64,000 bases of DNA from positions 32,001 to 96,000 of IMG/VR virus record IMGVR_UViG_3300032138_000647; one strand, written 5' to 3'. Below are positions 1 to 64,000 of the stretch, piece after piece. Below the pieces are notes generated by a model. The model worked only from the letters and a program-made list of their open reading frames with translations, did no database searches and had not been told where the DNA came from. Positions within the stretch are counted from its first letter, which is position 1. The number at the start of each line of letters is the position of its first letter. Both the position numbers and the translations under genes were made by a program. Source of the stretch: a virus. Lineage: Duplodnaviria > Caudoviricetes.

Positions 1-2323
1 GGAAGGCAACCTGAAGGATATGAATGCTGGATTTAAGCAGCAAGAAGCTTTGATGAACAAGAGGAACACGGTAAATAACCAGCTACTCCTGACAGAAGAA
101 GAGCGGGAGAAGATGGAGAAGCGGCTCGCGGGAGAACAATTAAAAGCTGCTACTCTGATCGGCAAGTCTGTAAAGACCGAGGCAGAACTTGAAGCTGCCA
201 TGAGTTCATTGGCAAACGATACCATTGGTAGCTCAGAAGCTGAAATGGATGCTGCTAGGTCGGCGTTCTTTGTAGCTCAGGCTAACAGGGAATTAGCAAA
301 GTCAAACGCAGACCTGATCAAGATTACTTCCGCATTTCAGCGTGCTACCAGCGCTGTCGATAACTTTGTCAACGGCTTGGAGACTGGAACCAATAGGTTC
401 GACTCTATTGTTAGCGATCTAGAAATGTCTCAACAGAATATCGCCCTTGGTCAGGGTGGGGTTGCCTCTGTGGACGCTGCCAGAGATGCCACAATGAAGG
501 GATTAGAAAGGGCTGGTGTTCGTGGTGACTCTGATGTTGGACAAGCTGTAGATAGGTCGTTTAAAACTATGGAGAATACAGCTTCATTCATGTCCAACCT
601 GCCGGGCAAACTAGAAAATCTAAACTTTGGAGAAGATAAGTCGGCAGCAGGAGCAAGGGATACAATACGATCACAGCTTATGACTGCCGACATGGACCCG
701 AAGCTCAAGGGCGCTATTGAAAAAGCCATGGCGGGAATGAGCGATCAGCAGCTAGAAGCCATAGCTAAGGGCGAGGGAGACATATCTCAACTGCTTAAGG
801 GTGTTGGCACACAAATGAACAAGCTGGGACAAGCTGGCTTGGAAGCGGCCAAAGCTCTACAAAAACATGAAGCCACTATCATTAAGCTGACTCAGAAGAG
901 AATTCAAGCTGAGGCGAATTATATAGTAGCTCAGAAGAAGTCTATTGACATAATGATGGAAGCCAATGAAATCATTGCTAAAGTCGGTGGGCCAGCAGTA
1001 ACTCCAGAGATGAAAACTCAGGCTACTCTAGCCAAGGCTAATCTCGGCAGTGATAAACTTGGGTTAACACAACTTAAGACGGGGAGTGCAGATGAACTAA
1101 GGCAGCGGACAAATGAGATTATGCAAAAGTTTGGTCAGCAAGAAATAGCTGGCAGAACTCCAGATACGTTTAGTGGATCGCAGGGATTAGACGACGATAA
1201 ACGAGCAGATCTACAAAAGGCAATGCAGGATCAGATTTCCCTACACAAAGAGCTAATCAAGGGTAAGATGGAAGAACTGAAGATCCTTGATAAGAAGAAT
1301 GCCTTAGAAAAATCATCACTGGAAGATGCCCTCAAGGGAGACATGCAGTCATTCCTTAAGAAGCAGGCTGCTGTAGGAGCTACGGCTGCTGCTGCGTCAG
1401 GCGACCAGAGAATGATGAGAATGTTTGGAGTAGATGCTATTGCTGAAGCCTTTAGCAATGTAGAAAAGATGAAGCAAGAGGGAGTTCAGGACGTACACGG
1501 GGTTAATATACAGGACGTTTCTCGAAGCTTAGCCTCCACCGGCTTGGCCATGAGAGGTCTTGGCAGCGATCCTCGGATGACTGATATGCTTGCCGGGCAG
1601 ATGCCAGAACAGGAAGCTTTGAAGAATGAGATCAAGGACTTAGCTGTAGGTCTTTCAGAAACCGGTCAGGGTGCGGCGCAGCTTGCAGAGATGCAAGTTC
1701 AGACAGCAAATATTACAATTGCCACTGCCAACTTCAAGTTTAATCAGCAACTCAATCAGGCGGCTGGATTGTTTGGTGGTGGAGCCGGTGTTGACGCGAG
1801 GCGATGGGGCGGAATGATACATGCAAGCAAAGGTATGTTCATTCCTAGGGGAACCGACACTGTACCCGCCATGTTGACTCCCGGCGAGTTTGTAGTTAGA
1901 AAAGAAAGCGTTAACAGAGGAAATAATCTACAGCTTCTGAGAGGCATGAATAGCGGCTCTGTAGTTTCCGATGGGTCTATAGGGTTCTCTCGCGGTGGAC
2001 AGGTTGGATACTACCAGCGTGGTGGCACAGTAGATGGTGGCGCGGGCATAGGATTAGATCCTACCGTAGCAAATAACTTATCTGCTAGTTTAATTGCCTT
2101 CAATAAAGACTTGGCGGCAAATATTTCTTCACTAGAAAATATGAAATTCCAGATACGTCTGGATACAACTAATATCAATGTAAACCTAAACGGTACTAGC
2201 TTCTTGGCACAACTTAAGGATAGCTTGAAAGAAGAGCTACTGGCCGAGGTTGGATCACGCATCAAGGAATTGAAATTCAATGACGCTGGAGAACCACAAT
2301 CTAGTTCTAGTGTATTAGGATAG
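1..2323 (+). CDS. Tail tape measure protein, C-terminal part (5'-truncated by the window edge)
   Basis: The frame is open from base 2, upstream of ATG 20. The protein is long, Ala/Gln/Lys/Met-rich and helical. It ends with the GGxIxASxG...GTDTVPAMLTPGEFVV...LLxxMN motif typical of tape-measure C-termini, and is followed by tail genes. Confidence 0.8.
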   Translation, partial: EGNLKDMNAGFKQQEALMNKRNTVNNQLLLTEEEREKMEKRLAGEQLKAATLIGKSVKTEAELEAAMSSLANDTIGSSEAEMDAARSAFFVAQANRELAKSNADLIKITSAFQRATSAVDNFVNGLETGTNRFDSIVSDLEMSQQNIALGQGGVASVDAARDATMKGLERAGVRGDSDVGQAVDRSFKTMENTASFMSNLPGKLENLNFGEDKSAAGARDTIRSQLMTADMDPKLKGAIEKAMAGMSDQQLEAIAKGEGDISQLLKGVGTQMNKLGQAGLEAAKALQKHEATIIKLTQKRIQAEANYIVAQKKSIDIMMEANEIIAKVGGPAVTPEMKTQATLAKANLGSDKLGLTQLKTGSADELRQRTNEIMQKFGQQEIAGRTPDTFSGSQGLDDDKRADLQKAMQDQISLHKELIKGKMEELKILDKKNALEKSSLEDALKGDMQSFLKKQAAVGATAAAASGDQRMMRMFGVDAIAEAFSNVEKMKQEGVQDVHGVNIQDVSRSLASTGLAMRGLGSDPRMTDMLAGQMPEQEALKNEIKDLAVGLSETGQGAAQLAEMQVQTANITIATANFKFNQQLNQAAGLFGGGAGVDARRWGGMIHASKGMFIPRGTDTVPAMLTPGEFVVRKESVNRGNNLQLLRGMNSGSVVSDGSIGFSRGGQVGYYQRGGTVDGGAGIGLDPTVANNLSASLIAFNKDLAANISSLENMKFQIRLDTTNINVNLNGTSFLAQLKDSLKEELLAEVGSRIKELKFNDAGEPQSSSSVLG
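2310..2323 (+). promoter_or_regulatory. Putative phage late-promoter motif GTGTATTAGGATAG, followed by RBS GAGGAG
   Basis: The GTGTAT(A/T) core recurs at 14522 and 29123, with a GAGTATAAAT variant at 30527, mostly just upstream of + strand gene starts. Confidence 0.35.
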
Positions 2324-2335
2324 AGGAGTAGGGCG

Positions 2336-5300
2336 ATGTCTCTAGAATGTCTATGTGTTAGACATGGAAGCGGAAAGGCGCAAGCTTCTGGCGGCGTACT
2401 TAGGGCTAAGCTTAGCTGTGCTCCAGCCTGCGTTATCGCCAAGCCTACCGGTAGAGGGTCTATTAAGGCTCTCATGCGGCGAGAAAGAGGCGGTAGCGCC
2501 AAGCTCACGGCTACCGGCCACATAACTGGTGGCGAAGTTGTGGATGTCGCATTTGAGAACTCAACCGTTAGAGCCTTAAAGCCCCGCCTAGCAGTAGACT
2601 TTTATCTTGGAGGGGCATGGGAGGATAGGAGTGTAGGGGAGGGAGATGACGACAGTTGGATTCCGCCTCAATTTCATGGTCATGGACACACCCATTATGG
2701 TAAGAAGGTAAACCCTGTTGGGGTATTTAGCATAACTCCCGGACTAACTCAGGTTCATAATCCAAGCAAAAGATTTAAAGCTACGGGTAGTCTACGAGCT
2801 AAATACGCAGACAAGTTTGCTGGTAGCTTTAATGACTTTGGCTGCTTCCATAAGCTGTATCCCATAAAAGATATAGACGTATTATATGATGGCGGGTACT
2901 TTGTTAACGAGTCTAACAACAGCGGCAATCTCTATGACAGCGTGGACGAGGGTGTATTTACAGGCTCTTATCATACCCAGTCTGGTATTAGTTATCGCAT
3001 ATCTGACGATCTCAATACTTTTATTCAACCTTCTGCTGTCTATACTACCGGCAGATTCAGATATAAATGTGAAGTTACTAATCCAGCCGTAACCGCCAAG
3101 GATAGTAGATTTTATTTTAGAGCATCTGCTCCTAGGGAAAACTATTCCTCGAAGGTGCCACCAGTATATAAAGTCCAAAATATCAGGCTGGAAGATCCCT
3201 CTGGAAATCTCATTATTAAATATGAGAATATTAGTCTTAGGGGTGACGCAGATTATGATAGCTATCAGTATGTCAACTTTGGAACCTACGGAAGTAAGCC
3301 AGAAACAAACAATCTATTGCTCCATACTTGGCATGCCGACTATCCATTTATGGAAGAAGGTGCGGGGTACACCCTCAGCTTTGAGGTTGATGTCGAGTGC
3401 CTAGACGACCCGTTTGATCGAGGATTTGATCCGGGTTATGAAGACACCTGCGCTCTGTTGGACCCACAAGTTCCACACTCTGGAAATGATTACCTAGCCT
3501 TGGATGGCGCTCCGCTAGCCACTCAGACTCAGCGGCTATCATTCCTAAATCCCACTAATACGATTAGAATATCTGCCATTGAGATATGTAATAGTGGAGG
3601 GTTTGATACTCTGAGAGAGCAGTACATGCCTATTCACTTCGGCGTGCAGGAAACCGGCAGAAGAATGGAGAGGTGTATACTTCCATCATTAATTCCTACG
3701 TATGAGTTTGATGCTGGAGTATACCCCACGTCTAGCAGTGTGTGGTCAGACTCTATTACCGGACTTACGAACCAAAGCGGAGTGGGTGCTGGACATCTAA
3801 CATCACTCATTAGAAACCCATGTAAGAGTAGTGCAATTACTCTTAGTTCTGCTAATCAAGTCGCTGACTCAGGTAAGCTGCTCCTTGAGTTTAGACATCA
3901 GGCCCCCAAGACTGTTAGCGATTTTGCAGGAGGGGCCTTTGATGGCAGCTATCTTCTGAGAGAGTTCAGTGTATCCCATAGGTCAACATATACACCAGAT
4001 GATCATCCGTTTATTGTAGACTCCGTATATCTTAAGGTGTTAGCCAAAAAAGAAGTCGGAAGCAGGGACTATGCTTTAGATATTGTTGGGTGGAGTGACG
4101 ACAGGCTGCTCAATGTTACTTCGGCTGTGGGAGGATTTTTGCAAAATCCGTCTGGAAGCGAAAATAACTTCGCACCTATAAGTAGTGGCTTCAACCCCAC
4201 TAATGAGCTAGCCTTGGGCGGAGAGTCTTTATCTGATAAGAGCCAGTATTATGACGCTAGCGGAACCTGCAATGCTGGCGGCGATCACTACATCCTTTCT
4301 AATACCCCCATGGTCACAGGGACGAGTTTTGGCTGGTACGAAGTACCCCTTACTATATATGATGACTGTGTAACGCTTGGGAAATCTCCAGATTTTTCAC
4401 AAAGCTCCTTCTTTGAAAGGTTGTTCTTAGATATATTCCCGCTGCCTAGCGGGGCTTCTATAGCTGCGGCTGAATTGTGTGTTAAGTACAAGCCAGCTAA
4501 TGGTTTAAACCTAAATACTATTGGCTATGAGAGAATAAGCCGTATTGGAAAGACCAGAGAAGAAGGGAAGATCACTCCAATTGGCAGGCAGACCGCTGAT
4601 GATATCATAAATGCTGGTTCTGGCTTGTCATCTCTATCTGCTATATCAAATATACCACATGGCTTTACGACCCCAGACGACATTAAGTCTAACTACTCCA
4701 GAAGGTGGAGAGGCTTGGAAGGTATTGTTCAAGGCCCCTTCGATCCCGACATGTTTGGCTTTGGCTTTAAAAATCCAACACTAGACTTCCCGCTGCTTTC
4801 TGGTTTCTATGATTTTGATTATGATAACAACCTTATCATCAAGTCTAGACCGCTGGGTAGCGGGTTTGGTTCTGCCACGGGAACCATGACTACTAGCTAT
4901 AGCGAGCACCACTTTAAGAACCTTGGTTGGAGATTTAATAGTAGTGGACTGTTTAATCAGTCTTTGCCAGATCTGACTGGCCCGTATAGAACAACTGACT
5001 GGACTTCACTATCTAAGACTGGATTCAATTTTGAAAGTCATGAGCTACATGGGCAGATTGCTGACGCGTTTAATAATGTAGTTAGGCTATCAGGAGTTAA
5101 TTCTTATATTAACTTTGGTCATATAGATACAGTTAGCGGATTTTCTATCTACACACGATTTACACCGGATGCCAATGTTAGCGGTGTAGGATTTAACTTG
5201 TTTGAGTCTGGAGCACTTGTGTCCAAATGGGACGCCGGAAAGGATCTGGAGTTTGCTCTGGGTTATGAAAACGGATACCTATGTGGTTACGCAACAGACA

Positions 5301-8300
5301 AGGATGACAACCTTGTAAAGGTAAAGGACACAATTACCTATGACAAATATCAATACCCTCTTTCTGCGCTCTTAACATACAATGACAACAACTCTAGCGG
5401 ACTTAAGCTATACACAGATAATGAATTGCATTCTGGTGTGTTCAATACCCTAAGAGCTTCTTCAAGCGAGTTCTATAAAAAGACCGGCGACAGCAATATA
5501 GTTCTAGGATATTCACCCGGCTCAGGTGTCGGGATGAACATGTTTGTAAGCGAATTCGGTATTGGTACATATCACGAGTCAGGCTGTCATATTGTAGAAG
5601 CAGATCCCGATCTGACATTTAAAGAGATACTGGCAGAAAACTTCCTAGCTGGAAATAGAGTTAAATTCTGGGCCTCGGGTGAGCCTAGCAGTAACGATAG
5701 ATATAAGCTATGGAGTTATGTGGATGAAGATACCCTGAAGTGGGACTTGGGAGCATTTAAGGTTTGTGAGTTCAGTCCAGACTTTGACTTCTTTACTGAC
5801 AGGGAAGGTAGGGACTTAATCTCTATCAATATTAAGCATGACGGCTCTGGCTATTTGCAGAGAGTTGACATGCCAATGCCTGAGTCTATTAGTTATAGTG
5901 GTCTTGCCTATCATACCCAAATTGAAAACGACTTCTTAAGATTCAATCTATCAGATGCGTCAGATAACTTCTATACTGCCAACCACCCCAGAATTACTAA
6001 GAGTCTTCCTCAAGGCTATGCATTTGCAGACAGAGCCTTTGTCGTAGAGACAGTTCTTGAACATGAAACCCTGAATAGCATTGCGTGGCCAGACGGCAAG
6101 CTTGGTCCTAAGCTAATTGTTAGTTTGTACACAAAGAATCAGGAGCCAAGCTCTTTCTCCACAACCAATTATGGGCTAATCAATAGAGACATCCATTACC
6201 TCAAGCCGTCTGGTTGCTGGAGAAGAATTGATAGCACGTTTAATTACAACAGTTTCTTTGATGAGTCTGAAGAGTGGGCATTGTTCCCACCAACTAGGCG
6301 TCTGACGGAATTCAATAAGAAGTATTATTCGCAGGACGTGAATGATATGTTCTTGCAGTATGACTTGGTTTATCCTTCTGGTCCAGCATTTGAGTCCAGA
6401 GTAAATGTTCACAGTGCCCACGTAAGACTAGAAGACGCATTTATTGTTCCCACGGAAGTGTCGGGTAATGTAAATCTTACCACTAGTGGTGAGCAGAGAC
6501 CTAGGGAAACTCTTCCTCTGCACTCTATGACTATATGTCATCTGGACAACTTGTCTTCTGGACACAGATTCTGTTCGGGAATCTTGGAAGGTATTTATCC
6601 ATCTGGCCTTACCCTGTACACTCAGGGGCCAACTAGAATAGACTCGCTGTTTGATGGTTCTGGAATGACGCTCTTTACGTCTGGAGCTATTCACCTTCTA
6701 GGTAGCGGTTTCTTCAATCTACTTGCGTCAGGCGGAAGCCTTGGTTCTGCTGGATCATCTGGAACAGGCGGCGTCGGCGGAGAAGACTTCCTAGGAATGA
6801 ACCTTTATGTTTCTGGGCAATATGCACTATCTGCCAGAATGCCGCTGTTTGCATTTAATAACCAGATATCTTTCCGACACGGCTTTGGACCCTTCTATGT
6901 TTATGGTACTGAAAATGGAAACCATTCTGGAGTGAATGGACATTTCTATCCGCTATACACAAACAGGTCCGCAGCGGAATCTGATAGCAGCGATGGTTTG
7001 GCTCACGCGCATACGTTTACGGAATATCCGGGAATAACTTTCTATATGCCCCACAGTGACCAGAACCATGGCATTGATAAGGCCCCATCTTATCTAATAA
7101 ATTATGATGTCTTCCCGAAATATCCAGCACTTAATCTGAACACCCACGCCTCTACCCACACTGGACATTTCAGTCATATTCCGATCTATCTGCATCAGTA
7201 TGCAGAGTCTGTTAGAAGCGATGAAACTAGCAGTCTTAACATGTACACTAAAGCTTTGGGGGCCTTGGCGAGTCGGTATACTGACGGATTCTTCAACTTG
7301 TATACAGGTTCGCCAGCCACGCCATCTGCCAAGATGCCGCTGGTTATCTGGAACGATATAAGTCTTATTCCTAGCCTTGCAAGCGGCAGCTTCAATCTCC
7401 ATACCGCTACATTTGGAGCCGGTCTTGGGGCGGATTATATGACTTGGAATGAGTATAATTATGGACACGATATAACTATTGATGATAATAGCTTTGCCAC
7501 CCTAGAAGCAGATGATGAGATTCGAGGGGTGGACATGGTCTGCTACGGAGCTTGTGACGCTGACGGAAACGAAAAGTGCAATGATCCTCCAGTATTCACC
7601 CACGACGTTGTGTGGCGTCCCGAGTCGTGTGTAACCGGAGGTATCTTCAGACCCTTTGCTACCTATACTAACTTAGATACCAGAGGCTTTAATACCGATG
7701 TTGGGTATAGTGGTCACTTCTACGGAATGAGGAAGTATACAGACCTGAAACCCAACGCTCCATACGCTCTAACTTTGCGTGGATCTACTGGCACAACACG
7801 GAGCATTCCTCTACCAAGAGATTGGGAAGAGTGGGAATATGGATCAGTAGATGATGTAAAGTTCTCTGGCATTAAATTTATTGGTGACTATCCGTATCTT
7901 AGCGGACAAAAACCGATAACACCGCCTTCTGGCAGGATGGAAGGAGATAGGTACGGAAAGGCTATTTCTGTCACTGACGAACTGATGGTAGTTGGCGCAC
8001 CCCTGCATGAGTTTGATGAGCAAGGAGGAAATACATATTTCGACTCGGGAAACAGTCGGCTAGCTTGGGTTGGTGGCAGTGGGCTTACGGAAGCTGGTGC
8101 TGTTTATCTATACCGAAGAGGCCCTCAGCCCCAGTCTCCAAACATGCACCCAAGTGGACACAAAGCTTATTGGAATCTAGAGTCCAAGATTGTTTTGCCG
8201 TCTGCCTATAGAGGCGACTGGTTCCATTGGCTGCCGGGAACTATGTCGTTTGGCGGATTGCCCAAGCTTCCGGTTAGACAATGGGAGATAGGACAAGAGG

Positions 8301-11300
8301 GGAGAAGGCTTGGCCACTCCTTGGATGTCGCGTCTACAATCAAGACACCATCTCTCTATGAAACTAAAAGAGAGATCATAGTTGCTGGAGCACCACGAGG
8401 CTCGTGGTCAAGAGAGTTTGACGACGTTGTTACATCGCCAATTAAGGTGGCCGTCATGGTCTTTAGTGACGAATTTGTTTACAACGAAAGAAAAGCCTCA
8501 ATTATCAAAGCCAAGGTAGACGCCGTAAACATGCTCTACAGATACTACTCCTGTCCGCCAAGGGAGTTGGATTTGCAAGTTTTGGTATATGAACCAACTG
8601 GAGTGGGAGCACCCGGAGGGGGACTAATACAAGGTACACTAGACTGGATACACCACTCTAGAATACCTCGCAATACATATACTCATGGACAGGTGGACAA
8701 CACAGACGAAATAACCAGTGGGATCAAATCGCTATTTCACGAGGCTTTCCCTTATGACGTAACAAAGCCACACAATAACATTCCTCCGATTGTTGGCTTT
8801 TACATTGATGATAGTCGGTCACTTGGTAGAGAGGAGCTTACTCCCGCCATAGATCAATTTGTGGGTCATTACAATCAGTACAGTTTCTTAAGCGGCGTTC
8901 AAGACGTTTATGACGTTCAGGATAGCGGGCATATATATGAGTATATTCCCGCTGTCGATGCTGGAGAAGACTGGGTTAGGATGACCAACACTCTTACTGA
9001 CAGTCTGCTGGATAGCGGTAGGCTTATTAGAGATGATGGTCTTCGATTCATATGTAGTGAACTCGGTCTTGAATGTCAAAACCCAAACCTCAAGGAGTTT
9101 AACTTGCCACCAGCTAGTGGTGGTCGGGTATATATTTTCGAGAAAGAAAGCGGCGTATGGAATCTTATTCAAGAAATCAAGAGACCGGCCCTAGAGTTTT
9201 CAGAAAACGATCCAGATACCGATGCGGCGGCTGGTCTTGACGAAGGTGAAGGTGAATTCCTAAAGCCGGTACTTACCTTTGATGGCTTTGGACATGCCGT
9301 AGCAATTAGCAAAAACACGGAAGTTGTTTCTATTGGCTCTCCTTATGTGGAAGAAGCATGCTTGATTTATCAATACGATCCGGCAGAAAAGAATCGCTTA
9401 TACAGTCACGTTAAGTCTTGGTTAACATTCAAGAATGAAGACAAGCAGTACGATGACGTGCTAGCTAGATGGGAAGAATACGAAAGAACATTTGGAGACA
9501 TGGTTGCCTCTCAAATGATATATACTGAGCTTAGCCCTAGTGAAAAGTTTACTCTTAGGTCTGACCCTGAATATTGGCAAAATGATGTCAACGGATCAAT
9601 TCAGGAGTACAGAAAAATATTCCAGTATGGGTATTCAAACATCCACCATCGTGGCACTTGGCAGTTTATTCCTTCTAATTTTGCTCCTACCTCTAGATTG
9701 GGATGGAGCACGGCTGTTAGTGAGGACGGTGACACCGCCGTGTTTGGAGCACCAACCGACAGCTTCAACGAGTTTGACGACACCAACGTATACTATAAGT
9801 CCCATAACACTTGGTCGTCCTATGTAAACGCAGGCGCTGTTCGTGTGTTTGAGTCAAGAAAATATAATCCCCACTCTGGCGTAGTGGAATTCTATAAGTT
9901 TGGAAACTTGGATGAAAGCACTAGGCCGGTAAGCGCGAGAGCAGAAGACTATAACGACCTCCAGCATACTTTTGGAACAGAGAATATTCCGTTCCATAGA
10001 ACCAAGTTCACTGATGTGGAAATACCAAGAACTGCCGGGTTGGCATTTATCATTTCTCCAGAAATTGATGCGGCTAGTGACGAGGTTATAGAGAACATTA
10101 AGGATTGGCTTGCTCTTGGGGACAGAACTCTTGTTATTGCTGGAAATGATCCTGTCTGGGAGGGCAATGGAAAATACGAGACATCCAACAAGATTATCAA
10201 TAAGATTCTATCCAAGCTAGACTCTAGAATGAGACTACATCCTGCGCGGAACGAATATGAATCACTTCCGTCTTGTATGCCTTCCGGTAGGGCTAACGTT
10301 CTCCCATCCTTCTTCCCCGCAGGCGGTAGAAGTACAGAGGTTACCCCTCAAACTATGTTTGCGAAGGGTGTGGCAGATATTAGGATAGAGCTACCCACTT
10401 GGGGTACAGGATACTCTCCTTGTGATACCCTAAATACTAAGTGTGAACTTCCGTCTATGCATCAGGGAGATCTACGATTTCAGTGGGGAGCCGCTTGTAG
10501 AGTTGGTGGTAAATGTGACAAGATAAGAAGATACCCGGTCAACTGGCCATTCTTCTTTGGGACCATCCCGTGGCCATGCCCAACATGCGACCCCGACCCA
10601 CGCAAACCTCCTATTGGTCCCAATGAAGAACCTAAGCCGTTACTCGTTGCCGCAGAATACATACCGTCTATTACGATTACGTATCCAGCGTGGGACTCAA
10701 CACACACTGAGCCAATCATGTGTCGTCGCTGGATTGATAGGCCAGACATGGTTAGGTATGAGTATAACCCGGATTGCTTTGAGTCTGCTGAATTCACTTG
10801 GTCTGAAAATAGTGATGACTATACATCCGAAGACAGGGCTAGATATATTGACCCAGAAGAGTATGAAGGACGAGACGCCCTGATATATGCTAAGGGTAAA
10901 TCAAAAGATACCGATCCTCCGGTAAGGTCGTATGAAAACGTTTTGCCTGAGACTACACTGGTTAGTTCTGAGGCTTGGTCTGGCAATGCGACATCTAAGG
11001 TTGTTATGATTGCTGCTGTAACACCCGAAGGACATGCAGGCCCCGGAAGGTATAACCTCACCTATAAGGGGGACGACAACACGTCATTCTATCTCAATTT
11101 AACTACTAAGAAATGTGTAGGAAAAATACCAGAAGGCGGAGTAATTGCTCAGCTTGGTGGGTGGACAAAGCGTACAAGCTTCCAAGATGCGTTTATAGGT
11201 TCCCACCTTGGTGAGTGGGAAGGGAATGACTTCTATGGAAACAAGGGCGATGGCGGGCTTGGTCTGTTTAATACTAAGGGGTGGACATTAACAGAGAACT

Positions 11301-14300
11301 ATGTTGTTGAAGAAACTGATCATAACGGCATACATGAGAGCTATAATGTGTGCTGGGTTGCTAATCCTGACGGTTTGCCTAAAGAACAAGACGTGGAAGA
11401 TATCAAGGAGTGGCTAGACAAGGGAGACAAGACTCTAGTTATCACCTATGCTAATGAGCTTTATTGTCAAGAGTCAGACGAAACTGGGTACAAGCCTTGT
11501 AATGAGGGTGAGGGTCAGTACTCTGGAGAAGACACGGGACGTTGGCCCCCTAGTCAGAAATATGCTAGAATAGTAGAAAATCTCTGTGACACATTTGGAA
11601 TAAAGATGAGGCCAGCATATTTGCCCGGAGAGGGGCAGTATGCAGAATACCGTCTTCATACTAACGGGGTGGGGCCAGAACAGGAAAGAGACTCAAACGA
11701 TTTAGCTATTAAGGGTTGCGGCAAGCCTGCCCATAAGGTTAAAAGGCTTTACGTTGATGAGTGGGGTGAACATATTTTGGGTCCAAACTTCATTCCAATT
11801 GACAGAAGTTGTACCAAAACTGGTGAGAACGAGTGGTCAGACTGCGCTGCTAACCGAATGGTTTGGTATCCTTATATGGTCAGAGATATAAGGTGGACGC
11901 CAGCATCTCCATTCTGGCAGATCAAGCCCGGCTTGGCAAGGCTAGAGGTTCCTGCCTTGGCCAACTCTGGCTATCGCTTGTTCTATACCTATGTAACGGA
12001 GCTTCCAGATGAAAAGAATTATCTGAGGGCTTGGACACATCATGTCAGGAGAAGTCCTCATCCAGACCATAAATCAGGAGCCTCTATAAAGCTTTATGAC
12101 TATGATGATAATGACAAGCCAGTGTTAGCTGGCTCTGGTCATCTAACAAAGGATTTGATTAAAACACCAGTAGGTACTCCTGTTACTGTATCTATGAATG
12201 TTAGGGCTGGACACGAAGTAGACAATCTAGAGTTCTATATTGAGGGCACAAACCTGCGTGCTGGAAAGACATCTGAAGTTCCTAATATCCCGAAAACCGT
12301 TAGATTGCTAGCCGTATCAGGAGCGTTGCTACCTGTAAACAAGTTTATACAAAAGCAGGGTTATTGGGAAGATTATGTCTGTGGAGAAAGAGAAGTAACG
12401 GTGCATCATCCTGCGGAAACGTACACAATCCCCGAGAGGATGAGACCTATAATGACAGACAATACTAAATATTGTCGTCCAGTGGGTGGAGCTTGTGCTG
12501 ATTTCGATAAAAAACTTATTGCTGATGGACCAGTTATAGCAGCAGAAGAGCCAGAGCATTTCTCAGTATTTCCGGCAGGACATAAACGATCTAATATTGT
12601 TCTGTTATCCGACACTAGTATGATTCAGGGAGACTGTGGATGGTACAGAGAAACTCCCAGTGACGCTTTTCCCAAGCAACCCAACAGAGACTTTATACTA
12701 AGCCTGTATCCACAAGTTTTCCATAGGGGCTGGATAGGCAATGCTGGAGAAGGGGTTACGGCTGCCGGTGCTGACCTGCGACAAAACTTAGAGGGCGGTA
12801 GAGAGTTCCGCCATATTAAGAAGCTGCTCGCCCCAGACCGAGGAAGTCCGCATAAGTATTGGGCTGCTAGTGGGCTAACGGGGCTGATAGAAAACTTTGA
12901 CAGTTCTCCGGGATTTGGTGGCTCACCAACTCGCGCCCCCTTGTCCTACTTCACTGATGACTTTAATTTAGACCCCAAGGATGTGGATAGACCGCCAGAT
13001 CCCAAAACAGGCGAACAGATTAAAAAGGAGATTGAGAGATTTAGAAATGTTATAATTCCTGCCCACGGCCCGTATAGCAAGTTTAGTGGAGAGATTGACG
13101 GAATACCATTCATAGATCCCGGCCCCGGAGGTGGAGTTGCTCCTAACATGGTTGCGGAAACAACGTATGATATACTGGACTTTGATCGTTTCCCGTCTGG
13201 ATATCCCGGAGATCTGTTCGGTTATGCGGTTAGCCTGTATAGCGGAAAACTAGTTATTGGTGCACCCTACAATGGATTTATTAATGTCTCTGGCGAAAGG
13301 ACCACCTTGTGGGATGATGTTATAAACTCTAACGCTATAAACTCTCCGTCTGGGCTTCGGCTTAGCAATTACGGGGGGGCTGGAGCAGCCTATTACTTCG
13401 AGAGAACTGGCAAGGGTAGTGGAGTTATGGGTGGATATCAGCCATGGGAGTTCTTACAAAAAATCAAGCCAAGCGGTGTTAATGTTGGTCAGGACGCTAC
13501 GGATACCCTAAGCGTAGATGACGGACATGTGCTGGGACACAACTCATATAGCTCAGAAGACGTGACCCATAAGACAAACATCACTGACAGATTTGGTCAA
13601 GCTGTCAGTATTGATTCTGATTTTGTAGCGATTGGGGCACCCGGACATGACTTCGCTACCTACCACGATCATATTTATGATGGTGTTCATCCGCAGAGTG
13701 GAGCATTCTTAAGAAAAGAATTCAATGTCGAATTTGACATTCCTTTACATAAGATTTATGATCTTGGAGAATCTGGACTAAGAAACGATTTCAAGGAGAG
13801 CGGAATCAAATCTGTTCTAAACAACGGAGCGGTATTTACATTTGATCATAGGATTGTGGATTGGCCTAGAAGAATTAAGGAGTGGACATTTGCTGAGAAA
13901 ATTACAGCACAAGGGTATAACTCTAGAAAACAGAAATCCTACGAAGGAGCCGAGCTAACTCCAGTATCTGGAGCAGAAGATGATCACTTTGGAGAGTCTG
14001 TTGCAATACATAGATCCAAGAGGACTGATAGCGATTATACAATGGCTGTTGGTGCTCCCCATCACATGTTTGCGGCGAGTGGTAATCATACAACTTCTCA
14101 GCCTCTCTTGAATGCTGGTGCGGCTTATACATATGACGCAATGCTTAGGAGGCAGTTGCCGTCTAACGCTAGTCCAGATAACTGGATTATGGCAGATCTG
14201 TTTGGAGAAATTAGTAGCATTTCAAAAGATCTAAACCATCTCAAACTACACATTGAGCAAAACGCAACCGGAAGCCCCATAAAGTATGAAACAAGCGGTG

Positions 14301-14824
14301 TGGTTTGGACTAATGTAGATGGAGAAATCTTCCTAGAAGCATCGGGACAAGACCCGGCAACAAAGAGTTTTATTGAACATAGAAGCTATATAGAAGTAGT
14401 GTTTGGAAATCTGCACCATGGAACCCCCGTAAATGACGCTGTAAACCTGTTTACATCTGGTATTGCTGGTCCGTCTAGTGGCAATATGAACCTTGTTATC
14501 ATGGGTCCAGATAGTTCTATAGTGTATAATAGTATGGGGTTATACAGTCCTGCTGTTCTGGGATACGCATCTGGCGTGGAACCGTGGCATTCAGGTCTGT
14601 TCATGTATATGGACTGTCCAGTTCCGATAGGCGTTTCTGGTATACATACTGGCCCTACAGATTCTGGATTGTGCATTTGGACTAGCGGTATAGGTGTAAT
14701 AAATCCATCTGGTTATGCAAACGGAGTAAGGGGCGCATATTACCATATTAGTGACAGCGGGGTCTTTGGGAGCGACGGAAGTATATTCCACAAACCATTC
14801 CCCTTGAGCATAAGAGGAAAATAA
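2336..14824 (+). CDS. Giant (4162 aa) virion/tail-associated protein with a LamG-like domain, seven FG-GAP repeats, a vWA-like insert and two GldG/GATase-like repeats
   Basis: Directly follows the tape measure gene, with a GAGGAG RBS. LamG-like segment SYINFG...FSIYTRF...LVSKWD...FALGY (about 5080-5570). FG-GAP motifs such as DRYGKAIS..VVGAP, DLFGYAVS..VIGAP and DRFGQAVS..AIGAP. Confidence 0.75.
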   Translation: MSLECLCVRHGSGKAQASGGVLRAKLSCAPACVIAKPTGRGSIKALMRRERGGSAKLTATGHITGGEVVDVAFENSTVRALKPRLAVDFYLGGAWEDRSVGEGDDDSWIPPQFHGHGHTHYGKKVNPVGVFSITPGLTQVHNPSKRFKATGSLRAKYADKFAGSFNDFGCFHKLYPIKDIDVLYDGGYFVNESNNSGNLYDSVDEGVFTGSYHTQSGISYRISDDLNTFIQPSAVYTTGRFRYKCEVTNPAVTAKDSRFYFRASAPRENYSSKVPPVYKVQNIRLEDPSGNLIIKYENISLRGDADYDSYQYVNFGTYGSKPETNNLLLHTWHADYPFMEEGAGYTLSFEVDVECLDDPFDRGFDPGYEDTCALLDPQVPHSGNDYLALDGAPLATQTQRLSFLNPTNTIRISAIEICNSGGFDTLREQYMPIHFGVQETGRRMERCILPSLIPTYEFDAGVYPTSSSVWSDSITGLTNQSGVGAGHLTSLIRNPCKSSAITLSSANQVADSGKLLLEFRHQAPKTVSDFAGGAFDGSYLLREFSVSHRSTYTPDDHPFIVDSVYLKVLAKKEVGSRDYALDIVGWSDDRLLNVTSAVGGFLQNPSGSENNFAPISSGFNPTNELALGGESLSDKSQYYDASGTCNAGGDHYILSNTPMVTGTSFGWYEVPLTIYDDCVTLGKSPDFSQSSFFERLFLDIFPLPSGASIAAAELCVKYKPANGLNLNTIGYERISRIGKTREEGKITPIGRQTADDIINAGSGLSSLSAISNIPHGFTTPDDIKSNYSRRWRGLEGIVQGPFDPDMFGFGFKNPTLDFPLLSGFYDFDYDNNLIIKSRPLGSGFGSATGTMTTSYSEHHFKNLGWRFNSSGLFNQSLPDLTGPYRTTDWTSLSKTGFNFESHELHGQIADAFNNVVRLSGVNSYINFGHIDTVSGFSIYTRFTPDANVSGVGFNLFESGALVSKWDAGKDLEFALGYENGYLCGYATDKDDNLVKVKDTITYDKYQYPLSALLTYNDNNSSGLKLYTDNELHSGVFNTLRASSSEFYKKTGDSNIVLGYSPGSGVGMNMFVSEFGIGTYHESGCHIVEADPDLTFKEILAENFLAGNRVKFWASGEPSSNDRYKLWSYVDEDTLKWDLGAFKVCEFSPDFDFFTDREGRDLISINIKHDGSGYLQRVDMPMPESISYSGLAYHTQIENDFLRFNLSDASDNFYTANHPRITKSLPQGYAFADRAFVVETVLEHETLNSIAWPDGKLGPKLIVSLYTKNQEPSSFSTTNYGLINRDIHYLKPSGCWRRIDSTFNYNSFFDESEEWALFPPTRRLTEFNKKYYSQDVNDMFLQYDLVYPSGPAFESRVNVHSAHVRLEDAFIVPTEVSGNVNLTTSGEQRPRETLPLHSMTICHLDNLSSGHRFCSGILEGIYPSGLTLYTQGPTRIDSLFDGSGMTLFTSGAIHLLGSGFFNLLASGGSLGSAGSSGTGGVGGEDFLGMNLYVSGQYALSARMPLFAFNNQISFRHGFGPFYVYGTENGNHSGVNGHFYPLYTNRSAAESDSSDGLAHAHTFTEYPGITFYMPHSDQNHGIDKAPSYLINYDVFPKYPALNLNTHASTHTGHFSHIPIYLHQYAESVRSDETSSLNMYTKALGALASRYTDGFFNLYTGSPATPSAKMPLVIWNDISLIPSLASGSFNLHTATFGAGLGADYMTWNEYNYGHDITIDDNSFATLEADDEIRGVDMVCYGACDADGNEKCNDPPVFTHDVVWRPESCVTGGIFRPFATYTNLDTRGFNTDVGYSGHFYGMRKYTDLKPNAPYALTLRGSTGTTRSIPLPRDWEEWEYGSVDDVKFSGIKFIGDYPYLSGQKPITPPSGRMEGDRYGKAISVTDELMVVGAPLHEFDEQGGNTYFDSGNSRLAWVGGSGLTEAGAVYLYRRGPQPQSPNMHPSGHKAYWNLESKIVLPSAYRGDWFHWLPGTMSFGGLPKLPVRQWEIGQEGRRLGHSLDVASTIKTPSLYETKREIIVAGAPRGSWSREFDDVVTSPIKVAVMVFSDEFVYNERKASIIKAKVDAVNMLYRYYSCPPRELDLQVLVYEPTGVGAPGGGLIQGTLDWIHHSRIPRNTYTHGQVDNTDEITSGIKSLFHEAFPYDVTKPHNNIPPIVGFYIDDSRSLGREELTPAIDQFVGHYNQYSFLSGVQDVYDVQDSGHIYEYIPAVDAGEDWVRMTNTLTDSLLDSGRLIRDDGLRFICSELGLECQNPNLKEFNLPPASGGRVYIFEKESGVWNLIQEIKRPALEFSENDPDTDAAAGLDEGEGEFLKPVLTFDGFGHAVAISKNTEVVSIGSPYVEEACLIYQYDPAEKNRLYSHVKSWLTFKNEDKQYDDVLARWEEYERTFGDMVASQMIYTELSPSEKFTLRSDPEYWQNDVNGSIQEYRKIFQYGYSNIHHRGTWQFIPSNFAPTSRLGWSTAVSEDGDTAVFGAPTDSFNEFDDTNVYYKSHNTWSSYVNAGAVRVFESRKYNPHSGVVEFYKFGNLDESTRPVSARAEDYNDLQHTFGTENIPFHRTKFTDVEIPRTAGLAFIISPEIDAASDEVIENIKDWLALGDRTLVIAGNDPVWEGNGKYETSNKIINKILSKLDSRMRLHPARNEYESLPSCMPSGRANVLPSFFPAGGRSTEVTPQTMFAKGVADIRIELPTWGTGYSPCDTLNTKCELPSMHQGDLRFQWGAACRVGGKCDKIRRYPVNWPFFFGTIPWPCPTCDPDPRKPPIGPNEEPKPLLVAAEYIPSITITYPAWDSTHTEPIMCRRWIDRPDMVRYEYNPDCFESAEFTWSENSDDYTSEDRARYIDPEEYEGRDALIYAKGKSKDTDPPVRSYENVLPETTLVSSEAWSGNATSKVVMIAAVTPEGHAGPGRYNLTYKGDDNTSFYLNLTTKKCVGKIPEGGVIAQLGGWTKRTSFQDAFIGSHLGEWEGNDFYGNKGDGGLGLFNTKGWTLTENYVVEETDHNGIHESYNVCWVANPDGLPKEQDVEDIKEWLDKGDKTLVITYANELYCQESDETGYKPCNEGEGQYSGEDTGRWPPSQKYARIVENLCDTFGIKMRPAYLPGEGQYAEYRLHTNGVGPEQERDSNDLAIKGCGKPAHKVKRLYVDEWGEHILGPNFIPIDRSCTKTGENEWSDCAANRMVWYPYMVRDIRWTPASPFWQIKPGLARLEVPALANSGYRLFYTYVTELPDEKNYLRAWTHHVRRSPHPDHKSGASIKLYDYDDNDKPVLAGSGHLTKDLIKTPVGTPVTVSMNVRAGHEVDNLEFYIEGTNLRAGKTSEVPNIPKTVRLLAVSGALLPVNKFIQKQGYWEDYVCGEREVTVHHPAETYTIPERMRPIMTDNTKYCRPVGGACADFDKKLIADGPVIAAEEPEHFSVFPAGHKRSNIVLLSDTSMIQGDCGWYRETPSDAFPKQPNRDFILSLYPQVFHRGWIGNAGEGVTAAGADLRQNLEGGREFRHIKKLLAPDRGSPHKYWAASGLTGLIENFDSSPGFGGSPTRAPLSYFTDDFNLDPKDVDRPPDPKTGEQIKKEIERFRNVIIPAHGPYSKFSGEIDGIPFIDPGPGGGVAPNMVAETTYDILDFDRFPSGYPGDLFGYAVSLYSGKLVIGAPYNGFINVSGERTTLWDDVINSNAINSPSGLRLSNYGGAGAAYYFERTGKGSGVMGGYQPWEFLQKIKPSGVNVGQDATDTLSVDDGHVLGHNSYSSEDVTHKTNITDRFGQAVSIDSDFVAIGAPGHDFATYHDHIYDGVHPQSGAFLRKEFNVEFDIPLHKIYDLGESGLRNDFKESGIKSVLNNGAVFTFDHRIVDWPRRIKEWTFAEKITAQGYNSRKQKSYEGAELTPVSGAEDDHFGESVAIHRSKRTDSDYTMAVGAPHHMFAASGNHTTSQPLLNAGAAYTYDAMLRRQLPSNASPDNWIMADLFGEISSISKDLNHLKLHIEQNATGSPIKYETSGVVWTNVDGEIFLEASGQDPATKSFIEHRSYIEVVFGNLHHGTPVNDAVNLFTSGIAGPSSGNMNLVIMGPDSSIVYNSMGLYSPAVLGYASGVEPWHSGLFMYMDCPVPIGVSGIHTGPTDSGLCIWTSGIGVINPSGYANGVRGAYYHISDSGVFGSDGSIFHKPFPLSIRGK

Positions 14825-16668
14825 TGCCAATTTCAATTAGATATCTTAATGATACCGCACAAGAATGTGTGCTTAGACCCGCTCCGTTAATTTCTATATC
14901 TCACAGTATAGATAAGACTGGCGGTGGAGATGCCATAGGTAGTACGTATTCTATCACGCTTAACGGAAAAATATTAGAAGACCGTGGGTTTCCTCTTGCT
15001 AGAGACTCTGCCGGTAATCTTTTTGATCAGGTGACTGACTTGGGAGCAGCAATCCCTTGGCCGACTGGACCACTCAAGGGGCCGTATAATACATTTGATA
15101 CCTCTGTTAGCCACTATGACAAGCATAGACCTCTTACTCAGATGATTCCTCTTTATTATAAGCTGGACGCCGTGCTGTATAAGCAAAAGGTGCTGAGATC
15201 TTTGTTCGCCATAGATGGTCAGAGAATGGAAATAACCCCGGTACACGGCAATCAGCCTGAGTTTGTGTGCTATCCAAGAGTTATTTCTATTGATTTCACA
15301 GAGGGTGTGTATATAAACCAATGTGACTACACCATTAGCCTAGAAGCAGACACCCTGCTAGACTATCAGTACAAAGTGGATGACGACGGAAACCCTCGAT
15401 ATCTTGAGCACGACCCAGAACACCCTCACTACAATCCAGATGTTGTTGCTAGGCAGGGTGAAGAGGTAAATCCCGGAAAATACAAGAGACAAAAGACTGA
15501 ACAGATTCTGAATGCAGAAGGAGCTTTTGTTAATAACGTCTCTGAGTCTTGGTCCTTAGAAGCTGACGAGAGCTTGGGGGAAACCAGAGCCAACAACCTT
15601 GGCGGAGAAGTTATTCCTATGAGCTATAGGCTTACGCATAGCATGAGTGCCAATGGCAAGGCTCATTATTTTCCTAAAGACAGTGATCCAGATGACGTGG
15701 TAAAGGTTCCGGCTTGGAAGAACGCCCAATTATATGTACAAAAGAGGCTAATCAAACCCGAGAATAACCTTGGGGATCTTTATCCTAATATTAAAAATCA
15801 GATAGGAAGCGGAACTCTAGATTTAATTAAACAGTATCGTGGATTTAATCACTCAAGAACTGAAGAAGTTGATGTTGCTGGTGGAGGGTATACTGTAACT
15901 GACACTTGGCTTTTGGCTAGCGGGGTGGCTTATGAAAATTATAGCATGTCTATTTCCAGTGACGCCGCTTCACCTTTTGTTTCTGTTTCTATAGATGGTA
16001 GCATTAAGGGGCTGTCCGACACTCCTGCAAGTGGTTATATTTATGGATCAAAGCACCCCAAAAACCCAGCGAAGAAAACCTCTTATCAGAACGCTTTAGT
16101 TAAATACAAAGAGGTTTCAAAAGACGGCAAGTTTGGTGTGGGTTCAGATGTATACAAGAGGGCGAATAACGCCGTCGCGGTAGAGCTAAATTCTCAACCA
16201 AACTCTGTGTCGCTTGGAACCAATGAGTACGATGGAACAATTACCTATAACCTCTCCTTTGATAATAGACCCACCAATATCATTTCTGGAGTTGTATCGG
16301 AGAGTATATCTATTAACGACACCTATCCCGGAGATGTATTTGCTATGGTTCCAGTTATAGGAAGAAAGACTGGGCCTGTTCTACAGTATATTGGTGGTCG
16401 CACAGAATACAAGAGAGATGTTAACATAGAACTGGTTATGGACTATACTGATTTGCCATATGGAAATGACAGAAAATCTCTTATGTTACAAAAGCCCAGC
16501 CTAGTAGAACCAACTAGATCTCAGTTGAAGCTGTTAATCCAAGAGCTTAGTCCCGGCAAGGAGCCGGGTGTGAGGAAGTATTTTATTGCGCCTCCAACTG
16601 AGAGTTGGTCGCCCAAAGAGGGTAGGTATGGTTTTCAGTTGTCATGGACATATGAATTGGATAAGTAA
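14824..16668 (+). CDS. Tail/baseplate-region structural protein (614 aa) with internally repeated beta-rich units
   Basis: TAATG coupling to both neighbours. Repeated Y/VxIxxxGxIxG and GxY/IxYxxSW/F segments. Located in the tail operon. Confidence 0.55.
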   Translation: MPISIRYLNDTAQECVLRPAPLISISHSIDKTGGGDAIGSTYSITLNGKILEDRGFPLARDSAGNLFDQVTDLGAAIPWPTGPLKGPYNTFDTSVSHYDKHRPLTQMIPLYYKLDAVLYKQKVLRSLFAIDGQRMEITPVHGNQPEFVCYPRVISIDFTEGVYINQCDYTISLEADTLLDYQYKVDDDGNPRYLEHDPEHPHYNPDVVARQGEEVNPGKYKRQKTEQILNAEGAFVNNVSESWSLEADESLGETRANNLGGEVIPMSYRLTHSMSANGKAHYFPKDSDPDDVVKVPAWKNAQLYVQKRLIKPENNLGDLYPNIKNQIGSGTLDLIKQYRGFNHSRTEEVDVAGGGYTVTDTWLLASGVAYENYSMSISSDAASPFVSVSIDGSIKGLSDTPASGYIYGSKHPKNPAKKTSYQNALVKYKEVSKDGKFGVGSDVYKRANNAVAVELNSQPNSVSLGTNEYDGTITYNLSFDNRPTNIISGVVSESISINDTYPGDVFAMVPVIGRKTGPVLQYIGGRTEYKRDVNIELVMDYTDLPYGNDRKSLMLQKPSLVEPTRSQLKLLIQELSPGKEPGVRKYFIAPPTESWSPKEGRYGFQLSWTYELDK

Positions 16669-17066
16669 TGGCACAGAAAGAAACTTGGAGATATCAAAAC
16701 GTACCGCTGTTGTCGGGGCAGCGGGTTCTGTACTCTAGCGGCATGATTGTGCCGTCTGGTGAAAGCCACTTCTTTGATTTTCGTCAACAAGGAAAAGATA
16801 TATCTAGCTTGAAAAATGGGGAACCGGCACCCAGTGGTAGTGATGGTTTTCCTTCGGCTAACGTTCCACTATATAGAGGCTGCACGCATCGAGAGCATGG
16901 TTTGATATTACATTTTGGGGAGTCGGGAACCTTTTATACAGAAATGTCACATCTTAAAAAGCCAGTAAGTTCAGGCATTCAGGATTCTCTGTTAGCACCA
17001 GACAAACTAGTTACCCCGTTTAGTGAACAGGGTTCAAGGACTACTCAAGGGATACCGTTGGAATAG
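16668..17066 (+). CDS. Small Ser-Gly-rich hypothetical virion protein (132 aa)
   Basis: TAATG overlap with the upstream gene. Six SG dipeptides in 132 aa. Confidence 0.6.
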   Translation: MAQKETWRYQNVPLLSGQRVLYSSGMIVPSGESHFFDFRQQGKDISSLKNGEPAPSGSDGFPSANVPLYRGCTHREHGLILHFGESGTFYTEMSHLKKPVSSGIQDSLLAPDKLVTPFSEQGSRTTQGIPLE

Positions 17067-17078
17067 AAGGAATAATAC

Positions 17079-19118
17079 ATGCCGTTTGATCCATACATAC
17101 ACTACAAGTACAACTTCAAGGTGGAAACTTTTCCGCCCTCTAGCGAGGACGGTCCAGACGTGTCTGAGAACCGATCTAAAGACGCCGCTTTCCATCTTGA
17201 CTACCCCCTCACGTTTGCTCAGGGGGAGAGTGTTGATAAATATACTAAGGCTGAAAGACCTAACTGTCAGATATATTGCAGGGCTGGCTATATTGCTTCA
17301 GGCTTCTTTTTTCCAGATGCGGGAAGTCACTGCGGCGGCGATTTGGACGCAGTTGAAGATCAGTTCCTTCCTAAACAATCGTGGTTTCGTAGTCGAAAGA
17401 GCACAATTCAAGTCGATGGTAATGTTTACGTCCTTCCGGGTGGAAATGAAGCCCATCGCACAAAGATTACCGCAGTGACCCATCCTCATTTTTTTAACAA
17501 ACCTATACACCCAGTAGCCTCTGGTGCTATAGCGAAAAACAACCGCTGGGTGATGGCTACAAATGAGTTGGGCTTCTTTGAAACCGGGGCTAGGGCGCGG
17601 CAACTGAATCAATATAAATTGCAGCACTACACACAAGTATTCCCCGGAATGCAGTTCTGGTGTTCGGGAGAACAAGACGCGGAAGGTAATGATACTACAG
17701 TAGTGCACTCAGAAAAATGTCCTGACGGATTTGGCAGGCCCGGCGCACCGCCGAAAAAAAAGAAAGGTGCTTTTTCATACGATTGGAATGGGGGAGAGGC
17801 TTGCCTTTCTTGTATAGACGCAGAAGTAAGTGATCCGCTGGGATTTGACAAACAACAACCAAATATTTGTAACTTCGTAAGATTTAGCGGAGTCGGGGTA
17901 ATGATGGACACAGAATACCCACAGGGATCAGGAGCAAAGTCGGCCACACCTCTTGAGATGGTACTGGGAGAGGAGAGAAACCTCCAGTATTCGACAAACG
18001 AACTAAATAGAGATTTGAGCAAGAGGTGCGGAGGAGTTCAGGACTTAAGGAACTGCAACATGGTTGCCTCGATATCTAATGGGGGTGATTATGAACACGA
18101 AAGAGTTGGGATGGGTCACGCTTGGGATGCCGGTAACAAGTATACTGCGAGTGGGCAAACTGATCAAAGGGCAGGAAGACAAGCAGCCCTGTCGTTGGCA
18201 AGTTTTGAGATCCTTAGTCCCGGTGGAACGGCGTATCATACTGGAGATGTTGGCAAGTATGATGGCAAAGCGCTTGTAAAAGTTAGGGCTGTAAAAGAAA
18301 AGCCTCCTTGTGATGATGAACACACCTTGGATAAGGAGCGTATTCATTTTCACATGGAAGATAATTGCGGTGCTAAGCACGTTTATAAGATAAAGCCAGA
18401 CATTGTCGACAACAAGGCTTTAATAGAAGTTCCCCCACAATTGGCTATTACATCTATCACAGATTTCTTCCCCGGAAATAAGCTTTATCCTCATCCTCAC
18501 TCCTCAGCAGGTGCAGGTATGATAGCGCCTAGCACGGGTCCGGTTGATCACGACTGGAGCTTTGTAGATGAAGGTGGAGAACCAAGAGATTTCGGGCCAT
18601 TTACGGACTACGTATATATTCATAATACACACCCAGTTATCCATTGGGATACTGCTATATACGCACCCGACAGGGTAATGATTTATCTTTGGGTGAGAAC
18701 AAGAAAGTCCAAGGGTCAGTACAATTTAGATCTTTCACGATATGGCAACCTATATCCCGACAGCGAGGGTGAGCCTCAGATGGCAGAGTTTGGTATTCCT
18801 GAATTGATATATGCCTCAGACATGTTAGGAGAGGATCGCTCTTACAGCGGTGACGACGATAGGCGGTGGAAGCCGGGCTTTGGTCATCAGGTTGGGAAGT
18901 ACACCGGGAAGAAGGTGCCTGATCCAGCCTACGATTTAGCTGACCCGAACCACTACAGTAGTTATCCCCCGCACACGCCGATGCCTAGGCGGGGAAGCGA
19001 TCATAGATATAAACTTCAAGTCATGGTTGTTGATGGTGCTGGAATACGCGGCTGTCTATCAACCGCTATTTACTTTTCTATTGAGCGCATGAAAGAAGAA
19101 GGGGTTTGGTGGGAGTAA
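17079..19118 (+). CDS. Hypothetical structural-module protein (679 aa)
   Basis: AAGGA RBS before the ATG. Long ORF inside the tail operon. Confidence 0.65.
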   Translation: MPFDPYIHYKYNFKVETFPPSSEDGPDVSENRSKDAAFHLDYPLTFAQGESVDKYTKAERPNCQIYCRAGYIASGFFFPDAGSHCGGDLDAVEDQFLPKQSWFRSRKSTIQVDGNVYVLPGGNEAHRTKITAVTHPHFFNKPIHPVASGAIAKNNRWVMATNELGFFETGARARQLNQYKLQHYTQVFPGMQFWCSGEQDAEGNDTTVVHSEKCPDGFGRPGAPPKKKKGAFSYDWNGGEACLSCIDAEVSDPLGFDKQQPNICNFVRFSGVGVMMDTEYPQGSGAKSATPLEMVLGEERNLQYSTNELNRDLSKRCGGVQDLRNCNMVASISNGGDYEHERVGMGHAWDAGNKYTASGQTDQRAGRQAALSLASFEILSPGGTAYHTGDVGKYDGKALVKVRAVKEKPPCDDEHTLDKERIHFHMEDNCGAKHVYKIKPDIVDNKALIEVPPQLAITSITDFFPGNKLYPHPHSSAGAGMIAPSTGPVDHDWSFVDEGGEPRDFGPFTDYVYIHNTHPVIHWDTAIYAPDRVMIYLWVRTRKSKGQYNLDLSRYGNLYPDSEGEPQMAEFGIPELIYASDMLGEDRSYSGDDDRRWKPGFGHQVGKYTGKKVPDPAYDLADPNHYSSYPPHTPMPRRGSDHRYKLQVMVVDGAGIRGCLSTAIYFSIERMKEEGVWWE

Positions 19119-22100
19119 TGACACACGGAAAAGAACACGGATATCAAAATTACGCTATAGTGCCCGGCTCTGGGGTCAGTGAGCTTGATTGGCCTGCTAG
19201 CGGCGCTGTACCAGAATCCTATTCAGCAGGTGGTTGGACTTATGGTAATGAGGGGTTTGTGCAGCAAACCTTTCTCGGAGCTTCCATACGATCTTTCAAT
19301 GTCAATGGAGGCTTTGGTGATTCTAGCTCCTCTCTTAGTGTAGCATTGGTCAATGATGAATATAACGAATCGGACAAGACTGGAAAAGGCAAGGGCGACG
19401 ATGTCTATCATGACGGGAATGCTGATGATTTTTCACCGCCCCCCGTTGGTTCGCCTGCGTTTTTTAAGTTTGGGAAAAACCACGCTACAGTAGAGGACGC
19501 TTGGAGAAAAGTTTTTGATGATACATACTATTGGTATCCCGATTGGCCTGCTGCGGGCTGGGATACAGGAAAACTATACACTGGAAGCGTAAGGCAAACC
19601 ATACCACCCCTCAAAGAGTTTCCAGTAGATAAAGGGCCTAGCGGAGAAATACTTGAGATACCTGAACATAACTATTACTTTATGGGTTCTGATGATCCAA
19701 TAGACCTAGAAGCTCAAACCGGTAGCTTAACTACAACCGCAACAAACGAAAAAAATAGGTGGAGCGATCAACGTCTTAGGTTTGACCCTTCCTATATGGG
19801 CAGAGGAAAGGATCACTTTGCGTTTGGCGGGGTTATCCAAAGCTATACAGAAAATCGTGGAGGTGGAGGTAATCCCCTCTATGACGTAAAGATGGTTGAT
19901 CCTAGAGAGATACTTTCTAATGCTACGCTAATTCTAAATAACTATACTGGGACCACCTTTAACAATAAAAATCTATTCAATATTTATGGGTTCTTGGAAT
20001 ATGACCCAAGTGACGGTCTGAAAAACACCCTGCGCGCTGCTTATAATGTTAATGACTCAGAGCCAATTCCCGGTGTCAATCCCACCAATGGTCAACCCCC
20101 TATGCTTGCCAAGTATGTGCAGCCAAATGGTGGTATTTTATACTTTGGTGATGATATGTATAGGAATGTCCCCTCTATCCCCTTTAGCTTCTCTGTTGCT
20201 AAATTGCCAACAACGTTTCCAATCACAGGGCGTGGCTATTCAAGAAGAGGAGATAAGGGAATACCATACTACAGGGTAAGCCAAGCTATTACTGCGTTGT
20301 TTAATTATGACGGAGCATTGCCAGCAGAGTATGTGGCTAAAGGTTTTGGTGGCACTATTAATTTTAGAGGGTTTAATTATGTGGTTGACTTTGGTGGCAT
20401 TCCTCTTGATAAGATACCGAAGTTTTATTTTCTAGAGTTTGACCAGATTGACATGCTGGCTTTGGCTCAGGAGTTGTGTGATGTGATTAGCCACGATCTA
20501 TTCGTAAGCTTGCTTCCAGTCATAAATCATCCTGCCGTAGATTGGCTTTATGAATGGAATAAACATTGCATCTCTAGCAATAAGCCAGAACAAACAGTTC
20601 ATGGAATTATACGTGTAGATGCTATCAATAGATCAGATAAGCCAGACTACGGAAGTATAAAGAAATTCTTGGACAATCTTCATACGAAGGGTATTGAAGT
20701 AGAAAATAGGGATGTTGGTTTTGAGCTATCTAACGTCGTAACAGACAAGTTTATAGCTGGCGCTCAAGAAACAGAAATGTACTACTTCTCTAATAATAAA
20801 GATAGAGACTTTCTGGAGGTGCGTAAACACAAGGAGGGGGTAAGCAACGAATACGATAAGCTGCTGGGAGATCAGTGGTATCTTAGCACAGCTTTTGAAC
20901 AGCAAATACTTCCATTCTATGGGTTCCTTGGTAAGGATGCAGTTACTATACCTCGTGGGTTTGGTGCCTACAAGCAGATATTACTAGATTCCACATCGCT
21001 TAACGCGAAGGGTGTCGGTAATTATTATATAGCCACGGAGCTTGAGCTTAGGCATGCTGACATCTCATTTGAACAGTGGAGAAACTTTTTGCTGACCTAT
21101 AATGACGTATACATGGAGTCAATGGAAGCAAACGATGCGGTAGAAAAGACCCTACTGAATAGCATCCCTGCATCATCAGGGATACCCGCAGGTAAAAAGC
21201 TGAATCCCAATATATCTAATAACCACGGCGTGTCATCACCCCGCTGCGTGTTCAGGTCCGACAGAAACTATATGGGCGTAGATGGTCTGCCTGCCAGTCC
21301 TTGCAATCCACCATATGGATACCCACTGTATTTTAAGCGGGCTGAAAAAATCGGTATTCCCGAAGCGGGTCTAGCCAAAATAACCGCAGCAAAGACTCAG
21401 ATACAAATGAATCTAGCAAAGCTAAAGTTGCCGAAATCACAAGAAACGTTTACGGAACTTCGCGGTGCACAAATGGGCGAATACAAGGATAAGATTTTTA
21501 AGAATGTACATCAGTTCTTTAGCGATGGTACTGCTCTTTTTGAGGCCGCAAAGCCTCTTGGTCGCGCATTGATGGGCGTTTCTTTGCTGGGAAGTTGGCT
21601 GAAAAATGAAAAAAATGAGTCAATGCTTACGGCTGCTAGCGGAGCCATTGGGGATTGGTTTGATGACGCTATTGCAAATAGAGCCAACCGTGAATATGCC
21701 ACTCAGGTGGGTATGATTAAAACCTTTCTGGAAAAAAACGAAGACTTGCTCAAGCAAACGCAGAGACTACAGGAAGAGGGTATGGAGAATGCGCTTAAGG
21801 TATACAATTTTGTAAAGGAAATTGCTAGTAAGCATCTTGGTAAAACCTATCTTGTTAAACTTCCACAAAGGTGCAATTTATCATATGCCAAGAATATAGT
21901 CATGAATACAACGGGTGCATCACAGGGTGTACAGTTTCACCCAGATAATGCCAACGCCGCAGACGATGCGGCCCTAGGCGTCATGTCTGTTGGTGACCGT
22001 CAGGAAGCTGTTAAAGGGGCTGTTAGGATGGCCACGGCTAGATCAGAGAGGTTATCGGAGCCTGCTTATGGACCTTTTGGGTTCATGCCTAGGCCGATAT

Positions 22101-24556
22101 CTGCTGCACCTAGATATGCATTTGGGTCAGTGTTTGGTGGTGTATTCCAGCAGCAAATGCTTCAGAATCGAATGCAATACGAAGGGCTGCCGATATCTAA
22201 TGGGCTTACTGTGCTTAATCAAAGTGACAAGTCTGTAAATCAAACTTTGGGTATGCATGGAAACGCTAATCCTTTAGGAGCTTACACCTATGGAGCCTTG
22301 AAGTGTCACTACAATCCAATGGTAGATGCATATCAATACAATTACGAACCGGACAGTCAAGGGGGATTCTTCCCGTTTGATCTTTTTGAGAATATGCTTA
22401 CACCTTCAGACATGGGCAGCATACCCAATCAGTCCAAAATGCCACTAGGCACTAGGCAGGTTCTTTGTCCGAAAGATCTTACTAACTTTATTACAGACGG
22501 TGGGCGGATTGGGGCTTACATAAGATACGATAACAGTCAGTTTTTAAGCTTTAATGGAATTAGTAAGGAAGAGCTTACTCAGCAAACAGTTGATGCTAAT
22601 GGGTATATGATTCCAGATCTGTGTGAAGAGATGGATAACATGAAGCAGGATGAGTTCCACAGCTTCAATAGTAAGGAAAAGCTACAGTCTTTACCAAAAG
22701 CCGTCGCCTTTGTGAAGTGCGATATAGACAGCAAGCTTTATATGCCCCCCAAGTCAGTGGGAGTTGACCCCCTTAAAACAACAGCTTTGACTAAGCTGGG
22801 GAAAATGAGGACGGCTACAGGAACATCACACCATCCATCTCCTGTTTTTCAGGACGCTGTTTTTGGTAGAAACGTAGTAGATATTGGTCAGATTGCAGAA
22901 CCTAGGCGGCTGTGGAATGCTTCTGGGTGCTTCTGGGAAAATAGCTATGCATATTACGAGTCTCATTATGTTCCTGATCCAGAAACCGGTGGCGATGACG
23001 GAACACTGGTGCAGCAGGAAGATTTTTACAGAGAATACAACGCCGTGCTAGATGGTGATATTATACGAACAGATATTGCTGGTCTGGATTCAGATCATGT
23101 CTACGCCCTGATAACCGTTCCGGGCAAGGTTGTTCCCACCCATGATTCTCGACAGAAGGATGGCCCTTATTTTAGATACCAGCCTGCCCTACTCCATCAC
23201 TTGCTTACCATGGATACGGTGAAGGGTGTGATTGGATTTGAGAAGCCTAGCATGAGGGGGAAGCCTACCAATTTCCTAGTAGAGCAGTGTGCAAATGTCC
23301 AAATAGACACAATTGTCAACGCCCTTAACGCGCAGAAGAAAGCACTCGAAGAGATGACACTTGCAAACCCGGAGGCTCAGCTTTCGGCAGCATCACCGTC
23401 TCCGGTGTATCCAGACCTAGTTGTCCTCCCGCTAATGTCTACAGAAAGATGCTATGGACCATGGGTTTCTTCGCATATCGACGCGCAGGCGGCAAACCAC
23501 AAAGACATAGGAGGAAAAATAGAATACATCAAGGATGAAAACTTAGCTCCTTGGAACTTTGCGGGATACCAACTAATGAATGAGGCTGGAAAGCTTCAGG
23601 CGGTATTCTCCAATAGCCTTCTACTGTTTTCTGAAAGGGGGGGATTTGTTTATCCCGGAGCGCCGGAGGGAAATAGTCTAGCAAAATCTCTATCTGACGG
23701 AGGCCCGCTGGTAACAAGTATTTCAGTTGATGTCGGTGCGGGGGGAATAAAAACCACCTACAAAATGGATTTATACACGGCCAACTTTGGAAAAATAGCC
23801 AAACAAAAGGAGCAGCTTATTGCTAAGGTGGCCAGAGAAAGGCAAAAGCTGAGGGACGAAAGAAACTCTCTAATTAGAAAGGGGATTGGGAAGGGGCAAA
23901 GTTCTCAAAACCTTGGTCTTGTGAACAAGATGTTTGCCGGTGTGGAGGCCATGAAGTCGCAAACTGATAACTTGATGACCACTCTAGACAAGGGTGCTAC
24001 TTATAGTGACATGATTATTGGAAGCGTGGTATCCGCAGAACACAAGGGGCATGACGATGCCGGTGAGGGAAACACAACCAGAGAAGTTGGCTTCGAGGTT
24101 AGTTCACAACCAAATAAGATACTGAAACAAGCTATGGGAATTACACCATCCGAGGATATGGCTAGGAAGCAGGACTTAAATACGTTTGGTGGAAGCTGGA
24201 GCAATCTGTTGGCAGGAACTTCAAAAGATGTATACCATCCAGATGCTCCCTATTTTCAAGCCATTAATCCTACGGCCAATAGAGAGAGGTATTATCTGGA
24301 TGATGATGGTCTTCCAGCGCAAAACATAGATGGGATTACAGAGGCTAGCAGTGGCGGTAGCAGCGGTGCAGGTGGGAGCGGTGGAGGCGCAGGTGGCGGA
24401 ACAGGTGGTGGCACTGGCGGAGGAACCGGCGATGGTACTGGTGGTGGTCTCAACGACCCCGGCGGTGGCGCAGGAACAGGTGACGGTACTGGCGGTGGTA
24501 CTGACGGAGGAACCGGTGGTGGTACTGGTGGTGGAGATGGATATGAACCTTACTAA
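19118..24556 (+). CDS. Large tail/baseplate hub-like protein (about 1812 aa) with a Gly-rich C-terminal tail
   Basis: Start reassigned to ATG 19118 (TAATG overlap). Hub-like beta motifs at the N-terminus (FLGASIRSFNVNGGFG, YDVKMVDPREIL) and near the C-terminus (LVTSISVDVGAGGIKTTYKM). Confidence 0.55.
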   Translation: MTHGKEHGYQNYAIVPGSGVSELDWPASGAVPESYSAGGWTYGNEGFVQQTFLGASIRSFNVNGGFGDSSSSLSVALVNDEYNESDKTGKGKGDDVYHDGNADDFSPPPVGSPAFFKFGKNHATVEDAWRKVFDDTYYWYPDWPAAGWDTGKLYTGSVRQTIPPLKEFPVDKGPSGEILEIPEHNYYFMGSDDPIDLEAQTGSLTTTATNEKNRWSDQRLRFDPSYMGRGKDHFAFGGVIQSYTENRGGGGNPLYDVKMVDPREILSNATLILNNYTGTTFNNKNLFNIYGFLEYDPSDGLKNTLRAAYNVNDSEPIPGVNPTNGQPPMLAKYVQPNGGILYFGDDMYRNVPSIPFSFSVAKLPTTFPITGRGYSRRGDKGIPYYRVSQAITALFNYDGALPAEYVAKGFGGTINFRGFNYVVDFGGIPLDKIPKFYFLEFDQIDMLALAQELCDVISHDLFVSLLPVINHPAVDWLYEWNKHCISSNKPEQTVHGIIRVDAINRSDKPDYGSIKKFLDNLHTKGIEVENRDVGFELSNVVTDKFIAGAQETEMYYFSNNKDRDFLEVRKHKEGVSNEYDKLLGDQWYLSTAFEQQILPFYGFLGKDAVTIPRGFGAYKQILLDSTSLNAKGVGNYYIATELELRHADISFEQWRNFLLTYNDVYMESMEANDAVEKTLLNSIPASSGIPAGKKLNPNISNNHGVSSPRCVFRSDRNYMGVDGLPASPCNPPYGYPLYFKRAEKIGIPEAGLAKITAAKTQIQMNLAKLKLPKSQETFTELRGAQMGEYKDKIFKNVHQFFSDGTALFEAAKPLGRALMGVSLLGSWLKNEKNESMLTAASGAIGDWFDDAIANRANREYATQVGMIKTFLEKNEDLLKQTQRLQEEGMENALKVYNFVKEIASKHLGKTYLVKLPQRCNLSYAKNIVMNTTGASQGVQFHPDNANAADDAALGVMSVGDRQEAVKGAVRMATARSERLSEPAYGPFGFMPRPISAAPRYAFGSVFGGVFQQQMLQNRMQYEGLPISNGLTVLNQSDKSVNQTLGMHGNANPLGAYTYGALKCHYNPMVDAYQYNYEPDSQGGFFPFDLFENMLTPSDMGSIPNQSKMPLGTRQVLCPKDLTNFITDGGRIGAYIRYDNSQFLSFNGISKEELTQQTVDANGYMIPDLCEEMDNMKQDEFHSFNSKEKLQSLPKAVAFVKCDIDSKLYMPPKSVGVDPLKTTALTKLGKMRTATGTSHHPSPVFQDAVFGRNVVDIGQIAEPRRLWNASGCFWENSYAYYESHYVPDPETGGDDGTLVQQEDFYREYNAVLDGDIIRTDIAGLDSDHVYALITVPGKVVPTHDSRQKDGPYFRYQPALLHHLLTMDTVKGVIGFEKPSMRGKPTNFLVEQCANVQIDTIVNALNAQKKALEEMTLANPEAQLSAASPSPVYPDLVVLPLMSTERCYGPWVSSHIDAQAANHKDIGGKIEYIKDENLAPWNFAGYQLMNEAGKLQAVFSNSLLLFSERGGFVYPGAPEGNSLAKSLSDGGPLVTSISVDVGAGGIKTTYKMDLYTANFGKIAKQKEQLIAKVARERQKLRDERNSLIRKGIGKGQSSQNLGLVNKMFAGVEAMKSQTDNLMTTLDKGATYSDMIIGSVVSAEHKGHDDAGEGNTTREVGFEVSSQPNKILKQAMGITPSEDMARKQDLNTFGGSWSNLLAGTSKDVYHPDAPYFQAINPTANRERYYLDDDGLPAQNIDGITEASSGGSSGAGGSGGGAGGGTGGGTGGGTGDGTGGGLNDPGGGAGTGDGTGGGTDGGTGGGTGGGDGYEPY
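24344..24545 (+). repeat. Low-complexity tandem GGG(T/A)/GDGT-encoding repeats at the C-terminus of the 1.8-kaa protein
   Basis: Translation SSGGSSGAGGSGGGAGGGTGGGTGGGTGDGTGGG...GGGTDGGTGGGTGGGDG, with imperfect 12-bp units such as ggtggtggcact and ggcggaggaacc. Confidence 0.9.
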
Positions 24557-24579
24557 CATAGGAAACTAGGAGAATTGTA

Positions 24580-27500
24580 ATGGCTAAGTTTAAAGGCATG
24601 ATGGGGCAAACCCACGAGGCGCTCCATGTAATCACGACTAAAGATCCATACTTTAGGTCAATAGGATTGGTGAACTTTACCAGTGGCCAGTTGTGGGAGG
24701 CTCTTAAAAACAATGTCGCATTAAATACAGACCCTAACGGAGCACCAACTGGCCGCAGTCAGCAGGCAGTCTGGAATCAGATCATGACTTCGGAAGATGC
24801 CAACTTTATGCACATGGATGACGCTTCCAAGGAGACCACTAGGCTTGAACTGACTAGCTATCTACCTTTGGCAAACTCTGGACCATTTGCTGTTGATGAT
24901 CTTATAGGGCTAAACAGAGACTGGGCTAGCGGGTTATACCAAACAGATACTCATCCTGAAGAGTGCAAGCTATTGAAGCACGTAAAAACCGGCAGAGGTG
25001 GCTATGTGCAATGGTCTGGTGGACCGCCAACTGCGGGAGGTGCCGCAGCGTCGGGTTCTTCGGCTAGCGGACAATTAACTGCTGGCCTATATATAGACTT
25101 TACTCCAGATGTAACCGCTACCCCATCCGGCTGGGCCAGCGGAGTTCCCCACTTCCCATCTGGCCAAAGCGGTATTATTCGTGCTGGACAAAATAAATGC
25201 GTCAAGGGGTTTCACCCTACGTTTCAGGTAAGGTTATTTGATGGAAGTAGGGCGCGTAATAGTGATCGATCCATGGTTGGAAATGGCCCGCCAACTTTCG
25301 TAGCTATGCCAAAAACAAACTTCGGCAAGCCCTATAACTGGAGGGGGACTGATAACGACGGGACGCCACCCGGACAGTTTGCAGATCTAGAAGAAGGCGG
25401 AGATTCAAACCCTAGCAACATGGTTGGCGGAGAGCTAGATGTTGCCTATAATAGGAATACGGGGAAGTTTGAAGCGGGAACTATACAGTGCATAGCAAGG
25501 CTGTTAGATGATATTGCTGCCGCTCCACTGCTACAGTTTCCAGAGGGAAATGTAGACCTTTTAACGCAAGACTGCTTCATGCCTAGCAGCGATCAATATA
25601 CCGGCTTCTTCGCTACTGGCAGGGCTACCCCAATGAGCGTTCATCATGGTAATCCTTATACGTTTGGTCCCACTTGGAAGGGAAAGAAGTGTAAAAAAGA
25701 TGAGAAGGAAATATTGATAGCTGTTAATAGAGCACAAAGAGACTATAAGGCTGGCGAAACCGTCATGCTTAATAAGATTGACGGCGAGTGGATTATCCTC
25801 CCCATGGGAGAGATTGATGTTGTGACACCCGGAATGTTTGGTATACAGCAATGGTCATTCAGTAGTTTTATAGCCAACTCTAATGGGTATTTTAGAGACA
25901 ACAGGTATGAAGAAAAGTTGTGGACAAAGGCTGGGGCATGGGGGCACTGGGGAGGGACGATAGTAAATGAAGACGTGCATTTTATGATTCCCGGTGGTTC
26001 CAACTCGCAGTCAGGTGGTTCTGTTAACTTGACTGCACAAGAGATGAAAGTTATTAAGACAGCCGACTATGAGGATGGGTTCAGGCGAGAGTTTTTCTAC
26101 TCTATGTTTTATGATGATGGTTCTATGATCTTTGCTACGCCGGGGTTTGCGATGTTTCCCAGTCGTAAGGCAAAGGATGCAGCACTTAACCTAGGGTACA
26201 ACGTGAATGGTCTTCTTACTGCTATCGCCAAAGGGAAGGCTGGTCTACCCGTTGCTTCGGGAGCATATATCCGCACTAACATGGTGGGTGCACTAAATGG
26301 ATATCACCAAACATCAAACTTCGATATGGTTAGTAAAGCGTTTGGCGGAGTAAACACAAGAACGATACTTGGTCAGCAAAACCATGATATGAAGTGTGGC
26401 GGACAAGAACAAGAGAAAGACGATGACGGAACAATTCCGGGGTGGCAAATGTATCCTTTCTGGGGGCCTATGTTCAAAGACGGATACAGAACTGTTCAAC
26501 TCGACAGCATTAGGAATAAGACAGTAGATATTGTACCTTGCGGACCCACAAACGCCTACTTCTTTAACGCCAACTTGCCATCGTTGGGCGCAGGAGATGG
26601 CAAGTCTATCATAAACATGGATACCGATGCCAATATGATGGGTGGGCCTTTTTCTTGGGTTGAATCTGACGCTAGTGGCGTTCCACTCACCCGAAAGCTT
26701 ACTACTAGCAACGAGGGACTTCAGTTGCCAGCAGATATAGCTTTAAATGCTTCACCTAGCGGGCTAAACGGTAGGCCGATGGAAGATCTTCTATACATTC
26801 AAGCGTGGTCTAACGTAGATACCAGAAGGAAAGACCTGTTTGAGAGGATGAAGTATATGTTTAAGAGAGTAGATCGGTTCGGTAACGTTATTACTGGCAG
26901 CGGATCGCAGGCAAGGTTTACATGGTTGGCAGACCCAAGTGGGTTTGATAGTGTTAACAATCACGATAATCCTTCGACATCGACATATGACCTCAGACCC
27001 CTTTCGCCAGAAAAGATTTCTTTTTATCCAGCCACTGTAGAGTGGGTTGCTTCTACCGACCCACACACTTTCTTCGGTCCTAGGTCTGATGAGCAACTGT
27101 ACGGTGGGCAGAAAAGGTTTCCGTGGGTTCCAGTCTCTTATCAACAACATTGGCAGAACGCAAGGAAGAATTGGCTTGGTGGCGGAGGGGCTGGGGAGGA
27201 GTTTAAGCTGAATGGATATACATCACCTTTACCCGGATTCACATTCCTTAACACCCCCGATGTAGGCATGGGAAATCTGTATGATATAATTCCGCAAAGG
27301 TTCTTTCAGAGAAACCAGAGGGCAAGGCTTCACGGCAATAAGCTATTGGCTCAAGACAGTACTGGTAAAAAGCTTTACCCCCTCAAGGGGCTAGCATGGC
27401 AAGGCGGTCACAGCATAGATGTCCTACCGTGGGATTATCGAGTTATGGGCAAGTCTCCTAATAAATATTACCCCGGTACAATGGATTATTACAAGGACAA

Positions 27501-29097
27501 CGCCAATGTAGTCAGCATTGTTGCCTCAAAGGTTCGGATACGAGCAAGGGCTAGTGAGCTTGTATTTATGACAGAGCAGTTTTTGGGGGTCAATGTACAT
27601 GCCACGGTTTCTGCTGGAGGAACGGTTGTTGGAACATTCATAGGGTTCTTGTTTGGTGGTCTAAGCGCAACCGGACCCGGACCACAGACTAATAGTCACC
27701 CACAGTGGGGCTATGTGCCAGATAATGTGGAAAGCTTTGGAACTACAGCTTTACACGGAAGGCTGTTCGATCAGTGGCCAGACGAACAAACTGTATACGA
27801 CCCAAGATACTTTGCCGTTCACCACTTTAATCCGGGAACAGCAGATGAGGTTATAAAAAGCTGGGCCATGACAAGTAGAACGGTATTCTGGGAGCCTGAC
27901 CCGGCAACGAATGGTAGCGGCAATTTGGCACCCGACGATTCGATTAACGTAAGATTTCGACATACGGATGGAAGTCTCGACACCACAAGCTTCGCGGTTC
28001 GTTCAAAACCGAAGGGAAAATGGATGCTGGGAGCACCCTATCCGCACTTTGAAGATGCTGTTATACACGGAGTTGACCACAGGGAGCCTACTTGGGGGCC
28101 GCTGCAAACTGGACCAAACGGAGGCTTTTCCATGGGGAGAGACGGACTGTATGGAATTCCCGGAGAGCACGTATTTGGCGTTCAGTGGGATGGTGGTAAT
28201 GGTATTTACTCTATGAGGCCAACTGGGGATTGGAACATATCTAATACCAGACGCGGAATGCTCCTGTCAAACGGCGGGTTTAAGCATCACAGGCGAACTA
28301 TAGGCGCTGGCGACTTAGAGTATATTGATGTGTCTAGTGGAGATCCTCTAACTACGCCACAAGAGGGCGGAGCTTGGGGGGCTGACCCCCACGATGGGAT
28401 TGATGCAGGATATGATTTTCAAGTAAACGATTTCCTAGAGTTTTATGGAGGCTCAGGAAAGGGCGCTAGACTTCAGGTCACAGCGGTAGAAAGAAACCGC
28501 AGAACAGGCAAAGGTAACAGTTCTAAGGGTGCCATTAAGTATGATGGTGGACAGCTTGCCTTAAAATATGTTCTTGCGGCAGGGGATATAGAGGAGAGAG
28601 GTGCAGACTATAAGGGAGAAGATTTCCCAGCGGTCAAAGGGAATCTCGTTCCCGAGAAGGGGGCTTCATATACAGTAAAGCTGCTACCCACAGATACTCA
28701 AAGTAATGGAAAATTTAGCGGTGGAAGAGAGCCTAGATTACGAGCAGGAAAGATAATAGAAAAGGTCTATACGGATCTTGGGCCATCAGAAAGGGGAAAT
28801 TTGGCGCAATTGTCGCTAGGAAGCAACAACGGAAACGGAAACACAATGGGGTGGAGCGGTCAACCTAACGGAAGAACAAAGGGAACTAGGCAGATATCAT
28901 ACAACATAGCTAGTGAGGGAGATCAAAAGTCTATATTTGACCAAGGAAATCAAGGAACTGTCAAGCACAAGACGCCTGTTGGATCATATGATGCATTCCT
29001 GTATTTTCATAGCGATGTAGGACATATAAGCAACCACGGGGGAGGACTCATGAATGCTCAACAAAACTATATTAACCTTCAAATAACCACACAATAA
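24580..29097 (+). CDS. Large virion structural protein (1505 aa)
   Basis: AGGAG RBS. Gly-rich. The C-terminal GYDFQVNDFLEFYGGSGKGARLQVTAV...RGADY unit resembles repeats of phage baseplate/tail proteins. Confidence 0.6.
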   Translation: MAKFKGMMGQTHEALHVITTKDPYFRSIGLVNFTSGQLWEALKNNVALNTDPNGAPTGRSQQAVWNQIMTSEDANFMHMDDASKETTRLELTSYLPLANSGPFAVDDLIGLNRDWASGLYQTDTHPEECKLLKHVKTGRGGYVQWSGGPPTAGGAAASGSSASGQLTAGLYIDFTPDVTATPSGWASGVPHFPSGQSGIIRAGQNKCVKGFHPTFQVRLFDGSRARNSDRSMVGNGPPTFVAMPKTNFGKPYNWRGTDNDGTPPGQFADLEEGGDSNPSNMVGGELDVAYNRNTGKFEAGTIQCIARLLDDIAAAPLLQFPEGNVDLLTQDCFMPSSDQYTGFFATGRATPMSVHHGNPYTFGPTWKGKKCKKDEKEILIAVNRAQRDYKAGETVMLNKIDGEWIILPMGEIDVVTPGMFGIQQWSFSSFIANSNGYFRDNRYEEKLWTKAGAWGHWGGTIVNEDVHFMIPGGSNSQSGGSVNLTAQEMKVIKTADYEDGFRREFFYSMFYDDGSMIFATPGFAMFPSRKAKDAALNLGYNVNGLLTAIAKGKAGLPVASGAYIRTNMVGALNGYHQTSNFDMVSKAFGGVNTRTILGQQNHDMKCGGQEQEKDDDGTIPGWQMYPFWGPMFKDGYRTVQLDSIRNKTVDIVPCGPTNAYFFNANLPSLGAGDGKSIINMDTDANMMGGPFSWVESDASGVPLTRKLTTSNEGLQLPADIALNASPSGLNGRPMEDLLYIQAWSNVDTRRKDLFERMKYMFKRVDRFGNVITGSGSQARFTWLADPSGFDSVNNHDNPSTSTYDLRPLSPEKISFYPATVEWVASTDPHTFFGPRSDEQLYGGQKRFPWVPVSYQQHWQNARKNWLGGGGAGEEFKLNGYTSPLPGFTFLNTPDVGMGNLYDIIPQRFFQRNQRARLHGNKLLAQDSTGKKLYPLKGLAWQGGHSIDVLPWDYRVMGKSPNKYYPGTMDYYKDNANVVSIVASKVRIRARASELVFMTEQFLGVNVHATVSAGGTVVGTFIGFLFGGLSATGPGPQTNSHPQWGYVPDNVESFGTTALHGRLFDQWPDEQTVYDPRYFAVHHFNPGTADEVIKSWAMTSRTVFWEPDPATNGSGNLAPDDSINVRFRHTDGSLDTTSFAVRSKPKGKWMLGAPYPHFEDAVIHGVDHREPTWGPLQTGPNGGFSMGRDGLYGIPGEHVFGVQWDGGNGIYSMRPTGDWNISNTRRGMLLSNGGFKHHRRTIGAGDLEYIDVSSGDPLTTPQEGGAWGADPHDGIDAGYDFQVNDFLEFYGGSGKGARLQVTAVERNRRTGKGNSSKGAIKYDGGQLALKYVLAAGDIEERGADYKGEDFPAVKGNLVPEKGASYTVKLLPTDTQSNGKFSGGREPRLRAGKIIEKVYTDLGPSERGNLAQLSLGSNNGNGNTMGWSGQPNGRTKGTRQISYNIASEGDQKSIFDQGNQGTVKHKTPVGSYDAFLYFHSDVGHISNHGGGLMNAQQNYINLQITTQ

Positions 29098-29122
29098 TAT
29101 CTCACGGGGAGTCGGATTTTTC

Positions 29123-29138
29123 GTGTATATTATAGTAG
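29123..29138 (+). promoter_or_regulatory. Putative phage late promoter GTGTATATTATAGTAG
   Basis: Lies in the 63-bp intergenic gap before 29161, upstream of a strong AAGGAG RBS. The motif is shared with 2310 and 14522. Confidence 0.45.
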
Positions 29139-29160
29139 AAACTTACAAGGAGAACTTATA

Positions 29161-29925
29161 ATGGCTGCAATTACATTTCTTTCGCAGGTAAATGCGGGTG
29201 AAACCCAAAATACTATAAACCATACCGCAGGCTCTGGGTTGGGCTTTTACGGCGCTGGATACGGCGTGTCTGTACCTGTTGGTCAGACTCAAGACAGTAC
29301 TTGGGTCACGAACTCAAACGGAACTGAAAGCTCACTTCAATACGAACTGTGGAACACCAAAAACGGAGACCCTTCCACTGATACTGGAAGTTCAGTAACT
29401 AATGGTAAGGTTCAAAGCGGAGGCTCTACCAGCAAGATCGAGCTAGACCACCTTGCTAACTACAAAGCTCCTCTCAATATACGATTTAGTCACACTGAGG
29501 CCGTGAGGGTTCAGAACTGCAAGCTACGTATTTTCGATAGAAATAATATCGACAAGCACGCAAGCGGAGTAGTGACATATGTATTCGAGTCACGGCATCC
29601 TGCAAAAGAAGTTAGCGCTGAGGGGCTGACGCATCGCGGAACAGCCGGTCACTATTGGTCAGAGTTTGATTCAGCCGATTCAGCCAAGCCAGCAGACATG
29701 GCGTTTACTAGTTCTCCGGGTGTAAGCGGCTTGAATTCTACTACCGCCGATCAGTCCACGATGTCTAAGTTCCCCGACGCTGGTGCCACCTTGCCAGCAC
29801 CAACCTTCTTGGGAACTCTGCATCAAAGTGATCAGCACGACTGGTACGTGGGACTCAGCGCGCAGCCTACAGAGATTGGAAGCAAAACCCATTACGGTTT
29901 GTACTTTACTCTAGAATATCTGTAA
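29161..29925 (+). CDS. Probable virion structural protein (254 aa, Ser/Thr/Gly-rich, beta-rich)
   Basis: Has its own promoter-like motif and an AAGGAG RBS. MAAITF start and composition are typical of abundant virion proteins. Confidence 0.55.
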   Translation: MAAITFLSQVNAGETQNTINHTAGSGLGFYGAGYGVSVPVGQTQDSTWVTNSNGTESSLQYELWNTKNGDPSTDTGSSVTNGKVQSGGSTSKIELDHLANYKAPLNIRFSHTEAVRVQNCKLRIFDRNNIDKHASGVVTYVFESRHPAKEVSAEGLTHRGTAGHYWSEFDSADSAKPADMAFTSSPGVSGLNSTTADQSTMSKFPDAGATLPAPTFLGTLHQSDQHDWYVGLSAQPTEIGSKTHYGLYFTLEYL

Positions 29926-29926
29926 G

Positions 29927-30556
29927 ATGCTATGGTGCAAGGGGCTTTGGTGTAAGCTTGTTTTCCGAGTAATGGAAAGCAAAGCTTATTCTTGGATCAT
30001 GGACAAGATACCTTTTATAAGGTTTTGTCTGTATTATACCTCTACGCATGGTCAAGAATACAAAAGGGGTTATTCTATACTCCGCGCTGGAGACATTATA
30101 CTAACCAGAGACAACTGGAAGCTGACCACCTTTCTAATTCCCGGAGAATTTCCGCATGCCGCCCTCTGCGTGTCCAAGGGTGGCGACTTTGAAGTGGCGG
30201 AAATGACAAGGGTGGGGTTTAGGAAAAGCGAATTCTACGACATATGCCACGAGTCTGACAGGGTGGTCATAATACGTTGCAAGGATTGGGATAAAGATTA
30301 TATAGAGAAGGTGGTGGAGAAATGCCTGTCGTTTGATGGGGCAAACTACGACATTAAGTTTGAGTTGGGGGTTAAGGCTCTATACTGCTCAGAATTAGTA
30401 GTAGCCAGCGATCCAGAAAAAAGACTTATAGTTTCTTATGGAGACTTAATCGGCCTAGGCCGCCCCTATATATCACCTATGGGAATTTACGCTGCTAAAA
30501 ACATAGAGGTGGTGTGGGATTCTAAAGAGTATAAATGTAGTTTAACAGGGAGATAG
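29927..30556 (+). CDS. Permuted papain-like NlpC/P60 (YiiX/YaeF-type) cysteine hydrolase
   Basis: GDIILTR...PHAALCV (His first) and YD...LYCSELV (Cys later) give the permuted catalytic order. Confidence 0.85.
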   Translation: MLWCKGLWCKLVFRVMESKAYSWIMDKIPFIRFCLYYTSTHGQEYKRGYSILRAGDIILTRDNWKLTTFLIPGEFPHAALCVSKGGDFEVAEMTRVGFRKSEFYDICHESDRVVIIRCKDWDKDYIEKVVEKCLSFDGANYDIKFELGVKALYCSELVVASDPEKRLIVSYGDLIGLGRPYISPMGIYAAKNIEVVWDSKEYKCSLTGR

Positions 30557-30558
30557 CG

Positions 30559-30777
30559 ATGCTCAATATTCTAAAGCGGTTTAAGGTTCAGGCGGCTCTG
30601 GTTGCACTGTGTGGGTTAACTTGGGGGTTCTGTCCGTGGTTTGCTCAGCTAAGGTCAGCTAATGCCAAAGATTGCGCTTGCGAGACGTGTGTAGCTTCTT
30701 GTGAGCATATGAGTGGTGACGCATGTGACTGTCACGACAACGGGTGTGGATGCCCAATGTGCGTACCGGCAGAGTAG
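30559..30777 (+). CDS. Small Cys-rich metallothionein-like protein with a hydrophobic N-terminal leader (72 aa)
   Basis: GGGAG RBS. The C-terminal half KDCACETCVASCEHMSGDACDCHDNGCGCPMC has 9 Cys and 2 His. Basic plus hydrophobic N-terminus. Confidence 0.55.
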   Translation: MLNILKRFKVQAALVALCGLTWGFCPWFAQLRSANAKDCACETCVASCEHMSGDACDCHDNGCGCPMCVPAE

Positions 30778-30835
30778 AACTTACTATAACTTCACAGCTA
30801 ATGACCCCTAGCTGGGGTAAAGCGAGGTGAAAAGC

Positions 30836-30865
30836 AGAAAGCCCCCTTTCGGGGGCTTTCTTTTT
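30836..30865. terminator. Bidirectional rho-independent terminator between the convergent structural and replication/glycan modules
   Basis: 11-bp stem AGAAAGCCCCC/GGGGGCTTTCT with a TTTC loop, a T-run on the 3' side and an A-rich 5' side. Confidence 0.9.
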
Positions 30866-30884
30866 AGGCTTGCTCGTGTAGCTT

Positions 30885-31220
30885 TTACTCGTTCTTCTCA
30901 GTCTTTGGGTTCCACTTAACCCAGCCACCGTCAGGCAACCAGTTGCCTTCACTATCCTTGCGTTTAGGAAAGAGACCACCGCCCTTCTTGTTAGAGCCAA
31001 ACGAGAGCCTAGCCCCGCAGCTTGAACATCTTAACTCGTGGTACTGATTGTCATCCACAGTTCTGACAACGAACTTCACATCGTCACATTTGCATTTGGC
31101 GCAGCAGTCCTGCTCAAACACCTCTTGAAACCTGCCTATCTGTGCGAACAGATCTCTGTGAGAATCACCCTCGATTTCTACGCTAATTCTTTTATTGTTT
31201 GTAGTGTAGGTTAATTTCAT
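30885..31220 (-). CDS. Zinc-ribbon protein (about 111 aa), likely partner of the annealing protein
   Basis: CAKC...CSSC motifs. Start reassigned to ATG 31220 (TAATG overlap). Confidence 0.6.
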   Translation of the reverse strand: MKLTYTTNNKRISVEIEGDSHRDLFAQIGRFQEVFEQDCCAKCKCDDVKFVVRTVDDNQYHELRCSSCGARLSFGSNKKGGGLFPKRKDSEGNWLPDGGWVKWNPKTEKNE

Positions 31221-31993
31221 TAGCTTCTCCACTCCTCTTTGTAGCCTGTAATTGACTCTGGAATACTAGTTTTATCTCTTTGATACTCGTTAAGCTGATC
31301 TATGATATCGCTAGCTACTTTTTTGGACACCTTACGATTGCTGTCCACACTAAATATTTGTTTGAACAAGGTCTCGCCATTCACGTCAAGCTGTCTGCAC
31401 TTGACATCAATGAAGTTGTATTGAGCATCGCTCATACGCGCCTCTTCATTAAAATCACCATCTTGAGAGGCTCCAGAAGCGGCCCTAGATGCCTTGCGAA
31501 CAAGCTCAGCAGTGTTCTTGCTGGTGATTTCCTCTGCTGCAACGCCTTTAATTTTGAGAGCCTTTCTCAGTGCTCTGCCCTCTGCTCTGGTGCTTGCTGT
31601 TGCGACGGCATAGGCACAAAACATGTCATCTGTGTTGCCTTCCCAAACGTCAGCGACCTCTGAATACCTCATTCCGCTTTGGAATTCTACAGTGAATACG
31701 ACAGTGGCTCTACCGTGATGATCGTCGCGCTGAACTGGGAACACCTGCGTAGGCCCACTGAAGACAATAGGCCCCAGCACAAGCTCAGACACCCGCCTTA
31801 AGCCAGCTACCAGCGGATTACCATCAATAAGCTCTGACTCATCAAACAGAGACAGAACATGTTCGTTCCACTCAGGTGACAGCATGGACGGGGCTTCTTC
31901 CACAAGCACGTTCTTGACAGAGGTGTCTACATCTTCCGACATTTGCAATTCCATAGTTTCAAACATATCTTCTTCCTCTTTCTTTTGGTTCAT
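31220..31993 (-). CDS. Rad52/Sak-like single-strand annealing protein
   Basis: ATVVFTVEF...YSEVAD...AYAVATASTRAEGRALRKAL matches the Rad52-fold helix. C-terminal SDAQ...ASDIIDQL module. Confidence 0.55.
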   Translation of the reverse strand: MNQKKEEEDMFETMELQMSEDVDTSVKNVLVEEAPSMLSPEWNEHVLSLFDESELIDGNPLVAGLRRVSELVLGPIVFSGPTQVFPVQRDDHHGRATVVFTVEFQSGMRYSEVADVWEGNTDDMFCAYAVATASTRAEGRALRKALKIKGVAAEEITSKNTAELVRKASRAASGASQDGDFNEEARMSDAQYNFIDVKCRQLDVNGETLFKQIFSVDSNRKVSKKVASDIIDQLNEYQRDKTSIPESITGYKEEWRS

Positions 31994-32754
31994 AATTCGA
32001 TCTCAATATAACGGTTTGGTTCCGATGGGAATTCTTTCTTAATCAATTCTAAGCGGGAATCAATTTTCTCAAGCAAGCCTACCTTGCCACTGAGAGAAAC
32101 GAAATCGCTCCTACAATTTACCCTTATTATAACAAACCCTTTGCTTAAAATCAAGCCCGTTTTTTGCGCGTCTGACTTAATTTGCTTTTGAAGTTTCTCT
32201 TCGCCCCATATGGGAAAGAAGTGTGAAGGGCCATCTACTTCTATTATAGTCTTGAGGTCTGGAATGTACAGATCAATTTCCAGATTTTCGTTAGGAATTA
32301 AGTTCTTGCGATGAAATTCCACATAATGCCCGGCATTTGCAAGCTCTTCTCTCAGAAATTTTTCTAACTTAGAGCCTTCTTTGCCAGCCATCTGGATCGC
32401 CTTGATGGCCATGCTTGATATATTTTTTCTCTCTAGCTCGCTCATGGCATACCATCTTTGTTTGGCTCCCTCAACCCGCTGTTTGTACTCTTCTTCGTTC
32501 ATGTTCTTCCAGTACCTATGCACAGAAGAGCTTATCTTAAGCCTCTCTGCCTTGGTTCTAGCTTTGCCGTCTGTGGGGTGCGTAGCTCTGCCTCCCTGTA
32601 GGGCGTTTTGCTGAGCTTCGCTTCGGCTCTTTATCTGCACACCGTGCTTCTTGAGAATACGACGAATCTTATTAGGATAAGTACCTATACTTTCCGCAAT
32701 CTCATACGTGCTCTTGCCCTTTTCGTACAGGGATATAATCTTTCTTTCGTTCAT
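31990..32754 (-). CDS. Free-standing homing-endonuclease-like protein (HTH, NUMOD3-like, DUF559/Vsr-type nuclease)
   Basis: N-terminal HTH (STYEIAESIGTYPNKIRRIL), GKARTKAERLKIS motif, and C-terminal EIDLYIPDLKTIIEVDGPSHF. Confidence 0.7.
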   Translation of the reverse strand: MNERKIISLYEKGKSTYEIAESIGTYPNKIRRILKKHGVQIKSRSEAQQNALQGGRATHPTDGKARTKAERLKISSSVHRYWKNMNEEEYKQRVEGAKQRWYAMSELERKNISSMAIKAIQMAGKEGSKLEKFLREELANAGHYVEFHRKNLIPNENLEIDLYIPDLKTIIEVDGPSHFFPIWGEEKLQKQIKSDAQKTGLILSKGFVIIRVNCRSDFVSLSGKVGLLEKIDSRLELIKKEFPSEPNRYIEIEL

Positions 32755-33200
32755 TGTTTCACCTGCTGTAATATTTCTGGTAAACTAAAGTTGTCCACTA
32801 ATCCTATAGGTTTGTGTCCGGTAAGTCTGCTAAGTTCGCGGGCACCATCCCCGTCCCTACAAACAGTTTTGACGGCGGGGTTGGTCAATAAATCTATCAA
32901 CGCAAAAGTATGGTTCTTCGGCTCCCAGCCATGGTAGAAGTATACTTTGAACTTATTTACTATGTTTAGTGCAGTCCTAGTTGACTCTATGTCAGTTGTT
33001 ATTAGGGTGCCTGTGAAATTCCACAGGTCAGTAGAGTTAAAGCAGCCGAATTTCATGGTGGCCTTATTGCCACCCACGGAGTCATAGAAAAGGCTGGCGT
33101 CATTCAGGAGGCCCTTGCTCAGGCCCGTATTAAGGGATTCTATTGCGCGCTGCACTGGCGGGCACTCTCTTAGCGAGCTAAAATATATTCCTAGATTCAT
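32751..33200 (-). CDS. Hypothetical protein, possibly a single glycosyltransferase-like Rossmann domain
   Basis: beta/alpha pattern (MNLGIYF, GTLITTD, VYFYHGWE). Last gene of the glycan island. Confidence 0.4.
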   Translation of the reverse strand: MNLGIYFSSLRECPPVQRAIESLNTGLSKGLLNDASLFYDSVGGNKATMKFGCFNSTDLWNFTGTLITTDIESTRTALNIVNKFKVYFYHGWEPKNHTFALIDLLTNPAVKTVCRDGDGARELSRLTGHKPIGLVDNFSLPEILQQVKQ

Positions 33201-33204
33201 TGTT

Positions 33205-33624
33205 TTACCTATCTAAACTGTATCTCATGGTATAACCTGCGGGTATAAACCCACACTTGACGTAAAAGGGGATTACGTTTTCTGCACAATCTAATATAAC
33301 CTTGTAGCACTCCTTGTCTTCTGCGTGTCCTATGCAAGCCTCAATTAGAGATCTTCCCACACCCTTGATTCTTCGGGAATTGTCTACTACAACATCTTCA
33401 ACGTGCCCTACCCTGCTTCCACAGTGAAGGAACTTGTCTTCTATGAAGATTGTAGCGGTTCCTATCACATCGTCTCCTTCAACAAAAACAAACGTCTTGC
33501 TGGAACCACTTAGGTAAGCCTCCCACATATTATACACATTGTGCGGCTTTACGTCTCCGCTAAGCTGTGAAAGGAGTTCAAAATAGTCACGCTTAAGGTC
33601 CGATTCTTTAATTTCTCGTATCAT
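33205..33624 (-). CDS. Glucosamine-6-phosphate N-acetyltransferase (GNA1-type GNAT)
   Basis: EDKFLH...GHVEDVVVD..RxKGVGRSLI...CYKVILDC...FYVKCGF are GNA1 hallmarks. ATGA-coupled to glmS, start reassigned to 33624. Confidence 0.85.
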   Translation of the reverse strand: MIREIKESDLKRDYFELLSQLSGDVKPHNVYNMWEAYLSGSSKTFVFVEGDDVIGTATIFIEDKFLHCGSRVGHVEDVVVDNSRRIKGVGRSLIEACIGHAEDKECYKVILDCAENVIPFYVKCGFIPAGYTMRYSLDR

Positions 33625-35216
33625 ACTGTCACACACTTCGCTAAATTTCTAGGTCTATCGGGATTAATTCCTCTTCCTACGGCTATATAATATGACAGCA
33701 GTTGGAGGACAACGTTTAACACTAGAGATTGAGAATACTGCTCACCCGTATCCTTGCAGGAGAGAACGATATCTAAGCCCTTGTCAAGCAAATCGTTTTC
33801 CACGGCGTGGTGAGTGATCACTACAACAAAACCTCTTCTTGATTTAATTTCCTGTATGTTTGATAGGGTCTCAGGGGAAAACCCTTCAGTTATTATGAAC
33901 AGGCTGGGTACTCTGTGGTCTACAAGAGCGATGGGGCCATGCTTCATCTCTGACGAGGGCATTCCCTCTGCGTGTACGTAGGAAACTTCCTTAAACTTCA
34001 AAGCTCCCTCAAGAGCAATGGGATAATTCTGCCTATCTCCTAGGAATATAAAGTGTTCATAGCCCATGATTCTGCTGGCTATCTCTTCTATTTCACCAGT
34101 TCTCTCCAGCACGTCCCTTATTCCTGACTGTAACCCATCCAAGGAAATACCAGCCGACTGACACAGCTTCATGCATGACATGGTAAAAGTTTTTGTGGCT
34201 GCCACCGCCTCCTCTGGCCCGACATCCATCCCGATGGGTTTACTGGACATGTCGTATAAGGTTGAGTATGGATTGTTGGTAATACATGCAAAATCGCCCT
34301 TACCCCTAAGAGCATTAATCACATCCTTTGTTTCTCCGCTTTGACTGATAGCCAGCAAGTCTACACCTAGCGATCTATATCGTGCTTGGCTGGCGTGTAA
34401 ACATCTAACTTGGATTGACCTCTTCTTTTCTAGGGCGTAAGAGCCGAACATGGCAGCGTGGAGGCTGCTTCCAGTTGCGATAATATCAACGTCGCGTTCT
34501 ATCCGGCACCATTGATTGCTTTCTAGCGTTGCCTGCTCCCCTATTTCCGCCAGCATCTTATGTCCTGACTTGATTTTAGATTGGCATACTGCTGGGACAT
34601 CCACCCTGCGGTAAGAGTAGCCAATCATATCTATAAGTCCTTCAACCGAGCAGAACCCGTCCTCCAGCACCCACGCTTCAGTATCAAAACCCGCTAAAGC
34701 ATTCAAGTCGCTGCTAACATACCCCTTCGGGGTAATGAAAAGCCTTTTGCTCCCTTGGGCGAAGCAAAACATTTCTCCAGTATCCCGGCACAGAGCAACA
34801 ACAGCATTGTCTCCCTCTATAGTACCCCATGCGTCTAGCACACCCTTCTCTCTTAGTAGTATTGCTATCCATTTGGTATCCAGAATTCCCGCTGGAGCAT
34901 TCTCTACCACGCCGTTGTGTACGACATAATAGTTGCCAGCTACCTGTGGGTGGGCATTTTCCACCGTCACTTCGCCATTGGTGGCCCACCTAACATGACC
35001 AATTACCGCCTCGTACTCACCATGAAATGCAGACTCGTCTACAGAGCCTAGCTGCTTAACTACACTAACTTCGCCGTCCTTTAGGGCAGCATATCCGAAG
35101 CTGTCGTAACCGCGATACTCCAAGCGAGATAGTCCTGTATAGGTATCCCACAAAGAGTTATCAGGTGATTCGGCAGTCGGCTCCGCACTGTTTATTGATC
35201 CAAATATTCCGCACAT
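33621..35216 (-). CDS. glmS: Glutamine--fructose-6-phosphate aminotransferase (compact, 531 aa)
   Basis: MCGIFG (catalytic Cys), LEYRGYDS, GHVRWAT, HNG, SQSGET, AVAATKTF, EGALKFKE, KHGP and PRNLAK motifs. Confidence 0.95.
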   Translation of the reverse strand: MCGIFGSINSAEPTAESPDNSLWDTYTGLSRLEYRGYDSFGYAALKDGEVSVVKQLGSVDESAFHGEYEAVIGHVRWATNGEVTVENAHPQVAGNYYVVHNGVVENAPAGILDTKWIAILLREKGVLDAWGTIEGDNAVVALCRDTGEMFCFAQGSKRLFITPKGYVSSDLNALAGFDTEAWVLEDGFCSVEGLIDMIGYSYRRVDVPAVCQSKIKSGHKMLAEIGEQATLESNQWCRIERDVDIIATGSSLHAAMFGSYALEKKRSIQVRCLHASQARYRSLGVDLLAISQSGETKDVINALRGKGDFACITNNPYSTLYDMSSKPIGMDVGPEEAVAATKTFTMSCMKLCQSAGISLDGLQSGIRDVLERTGEIEEIASRIMGYEHFIFLGDRQNYPIALEGALKFKEVSYVHAEGMPSSEMKHGPIALVDHRVPSLFIITEGFSPETLSNIQEIKSRRGFVVVITHHAVENDLLDKGLDIVLSCKDTGEQYSQSLVLNVVLQLLSYYIAVGRGINPDRPRNLAKCVTV

Positions 35217-35986
35217 TATAGACTCCCAACAAGCTTAGCTTTATGTATCAGTGGTTCGAGTTTGCTTAATGGAATTACATTTTCCCCGTCAGACATGGCT
35301 TCGCTTGGTCGAGGGTGGGTCTCTGCGAACACCCCGTCGTAGTTGAATAAATCGGCAGCTACTAAGTATCTACCCGCTAGAATTGGGTCACCCTGTGTTC
35401 CATACACGTCCCTAGATCTTTGTGTAGCATGGGTACAGTCTAATATCACTTTATTATAGTGCTTTTTTAGCTCATCTACAATACTAAAATTTACAAATAA
35501 TTCATGATATCCAAAGTTAGAACCTCTGTCACATGCCCAAGCTTCACAGTCAGGGTTGACGGCTTTTATTTTCTCTAGTGAAAAAATTAAGCTGCTTGGC
35601 CCCATCCACTGACCTTTCTTAACGTTGACTATCGGAAAATGCCTTGCAGCCTCTGTGATGAGATCAGTTTGCCTAGACAGGAAGGCTGGTATTTGGATTA
35701 CGTCAATCAGATCTGCCAACTCTTCTGCTTGCCAGCATTCATGTATGTCTGTAGTAAGCTTAAGGCGGGGATACAAGCTCTTGGCTTCACTCCAAATTTC
35801 TTTTGCAAGATCTAGTCCGGGACCACGCAGGCTGTGCACAGATGTCCTGTTGGCTTTATCAAAGCTAGCCTTCATGTACCAGTCGTCGTCAGGCTCCATC
35901 ATTGAGCCTATAGACACCAAGCACTCCATGAAAAGCTCCCTGCTCTCAAGTGAGCATGGACCCAAAATCCAGACCTTATTTTTCAT
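35216..35986 (-). CDS. kdsA: KDO-8-phosphate synthase (metal-dependent type)
   Basis: GPCSLES, KASFDKANRTS, QIPAFLSRQTDL, NVKKGQ, DxTH and ETHP..SDG motifs. Confidence 0.92.
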   Translation of the reverse strand: MKNKVWILGPCSLESRELFMECLVSIGSMMEPDDDWYMKASFDKANRTSVHSLRGPGLDLAKEIWSEAKSLYPRLKLTTDIHECWQAEELADLIDVIQIPAFLSRQTDLITEAARHFPIVNVKKGQWMGPSSLIFSLEKIKAVNPDCEAWACDRGSNFGYHELFVNFSIVDELKKHYNKVILDCTHATQRSRDVYGTQGDPILAGRYLVAADLFNYDGVFAETHPRPSEAMSDGENVIPLSKLEPLIHKAKLVGSL

Positions 35987-36353
35987 CTATCGAAGCTCCG
36001 CCTGTATCTATTCTAACAATATCCTTAGCGTCTAGCTCGTCAGTCCAATAAACCTCCAAAGCTTTGGTGTTTTCTAATGCCTCGAATCGGTGCTCTACTT
36101 CTGGGGGGACATCAGAAAACATCCCGTCTGTGAGAATGGTTATGTCTTCCCCCCCATTCTTGTAGATGGTGATCTTAAGCGAGCCTTCCAAGATAATAAA
36201 CCTATTCCACTTATTTTTGTGGTAATGGCGAGAGCAGAACCCTCCCTTGTTGGCTTCTATGTAGTGAACTTCGCTACTGCTGTTTTCAAAAAAGCACCTA
36301 GTGCTTCCCCAAAATTTGCCTTGTATTGAACCTGTTAAAGTTTTATGACCCAT
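35976..36353 (-). CDS. Cupin-domain protein (possible sugar isomerase/epimerase)
   Basis: SRHYHKNKWNRFIILEG...VPPEVEHRF cupin motifs. Confidence 0.75.
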   Translation of the reverse strand: MGHKTLTGSIQGKFWGSTRCFFENSSSEVHYIEANKGGFCSRHYHKNKWNRFIILEGSLKITIYKNGGEDITILTDGMFSDVPPEVEHRFEALENTKALEVYWTDELDAKDIVRIDTGGASIDEK

Positions 36354-36371
36354 GCTGTTGTCCTCTATATC

Positions 36372-37349
36372 TTATGAAAAGTGACGTTTAATATATTCCC
36401 ACGCTTCCCCAGACTTCAATTCTTCTTGGTTCCATTGGGCATAGCCCAAGTTGTTGCACCACTGGGTTAGGTCTCCCCTCTTAGGGCTGTTTATTTCGCA
36501 TATGTCGTGACTACATTCGTCGTAGGCTACAGAGTCTCTGGAGGTTGTAATTGCGGGGTAGCCACTTAGTAGGGAGTCAATAGCTCCATTGCTGGCACAG
36601 GAAACTACACACCAACTATCTATGAGATAGTCGCACATTTTAGCCTCCTCTCCGGCTGACACCATGAAGCCTAGTATATCATAGCTTGCAAAGCATGGGA
36701 GTACAATACAATTCTCCACAGGCTGGGGCTTGTACCGCTGCATGCGATGGGGCTTATAGATAATTTTCTTATCGGTGTGCTTTCTTATTTCTTTCAGGAT
36801 AAAGTTAGACCAATCCAGAAACGATAAGCCTTTTTCTCTTAAGGTTTTTGTTCCTTGGCCGTGCTCGTTTTGGCCCAGAACCAATATGTTGTTTCCACCT
36901 TCTGCCCACTGCGGAATTGGTATACCTAGCTTATTCCATCTGTCTGATGGGCTGTTGGCAGTGTGTAGAAGTCCGGGACGCTTGATCTCGTTGATGCAGA
37001 TTGAGAAAAAATCCCGGTGCCAGACAAAACCCCTGTCCAGTATAACCCTAGGTTTGTTGTTCTTCTTTTGAACATGGACAATGCCTGCCCTAAAGTTTTC
37101 TATACCCTCTTCAAAAGCTCCGCATGGTCTCCCTTCGCTATATGCCATAAGCGGCCCAGTATCATCATCAGAATAATGTTGGTCGGCAACTTGAATCGAA
37201 ACGTCGCACTCGGCTCCCAAAAACTCCAACTGTTTCTGCTCCACAATAGGAATAGGTTGATCTCCGTGGCTCAACACCCCCTCCGCAAAGGCATCCGTCC
37301 AAGACCGCGCCCCTTCCGAAAGCTTGGTTAAGCATACGCCAACAATCAT
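36372..37349 (-). CDS. KpsS/KpsC-like (capsule-synthesis fold) glycosyltransferase, paralog 1
   Basis: ILVLGQ...IIYKPH...VVSCASNGAIDSLLSGYP. Shares the C-terminal QWxxxLxYxQWxxxExxxG with 42184-43089. Confidence 0.55.
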   Translation of the reverse strand: MIVGVCLTKLSEGARSWTDAFAEGVLSHGDQPIPIVEQKQLEFLGAECDVSIQVADQHYSDDDTGPLMAYSEGRPCGAFEEGIENFRAGIVHVQKKNNKPRVILDRGFVWHRDFFSICINEIKRPGLLHTANSPSDRWNKLGIPIPQWAEGGNNILVLGQNEHGQGTKTLREKGLSFLDWSNFILKEIRKHTDKKIIYKPHRMQRYKPQPVENCIVLPCFASYDILGFMVSAGEEAKMCDYLIDSWCVVSCASNGAIDSLLSGYPAITTSRDSVAYDECSHDICEINSPKRGDLTQWCNNLGYAQWNQEELKSGEAWEYIKRHFS

Positions 37350-38086
37350 AGGTACTTTACTCCGTGTTTACGCCAATGGACGCCCTTGAAATGCTGGAGA
37401 TATCCAGACAGGTCTCCGTCCTGTACTACATGGTCGCTGTTGTTGCTGTGAGATACAATGTCTTTTGTTTTTATGTGAGGATTCTCTAATATTGCCACAG
37501 TAAGCATCCAAGCATCGTCCCATCTACGGTAGTTTTGAAAGCTGCCGTCTGCGTACTTTTCAAAAATACACTTGAGCACCTCGTCTCCACCAACGGTTAA
37601 ATCATATCCTACTATGCCAGACTCTATTCCCGTCTTGTGCCACCGCCTGTGTGGCCCAAAGTGATAAAAAACAGCATGCCCATCGAGAACCTCGCCAATC
37701 TTGTTGGCTGTCAGTTTTTTATTAAACACCACATCGGAATCTAGAAAAACTAATTTTTCATACCCCAGCGTAACAGCATGATGCAGGGAAGCTATCTTTC
37801 TAAACCACTCAGACGTTCTTTCGTGGAACCCATTTTCAAAAGTTCCCTCAAACGTTCCGCCTAGCCTGATGGGTATAATCCCCTTGTTGTTTTCTAGCCA
37901 GTCTTGCAGGTAGCTATCTTGATCAAGGTTGTGTAAGATAAACCTGTCGTGCTCAGGGAGGTCTATGTTTCCTTCATAAGCAATCAGAAGATCGCCCTCT
38001 GGCTCGTGTAGAATAAAGGATTCCAAAAGGTTTTTGCCAGTGGCGTTGTACAGGTGCTCATTAAAAGAGGTGACATAAAGAATCAT
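37346..38086 (-). CDS. GT-A fold glycosyltransferase
   Basis: LVFLDSDVVF (DxD), ESGIVGYD, WDD and HFKG motifs. Confidence 0.75.
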   Translation of the reverse strand: MILYVTSFNEHLYNATGKNLLESFILHEPEGDLLIAYEGNIDLPEHDRFILHNLDQDSYLQDWLENNKGIIPIRLGGTFEGTFENGFHERTSEWFRKIASLHHAVTLGYEKLVFLDSDVVFNKKLTANKIGEVLDGHAVFYHFGPHRRWHKTGIESGIVGYDLTVGGDEVLKCIFEKYADGSFQNYRRWDDAWMLTVAILENPHIKTKDIVSHSNNSDHVVQDGDLSGYLQHFKGVHWRKHGVKYL

Positions 38087-38089
38087 GGG

Positions 38090-38677
38090 TTAATTAACTC
38101 CTCTTTCATTATACCCGTATTCGTTGTAGAACTTGGGCTGCGTTTCAAACAGTTTGGCAATAAGCGTATCATCAACACTCAAGCTTTTCGTTGCTGGGTT
38201 AGCCATGTGGACACCTACGCCCCTAATGATTTCGGAATTGAAATCCTCATTAAAGTAATTTAGAAACCCAATCAAATCCTCAGTAATATTTTCCACTTTT
38301 CCAATCTTGAGATCGTTGTTTCGGTATTTTGAGAAATATGTTTCAAAATAGTTAAAGACAATATTTTCATGTTGACAAATATTTGTGATGAATTGTAAAA
38401 ATTGCGGGTGCTGACACTTCGATTCTAGATCATGCCTGTTATCCCAGTTCCAACCCTTTTTGTTTCTGTGTGCGTGCAGGCTTCTCAGCCAAGTGTATGG
38501 ATGCCTCACAAAAAATATGACCCCCATATTTTCGTCAACATCTGGTGTCAAATGAGCGCCGTGCTTATCCGGCAAATCCCTACTGAACGTGGTATTACTG
38601 CTAACCAAACATTTCCTAACAAACCTACCAGCGCATTTTGGAACATGCCCAACGGAGCAGTGTTTTAAGAATAGCAT
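38090..38677 (-). CDS. Sulfotransferase-family protein
   Basis: HVPKCAG (5'-PSB-like) and FFVRHPYTWLRS (3'-PB-like) motifs. Start reassigned to 38677 after AAGGAGG. Confidence 0.7.
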   Translation of the reverse strand: MLFLKHCSVGHVPKCAGRFVRKCLVSSNTTFSRDLPDKHGAHLTPDVDENMGVIFFVRHPYTWLRSLHAHRNKKGWNWDNRHDLESKCQHPQFLQFITNICQHENIVFNYFETYFSKYRNNDLKIGKVENITEDLIGFLNYFNEDFNSEIIRGVGVHMANPATKSLSVDDTLIAKLFETQPKFYNEYGYNERGVN

Positions 38678-38678
38678 G

Positions 38679-39389
38679 TTAAACATCCTCCTTAGTAAAC
38701 AAAAAATCTCCATCATGTATTGCAACCATACCATCCCCCGCTGATATTTCTACACCATGTTCTACACTTTGTATTTCACGCAACCCTTCGTTTGGTCTAA
38801 TATTATAAAAGCATCGGTATCCCCTACTGAAAAAGAATTCAAACGAGGTAGATGGGGGATATTTGTTGAACTTGTGGTAAATCTCCACCATACATGTAGG
38901 GTTGAATTTATCTATCGTTTCTTGCGCCCCCTGCAACACATCAAGTTCAGTACCTTCTGTGTCAACCTTTATGAATCCCACGTTGTCTATATCCATACTG
39001 TCTATTGTACAAGCCTCAACCTCAATCGGAATGCCACCCACCAAGTTTTGGAAAGAACTATTTGACAGTCTCTTGTCATCAACGAAGAAGACGGACTTTC
39101 CATTGAAGTTTGACAACGCCAGATTGTATGTAGTGATGTTGTCGAATTGTGACTCAAGTTTTTTTAGCTGCTTATGTACCTCTGGCACCGCCTCAAAGGA
39201 ATATACATGCTTGGAGTGTTTGCAAAACCAAGTAGAATATATACCTGCCGCTCCCCCTATGTCAATAGTGTTCTTTTCTTTCGATAGAAATTCTTTCGTC
39301 TGACCCAACATAAAATTCGCCGTGTGTAGATCGTATGACTTCTGGCTGAACACTCTCTTCTGTAAGACTTGATCGCTTAGTTGTCTCAT
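38679..39389 (-). CDS. FkbM-family methyltransferase
   Basis: IDIGGAAGIYS, VYSFEA and FIKVDTEGTELDVLQGA motifs. Start reassigned to 39389 (AAGGAGG RBS, TAATG overlap). Confidence 0.88.
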   Translation of the reverse strand: MRQLSDQVLQKRVFSQKSYDLHTANFMLGQTKEFLSKEKNTIDIGGAAGIYSTWFCKHSKHVYSFEAVPEVHKQLKKLESQFDNITTYNLALSNFNGKSVFFVDDKRLSNSSFQNLVGGIPIEVEACTIDSMDIDNVGFIKVDTEGTELDVLQGAQETIDKFNPTCMVEIYHKFNKYPPSTSFEFFFSRGYRCFYNIRPNEGLREIQSVEHGVEISAGDGMVAIHDGDFLFTKEDV

Positions 39390-40420
39390 TATGACCTCCT
39401 TATAGCTATTTGTAAATTGATTCTTCGGCCAGACTTGCACGCTCCACCAACATGGCTCATAGCTGGATCAAATAATATTGCATTGCCCAGATTGGATGTG
39501 AATGGAACTAGTTTTTTTTGAAGCTTACTATTTATCTCAGACCCATCAATACACAAGGGTCCGTATATAGAGGTCTTCCTTAACCTTTCAGGTAACGACA
39601 TAAAAAACCTACGCTTCAGTTCAGAGTCTAGGTAGTTTCCGGTGCAGTTTGCTTTAGCTGCCAGTCTGGTGTCTTGAGGTATAGAGTATCTGTGGCTTTG
39701 TGGTATATAGGTAAACGGGCCGTCATCTAAACCAACGTCGTCTAGGTATAGAATGCACTTCATTGTACCACCCTTGGGATCAAAGTGGAGATTAAACAAA
39801 TCAGTACCGTAGCCTATGTCACTGAACACTTGCCTTAAGTGTATATCGCCCACCATAGCTACGTGAAGCGTTACGGTTGCTACATGCATACTATTATAAC
39901 CAAAGTAGTCGTTGGCCCACCCCAAAATACCGTTACGTCTCAGAATGTCATCTACTATTCTAATGTAGTCTCCGTTTTTGTCGTAGCCTTTTGATCTGTC
40001 ATAGGTGGAATATATACCACGGGATTCCGAGTTGATTAACTTGTCTATATCATTTTGTATATATGACTTAAGAGTTAGCATGTCTGAATCTGGCAGAGTG
40101 TATACAACACTTCCATTCTCCGCTAGTTCCTGTGCTTGTTTTGGTAGGCTGTCAAAATCCTTAAAGCTATCAGACCTAGATTTGTTTTCCCAAGTGGATT
40201 GCTTATTTATATTTGCAAAAAACTCGTTCAGTAGCGTTAGTAATTTTGGAGTCTTTTGAAGATCCTGTGTCATTATACCCTTCACTTCTGGAAGAGATTT
40301 ACCTACGTATTTTGATTCGTCAACTTCTGGATATCCCATTAGTGGCGGAACCATATTAGGGTCAGGCCAAATAAAATCTGTCACGCACTCTAGCGGGTAT
40401 CCGGGTGATCTGTTGTTCAT
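39389..40420 (-). CDS. PhyH-like Fe(II)/2-oxoglutarate dioxygenase
   Basis: LHFD (HxD)...KCILYLDDV...GPFTYIPQSH...GNAILFD..HVGG...R. Confidence 0.75.
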   Translation of the reverse strand: MNNRSPGYPLECVTDFIWPDPNMVPPLMGYPEVDESKYVGKSLPEVKGIMTQDLQKTPKLLTLLNEFFANINKQSTWENKSRSDSFKDFDSLPKQAQELAENGSVVYTLPDSDMLTLKSYIQNDIDKLINSESRGIYSTYDRSKGYDKNGDYIRIVDDILRRNGILGWANDYFGYNSMHVATVTLHVAMVGDIHLRQVFSDIGYGTDLFNLHFDPKGGTMKCILYLDDVGLDDGPFTYIPQSHRYSIPQDTRLAAKANCTGNYLDSELKRRFFMSLPERLRKTSIYGPLCIDGSEINSKLQKKLVPFTSNLGNAILFDPAMSHVGGACKSGRRINLQIAIRRS

Positions 40421-41103
40421 TGTTTAGTTTCCAATTGTGTGTTCATTTCTACCCACATCTCTGCGTAATCCACATCTCTACATTCGTCAAACCAAGGACC
40501 GCCATTTGTAAAGTGGATCACTGCCGGTGGAGTGTCAGGTTTTTCATACTCACCTTCTAACCAGTTCCACTCCAGCGGTAGTTCTCCTATTAAGTCGTCG
40601 TCCAAAAATTGAAACCTGTGTAGGTAGGCTCCGGTTTCTGTGCTGGCAACCGTTGGGTCTAACATCCTGTTGGCCTCATGACCACAGTTCCAAAGAACAC
40701 AGCTAGACCAATTTTTTCTCGGATATGCTATCTGCTTTTGCCCATCCATCTTGGCCGCAGCTTTGGGGACATAGTCGTGCTTAACACACATTACTGCGTA
40801 TTGATCATCTGCCATGGAGAAAAGTTTTGCTACGTCTTTCGTGAACAGAAAGTCACAGTCTATGAATAAAGACCATCCTTCATATTCGGATAAGTACGGG
40901 GTTAAAAATCTTGTATAAGTAAACTCAACAGAACCGGCTTCTGGTTGTTCTCTGAAATATTCTCCCGTATCCATTAAATCGCTGCGAACAATTGGCTGAA
41001 TATTTAGTTCTACTGAAGAGTGTTTCAGCAGCGAGTGTACACAAACATCATATGCATCTTGCTCCCTAGAATCCCACCCGATAAAGACTTTGTTATTTCG
41101 CAC
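40417..41103 (-). CDS. GT-A glycosyltransferase (GT8-like, plant CDI-like family)
   Basis: VFIGWDSRE, SVEFTYTRFLTP, FIDCDFL, YPRKNWSS and IHFTNGGPWF motifs. Confidence 0.85.
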   Translation of the reverse strand: MRNNKVFIGWDSREQDAYDVCVHSLLKHSSVELNIQPIVRSDLMDTGEYFREQPEAGSVEFTYTRFLTPYLSEYEGWSLFIDCDFLFTKDVAKLFSMADDQYAVMCVKHDYVPKAAAKMDGQKQIAYPRKNWSSCVLWNCGHEANRMLDPTVASTETGAYLHRFQFLDDDLIGELPLEWNWLEGEYEKPDTPPAVIHFTNGGPWFDECRDVDYAEMWVEMNTQLETKQ

Positions 41104-41108
41104 TATTG

Positions 41109-41639
41109 CTACTCCTTAAAACAGACTATGTCTAAATGCCAAGGTTTATTTTTTTGTCTTTGGAAGTTTATATACCCAGACGATTCTAACAGTTCCTTTA
41201 GAGAACGTTCATCATACCCACTTTTATGAACGTCCCACAGGGTGTCAAAGGAGGTAAGGTGTGCCGATTTTCCGTGCTCTCTTTGAGCGCCATAAAACCC
41301 TTTGATGGCATGGTTAAAACTTTTAGCCCTTGTGTTTGTCTGCCGGTTATTATAGAACTCTATATATTCATTTACGTGATATTTTAAGTCGGGCATTATT
41401 AGGTGAATTTTGCCTCCACCCTTTAGTATATTAAACCAAACACGCAAAGTTTCTCTCCCCTGAGCAAAGGTTAAATGCTCAAACATATGACTAGAATGTA
41501 TGACTTCTACTGTTCCTGCGTCTACATATTTGTCGATTTCCCAGCAGTTGCACACGTATGTAACATTTTCAATATCGCGTACATCGCAACAGGTAAATCC
41601 CTTGTTAGCTCTAGAACTACCACCAAATTCAATTTTCAC
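41109..41639 (-). CDS. Class I SAM-dependent methyltransferase
   Basis: KIEFGG, HSSHMFEHL and LKGGGKIHLIMPD motifs. Confidence 0.8.
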   Translation of the reverse strand: MKIEFGGSSRANKGFTCCDVRDIENVTYVCNCWEIDKYVDAGTVEVIHSSHMFEHLTFAQGRETLRVWFNILKGGGKIHLIMPDLKYHVNEYIEFYNNRQTNTRAKSFNHAIKGFYGAQREHGKSAHLTSFDTLWDVHKSGYDERSLKELLESSGYINFQRQKNKPWHLDIVCFKE

Positions 41640-41641
41640 TG

Positions 41642-42187
41642 CTATGCTCCATTATCTCGTCTAAAAAACATGCCTGTCATTTCCATGAAGCTTTTGTTAT
41701 TTTTTTTATTCATAGTCGAATGTTCTATTATCTGCTTGGTAATATCGCCATCATATGTAAGGCCGTAGTTAGAAAAAACTTCAATCCAATATTCTCTAGG
41801 CTGACAGTTTACATGATGGTGGCCGGGATATCCCGGCGGGGCAGCGGTGCAAATAACAAACTTGCACTTAGAAAATACATCCATATAGTTTGGTTGGTAT
41901 TTTTCATAGACGTGTTCCAAAAATTCTACAGACCAGCCTAAATCAAAATCCCCAATATCGTTAATAGCCCCTTTAGAAAAGTCATGTGTAAGCAATCCCT
42001 CTTGCTTGACTGACGGGTCACCGTCTATACCGAGCCACTGCACATTAAGTGAGTCAGCAGTTGTCTTCATTCCCGCAGGGCCACACCCCACGTCTACCAT
42101 AGAGGATACGTGAAAATTGTCAACCAAAAAGGATAGAGCGCCACGATCTACCCATGTTCTACCCATGTGTCCTCCAAGGTGGCTCAT
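41642..42187 (-). CDS. Class I SAM-dependent methyltransferase
   Basis: VDVGCGPAG, GIDG, FDLGWSVEFLEHV and GHHHVNCQ motifs. Confidence 0.85.
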   Translation of the reverse strand: MSHLGGHMGRTWVDRGALSFLVDNFHVSSMVDVGCGPAGMKTTADSLNVQWLGIDGDPSVKQEGLLTHDFSKGAINDIGDFDLGWSVEFLEHVYEKYQPNYMDVFSKCKFVICTAAPPGYPGHHHVNCQPREYWIEVFSNYGLTYDGDITKQIIEHSTMNKKNNKSFMEMTGMFFRRDNGA

Positions 42188-43089
42188 GTTATTACTCCTA
42201 TCTGTCTAAACGGAATTCCTTTGGCTATTTCGTCTCCATTCCACTGAGTGTACGACAAGTCGCACAGCCACTGATGCCTTTCGGGAAGAATGGGGTTTTC
42301 TATGTTTAAGTCGTGGCCGCTAACATCCCAACTCATTGAGCCTTTATCTGAAACAAATGAGGGTACGCCGTATATGGCTGCTTCCACTGTTGAGTTTGAG
42401 TTGTATGACACAACGCACCAAGCGTTGTCAAAGTCTTCCTTGAGAGTTGAGCCTGTTCTTGTTACTCTGTCGTTTTTAAGAGCGTCCTGTACTATAGCGC
42501 TGTACTCATGGGCTATGGGGGTCTGTGCGCATCCCCCTTCAGAAATTTTCGGATGTTCCCTGATAACTATATCCCTTTGGCTGGATGACAGCAATGCCTC
42601 CACTGTGTTTTTAATATATGTCGGGTAGTGTGTATTGACAACTGCGGCATCCCATGGAAGCTGCAAGCAGAATAGCACACAACCGCTCTTGTTTACCTTC
42701 CATGGCTGAAGTTTTATGCCCCATTTATCTATACGCTTACTGTCCATGTTCTTATTGCAGAAGTTAGCCCTTCCGTTCAGGGCGTCCCATCCTACTGACC
42801 AGTATTCGGACCTCCTGTAGATAAACCCAAGATCAGTAACGATATGACGATCTCCGGCTTGTTTTTGGTGTTCCATAAGTCTACCAATCACCTGACCCCT
42901 TTCCGTGGCAGGCTTGTGTCCACCTAACGCCACGGAGATGCTGCAAGAAATATCTGGGGACCACGACATCAGGTCTATCACTGTAGAATTCAAGCCGTGA
43001 TCTTTCAATACCTGATTGAGGCTAGAAAAGGATCGCCGCCAAAAGTCTGGAGCAACCGGTGGAACAAACAGTACGATGTCATGTCTCAT
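42184..43089 (-). CDS. KpsS/KpsC-like (GT107-like) glycosyltransferase, candidate Kdo transferase, paralog 2
   Basis: LQLPWD (QxxxD) and IREHP (HP) motifs, plus VSYNSNSTVEAAIYGVP, as in beta-Kdo transferases. Confidence 0.6.
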   Translation of the reverse strand: MRHDIVLFVPPVAPDFWRRSFSSLNQVLKDHGLNSTVIDLMSWSPDISCSISVALGGHKPATERGQVIGRLMEHQKQAGDRHIVTDLGFIYRRSEYWSVGWDALNGRANFCNKNMDSKRIDKWGIKLQPWKVNKSGCVLFCLQLPWDAAVVNTHYPTYIKNTVEALLSSSQRDIVIREHPKISEGGCAQTPIAHEYSAIVQDALKNDRVTRTGSTLKEDFDNAWCVVSYNSNSTVEAAIYGVPSFVSDKGSMSWDVSGHDLNIENPILPERHQWLCDLSYTQWNGDEIAKGIPFRQIGVIT

Positions 43090-43096
43090 CTTGGTC

Positions 43097-43741
43097 TCAT
43101 CTTATCCCGTAATTGCAGTTGTGTCTATCTAGTATGTCTATGCCATACTGATAGTTACTCTCATACCAGTCTTGTGGGCGGGCCACTTTAGGTACAGACT
43201 TGTTGACTGTGAGATCGTTATACTGCCCACACTCTGAAACTCCAAATATCTCAAAGCTCCTGAAGCCAGCCAGTATAAGCCAGTATAGGGCTGTGTGGTA
43301 TCCGCTAAGCAGAAATGGAAATAAAACATCGTCTCCTCTTGGGTGTATATCCATGCTGCTGTATCTTTCAGACTTGTCTTGAGTAAATAGTTTGTATGTA
43401 TATATATTGTTGCCTTCACAGTAGTTCTTCAGGGCTTGGTGGAACACATGTCTTTCTATCGGAATGTCTTCGTGTATTCCAGCCTGCCCATCTTCTGTTG
43501 CATGCATCACCAATGGCACTATAACGTTGTCAACATGGTCTATATTGCCCGTCTCAAAAAACTCCACGTCGTTAGAAAACAAGAAATCGCATCGTTCAAA
43601 AAGATTGCAAGCGCTGGTAGTAACGGCCACATACTTGCCGTCCACGTGGCTTGGAGCATCTATAGACGAAGGCCCTTTGCAGCACAGCAGTACTGTCTTC
43701 GACGTATCGAAATTATGATCTGCTAGTTTTTGTATGTTCAT
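43097..43741 (-). CDS. Maf/DUF115- or GT29/GT42-like ulosonic-acid transferase-like protein
   Basis: VLLCCKGPSS (GxGPS-like) and SGYHTALYWLILAGFRSFEIFGV motifs. Directly downstream of kdsB. Confidence 0.5.
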   Translation of the reverse strand: MNIQKLADHNFDTSKTVLLCCKGPSSIDAPSHVDGKYVAVTTSACNLFERCDFLFSNDVEFFETGNIDHVDNVIVPLVMHATEDGQAGIHEDIPIERHVFHQALKNYCEGNNIYTYKLFTQDKSERYSSMDIHPRGDDVLFPFLLSGYHTALYWLILAGFRSFEIFGVSECGQYNDLTVNKSVPKVARPQDWYESNYQYGIDILDRHNCNYGIR

Positions 43742-44432
43742 TTACAAACCTATCATAGTCTTCCTGAGTGTCTATACCTGTAGTTTGCATGTCCCTAACT
43801 AGAACCTTAACAGCAAGTCCGTTTTCTACCCACTGTAGCTGCTCTAAGTTTTCAGTTGGGTTGGCAGGCCCGTCTAGCATCCACATGGTTTCAAGAAACG
43901 AGGAACTATAGGCGTACACTCCAATATGCTTAAGGCTAAGGTGTTTGCCCCCGTGAGGAATTGGGCTTCGGCTAAAATACATGGCTCTATCTTCGGTTCC
44001 TAGCACCACTTTTACAACGTTGGGGTTAATATATTCCGAGTAGGAAGCTTTGGTTGCCAACGTGGCTATATTCCACCCATATTCTGGAGGGTCAAAAATT
44101 TCAAACAATTCGTCTACGTAGGTCATGCCTACTGAAGGTTCATCTCCTTGAACATTAACAATAGACCCGCTTAACTCAAGGCTCTTGCACGCTGATGCTA
44201 ACCTCTCTGTGCCAGAGGAACACTCCTCGGTCATAACGACTTGTGCTTCATCCTTTACGGCGTCTCTTATCTCTTCGCTGTCGGTTGCTACAATTATAGA
44301 TGTAGCTAACTTGGATTGTTTTGCGTTTTGCACCGTGTGCCAGATTAAAGGGTGTCCCGTGTCGCTTTTAAGAAGCTTGCAGGGTAGCCTTTGTGACTCC
44401 AGCCTAGCCGGTATTATAATGTGATTAGACAT
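43713..44432 (-). CDS. kdsB: CMP-Kdo synthetase (3-deoxy-manno-octulosonate cytidylyltransferase)
   Basis: IIIPARLESQRLP.K, VATDS, SGTERL, VNVQGDEP, MYFSRSPIP, KHIGVYAY, ENLEQL and GIDTQED motifs. Confidence 0.93.
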   Translation of the reverse strand: MSNHIIIPARLESQRLPCKLLKSDTGHPLIWHTVQNAKQSKLATSIIVATDSEEIRDAVKDEAQVVMTEECSSGTERLASACKSLELSGSIVNVQGDEPSVGMTYVDELFEIFDPPEYGWNIATLATKASYSEYINPNVVKVVLGTEDRAMYFSRSPIPHGGKHLSLKHIGVYAYSSSFLETMWMLDGPANPTENLEQLQWVENGLAVKVLVRDMQTTGIDTQEDYDRFVNEHTKTSRS

Positions 44433-45210
44433 ATTTATTGCTGTAACCTAAACATTCGGACACATAAAAGTAGAACCTCTCTAAGCCGTGCTCTACATTT
44501 CCATCTGCCGCATAGTGAGGGGTAAAGAAGTTTGGATGAGCACATGCATGAGCCATGCTAACGATGTCTCTCTTCGCTAAGAATACGTTACCAGCGCAAA
44601 AATCTGGATATTTATTTCCAACCAACCCTTCGTGTAAAGCTAAAACCCACTGAAGTTCTTTGAGCCACATTGTCGTGTGGCACGCGCCTACAACCTGATG
44701 TCTTCTTTCTAAGGGAACCCCTTGGTGTGTATCTATGATGTCGTGGATTTGGAGTATCTTTTGCTTGTGTTTCTCTGCGGACACAATTCCCGCGTCTTTT
44801 TCCCTAATATAGTTGAGGCTCTCCTTTAAACCACCTTGAGTAATAAAGGGGTCTATTAATTCCTTTAGCCAGCCGCCACATGGGTCATTAGTTTTTTTAT
44901 CGTGAGCATATAGAACATACTTGGTATCGTCTTTATTCCTTGCGTGTGTATTATAAAACCCCCACTGATCTGTACCCTTGTTTTCCACAAGTGTTACTTC
45001 TATAGAACTAAACAGATCTTGTGATTCCTTCATCAACATGTCGTTTGCGCTATCGTTGTCCTTGATGAGAGACATATAGACCTTACCCTTCCAGACGGAG
45101 CCTATCTGATTTAGCAACCAGATGCCGACTTCCTCATACATCAAGTGCATGTGTACAGACAGGTCTTTGTCCTCTTCACCAAGGGGCCTGACCCCAGACA
45201 GGTCTCTCAT
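44425..45210 (-). CDS. RgpF-like (rhamnan synthesis F) glycosyltransferase
   Basis: VHMHLMY, VENKGTD, YAHDKKT, FCAGNVF and DGNVEHGLER motifs. Confidence 0.7.
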   Translation of the reverse strand: MRDLSGVRPLGEEDKDLSVHMHLMYEEVGIWLLNQIGSVWKGKVYMSLIKDNDSANDMLMKESQDLFSSIEVTLVENKGTDQWGFYNTHARNKDDTKYVLYAHDKKTNDPCGGWLKELIDPFITQGGLKESLNYIREKDAGIVSAEKHKQKILQIHDIIDTHQGVPLERRHQVVGACHTTMWLKELQWVLALHEGLVGNKYPDFCAGNVFLAKRDIVSMAHACAHPNFFTPHYAADGNVEHGLERFYFYVSECLGYSNKYV

Positions 45211-45212
45211 AT

Positions 45213-45959
45213 TTATTTTCCCCACTTGCAGGCTTGGTGTGCAAAAAAAGTGTTGCCCACGTAGTAATCCCTCTTGAAACCCTCAGACTTAAGAAAGGGG
45301 TTTAGGGTTGACCCAACGTCTAGGTAGGTATTGCTATCGTTAAAGTCGGTTAACTGGTGACAAAGAACGTTTCCAAAAGGGCCACAGCAAAACAGGAATA
45401 CATAGTCCTCAATGTGCTCCTCCTCTATATACCGCTTGCTTTCTTCTATCAGGTTCCAGTCGTACTCCCAAGCGTTCTTGCTAATAGGAAATACTTTGTC
45501 TGGTGTAAAGGGCAGGCTGTCCAAGTCCCCGTCCTTGTGGCAATATAAAACAGTTTTTCGTTGTGAGTAGATAGGTAGTATGTTAGCCTGATAGTAGCGG
45601 TAGTTTTTATTGACCCAAATGTTTGCCCATGTAATCATGTCTTCCGGCTGACCACAGCCCTCAAGCATCTCCAAAAATGTGTCTTGGCCTTGGCAGCAAG
45701 GACAAGAGATGCCTACATAGTACTGAGGGTGCTGGAATTTGAAGGAGTCCAGAAGCATCCCTCTCTTGGTCTGGTCTTGCTCGCTGTCTTTATCAAACCA
45801 GAACTCAGAGTTATTGATGCTAACATCCTGCATGACAGCCCACTCACCATCAGCATACTTAGAAAAGCTAAAGTTAATGTTGTTTGCCAGCTTGTTTTTG
45901 AAGAACTTGATGTCCTCCGCAAACGACTTATTGGGGGGCATCGTTAAAGAAAAAAGCAT
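45213..45959 (-). CDS. GT-D fold (DUF1792-like) glycosyltransferase
   Basis: FSFSKYADGE, FLFCCGP and YLDVGS motifs. Alternative start at 45941. Confidence 0.6.
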   Translation of the reverse strand: MLFSLTMPPNKSFAEDIKFFKNKLANNINFSFSKYADGEWAVMQDVSINNSEFWFDKDSEQDQTKRGMLLDSFKFQHPQYYVGISCPCCQGQDTFLEMLEGCGQPEDMITWANIWVNKNYRYYQANILPIYSQRKTVLYCHKDGDLDSLPFTPDKVFPISKNAWEYDWNLIEESKRYIEEEHIEDYVFLFCCGPFGNVLCHQLTDFNDSNTYLDVGSTLNPFLKSEGFKRDYYVGNTFFAHQACKWGK

Positions 45960-46965
45960 TTAATATCTCCACTATTTTTTCCGTAGAGTGACCGTCTCCG
46001 TAGGGACACTCCTGATCTATAAGGGAATTCTTTTCCCGTTTCAGCTTATAGAAAAGCTCTTTTAGGTCTGCGGGCTTTTCGCACAGCATTGCAAAATCTT
46101 CAAGCCCTTCTACCCTTTCGGTAAACTTGCGACACACAACGCATTTCTTTCTTAGAAAGCAGGACTCCTCCTGTATTCCACCGCTGTCTGTAATTACGAA
46201 GTTGCACCTGCTGATATAATCGATACACTCTGCGTGAGGTAAGGCGGGCAAGACTTTCACATGTTCTAGCAAGTGTTGAAATCTCGTTACGGCAGGGTTG
46301 GGGTGAATCGGTAGTATAATTTCCAACCCGTCATATGCCAACTTCTCATCCTTGGCTATGTCGTTGATAGCCTTAAACCATTCTGCCATGAGTTCGTGGT
46401 TTTCTCTGCGGTGCATGGTGACCAAAACAAAGTCTCCCAGACTAGGCTCTATGTCCACTAGGTAGTCAAGCACTGTGTTTCCTACCACATGAGTAACGGC
46501 TTGTGGGTTAGAGCTTAGAACATTTTCCGCCGATGTTTCTGTGGGGCATAGATGGATGTCGGCAAGTCCAGTTATGGAGACACGGTTGCACTCTTCGGGA
46601 TAGGGGTGGTGCTTGTTGAATGTTCTTAGCCCGGCTTCCAAGTGAATAACTGGTATGTTCCTGTGAAATGCAGCCAAGGCCACGGCGAAAGCCGAGGTGG
46701 TATCTCCCTGTACCATGACCGCAGAACACTCATCTTGCTCTGGAAACTGGCTTAGGATAGAGCAAACAATTGAATCTAGCCTGTTGTCACAGGCGTCATC
46801 TTGGATTTCAATAGTCTCGCAATCATAGTCTTCTATGCTGCTGTCTATCAATGATGTGTGTTGCCCAGTAAACAGGAGCTTAAACGGTATCTGTCCATCG
46901 ATAGCATCTACCACTGGCTTTATCTTAATCCATTCCGGTCTAGTTCCAAAAGATATCAGTATCAT
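45928..46965 (-). CDS. wecB: UDP-N-acetylglucosamine 2-epimerase (non-hydrolysing)
   Basis: FGTRPEWIK, TGQH, QGDT, HLEAGLRT, PEE, HRREN, HPNP, TDSGGIQEE and PYGDG motifs. Confidence 0.93.
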   Translation of the reverse strand: MILISFGTRPEWIKIKPVVDAIDGQIPFKLLFTGQHTSLIDSSIEDYDCETIEIQDDACDNRLDSIVCSILSQFPEQDECSAVMVQGDTTSAFAVALAAFHRNIPVIHLEAGLRTFNKHHPYPEECNRVSITGLADIHLCPTETSAENVLSSNPQAVTHVVGNTVLDYLVDIEPSLGDFVLVTMHRRENHELMAEWFKAINDIAKDEKLAYDGLEIILPIHPNPAVTRFQHLLEHVKVLPALPHAECIDYISRCNFVITDSGGIQEESCFLRKKCVVCRKFTERVEGLEDFAMLCEKPADLKELFYKLKREKNSLIDQECPYGDGHSTEKIVEILNAFFFNDAPQ

Positions 46966-47705
46966 TTTCTATCCTTTACTAGTTTGTAACCTTGGGATAA
47001 TATATAGTTCCAGTAAGAGTGAGCCTGCATGTGGCCCTCGGAAGTTCTAGATGTGGCAGCCATGTCCTCGCCGTACTTAGAGGGGTCTAAGGAACCCCAT
47101 AAGTCCTTGTTGTCTTCAGGGTGAGGAGGAACATATGTGCTAAGCCCGAAGTGTTTTTGCAAGACGTAGGAAAAGTGCATATCTTCACCACCTAGAGTAA
47201 GGCGAGTCTTTGGCATCTCAGCCCAGTACGCCCTAAGCCATTCTTTTTCAAAGAACCAACAATGCCCCATGATATCAACCTCTTCCGGCTCTCCGTTGTT
47301 TGCTCCTGCTCCAAAGCATTCATACTTGCATCCGGGATAGTTGGTATATGTATCATCTGTAAACCTTAATCCCCGACATCCCAAGAGACCTCTGTGGGTC
47401 TTCATGGTTTCCAAACAATTTTCCAACCACTGTTTTCCGGGGATGGTGTCGTCATCTAGAACGCAAACATATTCTGAAGAAGCGTTAAGAGCAAATGCGA
47501 ACCTAGCCCAAACGCCCAGATTTTTATTGCAGAAAGCGGAGGTGCATCCTTCTATAGCTTCGGCTGGAAATTTTTCCATGGAAGCTTCGTGGTAGTTTCC
47601 CCAAAACATAATTTCTAAATCGTCTACGGTTTGGGATTTGACGGCATCGTACTGCTCTTGAAGCGTATGGGGTCTTCTGTATCCATTAAGAATAACTGAT
47701 ATCAT
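46962..47705 (-). CDS. GT2-like glycosyltransferase
   Basis: ISVILNGYRR, ARF, YVCVLDDD and GED motifs. Start reassigned to 47705 (ATGA overlap). Confidence 0.8.
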   Translation of the reverse strand: MISVILNGYRRPHTLQEQYDAVKSQTVDDLEIMFWGNYHEASMEKFPAEAIEGCTSAFCNKNLGVWARFAFALNASSEYVCVLDDDTIPGKQWLENCLETMKTHRGLLGCRGLRFTDDTYTNYPGCKYECFGAGANNGEPEEVDIMGHCWFFEKEWLRAYWAEMPKTRLTLGGEDMHFSYVLQKHFGLSTYVPPHPEDNKDLWGSLDPSKYGEDMAATSRTSEGHMQAHSYWNYILSQGYKLVKDRK

Positions 47706-48628
47706 GATTGCCACTCCTTAATCATCTGAGAAATAGACCTCTCAAGTTCAGAGCACTTAAGGCTCGAAAGAAGCCTCTTCACTCGATGCAAACAGGTGTG
47801 ACCCGTGGCTACGCTACGACGAACACTCTCAGAATTAAGCTTGCTGTTCATGATTTTGTCTGTTGTTAGGGAGACTGATTCGCTGGTTTTCAGTAGGGAC
47901 TGGATGGTGGTATTCATCCTTGTCGTCTGGCTGTCATACTTGGAATGATAGACAACGCTGTTTCCATAAAAAGCCGCATCAAAAAACGATTGAGGCAGGC
48001 CCATATCCTTGGTCGTTATGACAATGCGTTTATATTTAGGATACGCCCCATGCATGTGGAACGCTGGCATAAGAATGTCCACGTCGGCTTCCAGTGATTC
48101 ATCCTGAGTTAGGACGTGGTATGTTTCGTAGTTTTCAGTTAGACTATCCAGCCTTTTGCCAACGCTATAATCGGTAACTATGCCTAGTTCAATCTCATAG
48201 TCTGGTAGGTTTGGAGTCTGTCTGCTTAAAAATACATCAGCACCATGCATAACGCTTACCAGCTTGGTCTTTCGTTGTATAAGCTTGTTAAGCAGCATGG
48301 GCTGATTAGTAAAGAGAAAGGGAGCTTTAACTTTGTGGTCTAATAGTACAGAGTCTACAGTATCTAGGTGTGCCTGTTGGGCACCAGTTACATTTAATAT
48401 CATTTGGATGTTTTTGTGATTCGACATGTATTTAACTACATCTTCTGTGAGCAAACTGTAGTGGGTAATAAACAGGTCTGGTTTAGTGATATCGAACATA
48501 TCATAAACGCTAGCACTTCCATCCTTCCACAAGTGAGACTCTGCCCCATCAAGCGCATTGAGAGTTTCGTGAATGTATAGAGGCTCAGTGAACGAGCTAG
48601 TCGCGTAGTTTTGTACTAGTACCTTCAT
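47702..48628 (-). CDS. Divergent GT-B (CgeB/Glyco_trans_1_2-like) protein
   Basis: PDLFIT, SFFDAAFYG and C-terminal HTCLHRVKRLL, similar to the HTyxxR motif. Confidence 0.45.
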   Translation of the reverse strand: MKVLVQNYATSSFTEPLYIHETLNALDGAESHLWKDGSASVYDMFDITKPDLFITHYSLLTEDVVKYMSNHKNIQMILNVTGAQQAHLDTVDSVLLDHKVKAPFLFTNQPMLLNKLIQRKTKLVSVMHGADVFLSRQTPNLPDYEIELGIVTDYSVGKRLDSLTENYETYHVLTQDESLEADVDILMPAFHMHGAYPKYKRIVITTKDMGLPQSFFDAAFYGNSVVYHSKYDSQTTRMNTTIQSLLKTSESVSLTTDKIMNSKLNSESVRRSVATGHTCLHRVKRLLSSLKCSELERSISQMIKEWQS

Positions 48629-58041: not shown

Positions 58042-58356
58042 CTATTGATCCGACGCGGTATCGCTAACATCAAATTCGTTGACACGAAAGATTATTTCTC
58101 GGCTACCCTTAGATAAATTTTTAGCAGAAGCATGTACGTGTATCTTGGAGCCTTTTTCAAACAGCTTACATATTGTTTCCGCCCCCGTGTGCCAAGCTTC
58201 ACACTTAATAAAAGTGGGAATTCTGCTTTTCTCGCCGGTGCTCTTAGCTGTTCGGTAGGTGTATGTAACTAAAGTAAATTCTGCTTTGCTTATCCCTTCT
58301 GGCTGGGACAGCTTGGGGTCTTCGACTAAAAACCCGGTAAAAGAGCACAAATTCAT
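58042..58356 (-). CDS. ssb: Single-stranded DNA-binding protein (short OB fold)
   Basis: MNLCSFTGFLVEDP...FTL...FIKCEAW...AETICK...KGSKI, with an acidic tail. Confidence 0.8.
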   Translation of the reverse strand: MNLCSFTGFLVEDPKLSQPEGISKAEFTLVTYTYRTAKSTGEKSRIPTFIKCEAWHTGAETICKLFEKGSKIHVHASAKNLSKGSREIIFRVNEFDVSDTASDQ

Positions 58357-58390
58357 TCCTCGCTCCTCTGAAATAAGATCTTATCTTACT

Positions 58391-58419
58391 ATTTTAGCAG
58401 CGACAGCCGCTTTTAGCAC
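58391..58419 (-). promoter_or_regulatory. Putative sigma70-type promoter for ssb and the glycan island (GTGCTA-N17-TAAAAT, extended -10 TGn)
   Basis: In the 64-bp gap upstream of ssb, with the same spacing as the dnaE promoter. Confidence 0.45.
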
Positions 58420-58420
58420 A

Positions 58421-60013
58421 TTAAATCTCGTAAATTTTGTTAACTATGAAAGAATTATCGTTATGTTTGACGTTACCACAAAGGATAAGATTGTTTCCCT
58501 CGTATAATATATACTTGTTCTTTTCTCTAGCTTCTGGGAACACTATTACGCTGTCCAGAGAGCAAGATTCGTCTTCTACTGTTAGGAAGGACATGTATTT
58601 GCCCTTGGAATCCCCTTTGGTGATGCGGTAATCAGAAACCCTTTTTACGTGTACGCATATGCAAAGATCCTTGCCTGTCTTACCATTCATGATTTCTTTA
58701 CAGGTAGTATTTGCAGCAGACGTATCGGAACTTTCCACCTTAGACATAGAAATGGGACACCCAAGCAGCTTGGTTTCTTGGTCAATCACCCAGCCCGGAT
58801 CGTCTGACAACTCGTATGGAGGGTTTTCTAGCAGGTTTAGTTCGTTCATTACCACTTGGCTTCTCTCCATTCTGTGTGTCCCCCCTCCGTTTTTCTTAGT
58901 CGGAGCCAGTTCTGTCAGGCAATCTGCGAGCTTCTTCCACCTTCTCTTGGGGTAGTTTTCTTCTACCCACCTAATCTCAGCCTTGGTCAGTGTCCGGTAT
59001 ATATTGTACTGGTACAAGGCTTCGTTTCTAGTAACTTTGTCACGGAAGCCTCGGAAAAACCCTACAGATGCCAGAGCCTTGAAGGCTGTGGAGTTTACTT
59101 TAGGAGCAAAGCTTATCAGTATTTCCATCCAAGAGCAATCGCTAACGCTCTTGTTTATTTCACACTCTAGGTCTTCAACTGCCTGAACCACCTTGTCTCC
59201 GGTTTTTCCGGTGAGAGACTTGATATCTTTGATACCAAAGTATATTTTCCCGTCAGAAATATTAAACTTGTCTGAAAAGTTTGTGATGTTGGGGGACTTT
59301 GTTTCTAGGTCAAACAGCTTAGCTTCGGAGACTAGCTCGTATATTTCCTCATGCGGGTTCTGCTTTTCGTTTGCATAGTAAAGGTAAGACAAGAAAAACT
59401 TGTCTGTGTAGTGAGCTTTGTAATAGGCGCTCCAAAATGAGCACATAGCATACGCTACGGCATGGGATTTATTGAACGAGTAACGAGAGGATTTTTCTAT
59501 CCAGCTAAAAATTTCTTCAGCCGTGGCGCTAGTAACAATTCCTTTACTAGTCGCACCCTCTAGGAAAGAGTTCTTTACTTGTGCCATTAGACCGGCTTTT
59601 TTCTTACCAATAGCCTTCCTCAACATGTCTGCATCTTGCAGGTTGAAGCCAGCGATTTTCTGGGCAATCCTCATGGACTGCTCTTGGTATACCAATACCC
59701 CATAGGTGGGCTTTAGGATCTCCTCAAGGGCCGGGTCTAGGTAGGTAACCTCCTCTATCCCTCTCTTTCTATCGATATACCTTTGGGTCATCGACTTGCC
59801 GTCTTGTATAGCCTTAAGGCATCCCGGCCTAATCAAAGCTACTAATGCCGCCAGTTCTTCTATGTTACTGGGCTTCAGTTTTTTAGACCACGACTTACCT
59901 AGGTTGCTTTCAAGCTGGAAAACCCCTTTGGTTTTACCCTCGTGGAAGAGGCTCCAAGTTTTTTCGCACCCGTAGTCTATTTCTGAGGTCTGTCTAGATA
60001 TAAGAGTTTCCAT
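58421..60013 (-). CDS. dnaE: DNA polymerase III alpha, C-terminal half (fingers, HhH, OB)
   Basis: KGVFQLES, ALIRPG, TYGVLVYQEQ, ADMLRKAIGKK, YSFNKSHAVAY and an OB tail. No intein motifs. Confidence 0.92.
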   Translation of the reverse strand: METLISRQTSEIDYGCEKTWSLFHEGKTKGVFQLESNLGKSWSKKLKPSNIEELAALVALIRPGCLKAIQDGKSMTQRYIDRKRGIEEVTYLDPALEEILKPTYGVLVYQEQSMRIAQKIAGFNLQDADMLRKAIGKKKAGLMAQVKNSFLEGATSKGIVTSATAEEIFSWIEKSSRYSFNKSHAVAYAMCSFWSAYYKAHYTDKFFLSYLYYANEKQNPHEEIYELVSEAKLFDLETKSPNITNFSDKFNISDGKIYFGIKDIKSLTGKTGDKVVQAVEDLECEINKSVSDCSWMEILISFAPKVNSTAFKALASVGFFRGFRDKVTRNEALYQYNIYRTLTKAEIRWVEENYPKRRWKKLADCLTELAPTKKNGGGTHRMERSQVVMNELNLLENPPYELSDDPGWVIDQETKLLGCPISMSKVESSDTSAANTTCKEIMNGKTGKDLCICVHVKRVSDYRITKGDSKGKYMSFLTVEDESCSLDSVIVFPEAREKNKYILYEGNNLILCGNVKHNDNSFIVNKIYEI

Positions 60014-60671
60014 TTGCAAATGCCTTGTCCAATTTCAAGTTTTGATATACGGCCCTGTGTGTTTTCATAAACTTAATCATTACGTTTGCCGTATCCTTAA
60101 CGTCCTGAAGTGCGTCATGAGCGTTTTCTTTACTCATTCCCATGCGCTCCCTAGTAGCGTCCATGCTGATAGACTTAACGGAGGGGTCTGCCTCAGTCCA
60201 CATAAAGTAGTTGTCCATCATGTCTATCTTGTAGATTGCATGAAACAGCTTCTGCTGGTGTCTATCTTTGTTGAACGGCCCATACTCTTTGCATAGCCTG
60301 TTGATAATAACCATATCAAACCCTACGATATTCCACCCTGCGGGGATTGGGGCAAACCACTGTGTACCTTTCCAGTTATACTGATCTACAAACTGGATAA
60401 ATTTCTTCCATACAGACCTGATGGTTGGAGCCTTCTTTAACTCATCCCTAGTCTTGCCTGTAATCCTCAAAGCCTCCTCTTCCAAGGGGTCTAGGCCAGC
60501 CTCAATAGCTTTGTTGTCACTTAGTATGGGTCTGATTTCACTGTTGAAAGTTCCCTTGAGTCTAAGGTTTCTACCGTCGATGGCCAGCGCGGCCAGTTGG
60601 GTAGGCTGGGTTTTGTGTGGGTTTCTAGACCCCGTTTCAAAGTCAAAAACAATTATATCTCTACTAGCCAT
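59994..60671 (-). CDS. DEDDh 3'-5' exonuclease (DnaQ-like proofreader)
   Basis: VFDFETG, GWNIVGFD and HDALQDV motifs. Confidence 0.88.
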   Translation of the reverse strand: MASRDIIVFDFETGSRNPHKTQPTQLAALAIDGRNLRLKGTFNSEIRPILSDNKAIEAGLDPLEEEALRITGKTRDELKKAPTIRSVWKKFIQFVDQYNWKGTQWFAPIPAGWNIVGFDMVIINRLCKEYGPFNKDRHQQKLFHAIYKIDMMDNYFMWTEADPSVKSISMDATRERMGMSKENAHDALQDVKDTANVMIKFMKTHRAVYQNLKLDKAFANGNSYI

Positions 60672-60687
60672 GATGGCTCCTTTTCAA

Positions 60688-61329
60688 TTAAACAGTTTCC
60701 CAATAATGTCCCAGTTTCATTGGAACCTTAGTAGTAACGCTGGTTCCCTCGTAACTAAAGTTACTGAGAGTTATCAGCCTGAAGTCAATAGATACTCGTG
60801 TCTGGCCTGTGGAGTTTTTCTTATTTCCATGGCTGAGGTTAGCCCCATCCCATATACAGTACTCGCCAAACTCTGCCTCCATCGGGCTGTAGTCGCCCTT
60901 GTCTTCCTTGCTTTCTGCCCAGATCGTGTTTGTGTCAAAGGCTTGCGTAAGGGGAAGAAAGATATTTATTTCGTGTGGCGAGTGGTTGTACAGCTTGTCT
61001 TTGTGCCACTTAGCCACCGCAATATTGTTGGGTACTTGCACCCTAAAGGTGGGTCTCTTTTGGTAAACCATTCCCTCGTCAGGAAAGTGTTGTGAAACAA
61101 TATGGCCCACTAAATCCCTGTACGTTTCAAGGAATCTGGAGTCTTTGTCCTCAAAAGTTTTGTAAAACACCTTGTGAAAGTTAGTGGTCTGATCTTTGGA
61201 TGGGTCATCGGGTATTTCGTTTGGCCCTTCCTGTTTCAGGTGAAGGCTTGCCAAGTCGTCAACGTCAAACACATCCATAGTGATTGAGGCCAGATCAAAT
61301 AATGAAGTATCGTAACTAAACTTATTCAT
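60688..61329 (-). CDS. Fe(II)/2OG oxygenase-fold protein (StrG-like)
   Basis: QKRPTFRV, WHKD (HxD), EINIFLPLT, HGN and TRVSIDFR motifs. Start reassigned to 61329. Confidence 0.7.
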   Translation of the reverse strand: MNKFSYDTSLFDLASITMDVFDVDDLASLHLKQEGPNEIPDDPSKDQTTNFHKVFYKTFEDKDSRFLETYRDLVGHIVSQHFPDEGMVYQKRPTFRVQVPNNIAVAKWHKDKLYNHSPHEINIFLPLTQAFDTNTIWAESKEDKGDYSPMEAEFGEYCIWDGANLSHGNKKNSTGQTRVSIDFRLITLSNFSYEGTSVTTKVPMKLGHYWETV

Positions 61330-62974
61330 ACGTAGTTTCCTTAACAAAATCTTGTATCTTCATGATTTTATCTAGTAGGTTGATGCCTAGAACGTCAAAC
61401 TTAACATGCCCTAGCCCCTCTAGGTCACTCATTTCCAAGCCCGCAAGCTTTTCGATTCCATGCTTCTGGTCTACCATGGGGCAGACGGCCCCCAGTCTCT
61501 CTCTGGAGATAACGATTCCTGCTGGATGCTTTCCCTGCGACTTGAACGTTCCTTCCATTCGTATCGCTTGATCAAAGAACTCGGCATAATTTCCGTCTAG
61601 CTCTCCGTGGTCGTTTATAAAGCAAAAGTCTTTCAGTTCGTCTGGGTTGTTCATGATTGCCCATCTAATGATAGACCTATCTTCCTCATCCATTTCTTGT
61701 AGCTGGTCAGATATATCTGCCTCGTTTGGAATGCTCTTGGTGATCTCATTCATCTCTCCAAAAGAGCAAGCCTCGTTGATTCTTAGCACTTCCTTTAGGG
61801 CGCTACGTCCCTGAAGTCTGCCAAAGGTAATCATCTGGCTGACATTCTCATGACCATATTTGTCTTTGAGGTATTCAATTATCTCGTCTCTCTTTTTCCC
61901 CGGAACGTCTATGTCAATGTCGGGCAAGGAGACGTGATCATCTGTATTCCTTCCGCTGTTATAGAAGCGTTCAAACAGAAGATCAAATTCTATGGGATCT
62001 ATTTTTGTTATCCCCATAAGGTAAGATAGCAAGCACCCGGCAGCAGAGCCTCGTCCCGGCCCAGACAGCCAGCCCTTTTCGTTAACAAATCTAATGATAT
62101 CCCAGACTACAAGGAAATACCCAAAGAGATTGGCTTCTTTTATAACTCCAAGCTCTTCCTCAAACCTTGCTTTGTAAACCGACTTGGCTTCTGGGTCATC
62201 AACCTTTCCCGTTTCCAAGAGCAGTTCTCTCCATCCCAAGCGGCATAGGTCGGTAAGCATACCCTCTTCGGATTGACCATTAGGGCATGCAAACTCGGGT
62301 AGGATTGGCTTGCTAAGTATGTCATAATGCTCACACTTACTAACTATATCTGTTACGTCAGACACTTGATCGTGAGAGCAGTCGTTAAGCAATACCTCTG
62401 TCATTTCTTCCTTGTCATAAATATAGAAGCCATCCTGCGTAAAGTATTTTTCAACTTCAGGATCAAGTTCTCCACTCTTAATCTTTCTTTGTATCTTTGG
62501 GAGAGTAGTCTTGAGGTGAGAGCTAAGCAAAACCCGGTGAAGCTTGGCGTCCTCACGTTGTACGTAATATGAGACAGGCAACGCTGGGGAGAAGGCGTAG
62601 GAGTCGTCGCCTAGCACGGGGTACTTCTTGGGAGCAATGCAAATAAGATTCTTGTTATCAAATATTCGCTTTGACTCACGGGAAGGTATGTTCCCATCTA
62701 AGTCAAGAGAAGAGACCAACTCAATTAGGTCTTGCCAGCCGCCTTTGTTCTTGGCGAGCAGAGTGAATTGGTCAAATGAGCAGCCGATAATTGGCTTAAT
62801 GCCGTGCTTTAGGCAAGCTTGATAGAAGGATACCGCGCCGGATATAGACTTGTAGTCCGTAATCCCGCAAGCTTTGTATCCGTTTTCGCTGCACTTCTTA
62901 GCTAGTTCTTCAGGCTTAGAGAAGCCCTTAAGTAGACTGTAATGCGTATAGTTACAGATTGGTGACCAGTCCAT
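61322..62974 (-). CDS. dnaE: DNA polymerase III alpha, N-terminal half (degenerate PHP, palm, thumb)
   Basis: THYSLL, GPGRGSAAG, LLFERF, LPDIDID, HPAGIVIS and KFDVLG. All three catalytic Asp are present. Start reassigned to ATG 62974 (AAGGA RBS). Confidence 0.93.
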   Translation of the reverse strand: MDWSPICNYTHYSLLKGFSKPEELAKKCSENGYKACGITDYKSISGAVSFYQACLKHGIKPIIGCSFDQFTLLAKNKGGWQDLIELVSSLDLDGNIPSRESKRIFDNKNLICIAPKKYPVLGDDSYAFSPALPVSYYVQREDAKLHRVLLSSHLKTTLPKIQRKIKSGELDPEVEKYFTQDGFYIYDKEEMTEVLLNDCSHDQVSDVTDIVSKCEHYDILSKPILPEFACPNGQSEEGMLTDLCRLGWRELLLETGKVDDPEAKSVYKARFEEELGVIKEANLFGYFLVVWDIIRFVNEKGWLSGPGRGSAAGCLLSYLMGITKIDPIEFDLLFERFYNSGRNTDDHVSLPDIDIDVPGKKRDEIIEYLKDKYGHENVSQMITFGRLQGRSALKEVLRINEACSFGEMNEITKSIPNEADISDQLQEMDEEDRSIIRWAIMNNPDELKDFCFINDHGELDGNYAEFFDQAIRMEGTFKSQGKHPAGIVISRERLGAVCPMVDQKHGIEKLAGLEMSDLEGLGHVKFDVLGINLLDKIMKIQDFVKETTYE

Positions 62975-63014
62975 GCTGTCCTTTTCAATATAAAATTTCA
63001 ATTTGGCCCACACT

Positions 63015-63043
63015 ATTATAGCGTTAAGCCATCAATAAAGCAA
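63015..63043 (-). promoter_or_regulatory. Sigma70-type promoter upstream of dnaE-N (TTGCTT-N17-TATAAT)
   Basis: Perfect -10 and a near-consensus -35 at 17-bp spacing in the intergenic gap. Confidence 0.7.
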
Positions 63044-63045
63044 AC

Positions 63046-63312
63046 TTATTTATCCAAAACTTCGGCAATTCTTCCCTGTTCGTTCATGCCGAGTTGTTGT
63101 TGTAGCTTGAGGAGTTGCTGCAAGAGCACTGTGTCTCTCGCTCTTCCTTCTTCAAGTATTCTGTCCAGCTTAGCATTTATTTCTTCAAGGTTTGCTGGGG
63201 CTTGCCCCGGAGTAACGGTGGTCTTCCGGCTCATGGATATAGTAAATCCCATGGTAATTGCTAGCAGTACTACTAATGCACGGGAACAGTTAAGAATCTT
63301 TTTTGATATCAT
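63046..63312 (-). CDS. Small membrane-anchored coiled-coil protein (88 aa)
   Basis: N-terminal hydrophobic segment ALVVLLAITMGFTI, then Leu/Gln-rich heptads. Confidence 0.6.
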   Translation of the reverse strand: MISKKILNCSRALVVLLAITMGFTISMSRKTTVTPGQAPANLEEINAKLDRILEEGRARDTVLLQQLLKLQQQLGMNEQGRIAEVLDK

Positions 63313-63325
63313 AGCTTCCCTTCCG

Positions 63326-64000
63326 TTAGAATAGTTCTTTTATGATTCTTCCTGAGTTTGCGATCTTCATAGGGCGACCACTGTTGCTGGTGAACGTTGT
63401 CTGCAATGAAATGCCGAGTGCGTTACAGACGGAAGCCATAACATCTTGTGAAGAATAGGGTGTCGTTTCAACGCTAGTGCCATCAGGGCTGGTGGCTCCG
63501 ACAGCCGTTCCCCCATTGATACCTCCTCCTCCAACAACAACGCTCCAGCTTCTAGCCCAGTGATCTCGCCCAGCATTCCCATTGATGCGAGGAGTACGGC
63601 TGAATTCACCCATCCAGATAATCACGGTGTCCTTTAAGGTTCCTCTTTGTTCAAGGTCTTCTACTAAAGCACTCATCCCCTGATCTAACATGGGGAGCTT
63701 GGTGTCTTTAAGGGTTGGGAAAATGTTTTGATGATTATCCCAACCTCCAAGCCCCACTTCTATAAAGGGAACGCCAGCTTCAACTAATCGCCTAGCCATT
63801 AAGCATCCCTTTCCAAAACTATTGTCTCCGTATCTTTGTCGTACAGATTCAGATTCTTCAGCGACTTTCGTAGCGCCCATCTGTTTGCTGGTTAGAACAT
63901 CAAATGTTTTTTTCAATACTTTCTGATGTTCCTTGGGCATTGAACCCCTGTTAGAATTTATAAAATTATTTTCCAGCATATCTAGCGTTTGCATACGTTG
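63326..64000 (-). CDS. DUF1501-domain protein, C-terminal part (5'-truncated)
   Basis: RYG..FGKGCLMARRLVEAGV.F, GGWDNH, LVEDLEQRG, WMGEFSRTP and GRDHW motifs. The frame is open to the window edge. Confidence 0.9.
   Translation of the reverse strand, partial: QRMQTLDMLENNFINSNRGSMPKEHQKVLKKTFDVLTSKQMGATKVAEESESVRQRYGDNSFGKGCLMARRLVEAGVPFIEVGLGGWDNHQNIFPTLKDTKLPMLDQGMSALVEDLEQRGTLKDTVIIWMGEFSRTPRINGNAGRDHWARSWSVVVGGGGINGGTAVGATSPDGTSVETTPYSSQDVMASVCNALGISLQTTFTSNSGRPMKIANSGRIIKELF

What the first reader, a model, noticed from the sequence alone, without database searches (positions are those of the whole stretch)
2336..29097. Ser-Gly dipeptide enrichment in outer virion proteins, a putative glycosylation sequon
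My approximate hand count in the 4162-aa protein is about 88 SG versus about 36 GS, so the bias is order-specific and not only compositional. The last ~125 aa contain nine SG (TSGI, SSGN, ASGV, HSGL, VSGI, DSGL, TSGI, PSGY, DSGV). The 132-aa protein has six, and ASG/PSG recur in the 679-, 1812- and 1505-aa proteins. The tape measure fragment, which sits inside the tail lumen, has only about three in 767 aa. Ser-Gly is the known attachment motif for eukaryotic glycosaminoglycans. Inference: SG is the acceptor site for the adjacent glycan island, giving a densely glycosylated tail.
Basis: partly seen in the sequence, partly recalled or inferred. Interest (0 to 1): 0.85.

Follow-up and report, generated by a model that had tools for sequence, protein, structure and literature searches.

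The report
Ser-Gly excess in phage tail proteins
A giant tail protein of an uncultured marine phage, and a few of its neighbours, carry about 2.6 times more Ser-Gly pairs than chance predicts; these pairs sit at fixed, conserved loop positions and look like this lineage's preferred way of building turns, and nothing in the sequence shows that they carry sugars.

Summary
The 4162-aa protein has 88 SG against 36 GS, with 33.8 expected (z about 10). The excess is not general to outer virion proteins. It is strong in the 4162-aa protein (O/E 2.6) and present in the 132-aa (3.3) and 1505-aa (1.7) proteins. It is absent from the 614-aa (0.96), 1816-aa (0.68), tape-measure-like and capsid proteins, and from the minus-strand enzymes (0.98).

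All 120 homologues of the giant protein show it (median 2.4). The excess comes from fixed columns: private SG sites occur at chance level. In the models, SG lies in loops of a LamG-like jelly roll and FG-GAP blades. Substitutes for the Ser are T, N and D. The pooled [S/N/D]-Gly share of glycines (30-35%) matches lambda and T7 tail proteins (28-34%), so Ser has taken over the usual Asn/Asp-Gly turn niche.

Lambda tail proteins, from a phage with no glycan island, also show SG O/E 1.7. Every near-complete relative keeps the glycosyltransferases, so the co-variation test says nothing. No known protein O-glycosyltransferase family was detected.

Best reading: a structural turn motif (about 0.55). 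A glycosylation sequon stays possible (about 0.2) and untested. The scan has already noted this pattern in at least 64 related genomes.

The parts
2..2323 (+). C-terminal 773 aa of a 2634-aa tape-measure-like protein, which is not SG-enriched
   Evidence: SG 3 against 5.4 expected. The whole protein has 20 against 19.1, and 61 orthologues give O/E 1.13. The tape-measure call rests on synteny: the gene in this position in distant relative L080 hits PF10145 PhageMin_Tail. Pfam and PHROGs found nothing for this protein here.
2336..14824 (+). Giant 4162-aa tail protein directly after the tape measure; it is the main carrier of the SG excess
   Evidence: SG 88, GS 36, 33.8 expected. The only Pfam hit is FG-GAP_2. 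277 homologues were found, and the 120 examined have SG O/E 1.64-2.96. There are 45 conserved SG column pairs.
4973..6460 (+). aa 880-1375: LamG/ConA-like jelly roll plus a following beta domain, with 13 SG
   Evidence: AF2 on 51 sequences, pLDDT 77. Foldseek matches neurexin LNS, laminin G and pentraxin. All 13 SG lie in coil, several of them immediately before a strand or in hairpin turns.
6461..7435 (+). aa 1376-1700: short-repeat stalk with (L/M/F)-N-L-x-x-x-G units, dense in SG
   Evidence: 13 SG in residues 1251-1500. The family consensus shows repeated SG...LNL units. Sequence shown.
13013..14455 (+). aa 3560-4040: FG-GAP (integrin-alpha-like) blades with 14 SG
   Evidence: AF2 on 42 sequences. 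Foldseek matches integrin alpha head-pieces. SG lies in coil or hairpin turns, for example the 2-residue turn at 3636.
14456..14821 (+). aa 4041-4162: C-terminal tail with nine SG, ending in the family-wide LNLRIRGK
   Evidence: Nine SG confirmed. pLDDT is below 50, so no confident fold. The conserved end motif is seen in about 60 relatives. These SG are moderately conserved (0.4-0.9).
14824..16668 (+). 614-aa virion protein, not enriched
   Evidence: SG 4 against 4.1 expected. 70 orthologues give O/E 1.30.
16668..17066 (+). 132-aa protein, SG-enriched but poorly conserved
   Evidence: SG 6 against 1.8 expected, shuffle p = 0.006. Only one orthologue was found in the 74 relatives' flanks.
17079..19118 (+). 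679-aa protein with weak, non-significant SG excess
   Evidence: SG 7 against 4.1 expected.
19106..24556 (+).
   Evidence: SG 9 against 13.3 expected. 64 orthologues give O/E 0.79.
24580..29097 (+). 1505-aa protein with moderate SG excess
   Evidence: SG 21 against 12.5 expected, shuffle p = 0.012.
31220..58035 (-). Glycan island of sugar-nucleotide enzymes and glycosyltransferases, which is the proposed donor system
   Evidence: Pfam hits: GNAT, GlmS-like SIS/GATase, DAHP_synth_1 (KdsA-like), CTP_transf_3, UDP-GlcNAc 2-epimerase, SDR dehydratase, FkbM methyltransferase, GT1 x3, GT2, and weak GT8 and RgpF. SG O/E in these proteins is about 1.

Best explanation
Ser-Gly is a conserved turn or loop-closing dipeptide in the beta-rich domains of the giant post-tape-measure tail protein. 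These domains are a LamG-like jelly roll, FG-GAP blades and a short NL-repeat stalk. A few fibre-like neighbours carry the same feature.

The Gly supplies the backbone conformation. The preceding small polar residue caps the turn, and a beta-strand (V/I/Y) often follows. Other phage tail proteins spread this role over Ser, Asn and Asp. This lineage uses Ser almost exclusively, which produces a large order-specific SG excess while NG and DG are depleted.

Shown here: the excess, its position-specific conservation, its loop location and the substitution pattern. Inferred: the turn-capping role. Why Ser is preferred over Asn and Asp is not explained.
For: - The excess comes from fixed columns. 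Per sequence, SG gives 13.8 private, 27.8 intermediate and 38.8 conserved sites. The composition-matched control GS gives 14.8, 13.2 and 6.6.
- Gly is at least as conserved as the Ser (0.65 against 0.57). 41 of about 155 conserved Gly columns are preceded by a conserved Ser.
- Substitutes at the Ser of conserved SG are T 19%, N 16%, D 12% and A 7%. At other conserved Ser they are A 26%, T 26%, N 9% and D 4%. Side-chain H-bond acceptors are kept and Ala is avoided.
- In the two AF2 models, 25 of 27 SG have the Ser in coil, none lie in helices and 2 lie fully in strands. Several sit in hairpin turns or directly before a strand.
- V (2.5x), I and Y (1.6x) follow SG, and P (2.4x) and A (1.9x) precede it.
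- [S/N/D]-Gly accounts for 30-35% of glycines in the giant protein and its family. The figures are 28% for lambda tail proteins, 34% for T7 and 24% for T4. Only the split among S, N and D differs.
- Lambda tail proteins, from a phage without a glycan island, have SG O/E 1.72 with GS 0.98.
Against: - Ser before Gly is far more conserved than Ser elsewhere (0.57 against 0.34). Asn before Gly and Asp before Gly show no such gain. A generic turn position would not predict this, so Ser may have a specific role.
- Other large virion proteins of the same phage lack the bias (the 1816-aa protein has O/E 0.68). It is therefore not a genome-wide turn style.
- T4 baseplate and fibre proteins show no SG bias (1.03), so O/E 2.4-2.6 is unusual.
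- No atomic coordinates were available, so Ser side-chain hydrogen bonding and exposure were not measured.
- The C-terminal SG-rich tail has no confident model.
Confidence: 0.55

Rival explanations
1. SG (often P/A-S-G-V/I/Y) is the acceptor motif of a phage-encoded cytoplasmic O-glycosyltransferase from the adjacent island. The giant tail protein and some fibre proteins would then be glycosylated at dozens of loop serines.
For: - The bias is confined to some virion proteins and is absent from enzymes and the tape measure.
- Ser before Gly is conserved at the level of aromatic residues, while N-G, D-G and T-G show no such gain.
- The sites lie in loops.
- The GT1 genes are kept in 10 of 10 near-complete relatives and in 4 of the 5 most distant relatives searched, as is the SG excess.
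- Hyperglycosylation of loop serines in beta-rich adhesins has a precedent in TibC/TibA (PMC4358343). Virion glycosylation in phages is cited as a precedent in PMC12619734, which refers to Freeman et al. 2023.
Against: - No GT9/BAHT, Maf/MptE or other known protein O-GT family was found. The GT1 proteins match only generic GT-B enzymes.
- Private SG sites are at chance level, so there is no sign of selection for new sites.
- N and D, which cannot accept an O-glycan, are common substitutes.
- The 1816-aa, 614-aa and capsid proteins are not enriched.
- Lambda tail proteins show SG O/E 1.72 without any glycosyltransferase.
- The island could instead serve host-surface or polysaccharide synthesis.
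- Co-occurrence is uninformative, because both traits are fixed in the lineage.
Confidence: 0.2
2. The turn role is as in the best explanation, and the preference for Ser is selection for chemical durability. Asn-Gly deamidates and Asp-Gly isomerises readily (established protein chemistry, from my own knowledge). Long-lived marine virions would therefore replace them with Ser-Gly.
For: - NG O/E is 0.60 in the structural block against 0.95 in enzymes. It is 0.74 in 120 homologues and 0.40 in tape-measure orthologues.
- DG is 0.86-0.88 against 1.05.
- NG is the most depleted N-X pair and NS is next at 0.88-0.90.
- Lambda, T7 and T4 tail proteins have NG and DG at or above 1.
Against: - The depletion is modest.
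- NG depletion also occurs in the tape-measure protein, which has no SG gain, so the two trends are not tightly coupled.
- Only three control phages were examined, all coliphages.
- The idea does not explain why the 1816-aa protein lacks the SG bias.
Confidence: 0.15
3. The excess is an artefact of composition, tandem repeats or shared descent, with no functional meaning.
For: An upstream 1831-aa protein (outside the window) owes much of its SG count to an 11-aa tandem repeat, SGSGALNSQFV. Family-wide counts are not independent, because the sites are inherited.
Against: - Shuffles that keep composition never reach the observed count.
- GS, with the same composition, is at 1.0.
- In the giant protein the sites are dispersed over 4000 residues in varied contexts.
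- Codons are mixed.
- Conservation of the SG Ser exceeds that of other Ser at about 45% overall identity. This indicates purifying selection.
Confidence: 0.05

Closest known systems
[S/N/D]-Gly beta-turns (type I turn with G1 bulge, 2-residue hairpin turns), and conserved S-G turns in beta-propeller repeats such as WD40 (textbook structural knowledge, from memory)
   Same: Gly at the turn is preceded by a small polar capping residue. The location is in loops at strand edges, the dipeptide is asymmetric (XG, not GX), and S, N, D and T substitute for one another. The pooled [S/N/D]G share equals that of lambda and T7 tail proteins.
   Different: Ser is used almost exclusively while NG and DG are depleted. 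The Ser is conserved as strongly as aromatic residues. O/E of 2.4-2.6 exceeds the three control phages.
Bacterial autotransporter heptosyltransferases (TibC/AAH acting on TibA and AIDA-I; PMC4358343)
   Same: Both concern a cytoplasmic enzyme hyperglycosylating many serines in loops of a beta-rich surface protein.
   Different: No GT9-type enzyme is present in this record. The carrier folds are a jelly roll and propeller blades, not an autotransporter beta-helix. No modification has been shown.
Virion glycosylation of mycobacteriophages (Freeman et al. 2023, as cited in PMC12619734)
   Same: Phage-encoded glycosyltransferases lie in a genome whose virion proteins are the proposed targets.
   Different: In that system the glycans sit at the C-termini of capsid and tail-tube subunits. 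Here the capsid protein has no SG excess (2 against 2.1), and the candidate sites are dispersed loop serines in a tail-tip giant protein.
Eukaryotic glycosaminoglycan attachment at Ser-Gly (xylosyltransferase); the acidic-cluster CS sequon is described in the abstract of PMC13405426
   Same: The Ser-Gly dipeptide, strictly Ser rather than Thr (TG O/E 0.89).
   Different: Acidic flanks are required there. Here D and E are depleted after SG (0.53 and 0.56) and V/I/Y are enriched. No xylosyltransferase-type family appeared in the Pfam scans of the island.

Membership tests
[S/N/D]-Gly structural turn motif | Located in loops or turns at strand boundaries, not inside helices or strands | tested here: met
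   In 25 of 27 SG in the modelled regions the Ser is in coil; none lie in helices and 2 lie fully in strands. Across all dipeptide positions, 25% are in strand and 9% in helix.
[S/N/D]-Gly structural turn motif | Gly conserved, and the preceding residue exchangeable with other side-chain H-bond acceptors (N, D, T) but not Ala | tested here: met
   Gly 0.65 and Ser 0.57 conserved. Substitutes are T 19%, N 16%, D 12% and A 7%, against A 26% at other conserved Ser.
[S/N/D]-Gly structural turn motif | Position-specific inheritance rather than turnover of sites | tested here: met
   Conserved SG sites number 38.8 per sequence against 6.6 for GS. Private sites number 13.8 against 14.8.
[S/N/D]-Gly structural turn motif | Ser side chain hydrogen-bonded to the backbone within the turn | not testable with these tools
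   The model coordinates are not returned. Only DSSP strings and pLDDT are available.
BAHT-type (TibC/AAH) hyperglycosylation | GT9-family heptosyltransferase encoded with the substrate | tested here: not met
   PF01075 gives no match in the 121.8-kb record, which is 73% complete.
BAHT-type (TibC/AAH) hyperglycosylation | Sugar adducts on the serines | not testable with these tools
   This needs mass spectrometry.
Maf-type nonulosonic-acid or Kdo O-glycosylation (flagellin-like) | Maf (MptE-like, PF01973) transferase | tested here: not met
   No match in the record. KdsA-like and CMP-sugar synthetase-like genes are present.
Eukaryote-type GAG attachment sequon | Acidic residues flanking Ser-Gly | tested here: not met
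   D is 0.53x and E 0.56x at the residue after SG. D is 0.73x before it.
Mycobacteriophage-type virion glycosylation | Acceptor sites on capsid and tail-tube C-termini | tested here: not met
   The capsid candidate (335 aa, weak PHROG and phage G MCP match) has SG 2 against 2.1 expected. The excess lies in tail-tip and fibre proteins.

The most novel reading that the evidence does not exclude
P/A-Ser-Gly-V/I/Y in exposed turns is the acceptor sequon of a new, Ser-specific, phage-encoded cytoplasmic O-glycosylation system. The system would decorate the giant tail-tip protein and selected fibres of a widespread lineage of uncultured marine phages (about 150-175 kb) at about 40 conserved sites. 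Its sugars would come from the phage's own roughly 30-gene glycan island.
Probability: 0.2. Interest if true: 0.8.

Novelty: new variant of a known kind. Interest (0 to 1): 0.35.

Why it matters
If the bias is structural, it is a clear case of a lineage-wide dialect in how beta-rich virion proteins build turns: Ser-only, with Asn-Gly and Asp-Gly avoided. That is useful as a signature for recognising this phage family's tail proteins, and it may hint at selection for chemically durable virions.

If the serines are glycosylated, this would be the first sequon-defined virion O-glycosylation system in an abundant marine phage group. It would also give a function to a conserved island of about 30 genes. 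Sequence data cannot separate the two readings, so the value lies in defining exactly which sites and domains to test.

Tried and rejected
- Megablast and tblastn of the region and of the giant protein against 50,697 cultured-phage records found nothing. Only the capsid protein weakly matches Bacillus phage G.
- Pfam and PHROGs gave almost nothing for the structural proteins.
- The co-variation test of SG excess against glycosyltransferase content is uninformative, because GT1 genes are present in essentially all relatives. The whole record of the most distant relative (L080) is not held.
- A profile search of 1.84 billion representatives found only members of the same family, so there is no outgroup.
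- PDB sequence searches of three island proteins gave only generic GT-B hits or none.
- A DNA-motif explanation was rejected because the Ser codons are a mix of TCN and AGY.
- A tandem-repeat-only explanation was rejected for the giant protein, where the sites are dispersed, but it applies in part to the upstream 1831-aa protein.
- My first binning suggested that the excess persists in variable regions. The site-level test showed that private sites are at chance, so the excess is inherited.
- A blind fetch of a phage G region held no large structural genes and was not used.


Full report
**Context.** The window is bases 32001-96000 of a single 121.8-kb IMG/VR virus record, rated 73% complete. 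The plus-strand block holds virion genes:
- a weak HK97-type capsid candidate and a Gp80-like head-fibre protein upstream of the window;
- a 2634-aa tape-measure-like protein, whose counterpart in a distant relative hits PF10145;
- the 4162-aa protein, followed by the 614-, 132-, 679-, 1816- and 1505-aa proteins and a C92 amidase.

The minus strand holds a real glycan island. It encodes a GlmS-like protein, a GNAT, a KdsA-like protein, a CMP-sugar synthetase, UDP-GlcNAc 2-epimerase, an SDR dehydratase, methyltransferases, three GT1 and one GT2. Next come SSB, a split DnaE and DUF1501 genes. No cultured relative exists in the phage collection.

**Observation.** The hand counts are exact. The 4162-aa protein has 88 SG and 36 GS against 33.8 expected. 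SG is the top-ranked of all 400 dipeptides, and no shuffle reaches the observed count (z = 10.2). The nine C-terminal SG are present.

The bias is not a general property of outer virion proteins:

| Protein | SG O/E | Source |
|---|---|---|
| 4162-aa | 2.6 | |
| 132-aa | 3.3 | |
| 1505-aa | 1.7 | |
| 679-aa | 1.7 (not significant) | |
| 614-aa | 0.96 | |
| 1816-aa | 0.68 | |
| tape-measure-like (whole) | 1.05 | |
| capsid candidate | about 1 | |
| minus-strand enzymes | 0.98 | |

Outside the window, the 1831-aa (2.25), 322-aa and 170-aa proteins are also enriched. The 1831-aa protein owes much of its excess to an 11-residue tandem repeat, SGSGALNSQFV. Ser codons in SG are mixed TCN and AGY, so selection acts on the protein.

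**Family-wide behaviour.** The giant protein has 277 homologues in marine metagenomes, on contigs up to 180 kb.
- All 120 homologues examined have SG O/E between 1.64 and 2.96 (median 2.4), with GS at 1.05.
- 65 IMG/VR copies give the same result, as do the most distant members.
- A profile search of 1.84 billion representatives found only this family.
- Among X-Gly pairs only SG is enriched. NG is 0.74, DG 0.86, TG 0.89 and PG 0.50.
- Across 60-70 relatives the orthologue groups keep their character. The tape-measure group is at 1.13, the 614-aa group at 1.30 and the 1816-aa group at 0.79.

**Where the excess comes from.** In a 30-sequence alignment (about 46% identity), 35 of the query's 88 SG are SG in at least 70% of homologues, and there are 45 conserved SG column pairs. 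I classified every SG by how many other sequences share it, using GS as a composition-matched control:

| Sites per sequence | SG | GS |
|---|---|---|
| Private | 13.8 | 14.8 |
| Intermediate | 27.8 | 13.2 |
| Conserved | 38.8 | 6.6 |

The excess is therefore inherited at fixed sites, and there is no surplus of newly arisen SG. Ser before Gly is conserved 0.57 against 0.34 for other Ser. Asn, Asp and Thr before Gly gain nothing. Substitutes at the conserved Ser are T 19%, N 16%, D 12% and A 7%. At other conserved Ser the figures are A 26%, T 26%, N 9% and D 4%. SG is preceded by P or A and followed by V, I or Y. Acidic residues are depleted after it.

**Structure.**
- AF2 on aa 880-1375 (51 sequences, pLDDT 77) gives a LamG/ConA-like jelly roll plus a second beta domain.
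- AF2 on aa 3560-4162 (42 sequences, pLDDT 65) gives integrin-alpha-like FG-GAP blades. The last ~110 residues, which hold the nine SG, are not modelled.
- In 25 of the 27 SG in modelled parts the Ser is in coil. None lie in helices. Several close hairpins or immediately precede a strand.

This location fits a turn motif. It equally fits exposed acceptor sites, so the test does not discriminate.

**Controls.**

| Protein set | SG O/E | GS O/E | [S/N/D]-Gly as % of Gly |
|---|---|---|---|
| T4 baseplate and fibres (8023 aa) | 1.03 | 1.07 | 24 |
| T7 tail proteins | 1.57 | 1.34 | 34 |
| Lambda tail proteins | 1.72 (P = 0.002) | 0.98 | 28 |
| Giant protein / its family | 2.61 / 2.41 | 1.07 / 1.05 (median) | 30 / 35 |

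Lambda has no glycan island, so a moderate order-specific SG bias can exist without glycosylation. The 2.4-2.6 seen here is still higher than in any control. The informative comparison is the pooled [S/N/D]-Gly share, which is the same here as in lambda and T7. What differs is that Ser fills nearly the whole niche (22-24% of Gly), while NG and DG are depleted. In other words, Ser has taken over the usual polar-residue-then-Gly turn position.

**Link to the glycan island.** GT1 genes are present in 23 of 24 long relatives (10 of 10 near-complete) and in 4 of 5 of the most distant ones. Both traits are fixed in the lineage, so the proposed co-variation test has no power. No GT9/BAHT, Maf/MptE or KpsC/S family is detectable. 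The GT1 proteins resemble only generic GT-B enzymes.

**Verdict.** The best explanation (about 0.55) is a conserved structural turn dipeptide with a lineage-specific preference for Ser. Avoidance of labile Asn-Gly and Asp-Gly may have driven that preference, with weak support. The glycosylation-sequon reading (about 0.2) is compatible with the unusually strict Ser conservation and the loop location. It has no enzyme-level or chemical support. It is weakened by the N/D substitutes, the un-enriched virion proteins, the lack of site turnover and the lambda control.

The scan has already recorded this pattern in at least 64 related genomes, with similar conclusions. This report adds the private-versus-conserved site test against GS and the pooled [S/N/D]-Gly comparison with phages that lack glycan genes.

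Noticed in passing
L002:770-6265 (genome 14769-20264, upstream of the window): A 1831-aa protein has SG 63 against 28 expected. Much of this comes from an 11-residue tandem repeat, SGSGALNSQFV, with about 20 copies in three blocks. It has no Pfam family.
   Followed up: partly
window 14798-14821: The giant protein ends in L-N-L-R-I-R-G-K. The same ending (LNLR[IV]RG[KYF]) closes the homologue in most of the ~68 relatives listed. It resembles the internal (L/M)-N-L-x-x-x-G repeat unit.
   Followed up: partly
whole plus-strand block; window 2-29097: Asn-Gly is depleted in virion proteins. O/E is 0.60 against 0.95 in enzymes, 0.40 in 61 tape-measure orthologues and 0.74 in the giant-protein family. 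It is at or above 1 in the T4 baseplate/fibre, T7 and lambda tail protein sets (0.66 in the T4 head/neck set). This may reflect avoidance of deamidation-prone sites.
   Followed up: partly
window 58421-63013 (-): DnaE is split into two genes. One carries PHP plus the NTPase domain (563 aa) and the other the finger plus HhH (532 aa). A 219-aa ORF without a family and a 225-aa RNase_T-type exonuclease lie between them.
   Followed up: no
window 63326-64000 (-): A DUF1501 gene sits inside a phage replication module (E = 3e-67). The family is typical of Planctomycetota-like bacteria, so it could be a host clue.
   Followed up: no
window 29927-30556 (+): A 209-aa Peptidase_C92 (YaeF/YiiX permuted papain-like amidase) closes the structural block. 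It may be a lysis or cell-wall enzyme.
   Followed up: no
homologue P0121 of window 2336-14824: A homologue from the cluster of P0002 (which is 61% identical to the giant protein) is deposited as a 'SAR202 cluster bacterium' MAG protein (MQF98274.1), on a 130-kb contig. It is either a mis-binned phage or a host hint.
   Followed up: no
window 13013-14821 and family members P0045, P0067, P0086, P0101: Some homologues of 4800-5400 aa carry extra RCC1, Calx-beta, cadherin-like or LamG_3 domains. The giant protein is therefore a modular scaffold that gains adhesin-type domains.
   Followed up: no

What the first reader, a model, noticed from the sequence alone, without database searches (positions are those of the whole stretch)
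7943..14140. Integrin-alpha-like architecture in a phage protein: seven dispersed FG-GAP blades with a vWA-like insert
Seven FG-GAP repeats can be read, starting near 7943, 8300, 9281, 9692, 13211, 13586 and 13982. That is enough for one 7-bladed propeller, but they are spread over ~2060 aa by large insertions. The insert in repeat 2 (about 8440-9010) reads IKVAVMVFSD / helix / LQVLVYE / NTDEITSGIKSLF / PPIVGFYIDDS, which follows vWA strand and helix order with a degenerate MIDAS. Integrin alpha chains carry their vWA I-domain in the blade 2-3 region. Inference: the propeller acts as a hub displaying adhesion domains on the virion.
Basis: partly seen in the sequence, partly recalled or inferred. 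Interest (0 to 1): 0.72.

Follow-up and report, generated by a model that had tools for sequence, protein, structure and literature searches.

The report
Split integrin-type propeller in phage tail giant
A 4,162-residue protein encoded right after the tape-measure gene of an uncultured marine phage is predicted to build one seven-bladed, integrin-type propeller from two chain segments 1,100 residues apart, with sugar-binding-like domains looped out of it; the inserted domain that looked like an integrin vWA/I-domain has the same general fold class, but no test showed it to be a vWA domain.

Summary
Observation confirmed. ORF 2336-14824 (4,162 aa) has exactly seven FG...GAP units at the stated coordinates, against 0.04 expected in shuffles. 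Six of them hit Pfam FG-GAP_2, and the whole protein scores E 7.5e-25. All seven are invariant in 32 full-length homologues.

A two-chain prediction (blades 1-4 plus blades 5-7) scored ipSAE 0.75 against 0.00 for the controls. Blade 4 touches blade 5 and blade 7 touches blade 1, so the ring closes. Likeness to solved integrin propellers may have helped this score.

vWA membership is not supported:
- No Pfam, PDB or profile hit.
- hhalign probability 0.5%, against 39-94% for vWA controls.
- No vWA chain among the top structural matches.
- Only a weak language-model lead points to vWA.

The insert carries a family-invariant [DE]x[ST]xS loop, but it follows strand 4 rather than strand 1.

The gene order (tape measure, giant gene, conserved tail genes) is kept in all 29 related phage contigs. 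The protein is probably a tail-tip adhesin; neither virion location nor binding has been shown. The scan had already noted this family in several other genomes.

The parts
2..2323 (+). C-terminal part of the 2,634-aa tape measure protein (the gene starts upstream of the window)
   Evidence: PhageMin_Tail PF10145 E 7.2e-27 in the N-terminal part of the same ORF. Homologous C-termini lie directly upstream of the giant gene in every related locus whose held DNA reaches that far, 24 of the 29.
2336..14824 (+). Giant ORF, 4,162 aa (P0001); the propeller module occupies aa 1871-3940
   Evidence: More than 330 homologues of 2,500-5,400 aa. Conserved over its whole length.
7946..8185 (+). Blade 1 (aa 1871-1950)
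   Evidence: FG-GAP_2 E 3.7e-5; regex hit at nt 7952; contacts blade 7 in the complex model.
8303..8401 (+). Blade 2, strands 1-2 (aa 1990-2022, LGHSLDVAS ... IIVAGAP)
   Evidence: Regex hit at nt 8309. No Pfam hit. G1993 and P2020 are invariant in 32 homologues.
8432..9121 (+). Blade-2 insert (aa 2033-2262): a Rossmann-like alpha/beta/alpha domain found only in this family. It has a near-invariant Asp after strand 1 (aa 2045) and an invariant [DE]x[ST]xS after strand 4 (DDSRS, aa 2158-2162).
9122..9184 (+). Blade 2, strands 3-4 (aa 2263-2283, GRVYIFEKE / VWNLIQEI)
   Evidence: Predicted as a beta hairpin after the insert; highly conserved.
9281..9370 (+). Blade 3 core (aa 2316-2345)
   Evidence: FG-GAP_2 E 7e-3 on the piece alone; regex hit at nt 9287.
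9371..9685 (+). Insert of about 105 aa inside or after blade 3. It looks helical by eye; no structure was obtained for it.
   Evidence: It lies between the conserved blade cores. It was covered only by the complex model, whose coordinates were not returned.
9692..9895 (+). Blade 4 (aa 2453-2520)
   Evidence: FG-GAP_2 E 6e-3 on the piece, 8.5e-4 in the genome scan; contacts blade 5 in the complex model.
9896..13195 (+). Nested insert of about 1,100 aa between blades 4 and 5 (aa 2521-3620)
   Evidence: AF2 model pLDDT 70.7, pTM 0.43. Fold matches. Present in all homologues.
9869..10447 (+). Outer GIFT / class-I-glutamine-amidotransferase-like (DUF4350) domain, N-terminal part (model residues about 8-200)
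10475..11017 (+). Beta-rich segment (model residues about 210-390); part of the CBM-like jelly-roll match
   Evidence: Secondary structure of the model. Jelly-roll matches span model residues 312-830.
11075..11647 (+). Inner alpha/beta domain (model residues about 410-600), a second DUF4350-like module
   Evidence: Secondary structure. Faint IFT52 sequence match, E 0.77, at profile positions 462-579. The motif CWVANP...IKEWLDKGDKTLVITY resembles that of the first module.
11810..12457 (+). Beta-sandwich (model residues about 655-870), jelly-roll, CBM / Eph-ligand-binding-domain-like
12500..12727 (+). Outer GIFT-like domain, C-terminal part (model residues about 885-960, ...IVLLSDTSMIQGD...)
   Evidence: The GIFT/GATase1-like alignments run from model residue about 10 to about 958 with only about 200 residues aligned, so the domain is discontinuous.
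13211..13465 (+). Blade 5 (aa 3626-3710)
   Evidence: FG-GAP_2 E 1.2e-4; contacts blade 4.
13586..13885 (+). Blade 6 (aa 3751-3850), with a loop of about 60 aa between strands 2 and 3
   Evidence: FG-GAP_2 E 1.3e-6; regex hit at nt 13592.
13982..14155 (+). Blade 7 (aa 3883-3940)
   Evidence: FG-GAP_2 E 4e-7; contacts blade 1.

Best explanation
The giant protein is most likely a structural tail-tip or baseplate adhesin of a phage lineage whose near-complete relatives measure 157-176 kb. It is uncultured and its relatives come largely from marine samples.

The C-terminal half of the protein is one seven-bladed FG-GAP_2 beta-propeller assembled from two non-contiguous segments: blades 1-4 (aa 1871-2520) and blades 5-7 (aa 3626-3940). 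The propeller acts as a rigid scaffold, and other domains are looped out of its connecting loops:
1. A 230-aa Rossmann-like alpha/beta domain sits in the strand 2-3 loop of blade 2.
2. A segment of about 105 aa sits at blade 3.
3. A module of about 1,100 aa sits between blades 4 and 5. It is built like a Russian doll: a discontinuous GIFT/DUF4350 (non-catalytic glutamine-amidotransferase-like) domain encloses CBM-like jelly-roll beta-sandwich parts and a second alpha/beta domain.

By canonical propeller topology, 2-3 loops and 4-1 loops open on the same face. The two largest inserts would therefore project from one face, where they could contact host surface glycans.

Shown here:
- The repeats and their conservation.
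- The gene order.
- The predicted folds and the predicted ring closure.

Inferred:
- Virion location, from the position after the tape measure gene.
- The same-face geometry.
- Glycan or host binding.

The blade-2 insert resembles an integrin I-domain in concept only: an alpha/beta domain grafted onto a propeller near blade 2. No test here shows it to be a vWA homologue.
For: Repeats:
- Seven FG...GAP units against 0.044 expected by chance.
- FG-GAP_2 E 7.5e-25 on the whole protein; six of seven repeats hit singly; no eighth unit.
- All seven G...G[AS]P cores are invariant or nearly so in 32 homologues.

Ring closure:
- ipSAE 0.75, 0.74 and 0.75 in three runs; best of 3 controls 0.00. This mark was reached by 58 of 80 solved complexes and 2 of 110 mismatched pairs. 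The runs agree in at least 60% of contacts; partner pLDDT 52-56.
- The contacts are blade 4 (aa 2457-2506) with blade 5 (aa 3626-3704), and blade 1 (aa 1867-1946) with blade 7 (aa 3887-3934).

Inserts:
- Blade-2 insert model pLDDT 82.8; Rossmann-like matches.

Tail context:
- The upstream ORF is a tape measure protein, PF10145 E 7.2e-27.
- The 614-aa and 1,816-aa downstream genes follow the giant gene in all 29 related loci, and the tape-measure C-terminus precedes it wherever the held DNA reaches that far.
- A language-model lead suggests ConA/LamG-like lectin modules in the N-terminal half.
Against: - Every structural statement rests on prediction. The complex test can pass from memory of solved integrin propellers, and the partner's pLDDT is only 52-56.
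- Repeat 2 has no Pfam hit and is weak in leave-one-out.
- The big-insert model has pTM 0.43, so its domain packing and exact domain borders are uncertain.
- No PHROG, NCBIfam or PDB-sequence hit ties the protein to any characterised tail protein.
- No virion proteomics, binding data or cultured host exist.
Confidence: 0.6

Rival explanations
1. True integrin-like device. The blade-2 insert is a very divergent (possibly strand-swapped) vWA/I-domain, and its conserved acidic and hydroxyl loops form a MIDAS-type cation site that binds a host ligand.
For: - The secondary-structure order beta-alpha-beta-beta-alpha-beta-alpha-beta-alpha fits the vWA order.
- The loop [DE]x[ST]xS directly after a hydrophobic strand and before a helix is conserved 26/26. 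An Asp after strand 1 is conserved 24/26, and an SG at a helix N-terminus is nearly invariant.
- The nearest ESM-Atlas clusters by features are VWA families, at scores 0.76-0.78, which is the tool's 'lead only' range.
- The only hhalign local match to real vWA domains is this loop against the MIDAS loop: 11 columns, P 0.11.
- Collagen VI and integrin alphaX chains appear among weak Foldseek hits, at E 1e-2 and TM 0.24-0.27.
Against: - No VWA Pfam hit in any of 26 members, even at E 10.
- No vWA hit with the profile against PDB sequences or against 1.84 billion proteins, where all 89 hits appear to be members or fragments of the same giant family.
- The VWA_2 model finds nothing in six frames of five related phage genomes, but rings in 12 of 14 control genomes.
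- hhalign probability 0.5%, against 39-94% for vWA leave-one-out controls. A circular permutation of the profile does not help.
- The DxSxS-type loop sits on strand 4, not strand 1.
Confidence: 0.12
2. The blades do not form a single intramolecular ring. Blades 1-4 of one chain could pair with blades 5-7 of a neighbouring chain in an oligomeric tail protein (a domain-swapped propeller), or the two groups could form separate open beta-sheets.
For: - Phage tail-tip and fibre proteins are usually trimers (general knowledge).
- The two-chain prediction cannot tell intra-chain from inter-chain assembly, because it was run on two separate chains.
- A linker of 1,100 residues would allow either arrangement.
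Against: - The count of exactly seven blades, the 4+3 split and the insert lengths are conserved across the family.
- Both ring-closing interfaces are predicted with low error.
- The ends of the nested insert are the two parts of one discontinuous domain. This brings the end of blade 4 and the start of blade 5 close together within one chain.
Confidence: 0.12
3. The protein is not an adhesin. It is a glycan-processing or otherwise enzymatic tail or ejected protein, and the amidotransferase-like, Rossmann-like and CBM-like domains serve catalysis on the host envelope.
For: - Several structural neighbours of the outer domain are parts of glycoside hydrolases (GH42, GH164), and others are amidotransferases.
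- CBM-like modules commonly accompany enzymes.
- The phage encodes a large glycan-synthesis block and a C92 amidase nearby.
Against: - No catalytic family is detected anywhere in the 4,162 residues by Pfam, NCBIfam, PHROGs or PDB profiles.
- The nucleophile-elbow position of the amidotransferase-like domain reads G-N-D-P, without the catalytic Cys (conserved sequence; the assignment of this position is my inference).
- The best match is the non-enzymatic IFT52 GIFT domain.
Confidence: 0.12

Closest known systems
Integrin alpha chains with an inserted alphaI (vWA) domain (alphaM, alphaX, alphaL; e.g. PDB 4NEH)
   Same: - Seven FG-GAP-type blades form one propeller.
- A domain of about 200 aa of alpha/beta/alpha class is grafted onto the propeller in the blade-2 region, on a loop that canonical topology places on the same face as the integrin insertion.
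- The propeller is used as a platform for a binding domain.
   Different: - Only the Pfam FG-GAP_2 repeat links the sequences. The integrin chains in the PDB are hit at E 0.3-0.6, which is not significant.
- There are no D-x-[DN]-x-[DN]-G-x-x-D calcium loops.
- The insert lies inside blade 2 (strand 2-3 loop), not between blades 2 and 3.
- The insert is not demonstrably vWA.
- A second, 1,100-aa nested insert splits the propeller 4+3.
- No integrin leg domains are detected: Pfam reports only FG-GAP_2.
- The context is a phage tail module.
Beta-propellers in phage receptor-binding or baseplate proteins: phiKZ gp131 C-terminal seven-bladed propeller (PDB 4GBF), phage phi11 RBP five-bladed propeller, PRD1 P2 (as reviewed in PMC4901313)
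   Same: A propeller domain in a phage tail or baseplate protein, proposed to contact the host surface.
   Different: - Those propellers are contiguous and carry no large inserted domains.
- No sequence or structure comparison with them was possible here, because no propeller model with coordinates was available.
- The function of gp131 is itself unproven (PMC4901313).
GIFT / class-I-glutamine-amidotransferase-like domains (IFT52 N-terminal domain 5FMS, GldG/ABC_transp_aux, DUF4350, ThuA-like, OST48)
   Different: - Here the domain is itself split by about 680 residues of nested domains, and it sits inside a propeller loop of a phage protein.
- The window copy is below the Pfam cut-off (17.3 against 30.4 bits).
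'Evolved' Dit and Tal tail-tip proteins of lactococcal and Lactobacillus siphophages, which carry carbohydrate-binding modules inserted into loops (from my own knowledge, not tested here)
   Same: The principle is the same: a conserved tail-tip scaffold protein encoded next to the tape measure gene is decorated with CBM-like modules by insertion into loops.
   Different: - The scaffold fold differs (Dit/Tal, not FG-GAP).
- Those insertions have a single nesting level, and the proteins are about ten times smaller.
PDB 3RAG, uncharacterised protein Aaci_0196 of Alicyclobacillus acidocaldarius
   Different: 11% identity. Its function and family are unknown to me, and a paper search found nothing. 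The match therefore adds no functional information.

Membership tests
FG-GAP_2 (PF14312) beta-propeller | Pfam model match above the gathering score | tested here: met
   87.3 bits against a cut-off of 23, E 7.5e-25. Five separate places in the six-frame scan.
FG-GAP_2 (PF14312) beta-propeller | Seven repeats, enough for one closed seven-bladed ring | tested here: met
   Exactly seven by regex and by the family's own HMM. Six of seven by Pfam on single pieces. The cores are invariant in homologues.
FG-GAP_2 (PF14312) beta-propeller | The blades pack into a single closed ring | tested here: met
   By prediction only. ipSAE 0.75 against a best control of 0.00, with both the blade 4/5 and blade 7/1 interfaces present. 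Partner pLDDT 52-56. The pass may lean on solved integrin propellers.
Integrin alpha chain (alphaI-containing) | Calcium-binding D-x-[DN]-x-[DN]-G-x-x-D hairpin loops in the later blades | tested here: not met
   No match to the motif anywhere in the protein.
Integrin alpha chain (alphaI-containing) | vWA I-domain inserted between blades 2 and 3 | tested here: not met
   The insert lies between strands 2 and 3 of blade 2. vWA identity is unsupported.
Integrin alpha chain (alphaI-containing) | Significant sequence similarity to integrin alpha propellers | tested here: not met
   Profiles of both propeller halves against PDB sequences give integrin alpha6 and alphaIIb only at E 0.3-0.6, or nothing at all.
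vWA domain (PF00092 / PF13519) | Match to a vWA sequence model | tested here: not met
   0 of 26 members at E up to 10. VWA_2 six-frame search gives 0 of 5 phage genomes against 12 of 14 control genomes. hhalign against four E. coli vWA domains gives 0.5% probability, against 39-94% for controls.
vWA domain (PF00092 / PF13519) | MIDAS D-x-S-x-S directly after the first strand | tested here: not met
   After strand 1 the family reads [ST]-D-x-F-x-Y. A [DE]x[ST]xS loop is conserved 26/26, but it follows strand 4.
vWA domain (PF00092 / PF13519) | Structural similarity to solved vWA domains | tested here: inconclusive
Rossmann-like three-layer alpha/beta/alpha sandwich (fold class) | Alternating beta-alpha units forming a central sheet flanked by helices | tested here: met
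GIFT / DUF4350 (PF14258), class-I-glutamine-amidotransferase-like clan | Pfam match | tested here: inconclusive
   The window copy scores E 0.006 and 17.3 bits, below the 30.4-bit cut-off. 15 of 26 relatives match at E up to 0.01, best 3e-8. ABC_transp_aux matches 4 of 26.
GIFT / DUF4350 (PF14258), class-I-glutamine-amidotransferase-like clan | Fold match to solved members | tested here: met
Glutamine amidotransferase (enzyme) | Catalytic Cys at the nucleophile elbow | tested here: not met
   The conserved segment reads ...LV(I/L)xGNDPxWE, with no Cys. The assignment of the elbow position is my inference from the alignment, not from a superposition.
Phage tail-tip / baseplate structural protein | Gene placed directly downstream of the tape measure gene in a conserved tail module | tested here: met
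   The tape measure ORF (PF10145) ends 13 nt before the giant gene's start. Synteny is kept in 29 loci.
Phage tail-tip / baseplate structural protein | Similarity to a characterised tail protein family, or presence in virions | tested here: not met
   No PHROG, NCBIfam, PDB or INPHARED match. Presence in virions cannot be tested with these tools.

The most novel reading that the evidence does not exclude
The phage has independently built an integrin-like, cation-dependent adhesion device. On a closed seven-bladed propeller, the family-private Rossmann-like insert would bring its invariant [DE]x[ST]xS loop (strand 4) and its conserved Asp (strand 1) together at the sheet crossover. That would form a MIDAS-type metal site that grips an acidic host ligand. 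The nested GIFT/CBM module on the same face would supply glycan binding. This would be a two-site receptor-binding head of a kind not described for any virus.
Probability: 0.13. Interest if true: 0.8.

Novelty: new variant of a known kind. Interest (0 to 1): 0.52.

Why it matters
If the predictions hold, this is a widespread family. It has more than 330 sequence clusters at 90% identity, and the blade-2 insert alone is found in 89 clusters at 50% identity. Members sit on viral contigs of up to about 180 kb, and several come from Tara Oceans samples.

In this family a beta-propeller tolerates a 1,100-residue, multiply nested insertion between two blades and still closes. That would be an extreme case of domain insertion and a new design for phage host-recognition organs. 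It gives a concrete target for working out how an abundant, uncultured marine phage group recognises its unknown host: express the insert domains and test their binding to candidate envelopes.

It also separates what is truly integrin-like (the FG-GAP scaffold and the grafting principle) from what is not shown (a vWA I-domain). This guards against over-annotating these proteins as 'integrin/vWA-like'.

Tried and rejected
Searches that found nothing:
- tblastn of aa 1860-4162 against INPHARED phages: no match.
- PHROGs on the giant protein, on four other large proteins and two smaller ones of the tail block, and on ten upstream ORFs. The tail-block proteins gave nothing. One upstream ORF gave a weak tail-fibre hit.
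- NCBIfam on the five large proteins: none.
- Profile of 32 full-length homologues against PDB sequences: no hit at E up to 1. Profile of the blade-2 insert: only chance-level hits.
- hhalign of the blade-2 insert against the big insert, the N-terminal 1,860 aa and the C-terminus, testing whether it is a paralogue of the DUF4350-like modules: probabilities of at most 0.4%, so rejected.
- BFVD (viral structure library) with the insert model: nothing at E up to 1e-3.
- Paper searches for 3RAG/Aaci_0196 and for FG-GAP in phage tails: nothing relevant.

Attempts to obtain diverse vWA sequences for a profile comparison:
- Relatives cannot be drawn for a virus record.
- A genome-contig scan with the phage GlmS-like gene found no bacterial locus.
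- A homologue search with E. coli YegL returned only near-identical E. coli proteins.
- I therefore used the four E. coli K-12 vWA paralogues with leave-one-out controls.
- A circularly permuted insert profile aligned to vWA no better.

Other points:
- No vWA chain appeared in the top 50 rows of either VIA search. This is not proof that the folds differ.
- The extra domains in the longer homologues (Calx-beta, RCC1-like, Laminin_G_3) are not inserted in the propeller. They lie near the N-terminus. The idea that the propeller loops are a hotspot for newly acquired domains is therefore rejected.

Full report
**Where it lies.** The finding sits inside a single ORF, window 2336-14824 on the plus strand, of 4,162 aa. 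The window is bases 32001-96000 of a 121.8-kb IMG/VR virus record that CheckV rates 73% complete. Four related records that CheckV rates 94-100% complete are 157-176 kb long.

The ORF directly upstream ends at window 2323. It is a 2,634-aa tape measure protein: PhageMin_Tail PF10145, E 7.2e-27. Downstream follow co-oriented ORFs of 614, 679, 1,816 and 1,505 aa with no family hits, then a 254-aa ORF and a C92 papain-like amidase. All 29 related viral loci keep homologues of the 614-aa and 1,816-aa genes after the giant gene. A homologous tape-measure C-terminus precedes it in the 24 loci whose held DNA reaches that far. The gene therefore belongs to a conserved tail module.

**The observation.** A regular expression for the FG...GAP core matches exactly seven times, at nt 7952, 8309, 9287, 9698, 13217, 13592 and 13988. 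Shuffled versions of the protein give a mean of 0.044 matches.
- Pfam FG-GAP_2 scores 87.3 bits (E 7.5e-25) on the whole protein.
- Scanned singly, six repeats hit the model, with E from 4e-7 to 7e-3. Repeat 2 does not.
- An HMM built from the family's own blades finds seven units and no eighth.
- Repeat 2 is the weakest. Even so, its Gly and Pro and the SGGRVYIFEKE strand that completes the blade after the insert are invariant or nearly so in 32 full-length homologues. The cores of the other six blades are equally conserved.
- No integrin-type calcium loops are present.

**The family.** A region-restricted search found 330 proteins at E up to 0.001. The 120 listed are 2,500-5,400 aa long and 35-60% identical, and most cover aa 1860-3960 completely. 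They lie on contigs of up to about 180 kb, and several come from Tara Oceans samples. The whole protein is conserved, inserts included. The longer relatives carry their extra domains (Calx-beta, RCC1-like, Laminin_G_3) near the N-terminus, not in the propeller. Nothing matched in INPHARED, PHROGs, NCBIfam or PDB sequences. I found no paper on FG-GAP propellers in phage tails.

**Does the propeller close?** The seven blades span 2,065 residues. That exceeds the folding limit, and spliced constructs are not accepted. I therefore submitted blades 1-4 (aa 1860-2520) and blades 5-7 (aa 3612-3950) as two chains, each with a 26-row alignment.
- The score was ipSAE 0.74, 0.75 and 0.75 in three runs, against 0.00 for the best of three controls. 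This mark was reached by 58 of 80 solved complexes and 2 of 110 mismatched pairs.
- The runs agree in at least 60% of contacts. The partner's pLDDT is 52-56.
- The confident contacts fall into two separate sets. Blade 4 (aa 2457-2506) touches blade 5 (aa 3626-3704), and blade 1 (aa 1867-1946) touches blade 7 (aa 3887-3934). That is the pattern a closed seven-membered ring requires.
- Two caveats apply. The test may pass through likeness to solved FG-GAP propellers. It also cannot tell an intra-chain ring from a domain-swapped one.

**The blade-2 insert.** It lies between IIVAGAP (strand 2 of blade 2) and GGRVYIFEKE (strand 3), at aa 2033-2262. With 26 relatives aligned, AlphaFold2 gives pLDDT 82.8 and pTM 0.77. 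The order is beta-alpha-beta-beta-alpha-beta-alpha-beta-alpha, followed by the two blade strands.
- Foldseek finds only weak, generic matches, with TM at most 0.31.

vWA membership failed every sequence test:
- No VWA Pfam hit in any of the 26 members, even at E 10.
- Nothing with a profile against PDB sequences.
- A profile search of 1.84 billion representatives returned 89 proteins. By length and by where the match lies, these are members or fragments of the same giant family.
- The VWA_2 model found nothing in six frames of this genome and four related phage genomes. It rings in 12 of 14 control genomes.
- hhalign against an alignment of the four E. coli K-12 vWA domains gave 0.5% probability. 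Leave-one-out vWA controls gave 39-94%.

Two observations point the other way:
- The nearest ESM-Atlas clusters by language-model features are VWA families. Their scores of 0.76-0.78 are in the range the tool calls a lead only.
- The family conserves a [DE]x[ST]xS loop in 26 of 26 members (DDSRS, aa 2158-2162). It lies between a hydrophobic strand and a helix, which is the local form of a MIDAS loop. However, it follows strand 4, while strand 1 is followed by [ST]-D-x-F. This loop is the only segment that hhalign pairs with real vWA domains: 11 columns, P 0.11. A circular permutation does not extend the match.

In a 3-2-1-4-5 sheet, strands 1 and 4 are neighbours at the crossover. The conserved Asp and this loop could therefore form one site.

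**The big insert.** Residues 2505-3625 fold with pLDDT 70.7 and pTM 0.43, so the domains are believable but their packing is not. The wide structural search shows a nested design:
- This amidotransferase-like domain is therefore discontinuous: roughly model residues 8-200 plus 885-960.
- Those matches in turn bracket a second alpha/beta module at about model residues 410-600.

Pfam agrees at family level: DUF4350 in 15 of 26 relatives (best E 3e-8) and ABC_transp_aux in 4 of 26. The window copy itself is below the cut-off. The conserved elbow reads G-N-D-P, without a Cys, so I take the domain to be non-catalytic like GIFT domains (inference).

**How it probably works.** The protein is encoded next to the tape measure gene. 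Its N-terminal half looks lectin-rich, on an ESM-Atlas lead at 0.87-0.90 to ConA/LamG-like clusters and to viral hypothetical proteins. I read it as a tail-tip adhesin whose C-terminal half is a closed propeller used as a platform.

By canonical four-stranded blade topology, 2-3 loops and 4-1 loops open on the same face. The Rossmann-like insert is in a 2-3 loop of blade 2. The nested GIFT/CBM module is in the 4-1 connection between blades 4 and 5. The 60-aa loop of blade 6 is also a 2-3 loop. All three would therefore project from one face towards the host. This geometry, the virion location and any binding are inferences.

**Comparison with known systems.**
- The scaffold and the grafting principle recall alphaI integrins. 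Membership fails on the calcium loops, the insertion point, the vWA identity and significant sequence similarity.
- Propellers are already known in phage receptor-binding proteins: phi11 RBP, PRD1 P2 and phiKZ gp131C, PDB 4GBF (PMC4901313). None of these is split or carries nested inserts.
- I therefore class this as a new variant of a known kind.

**Earlier notes of this scan.** First-stage notes describe the same family in at least six other genomes. One follow-up report (e1-5697218) reached the split-propeller reading on other DNA. My tests were run independently on this window.

Noticed in passing
window 6608-7310 and 14441-14480 (aa 1425-1659 and 4036-4057 of the giant protein): Short repeats of the form [MFL]-[NT]-L-[YF]-[TV]-x-G (LTLYTQG, MTLFTSG, MNLYVSG, FNLYTGS, VNLFTSG, MNLVIMG) occur in a Ser/Gly-rich stretch before the propeller module and again after it. 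There are 6 strict matches against 0.2 expected in shuffles. The whole propeller module may itself be nested inside a repeat array.
   Followed up: partly
window 29927-30556 (+): The last ORF of the plus-strand tail block is a Peptidase_C92 (permuted papain-like amidase, YaeF/YiiX) homologue, E 1.4e-13. It may be a tail-associated cell-wall amidase.
   Followed up: no
window 14824-29097 (+): Four large ORFs (614, 679, 1,816 and 1,505 aa) follow the giant gene and have no Pfam, PHROG or NCBIfam hit. The 614-aa and 1,816-aa genes are syntenic in all 29 related loci.
   Followed up: partly
window 10421-10700 (aa about 2696-2790, inside the big insert): A Cys-rich stretch with invariant cysteines (C2696, C2703, near-invariant C2721) and a Pro-rich segment after them. 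It could be a disulfide- or metal-stabilised knot.
   Followed up: no
homologues P0048, P0070, P0071, P0100, P0112; loci L007, L012, L013, L017: Relatives of 4,800-5,400 aa carry extra Calx-beta, RCC1-like, Laminin_G_3 and Ig-like domains. In the four loci examined the extra length lies after window aa 19-86, at the N-terminus, so the variable end of the family is the N-terminus rather than the propeller.
   Followed up: partly
window 33621-35216 (-), 53707-55227 (-), 56350-58035 (-): The minus-strand block holds a protein with a GlmS / glutamine-amidotransferase-like N-terminus, a member of phrog_15577 (function unknown) and a glycosyltransferase. This fits the glycan-synthesis block noted by earlier readers.
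   Followed up: no
L035 4952-10432 and 14769-20264 (genome bases, upstream of the window): Two further giant ORFs (1,826 and 1,831 aa) lie upstream of the tape measure gene. The first has no Pfam hit. A 322-aa neighbour has a weak tail-fibre PHROG hit, E 4e-5.
   Followed up: no
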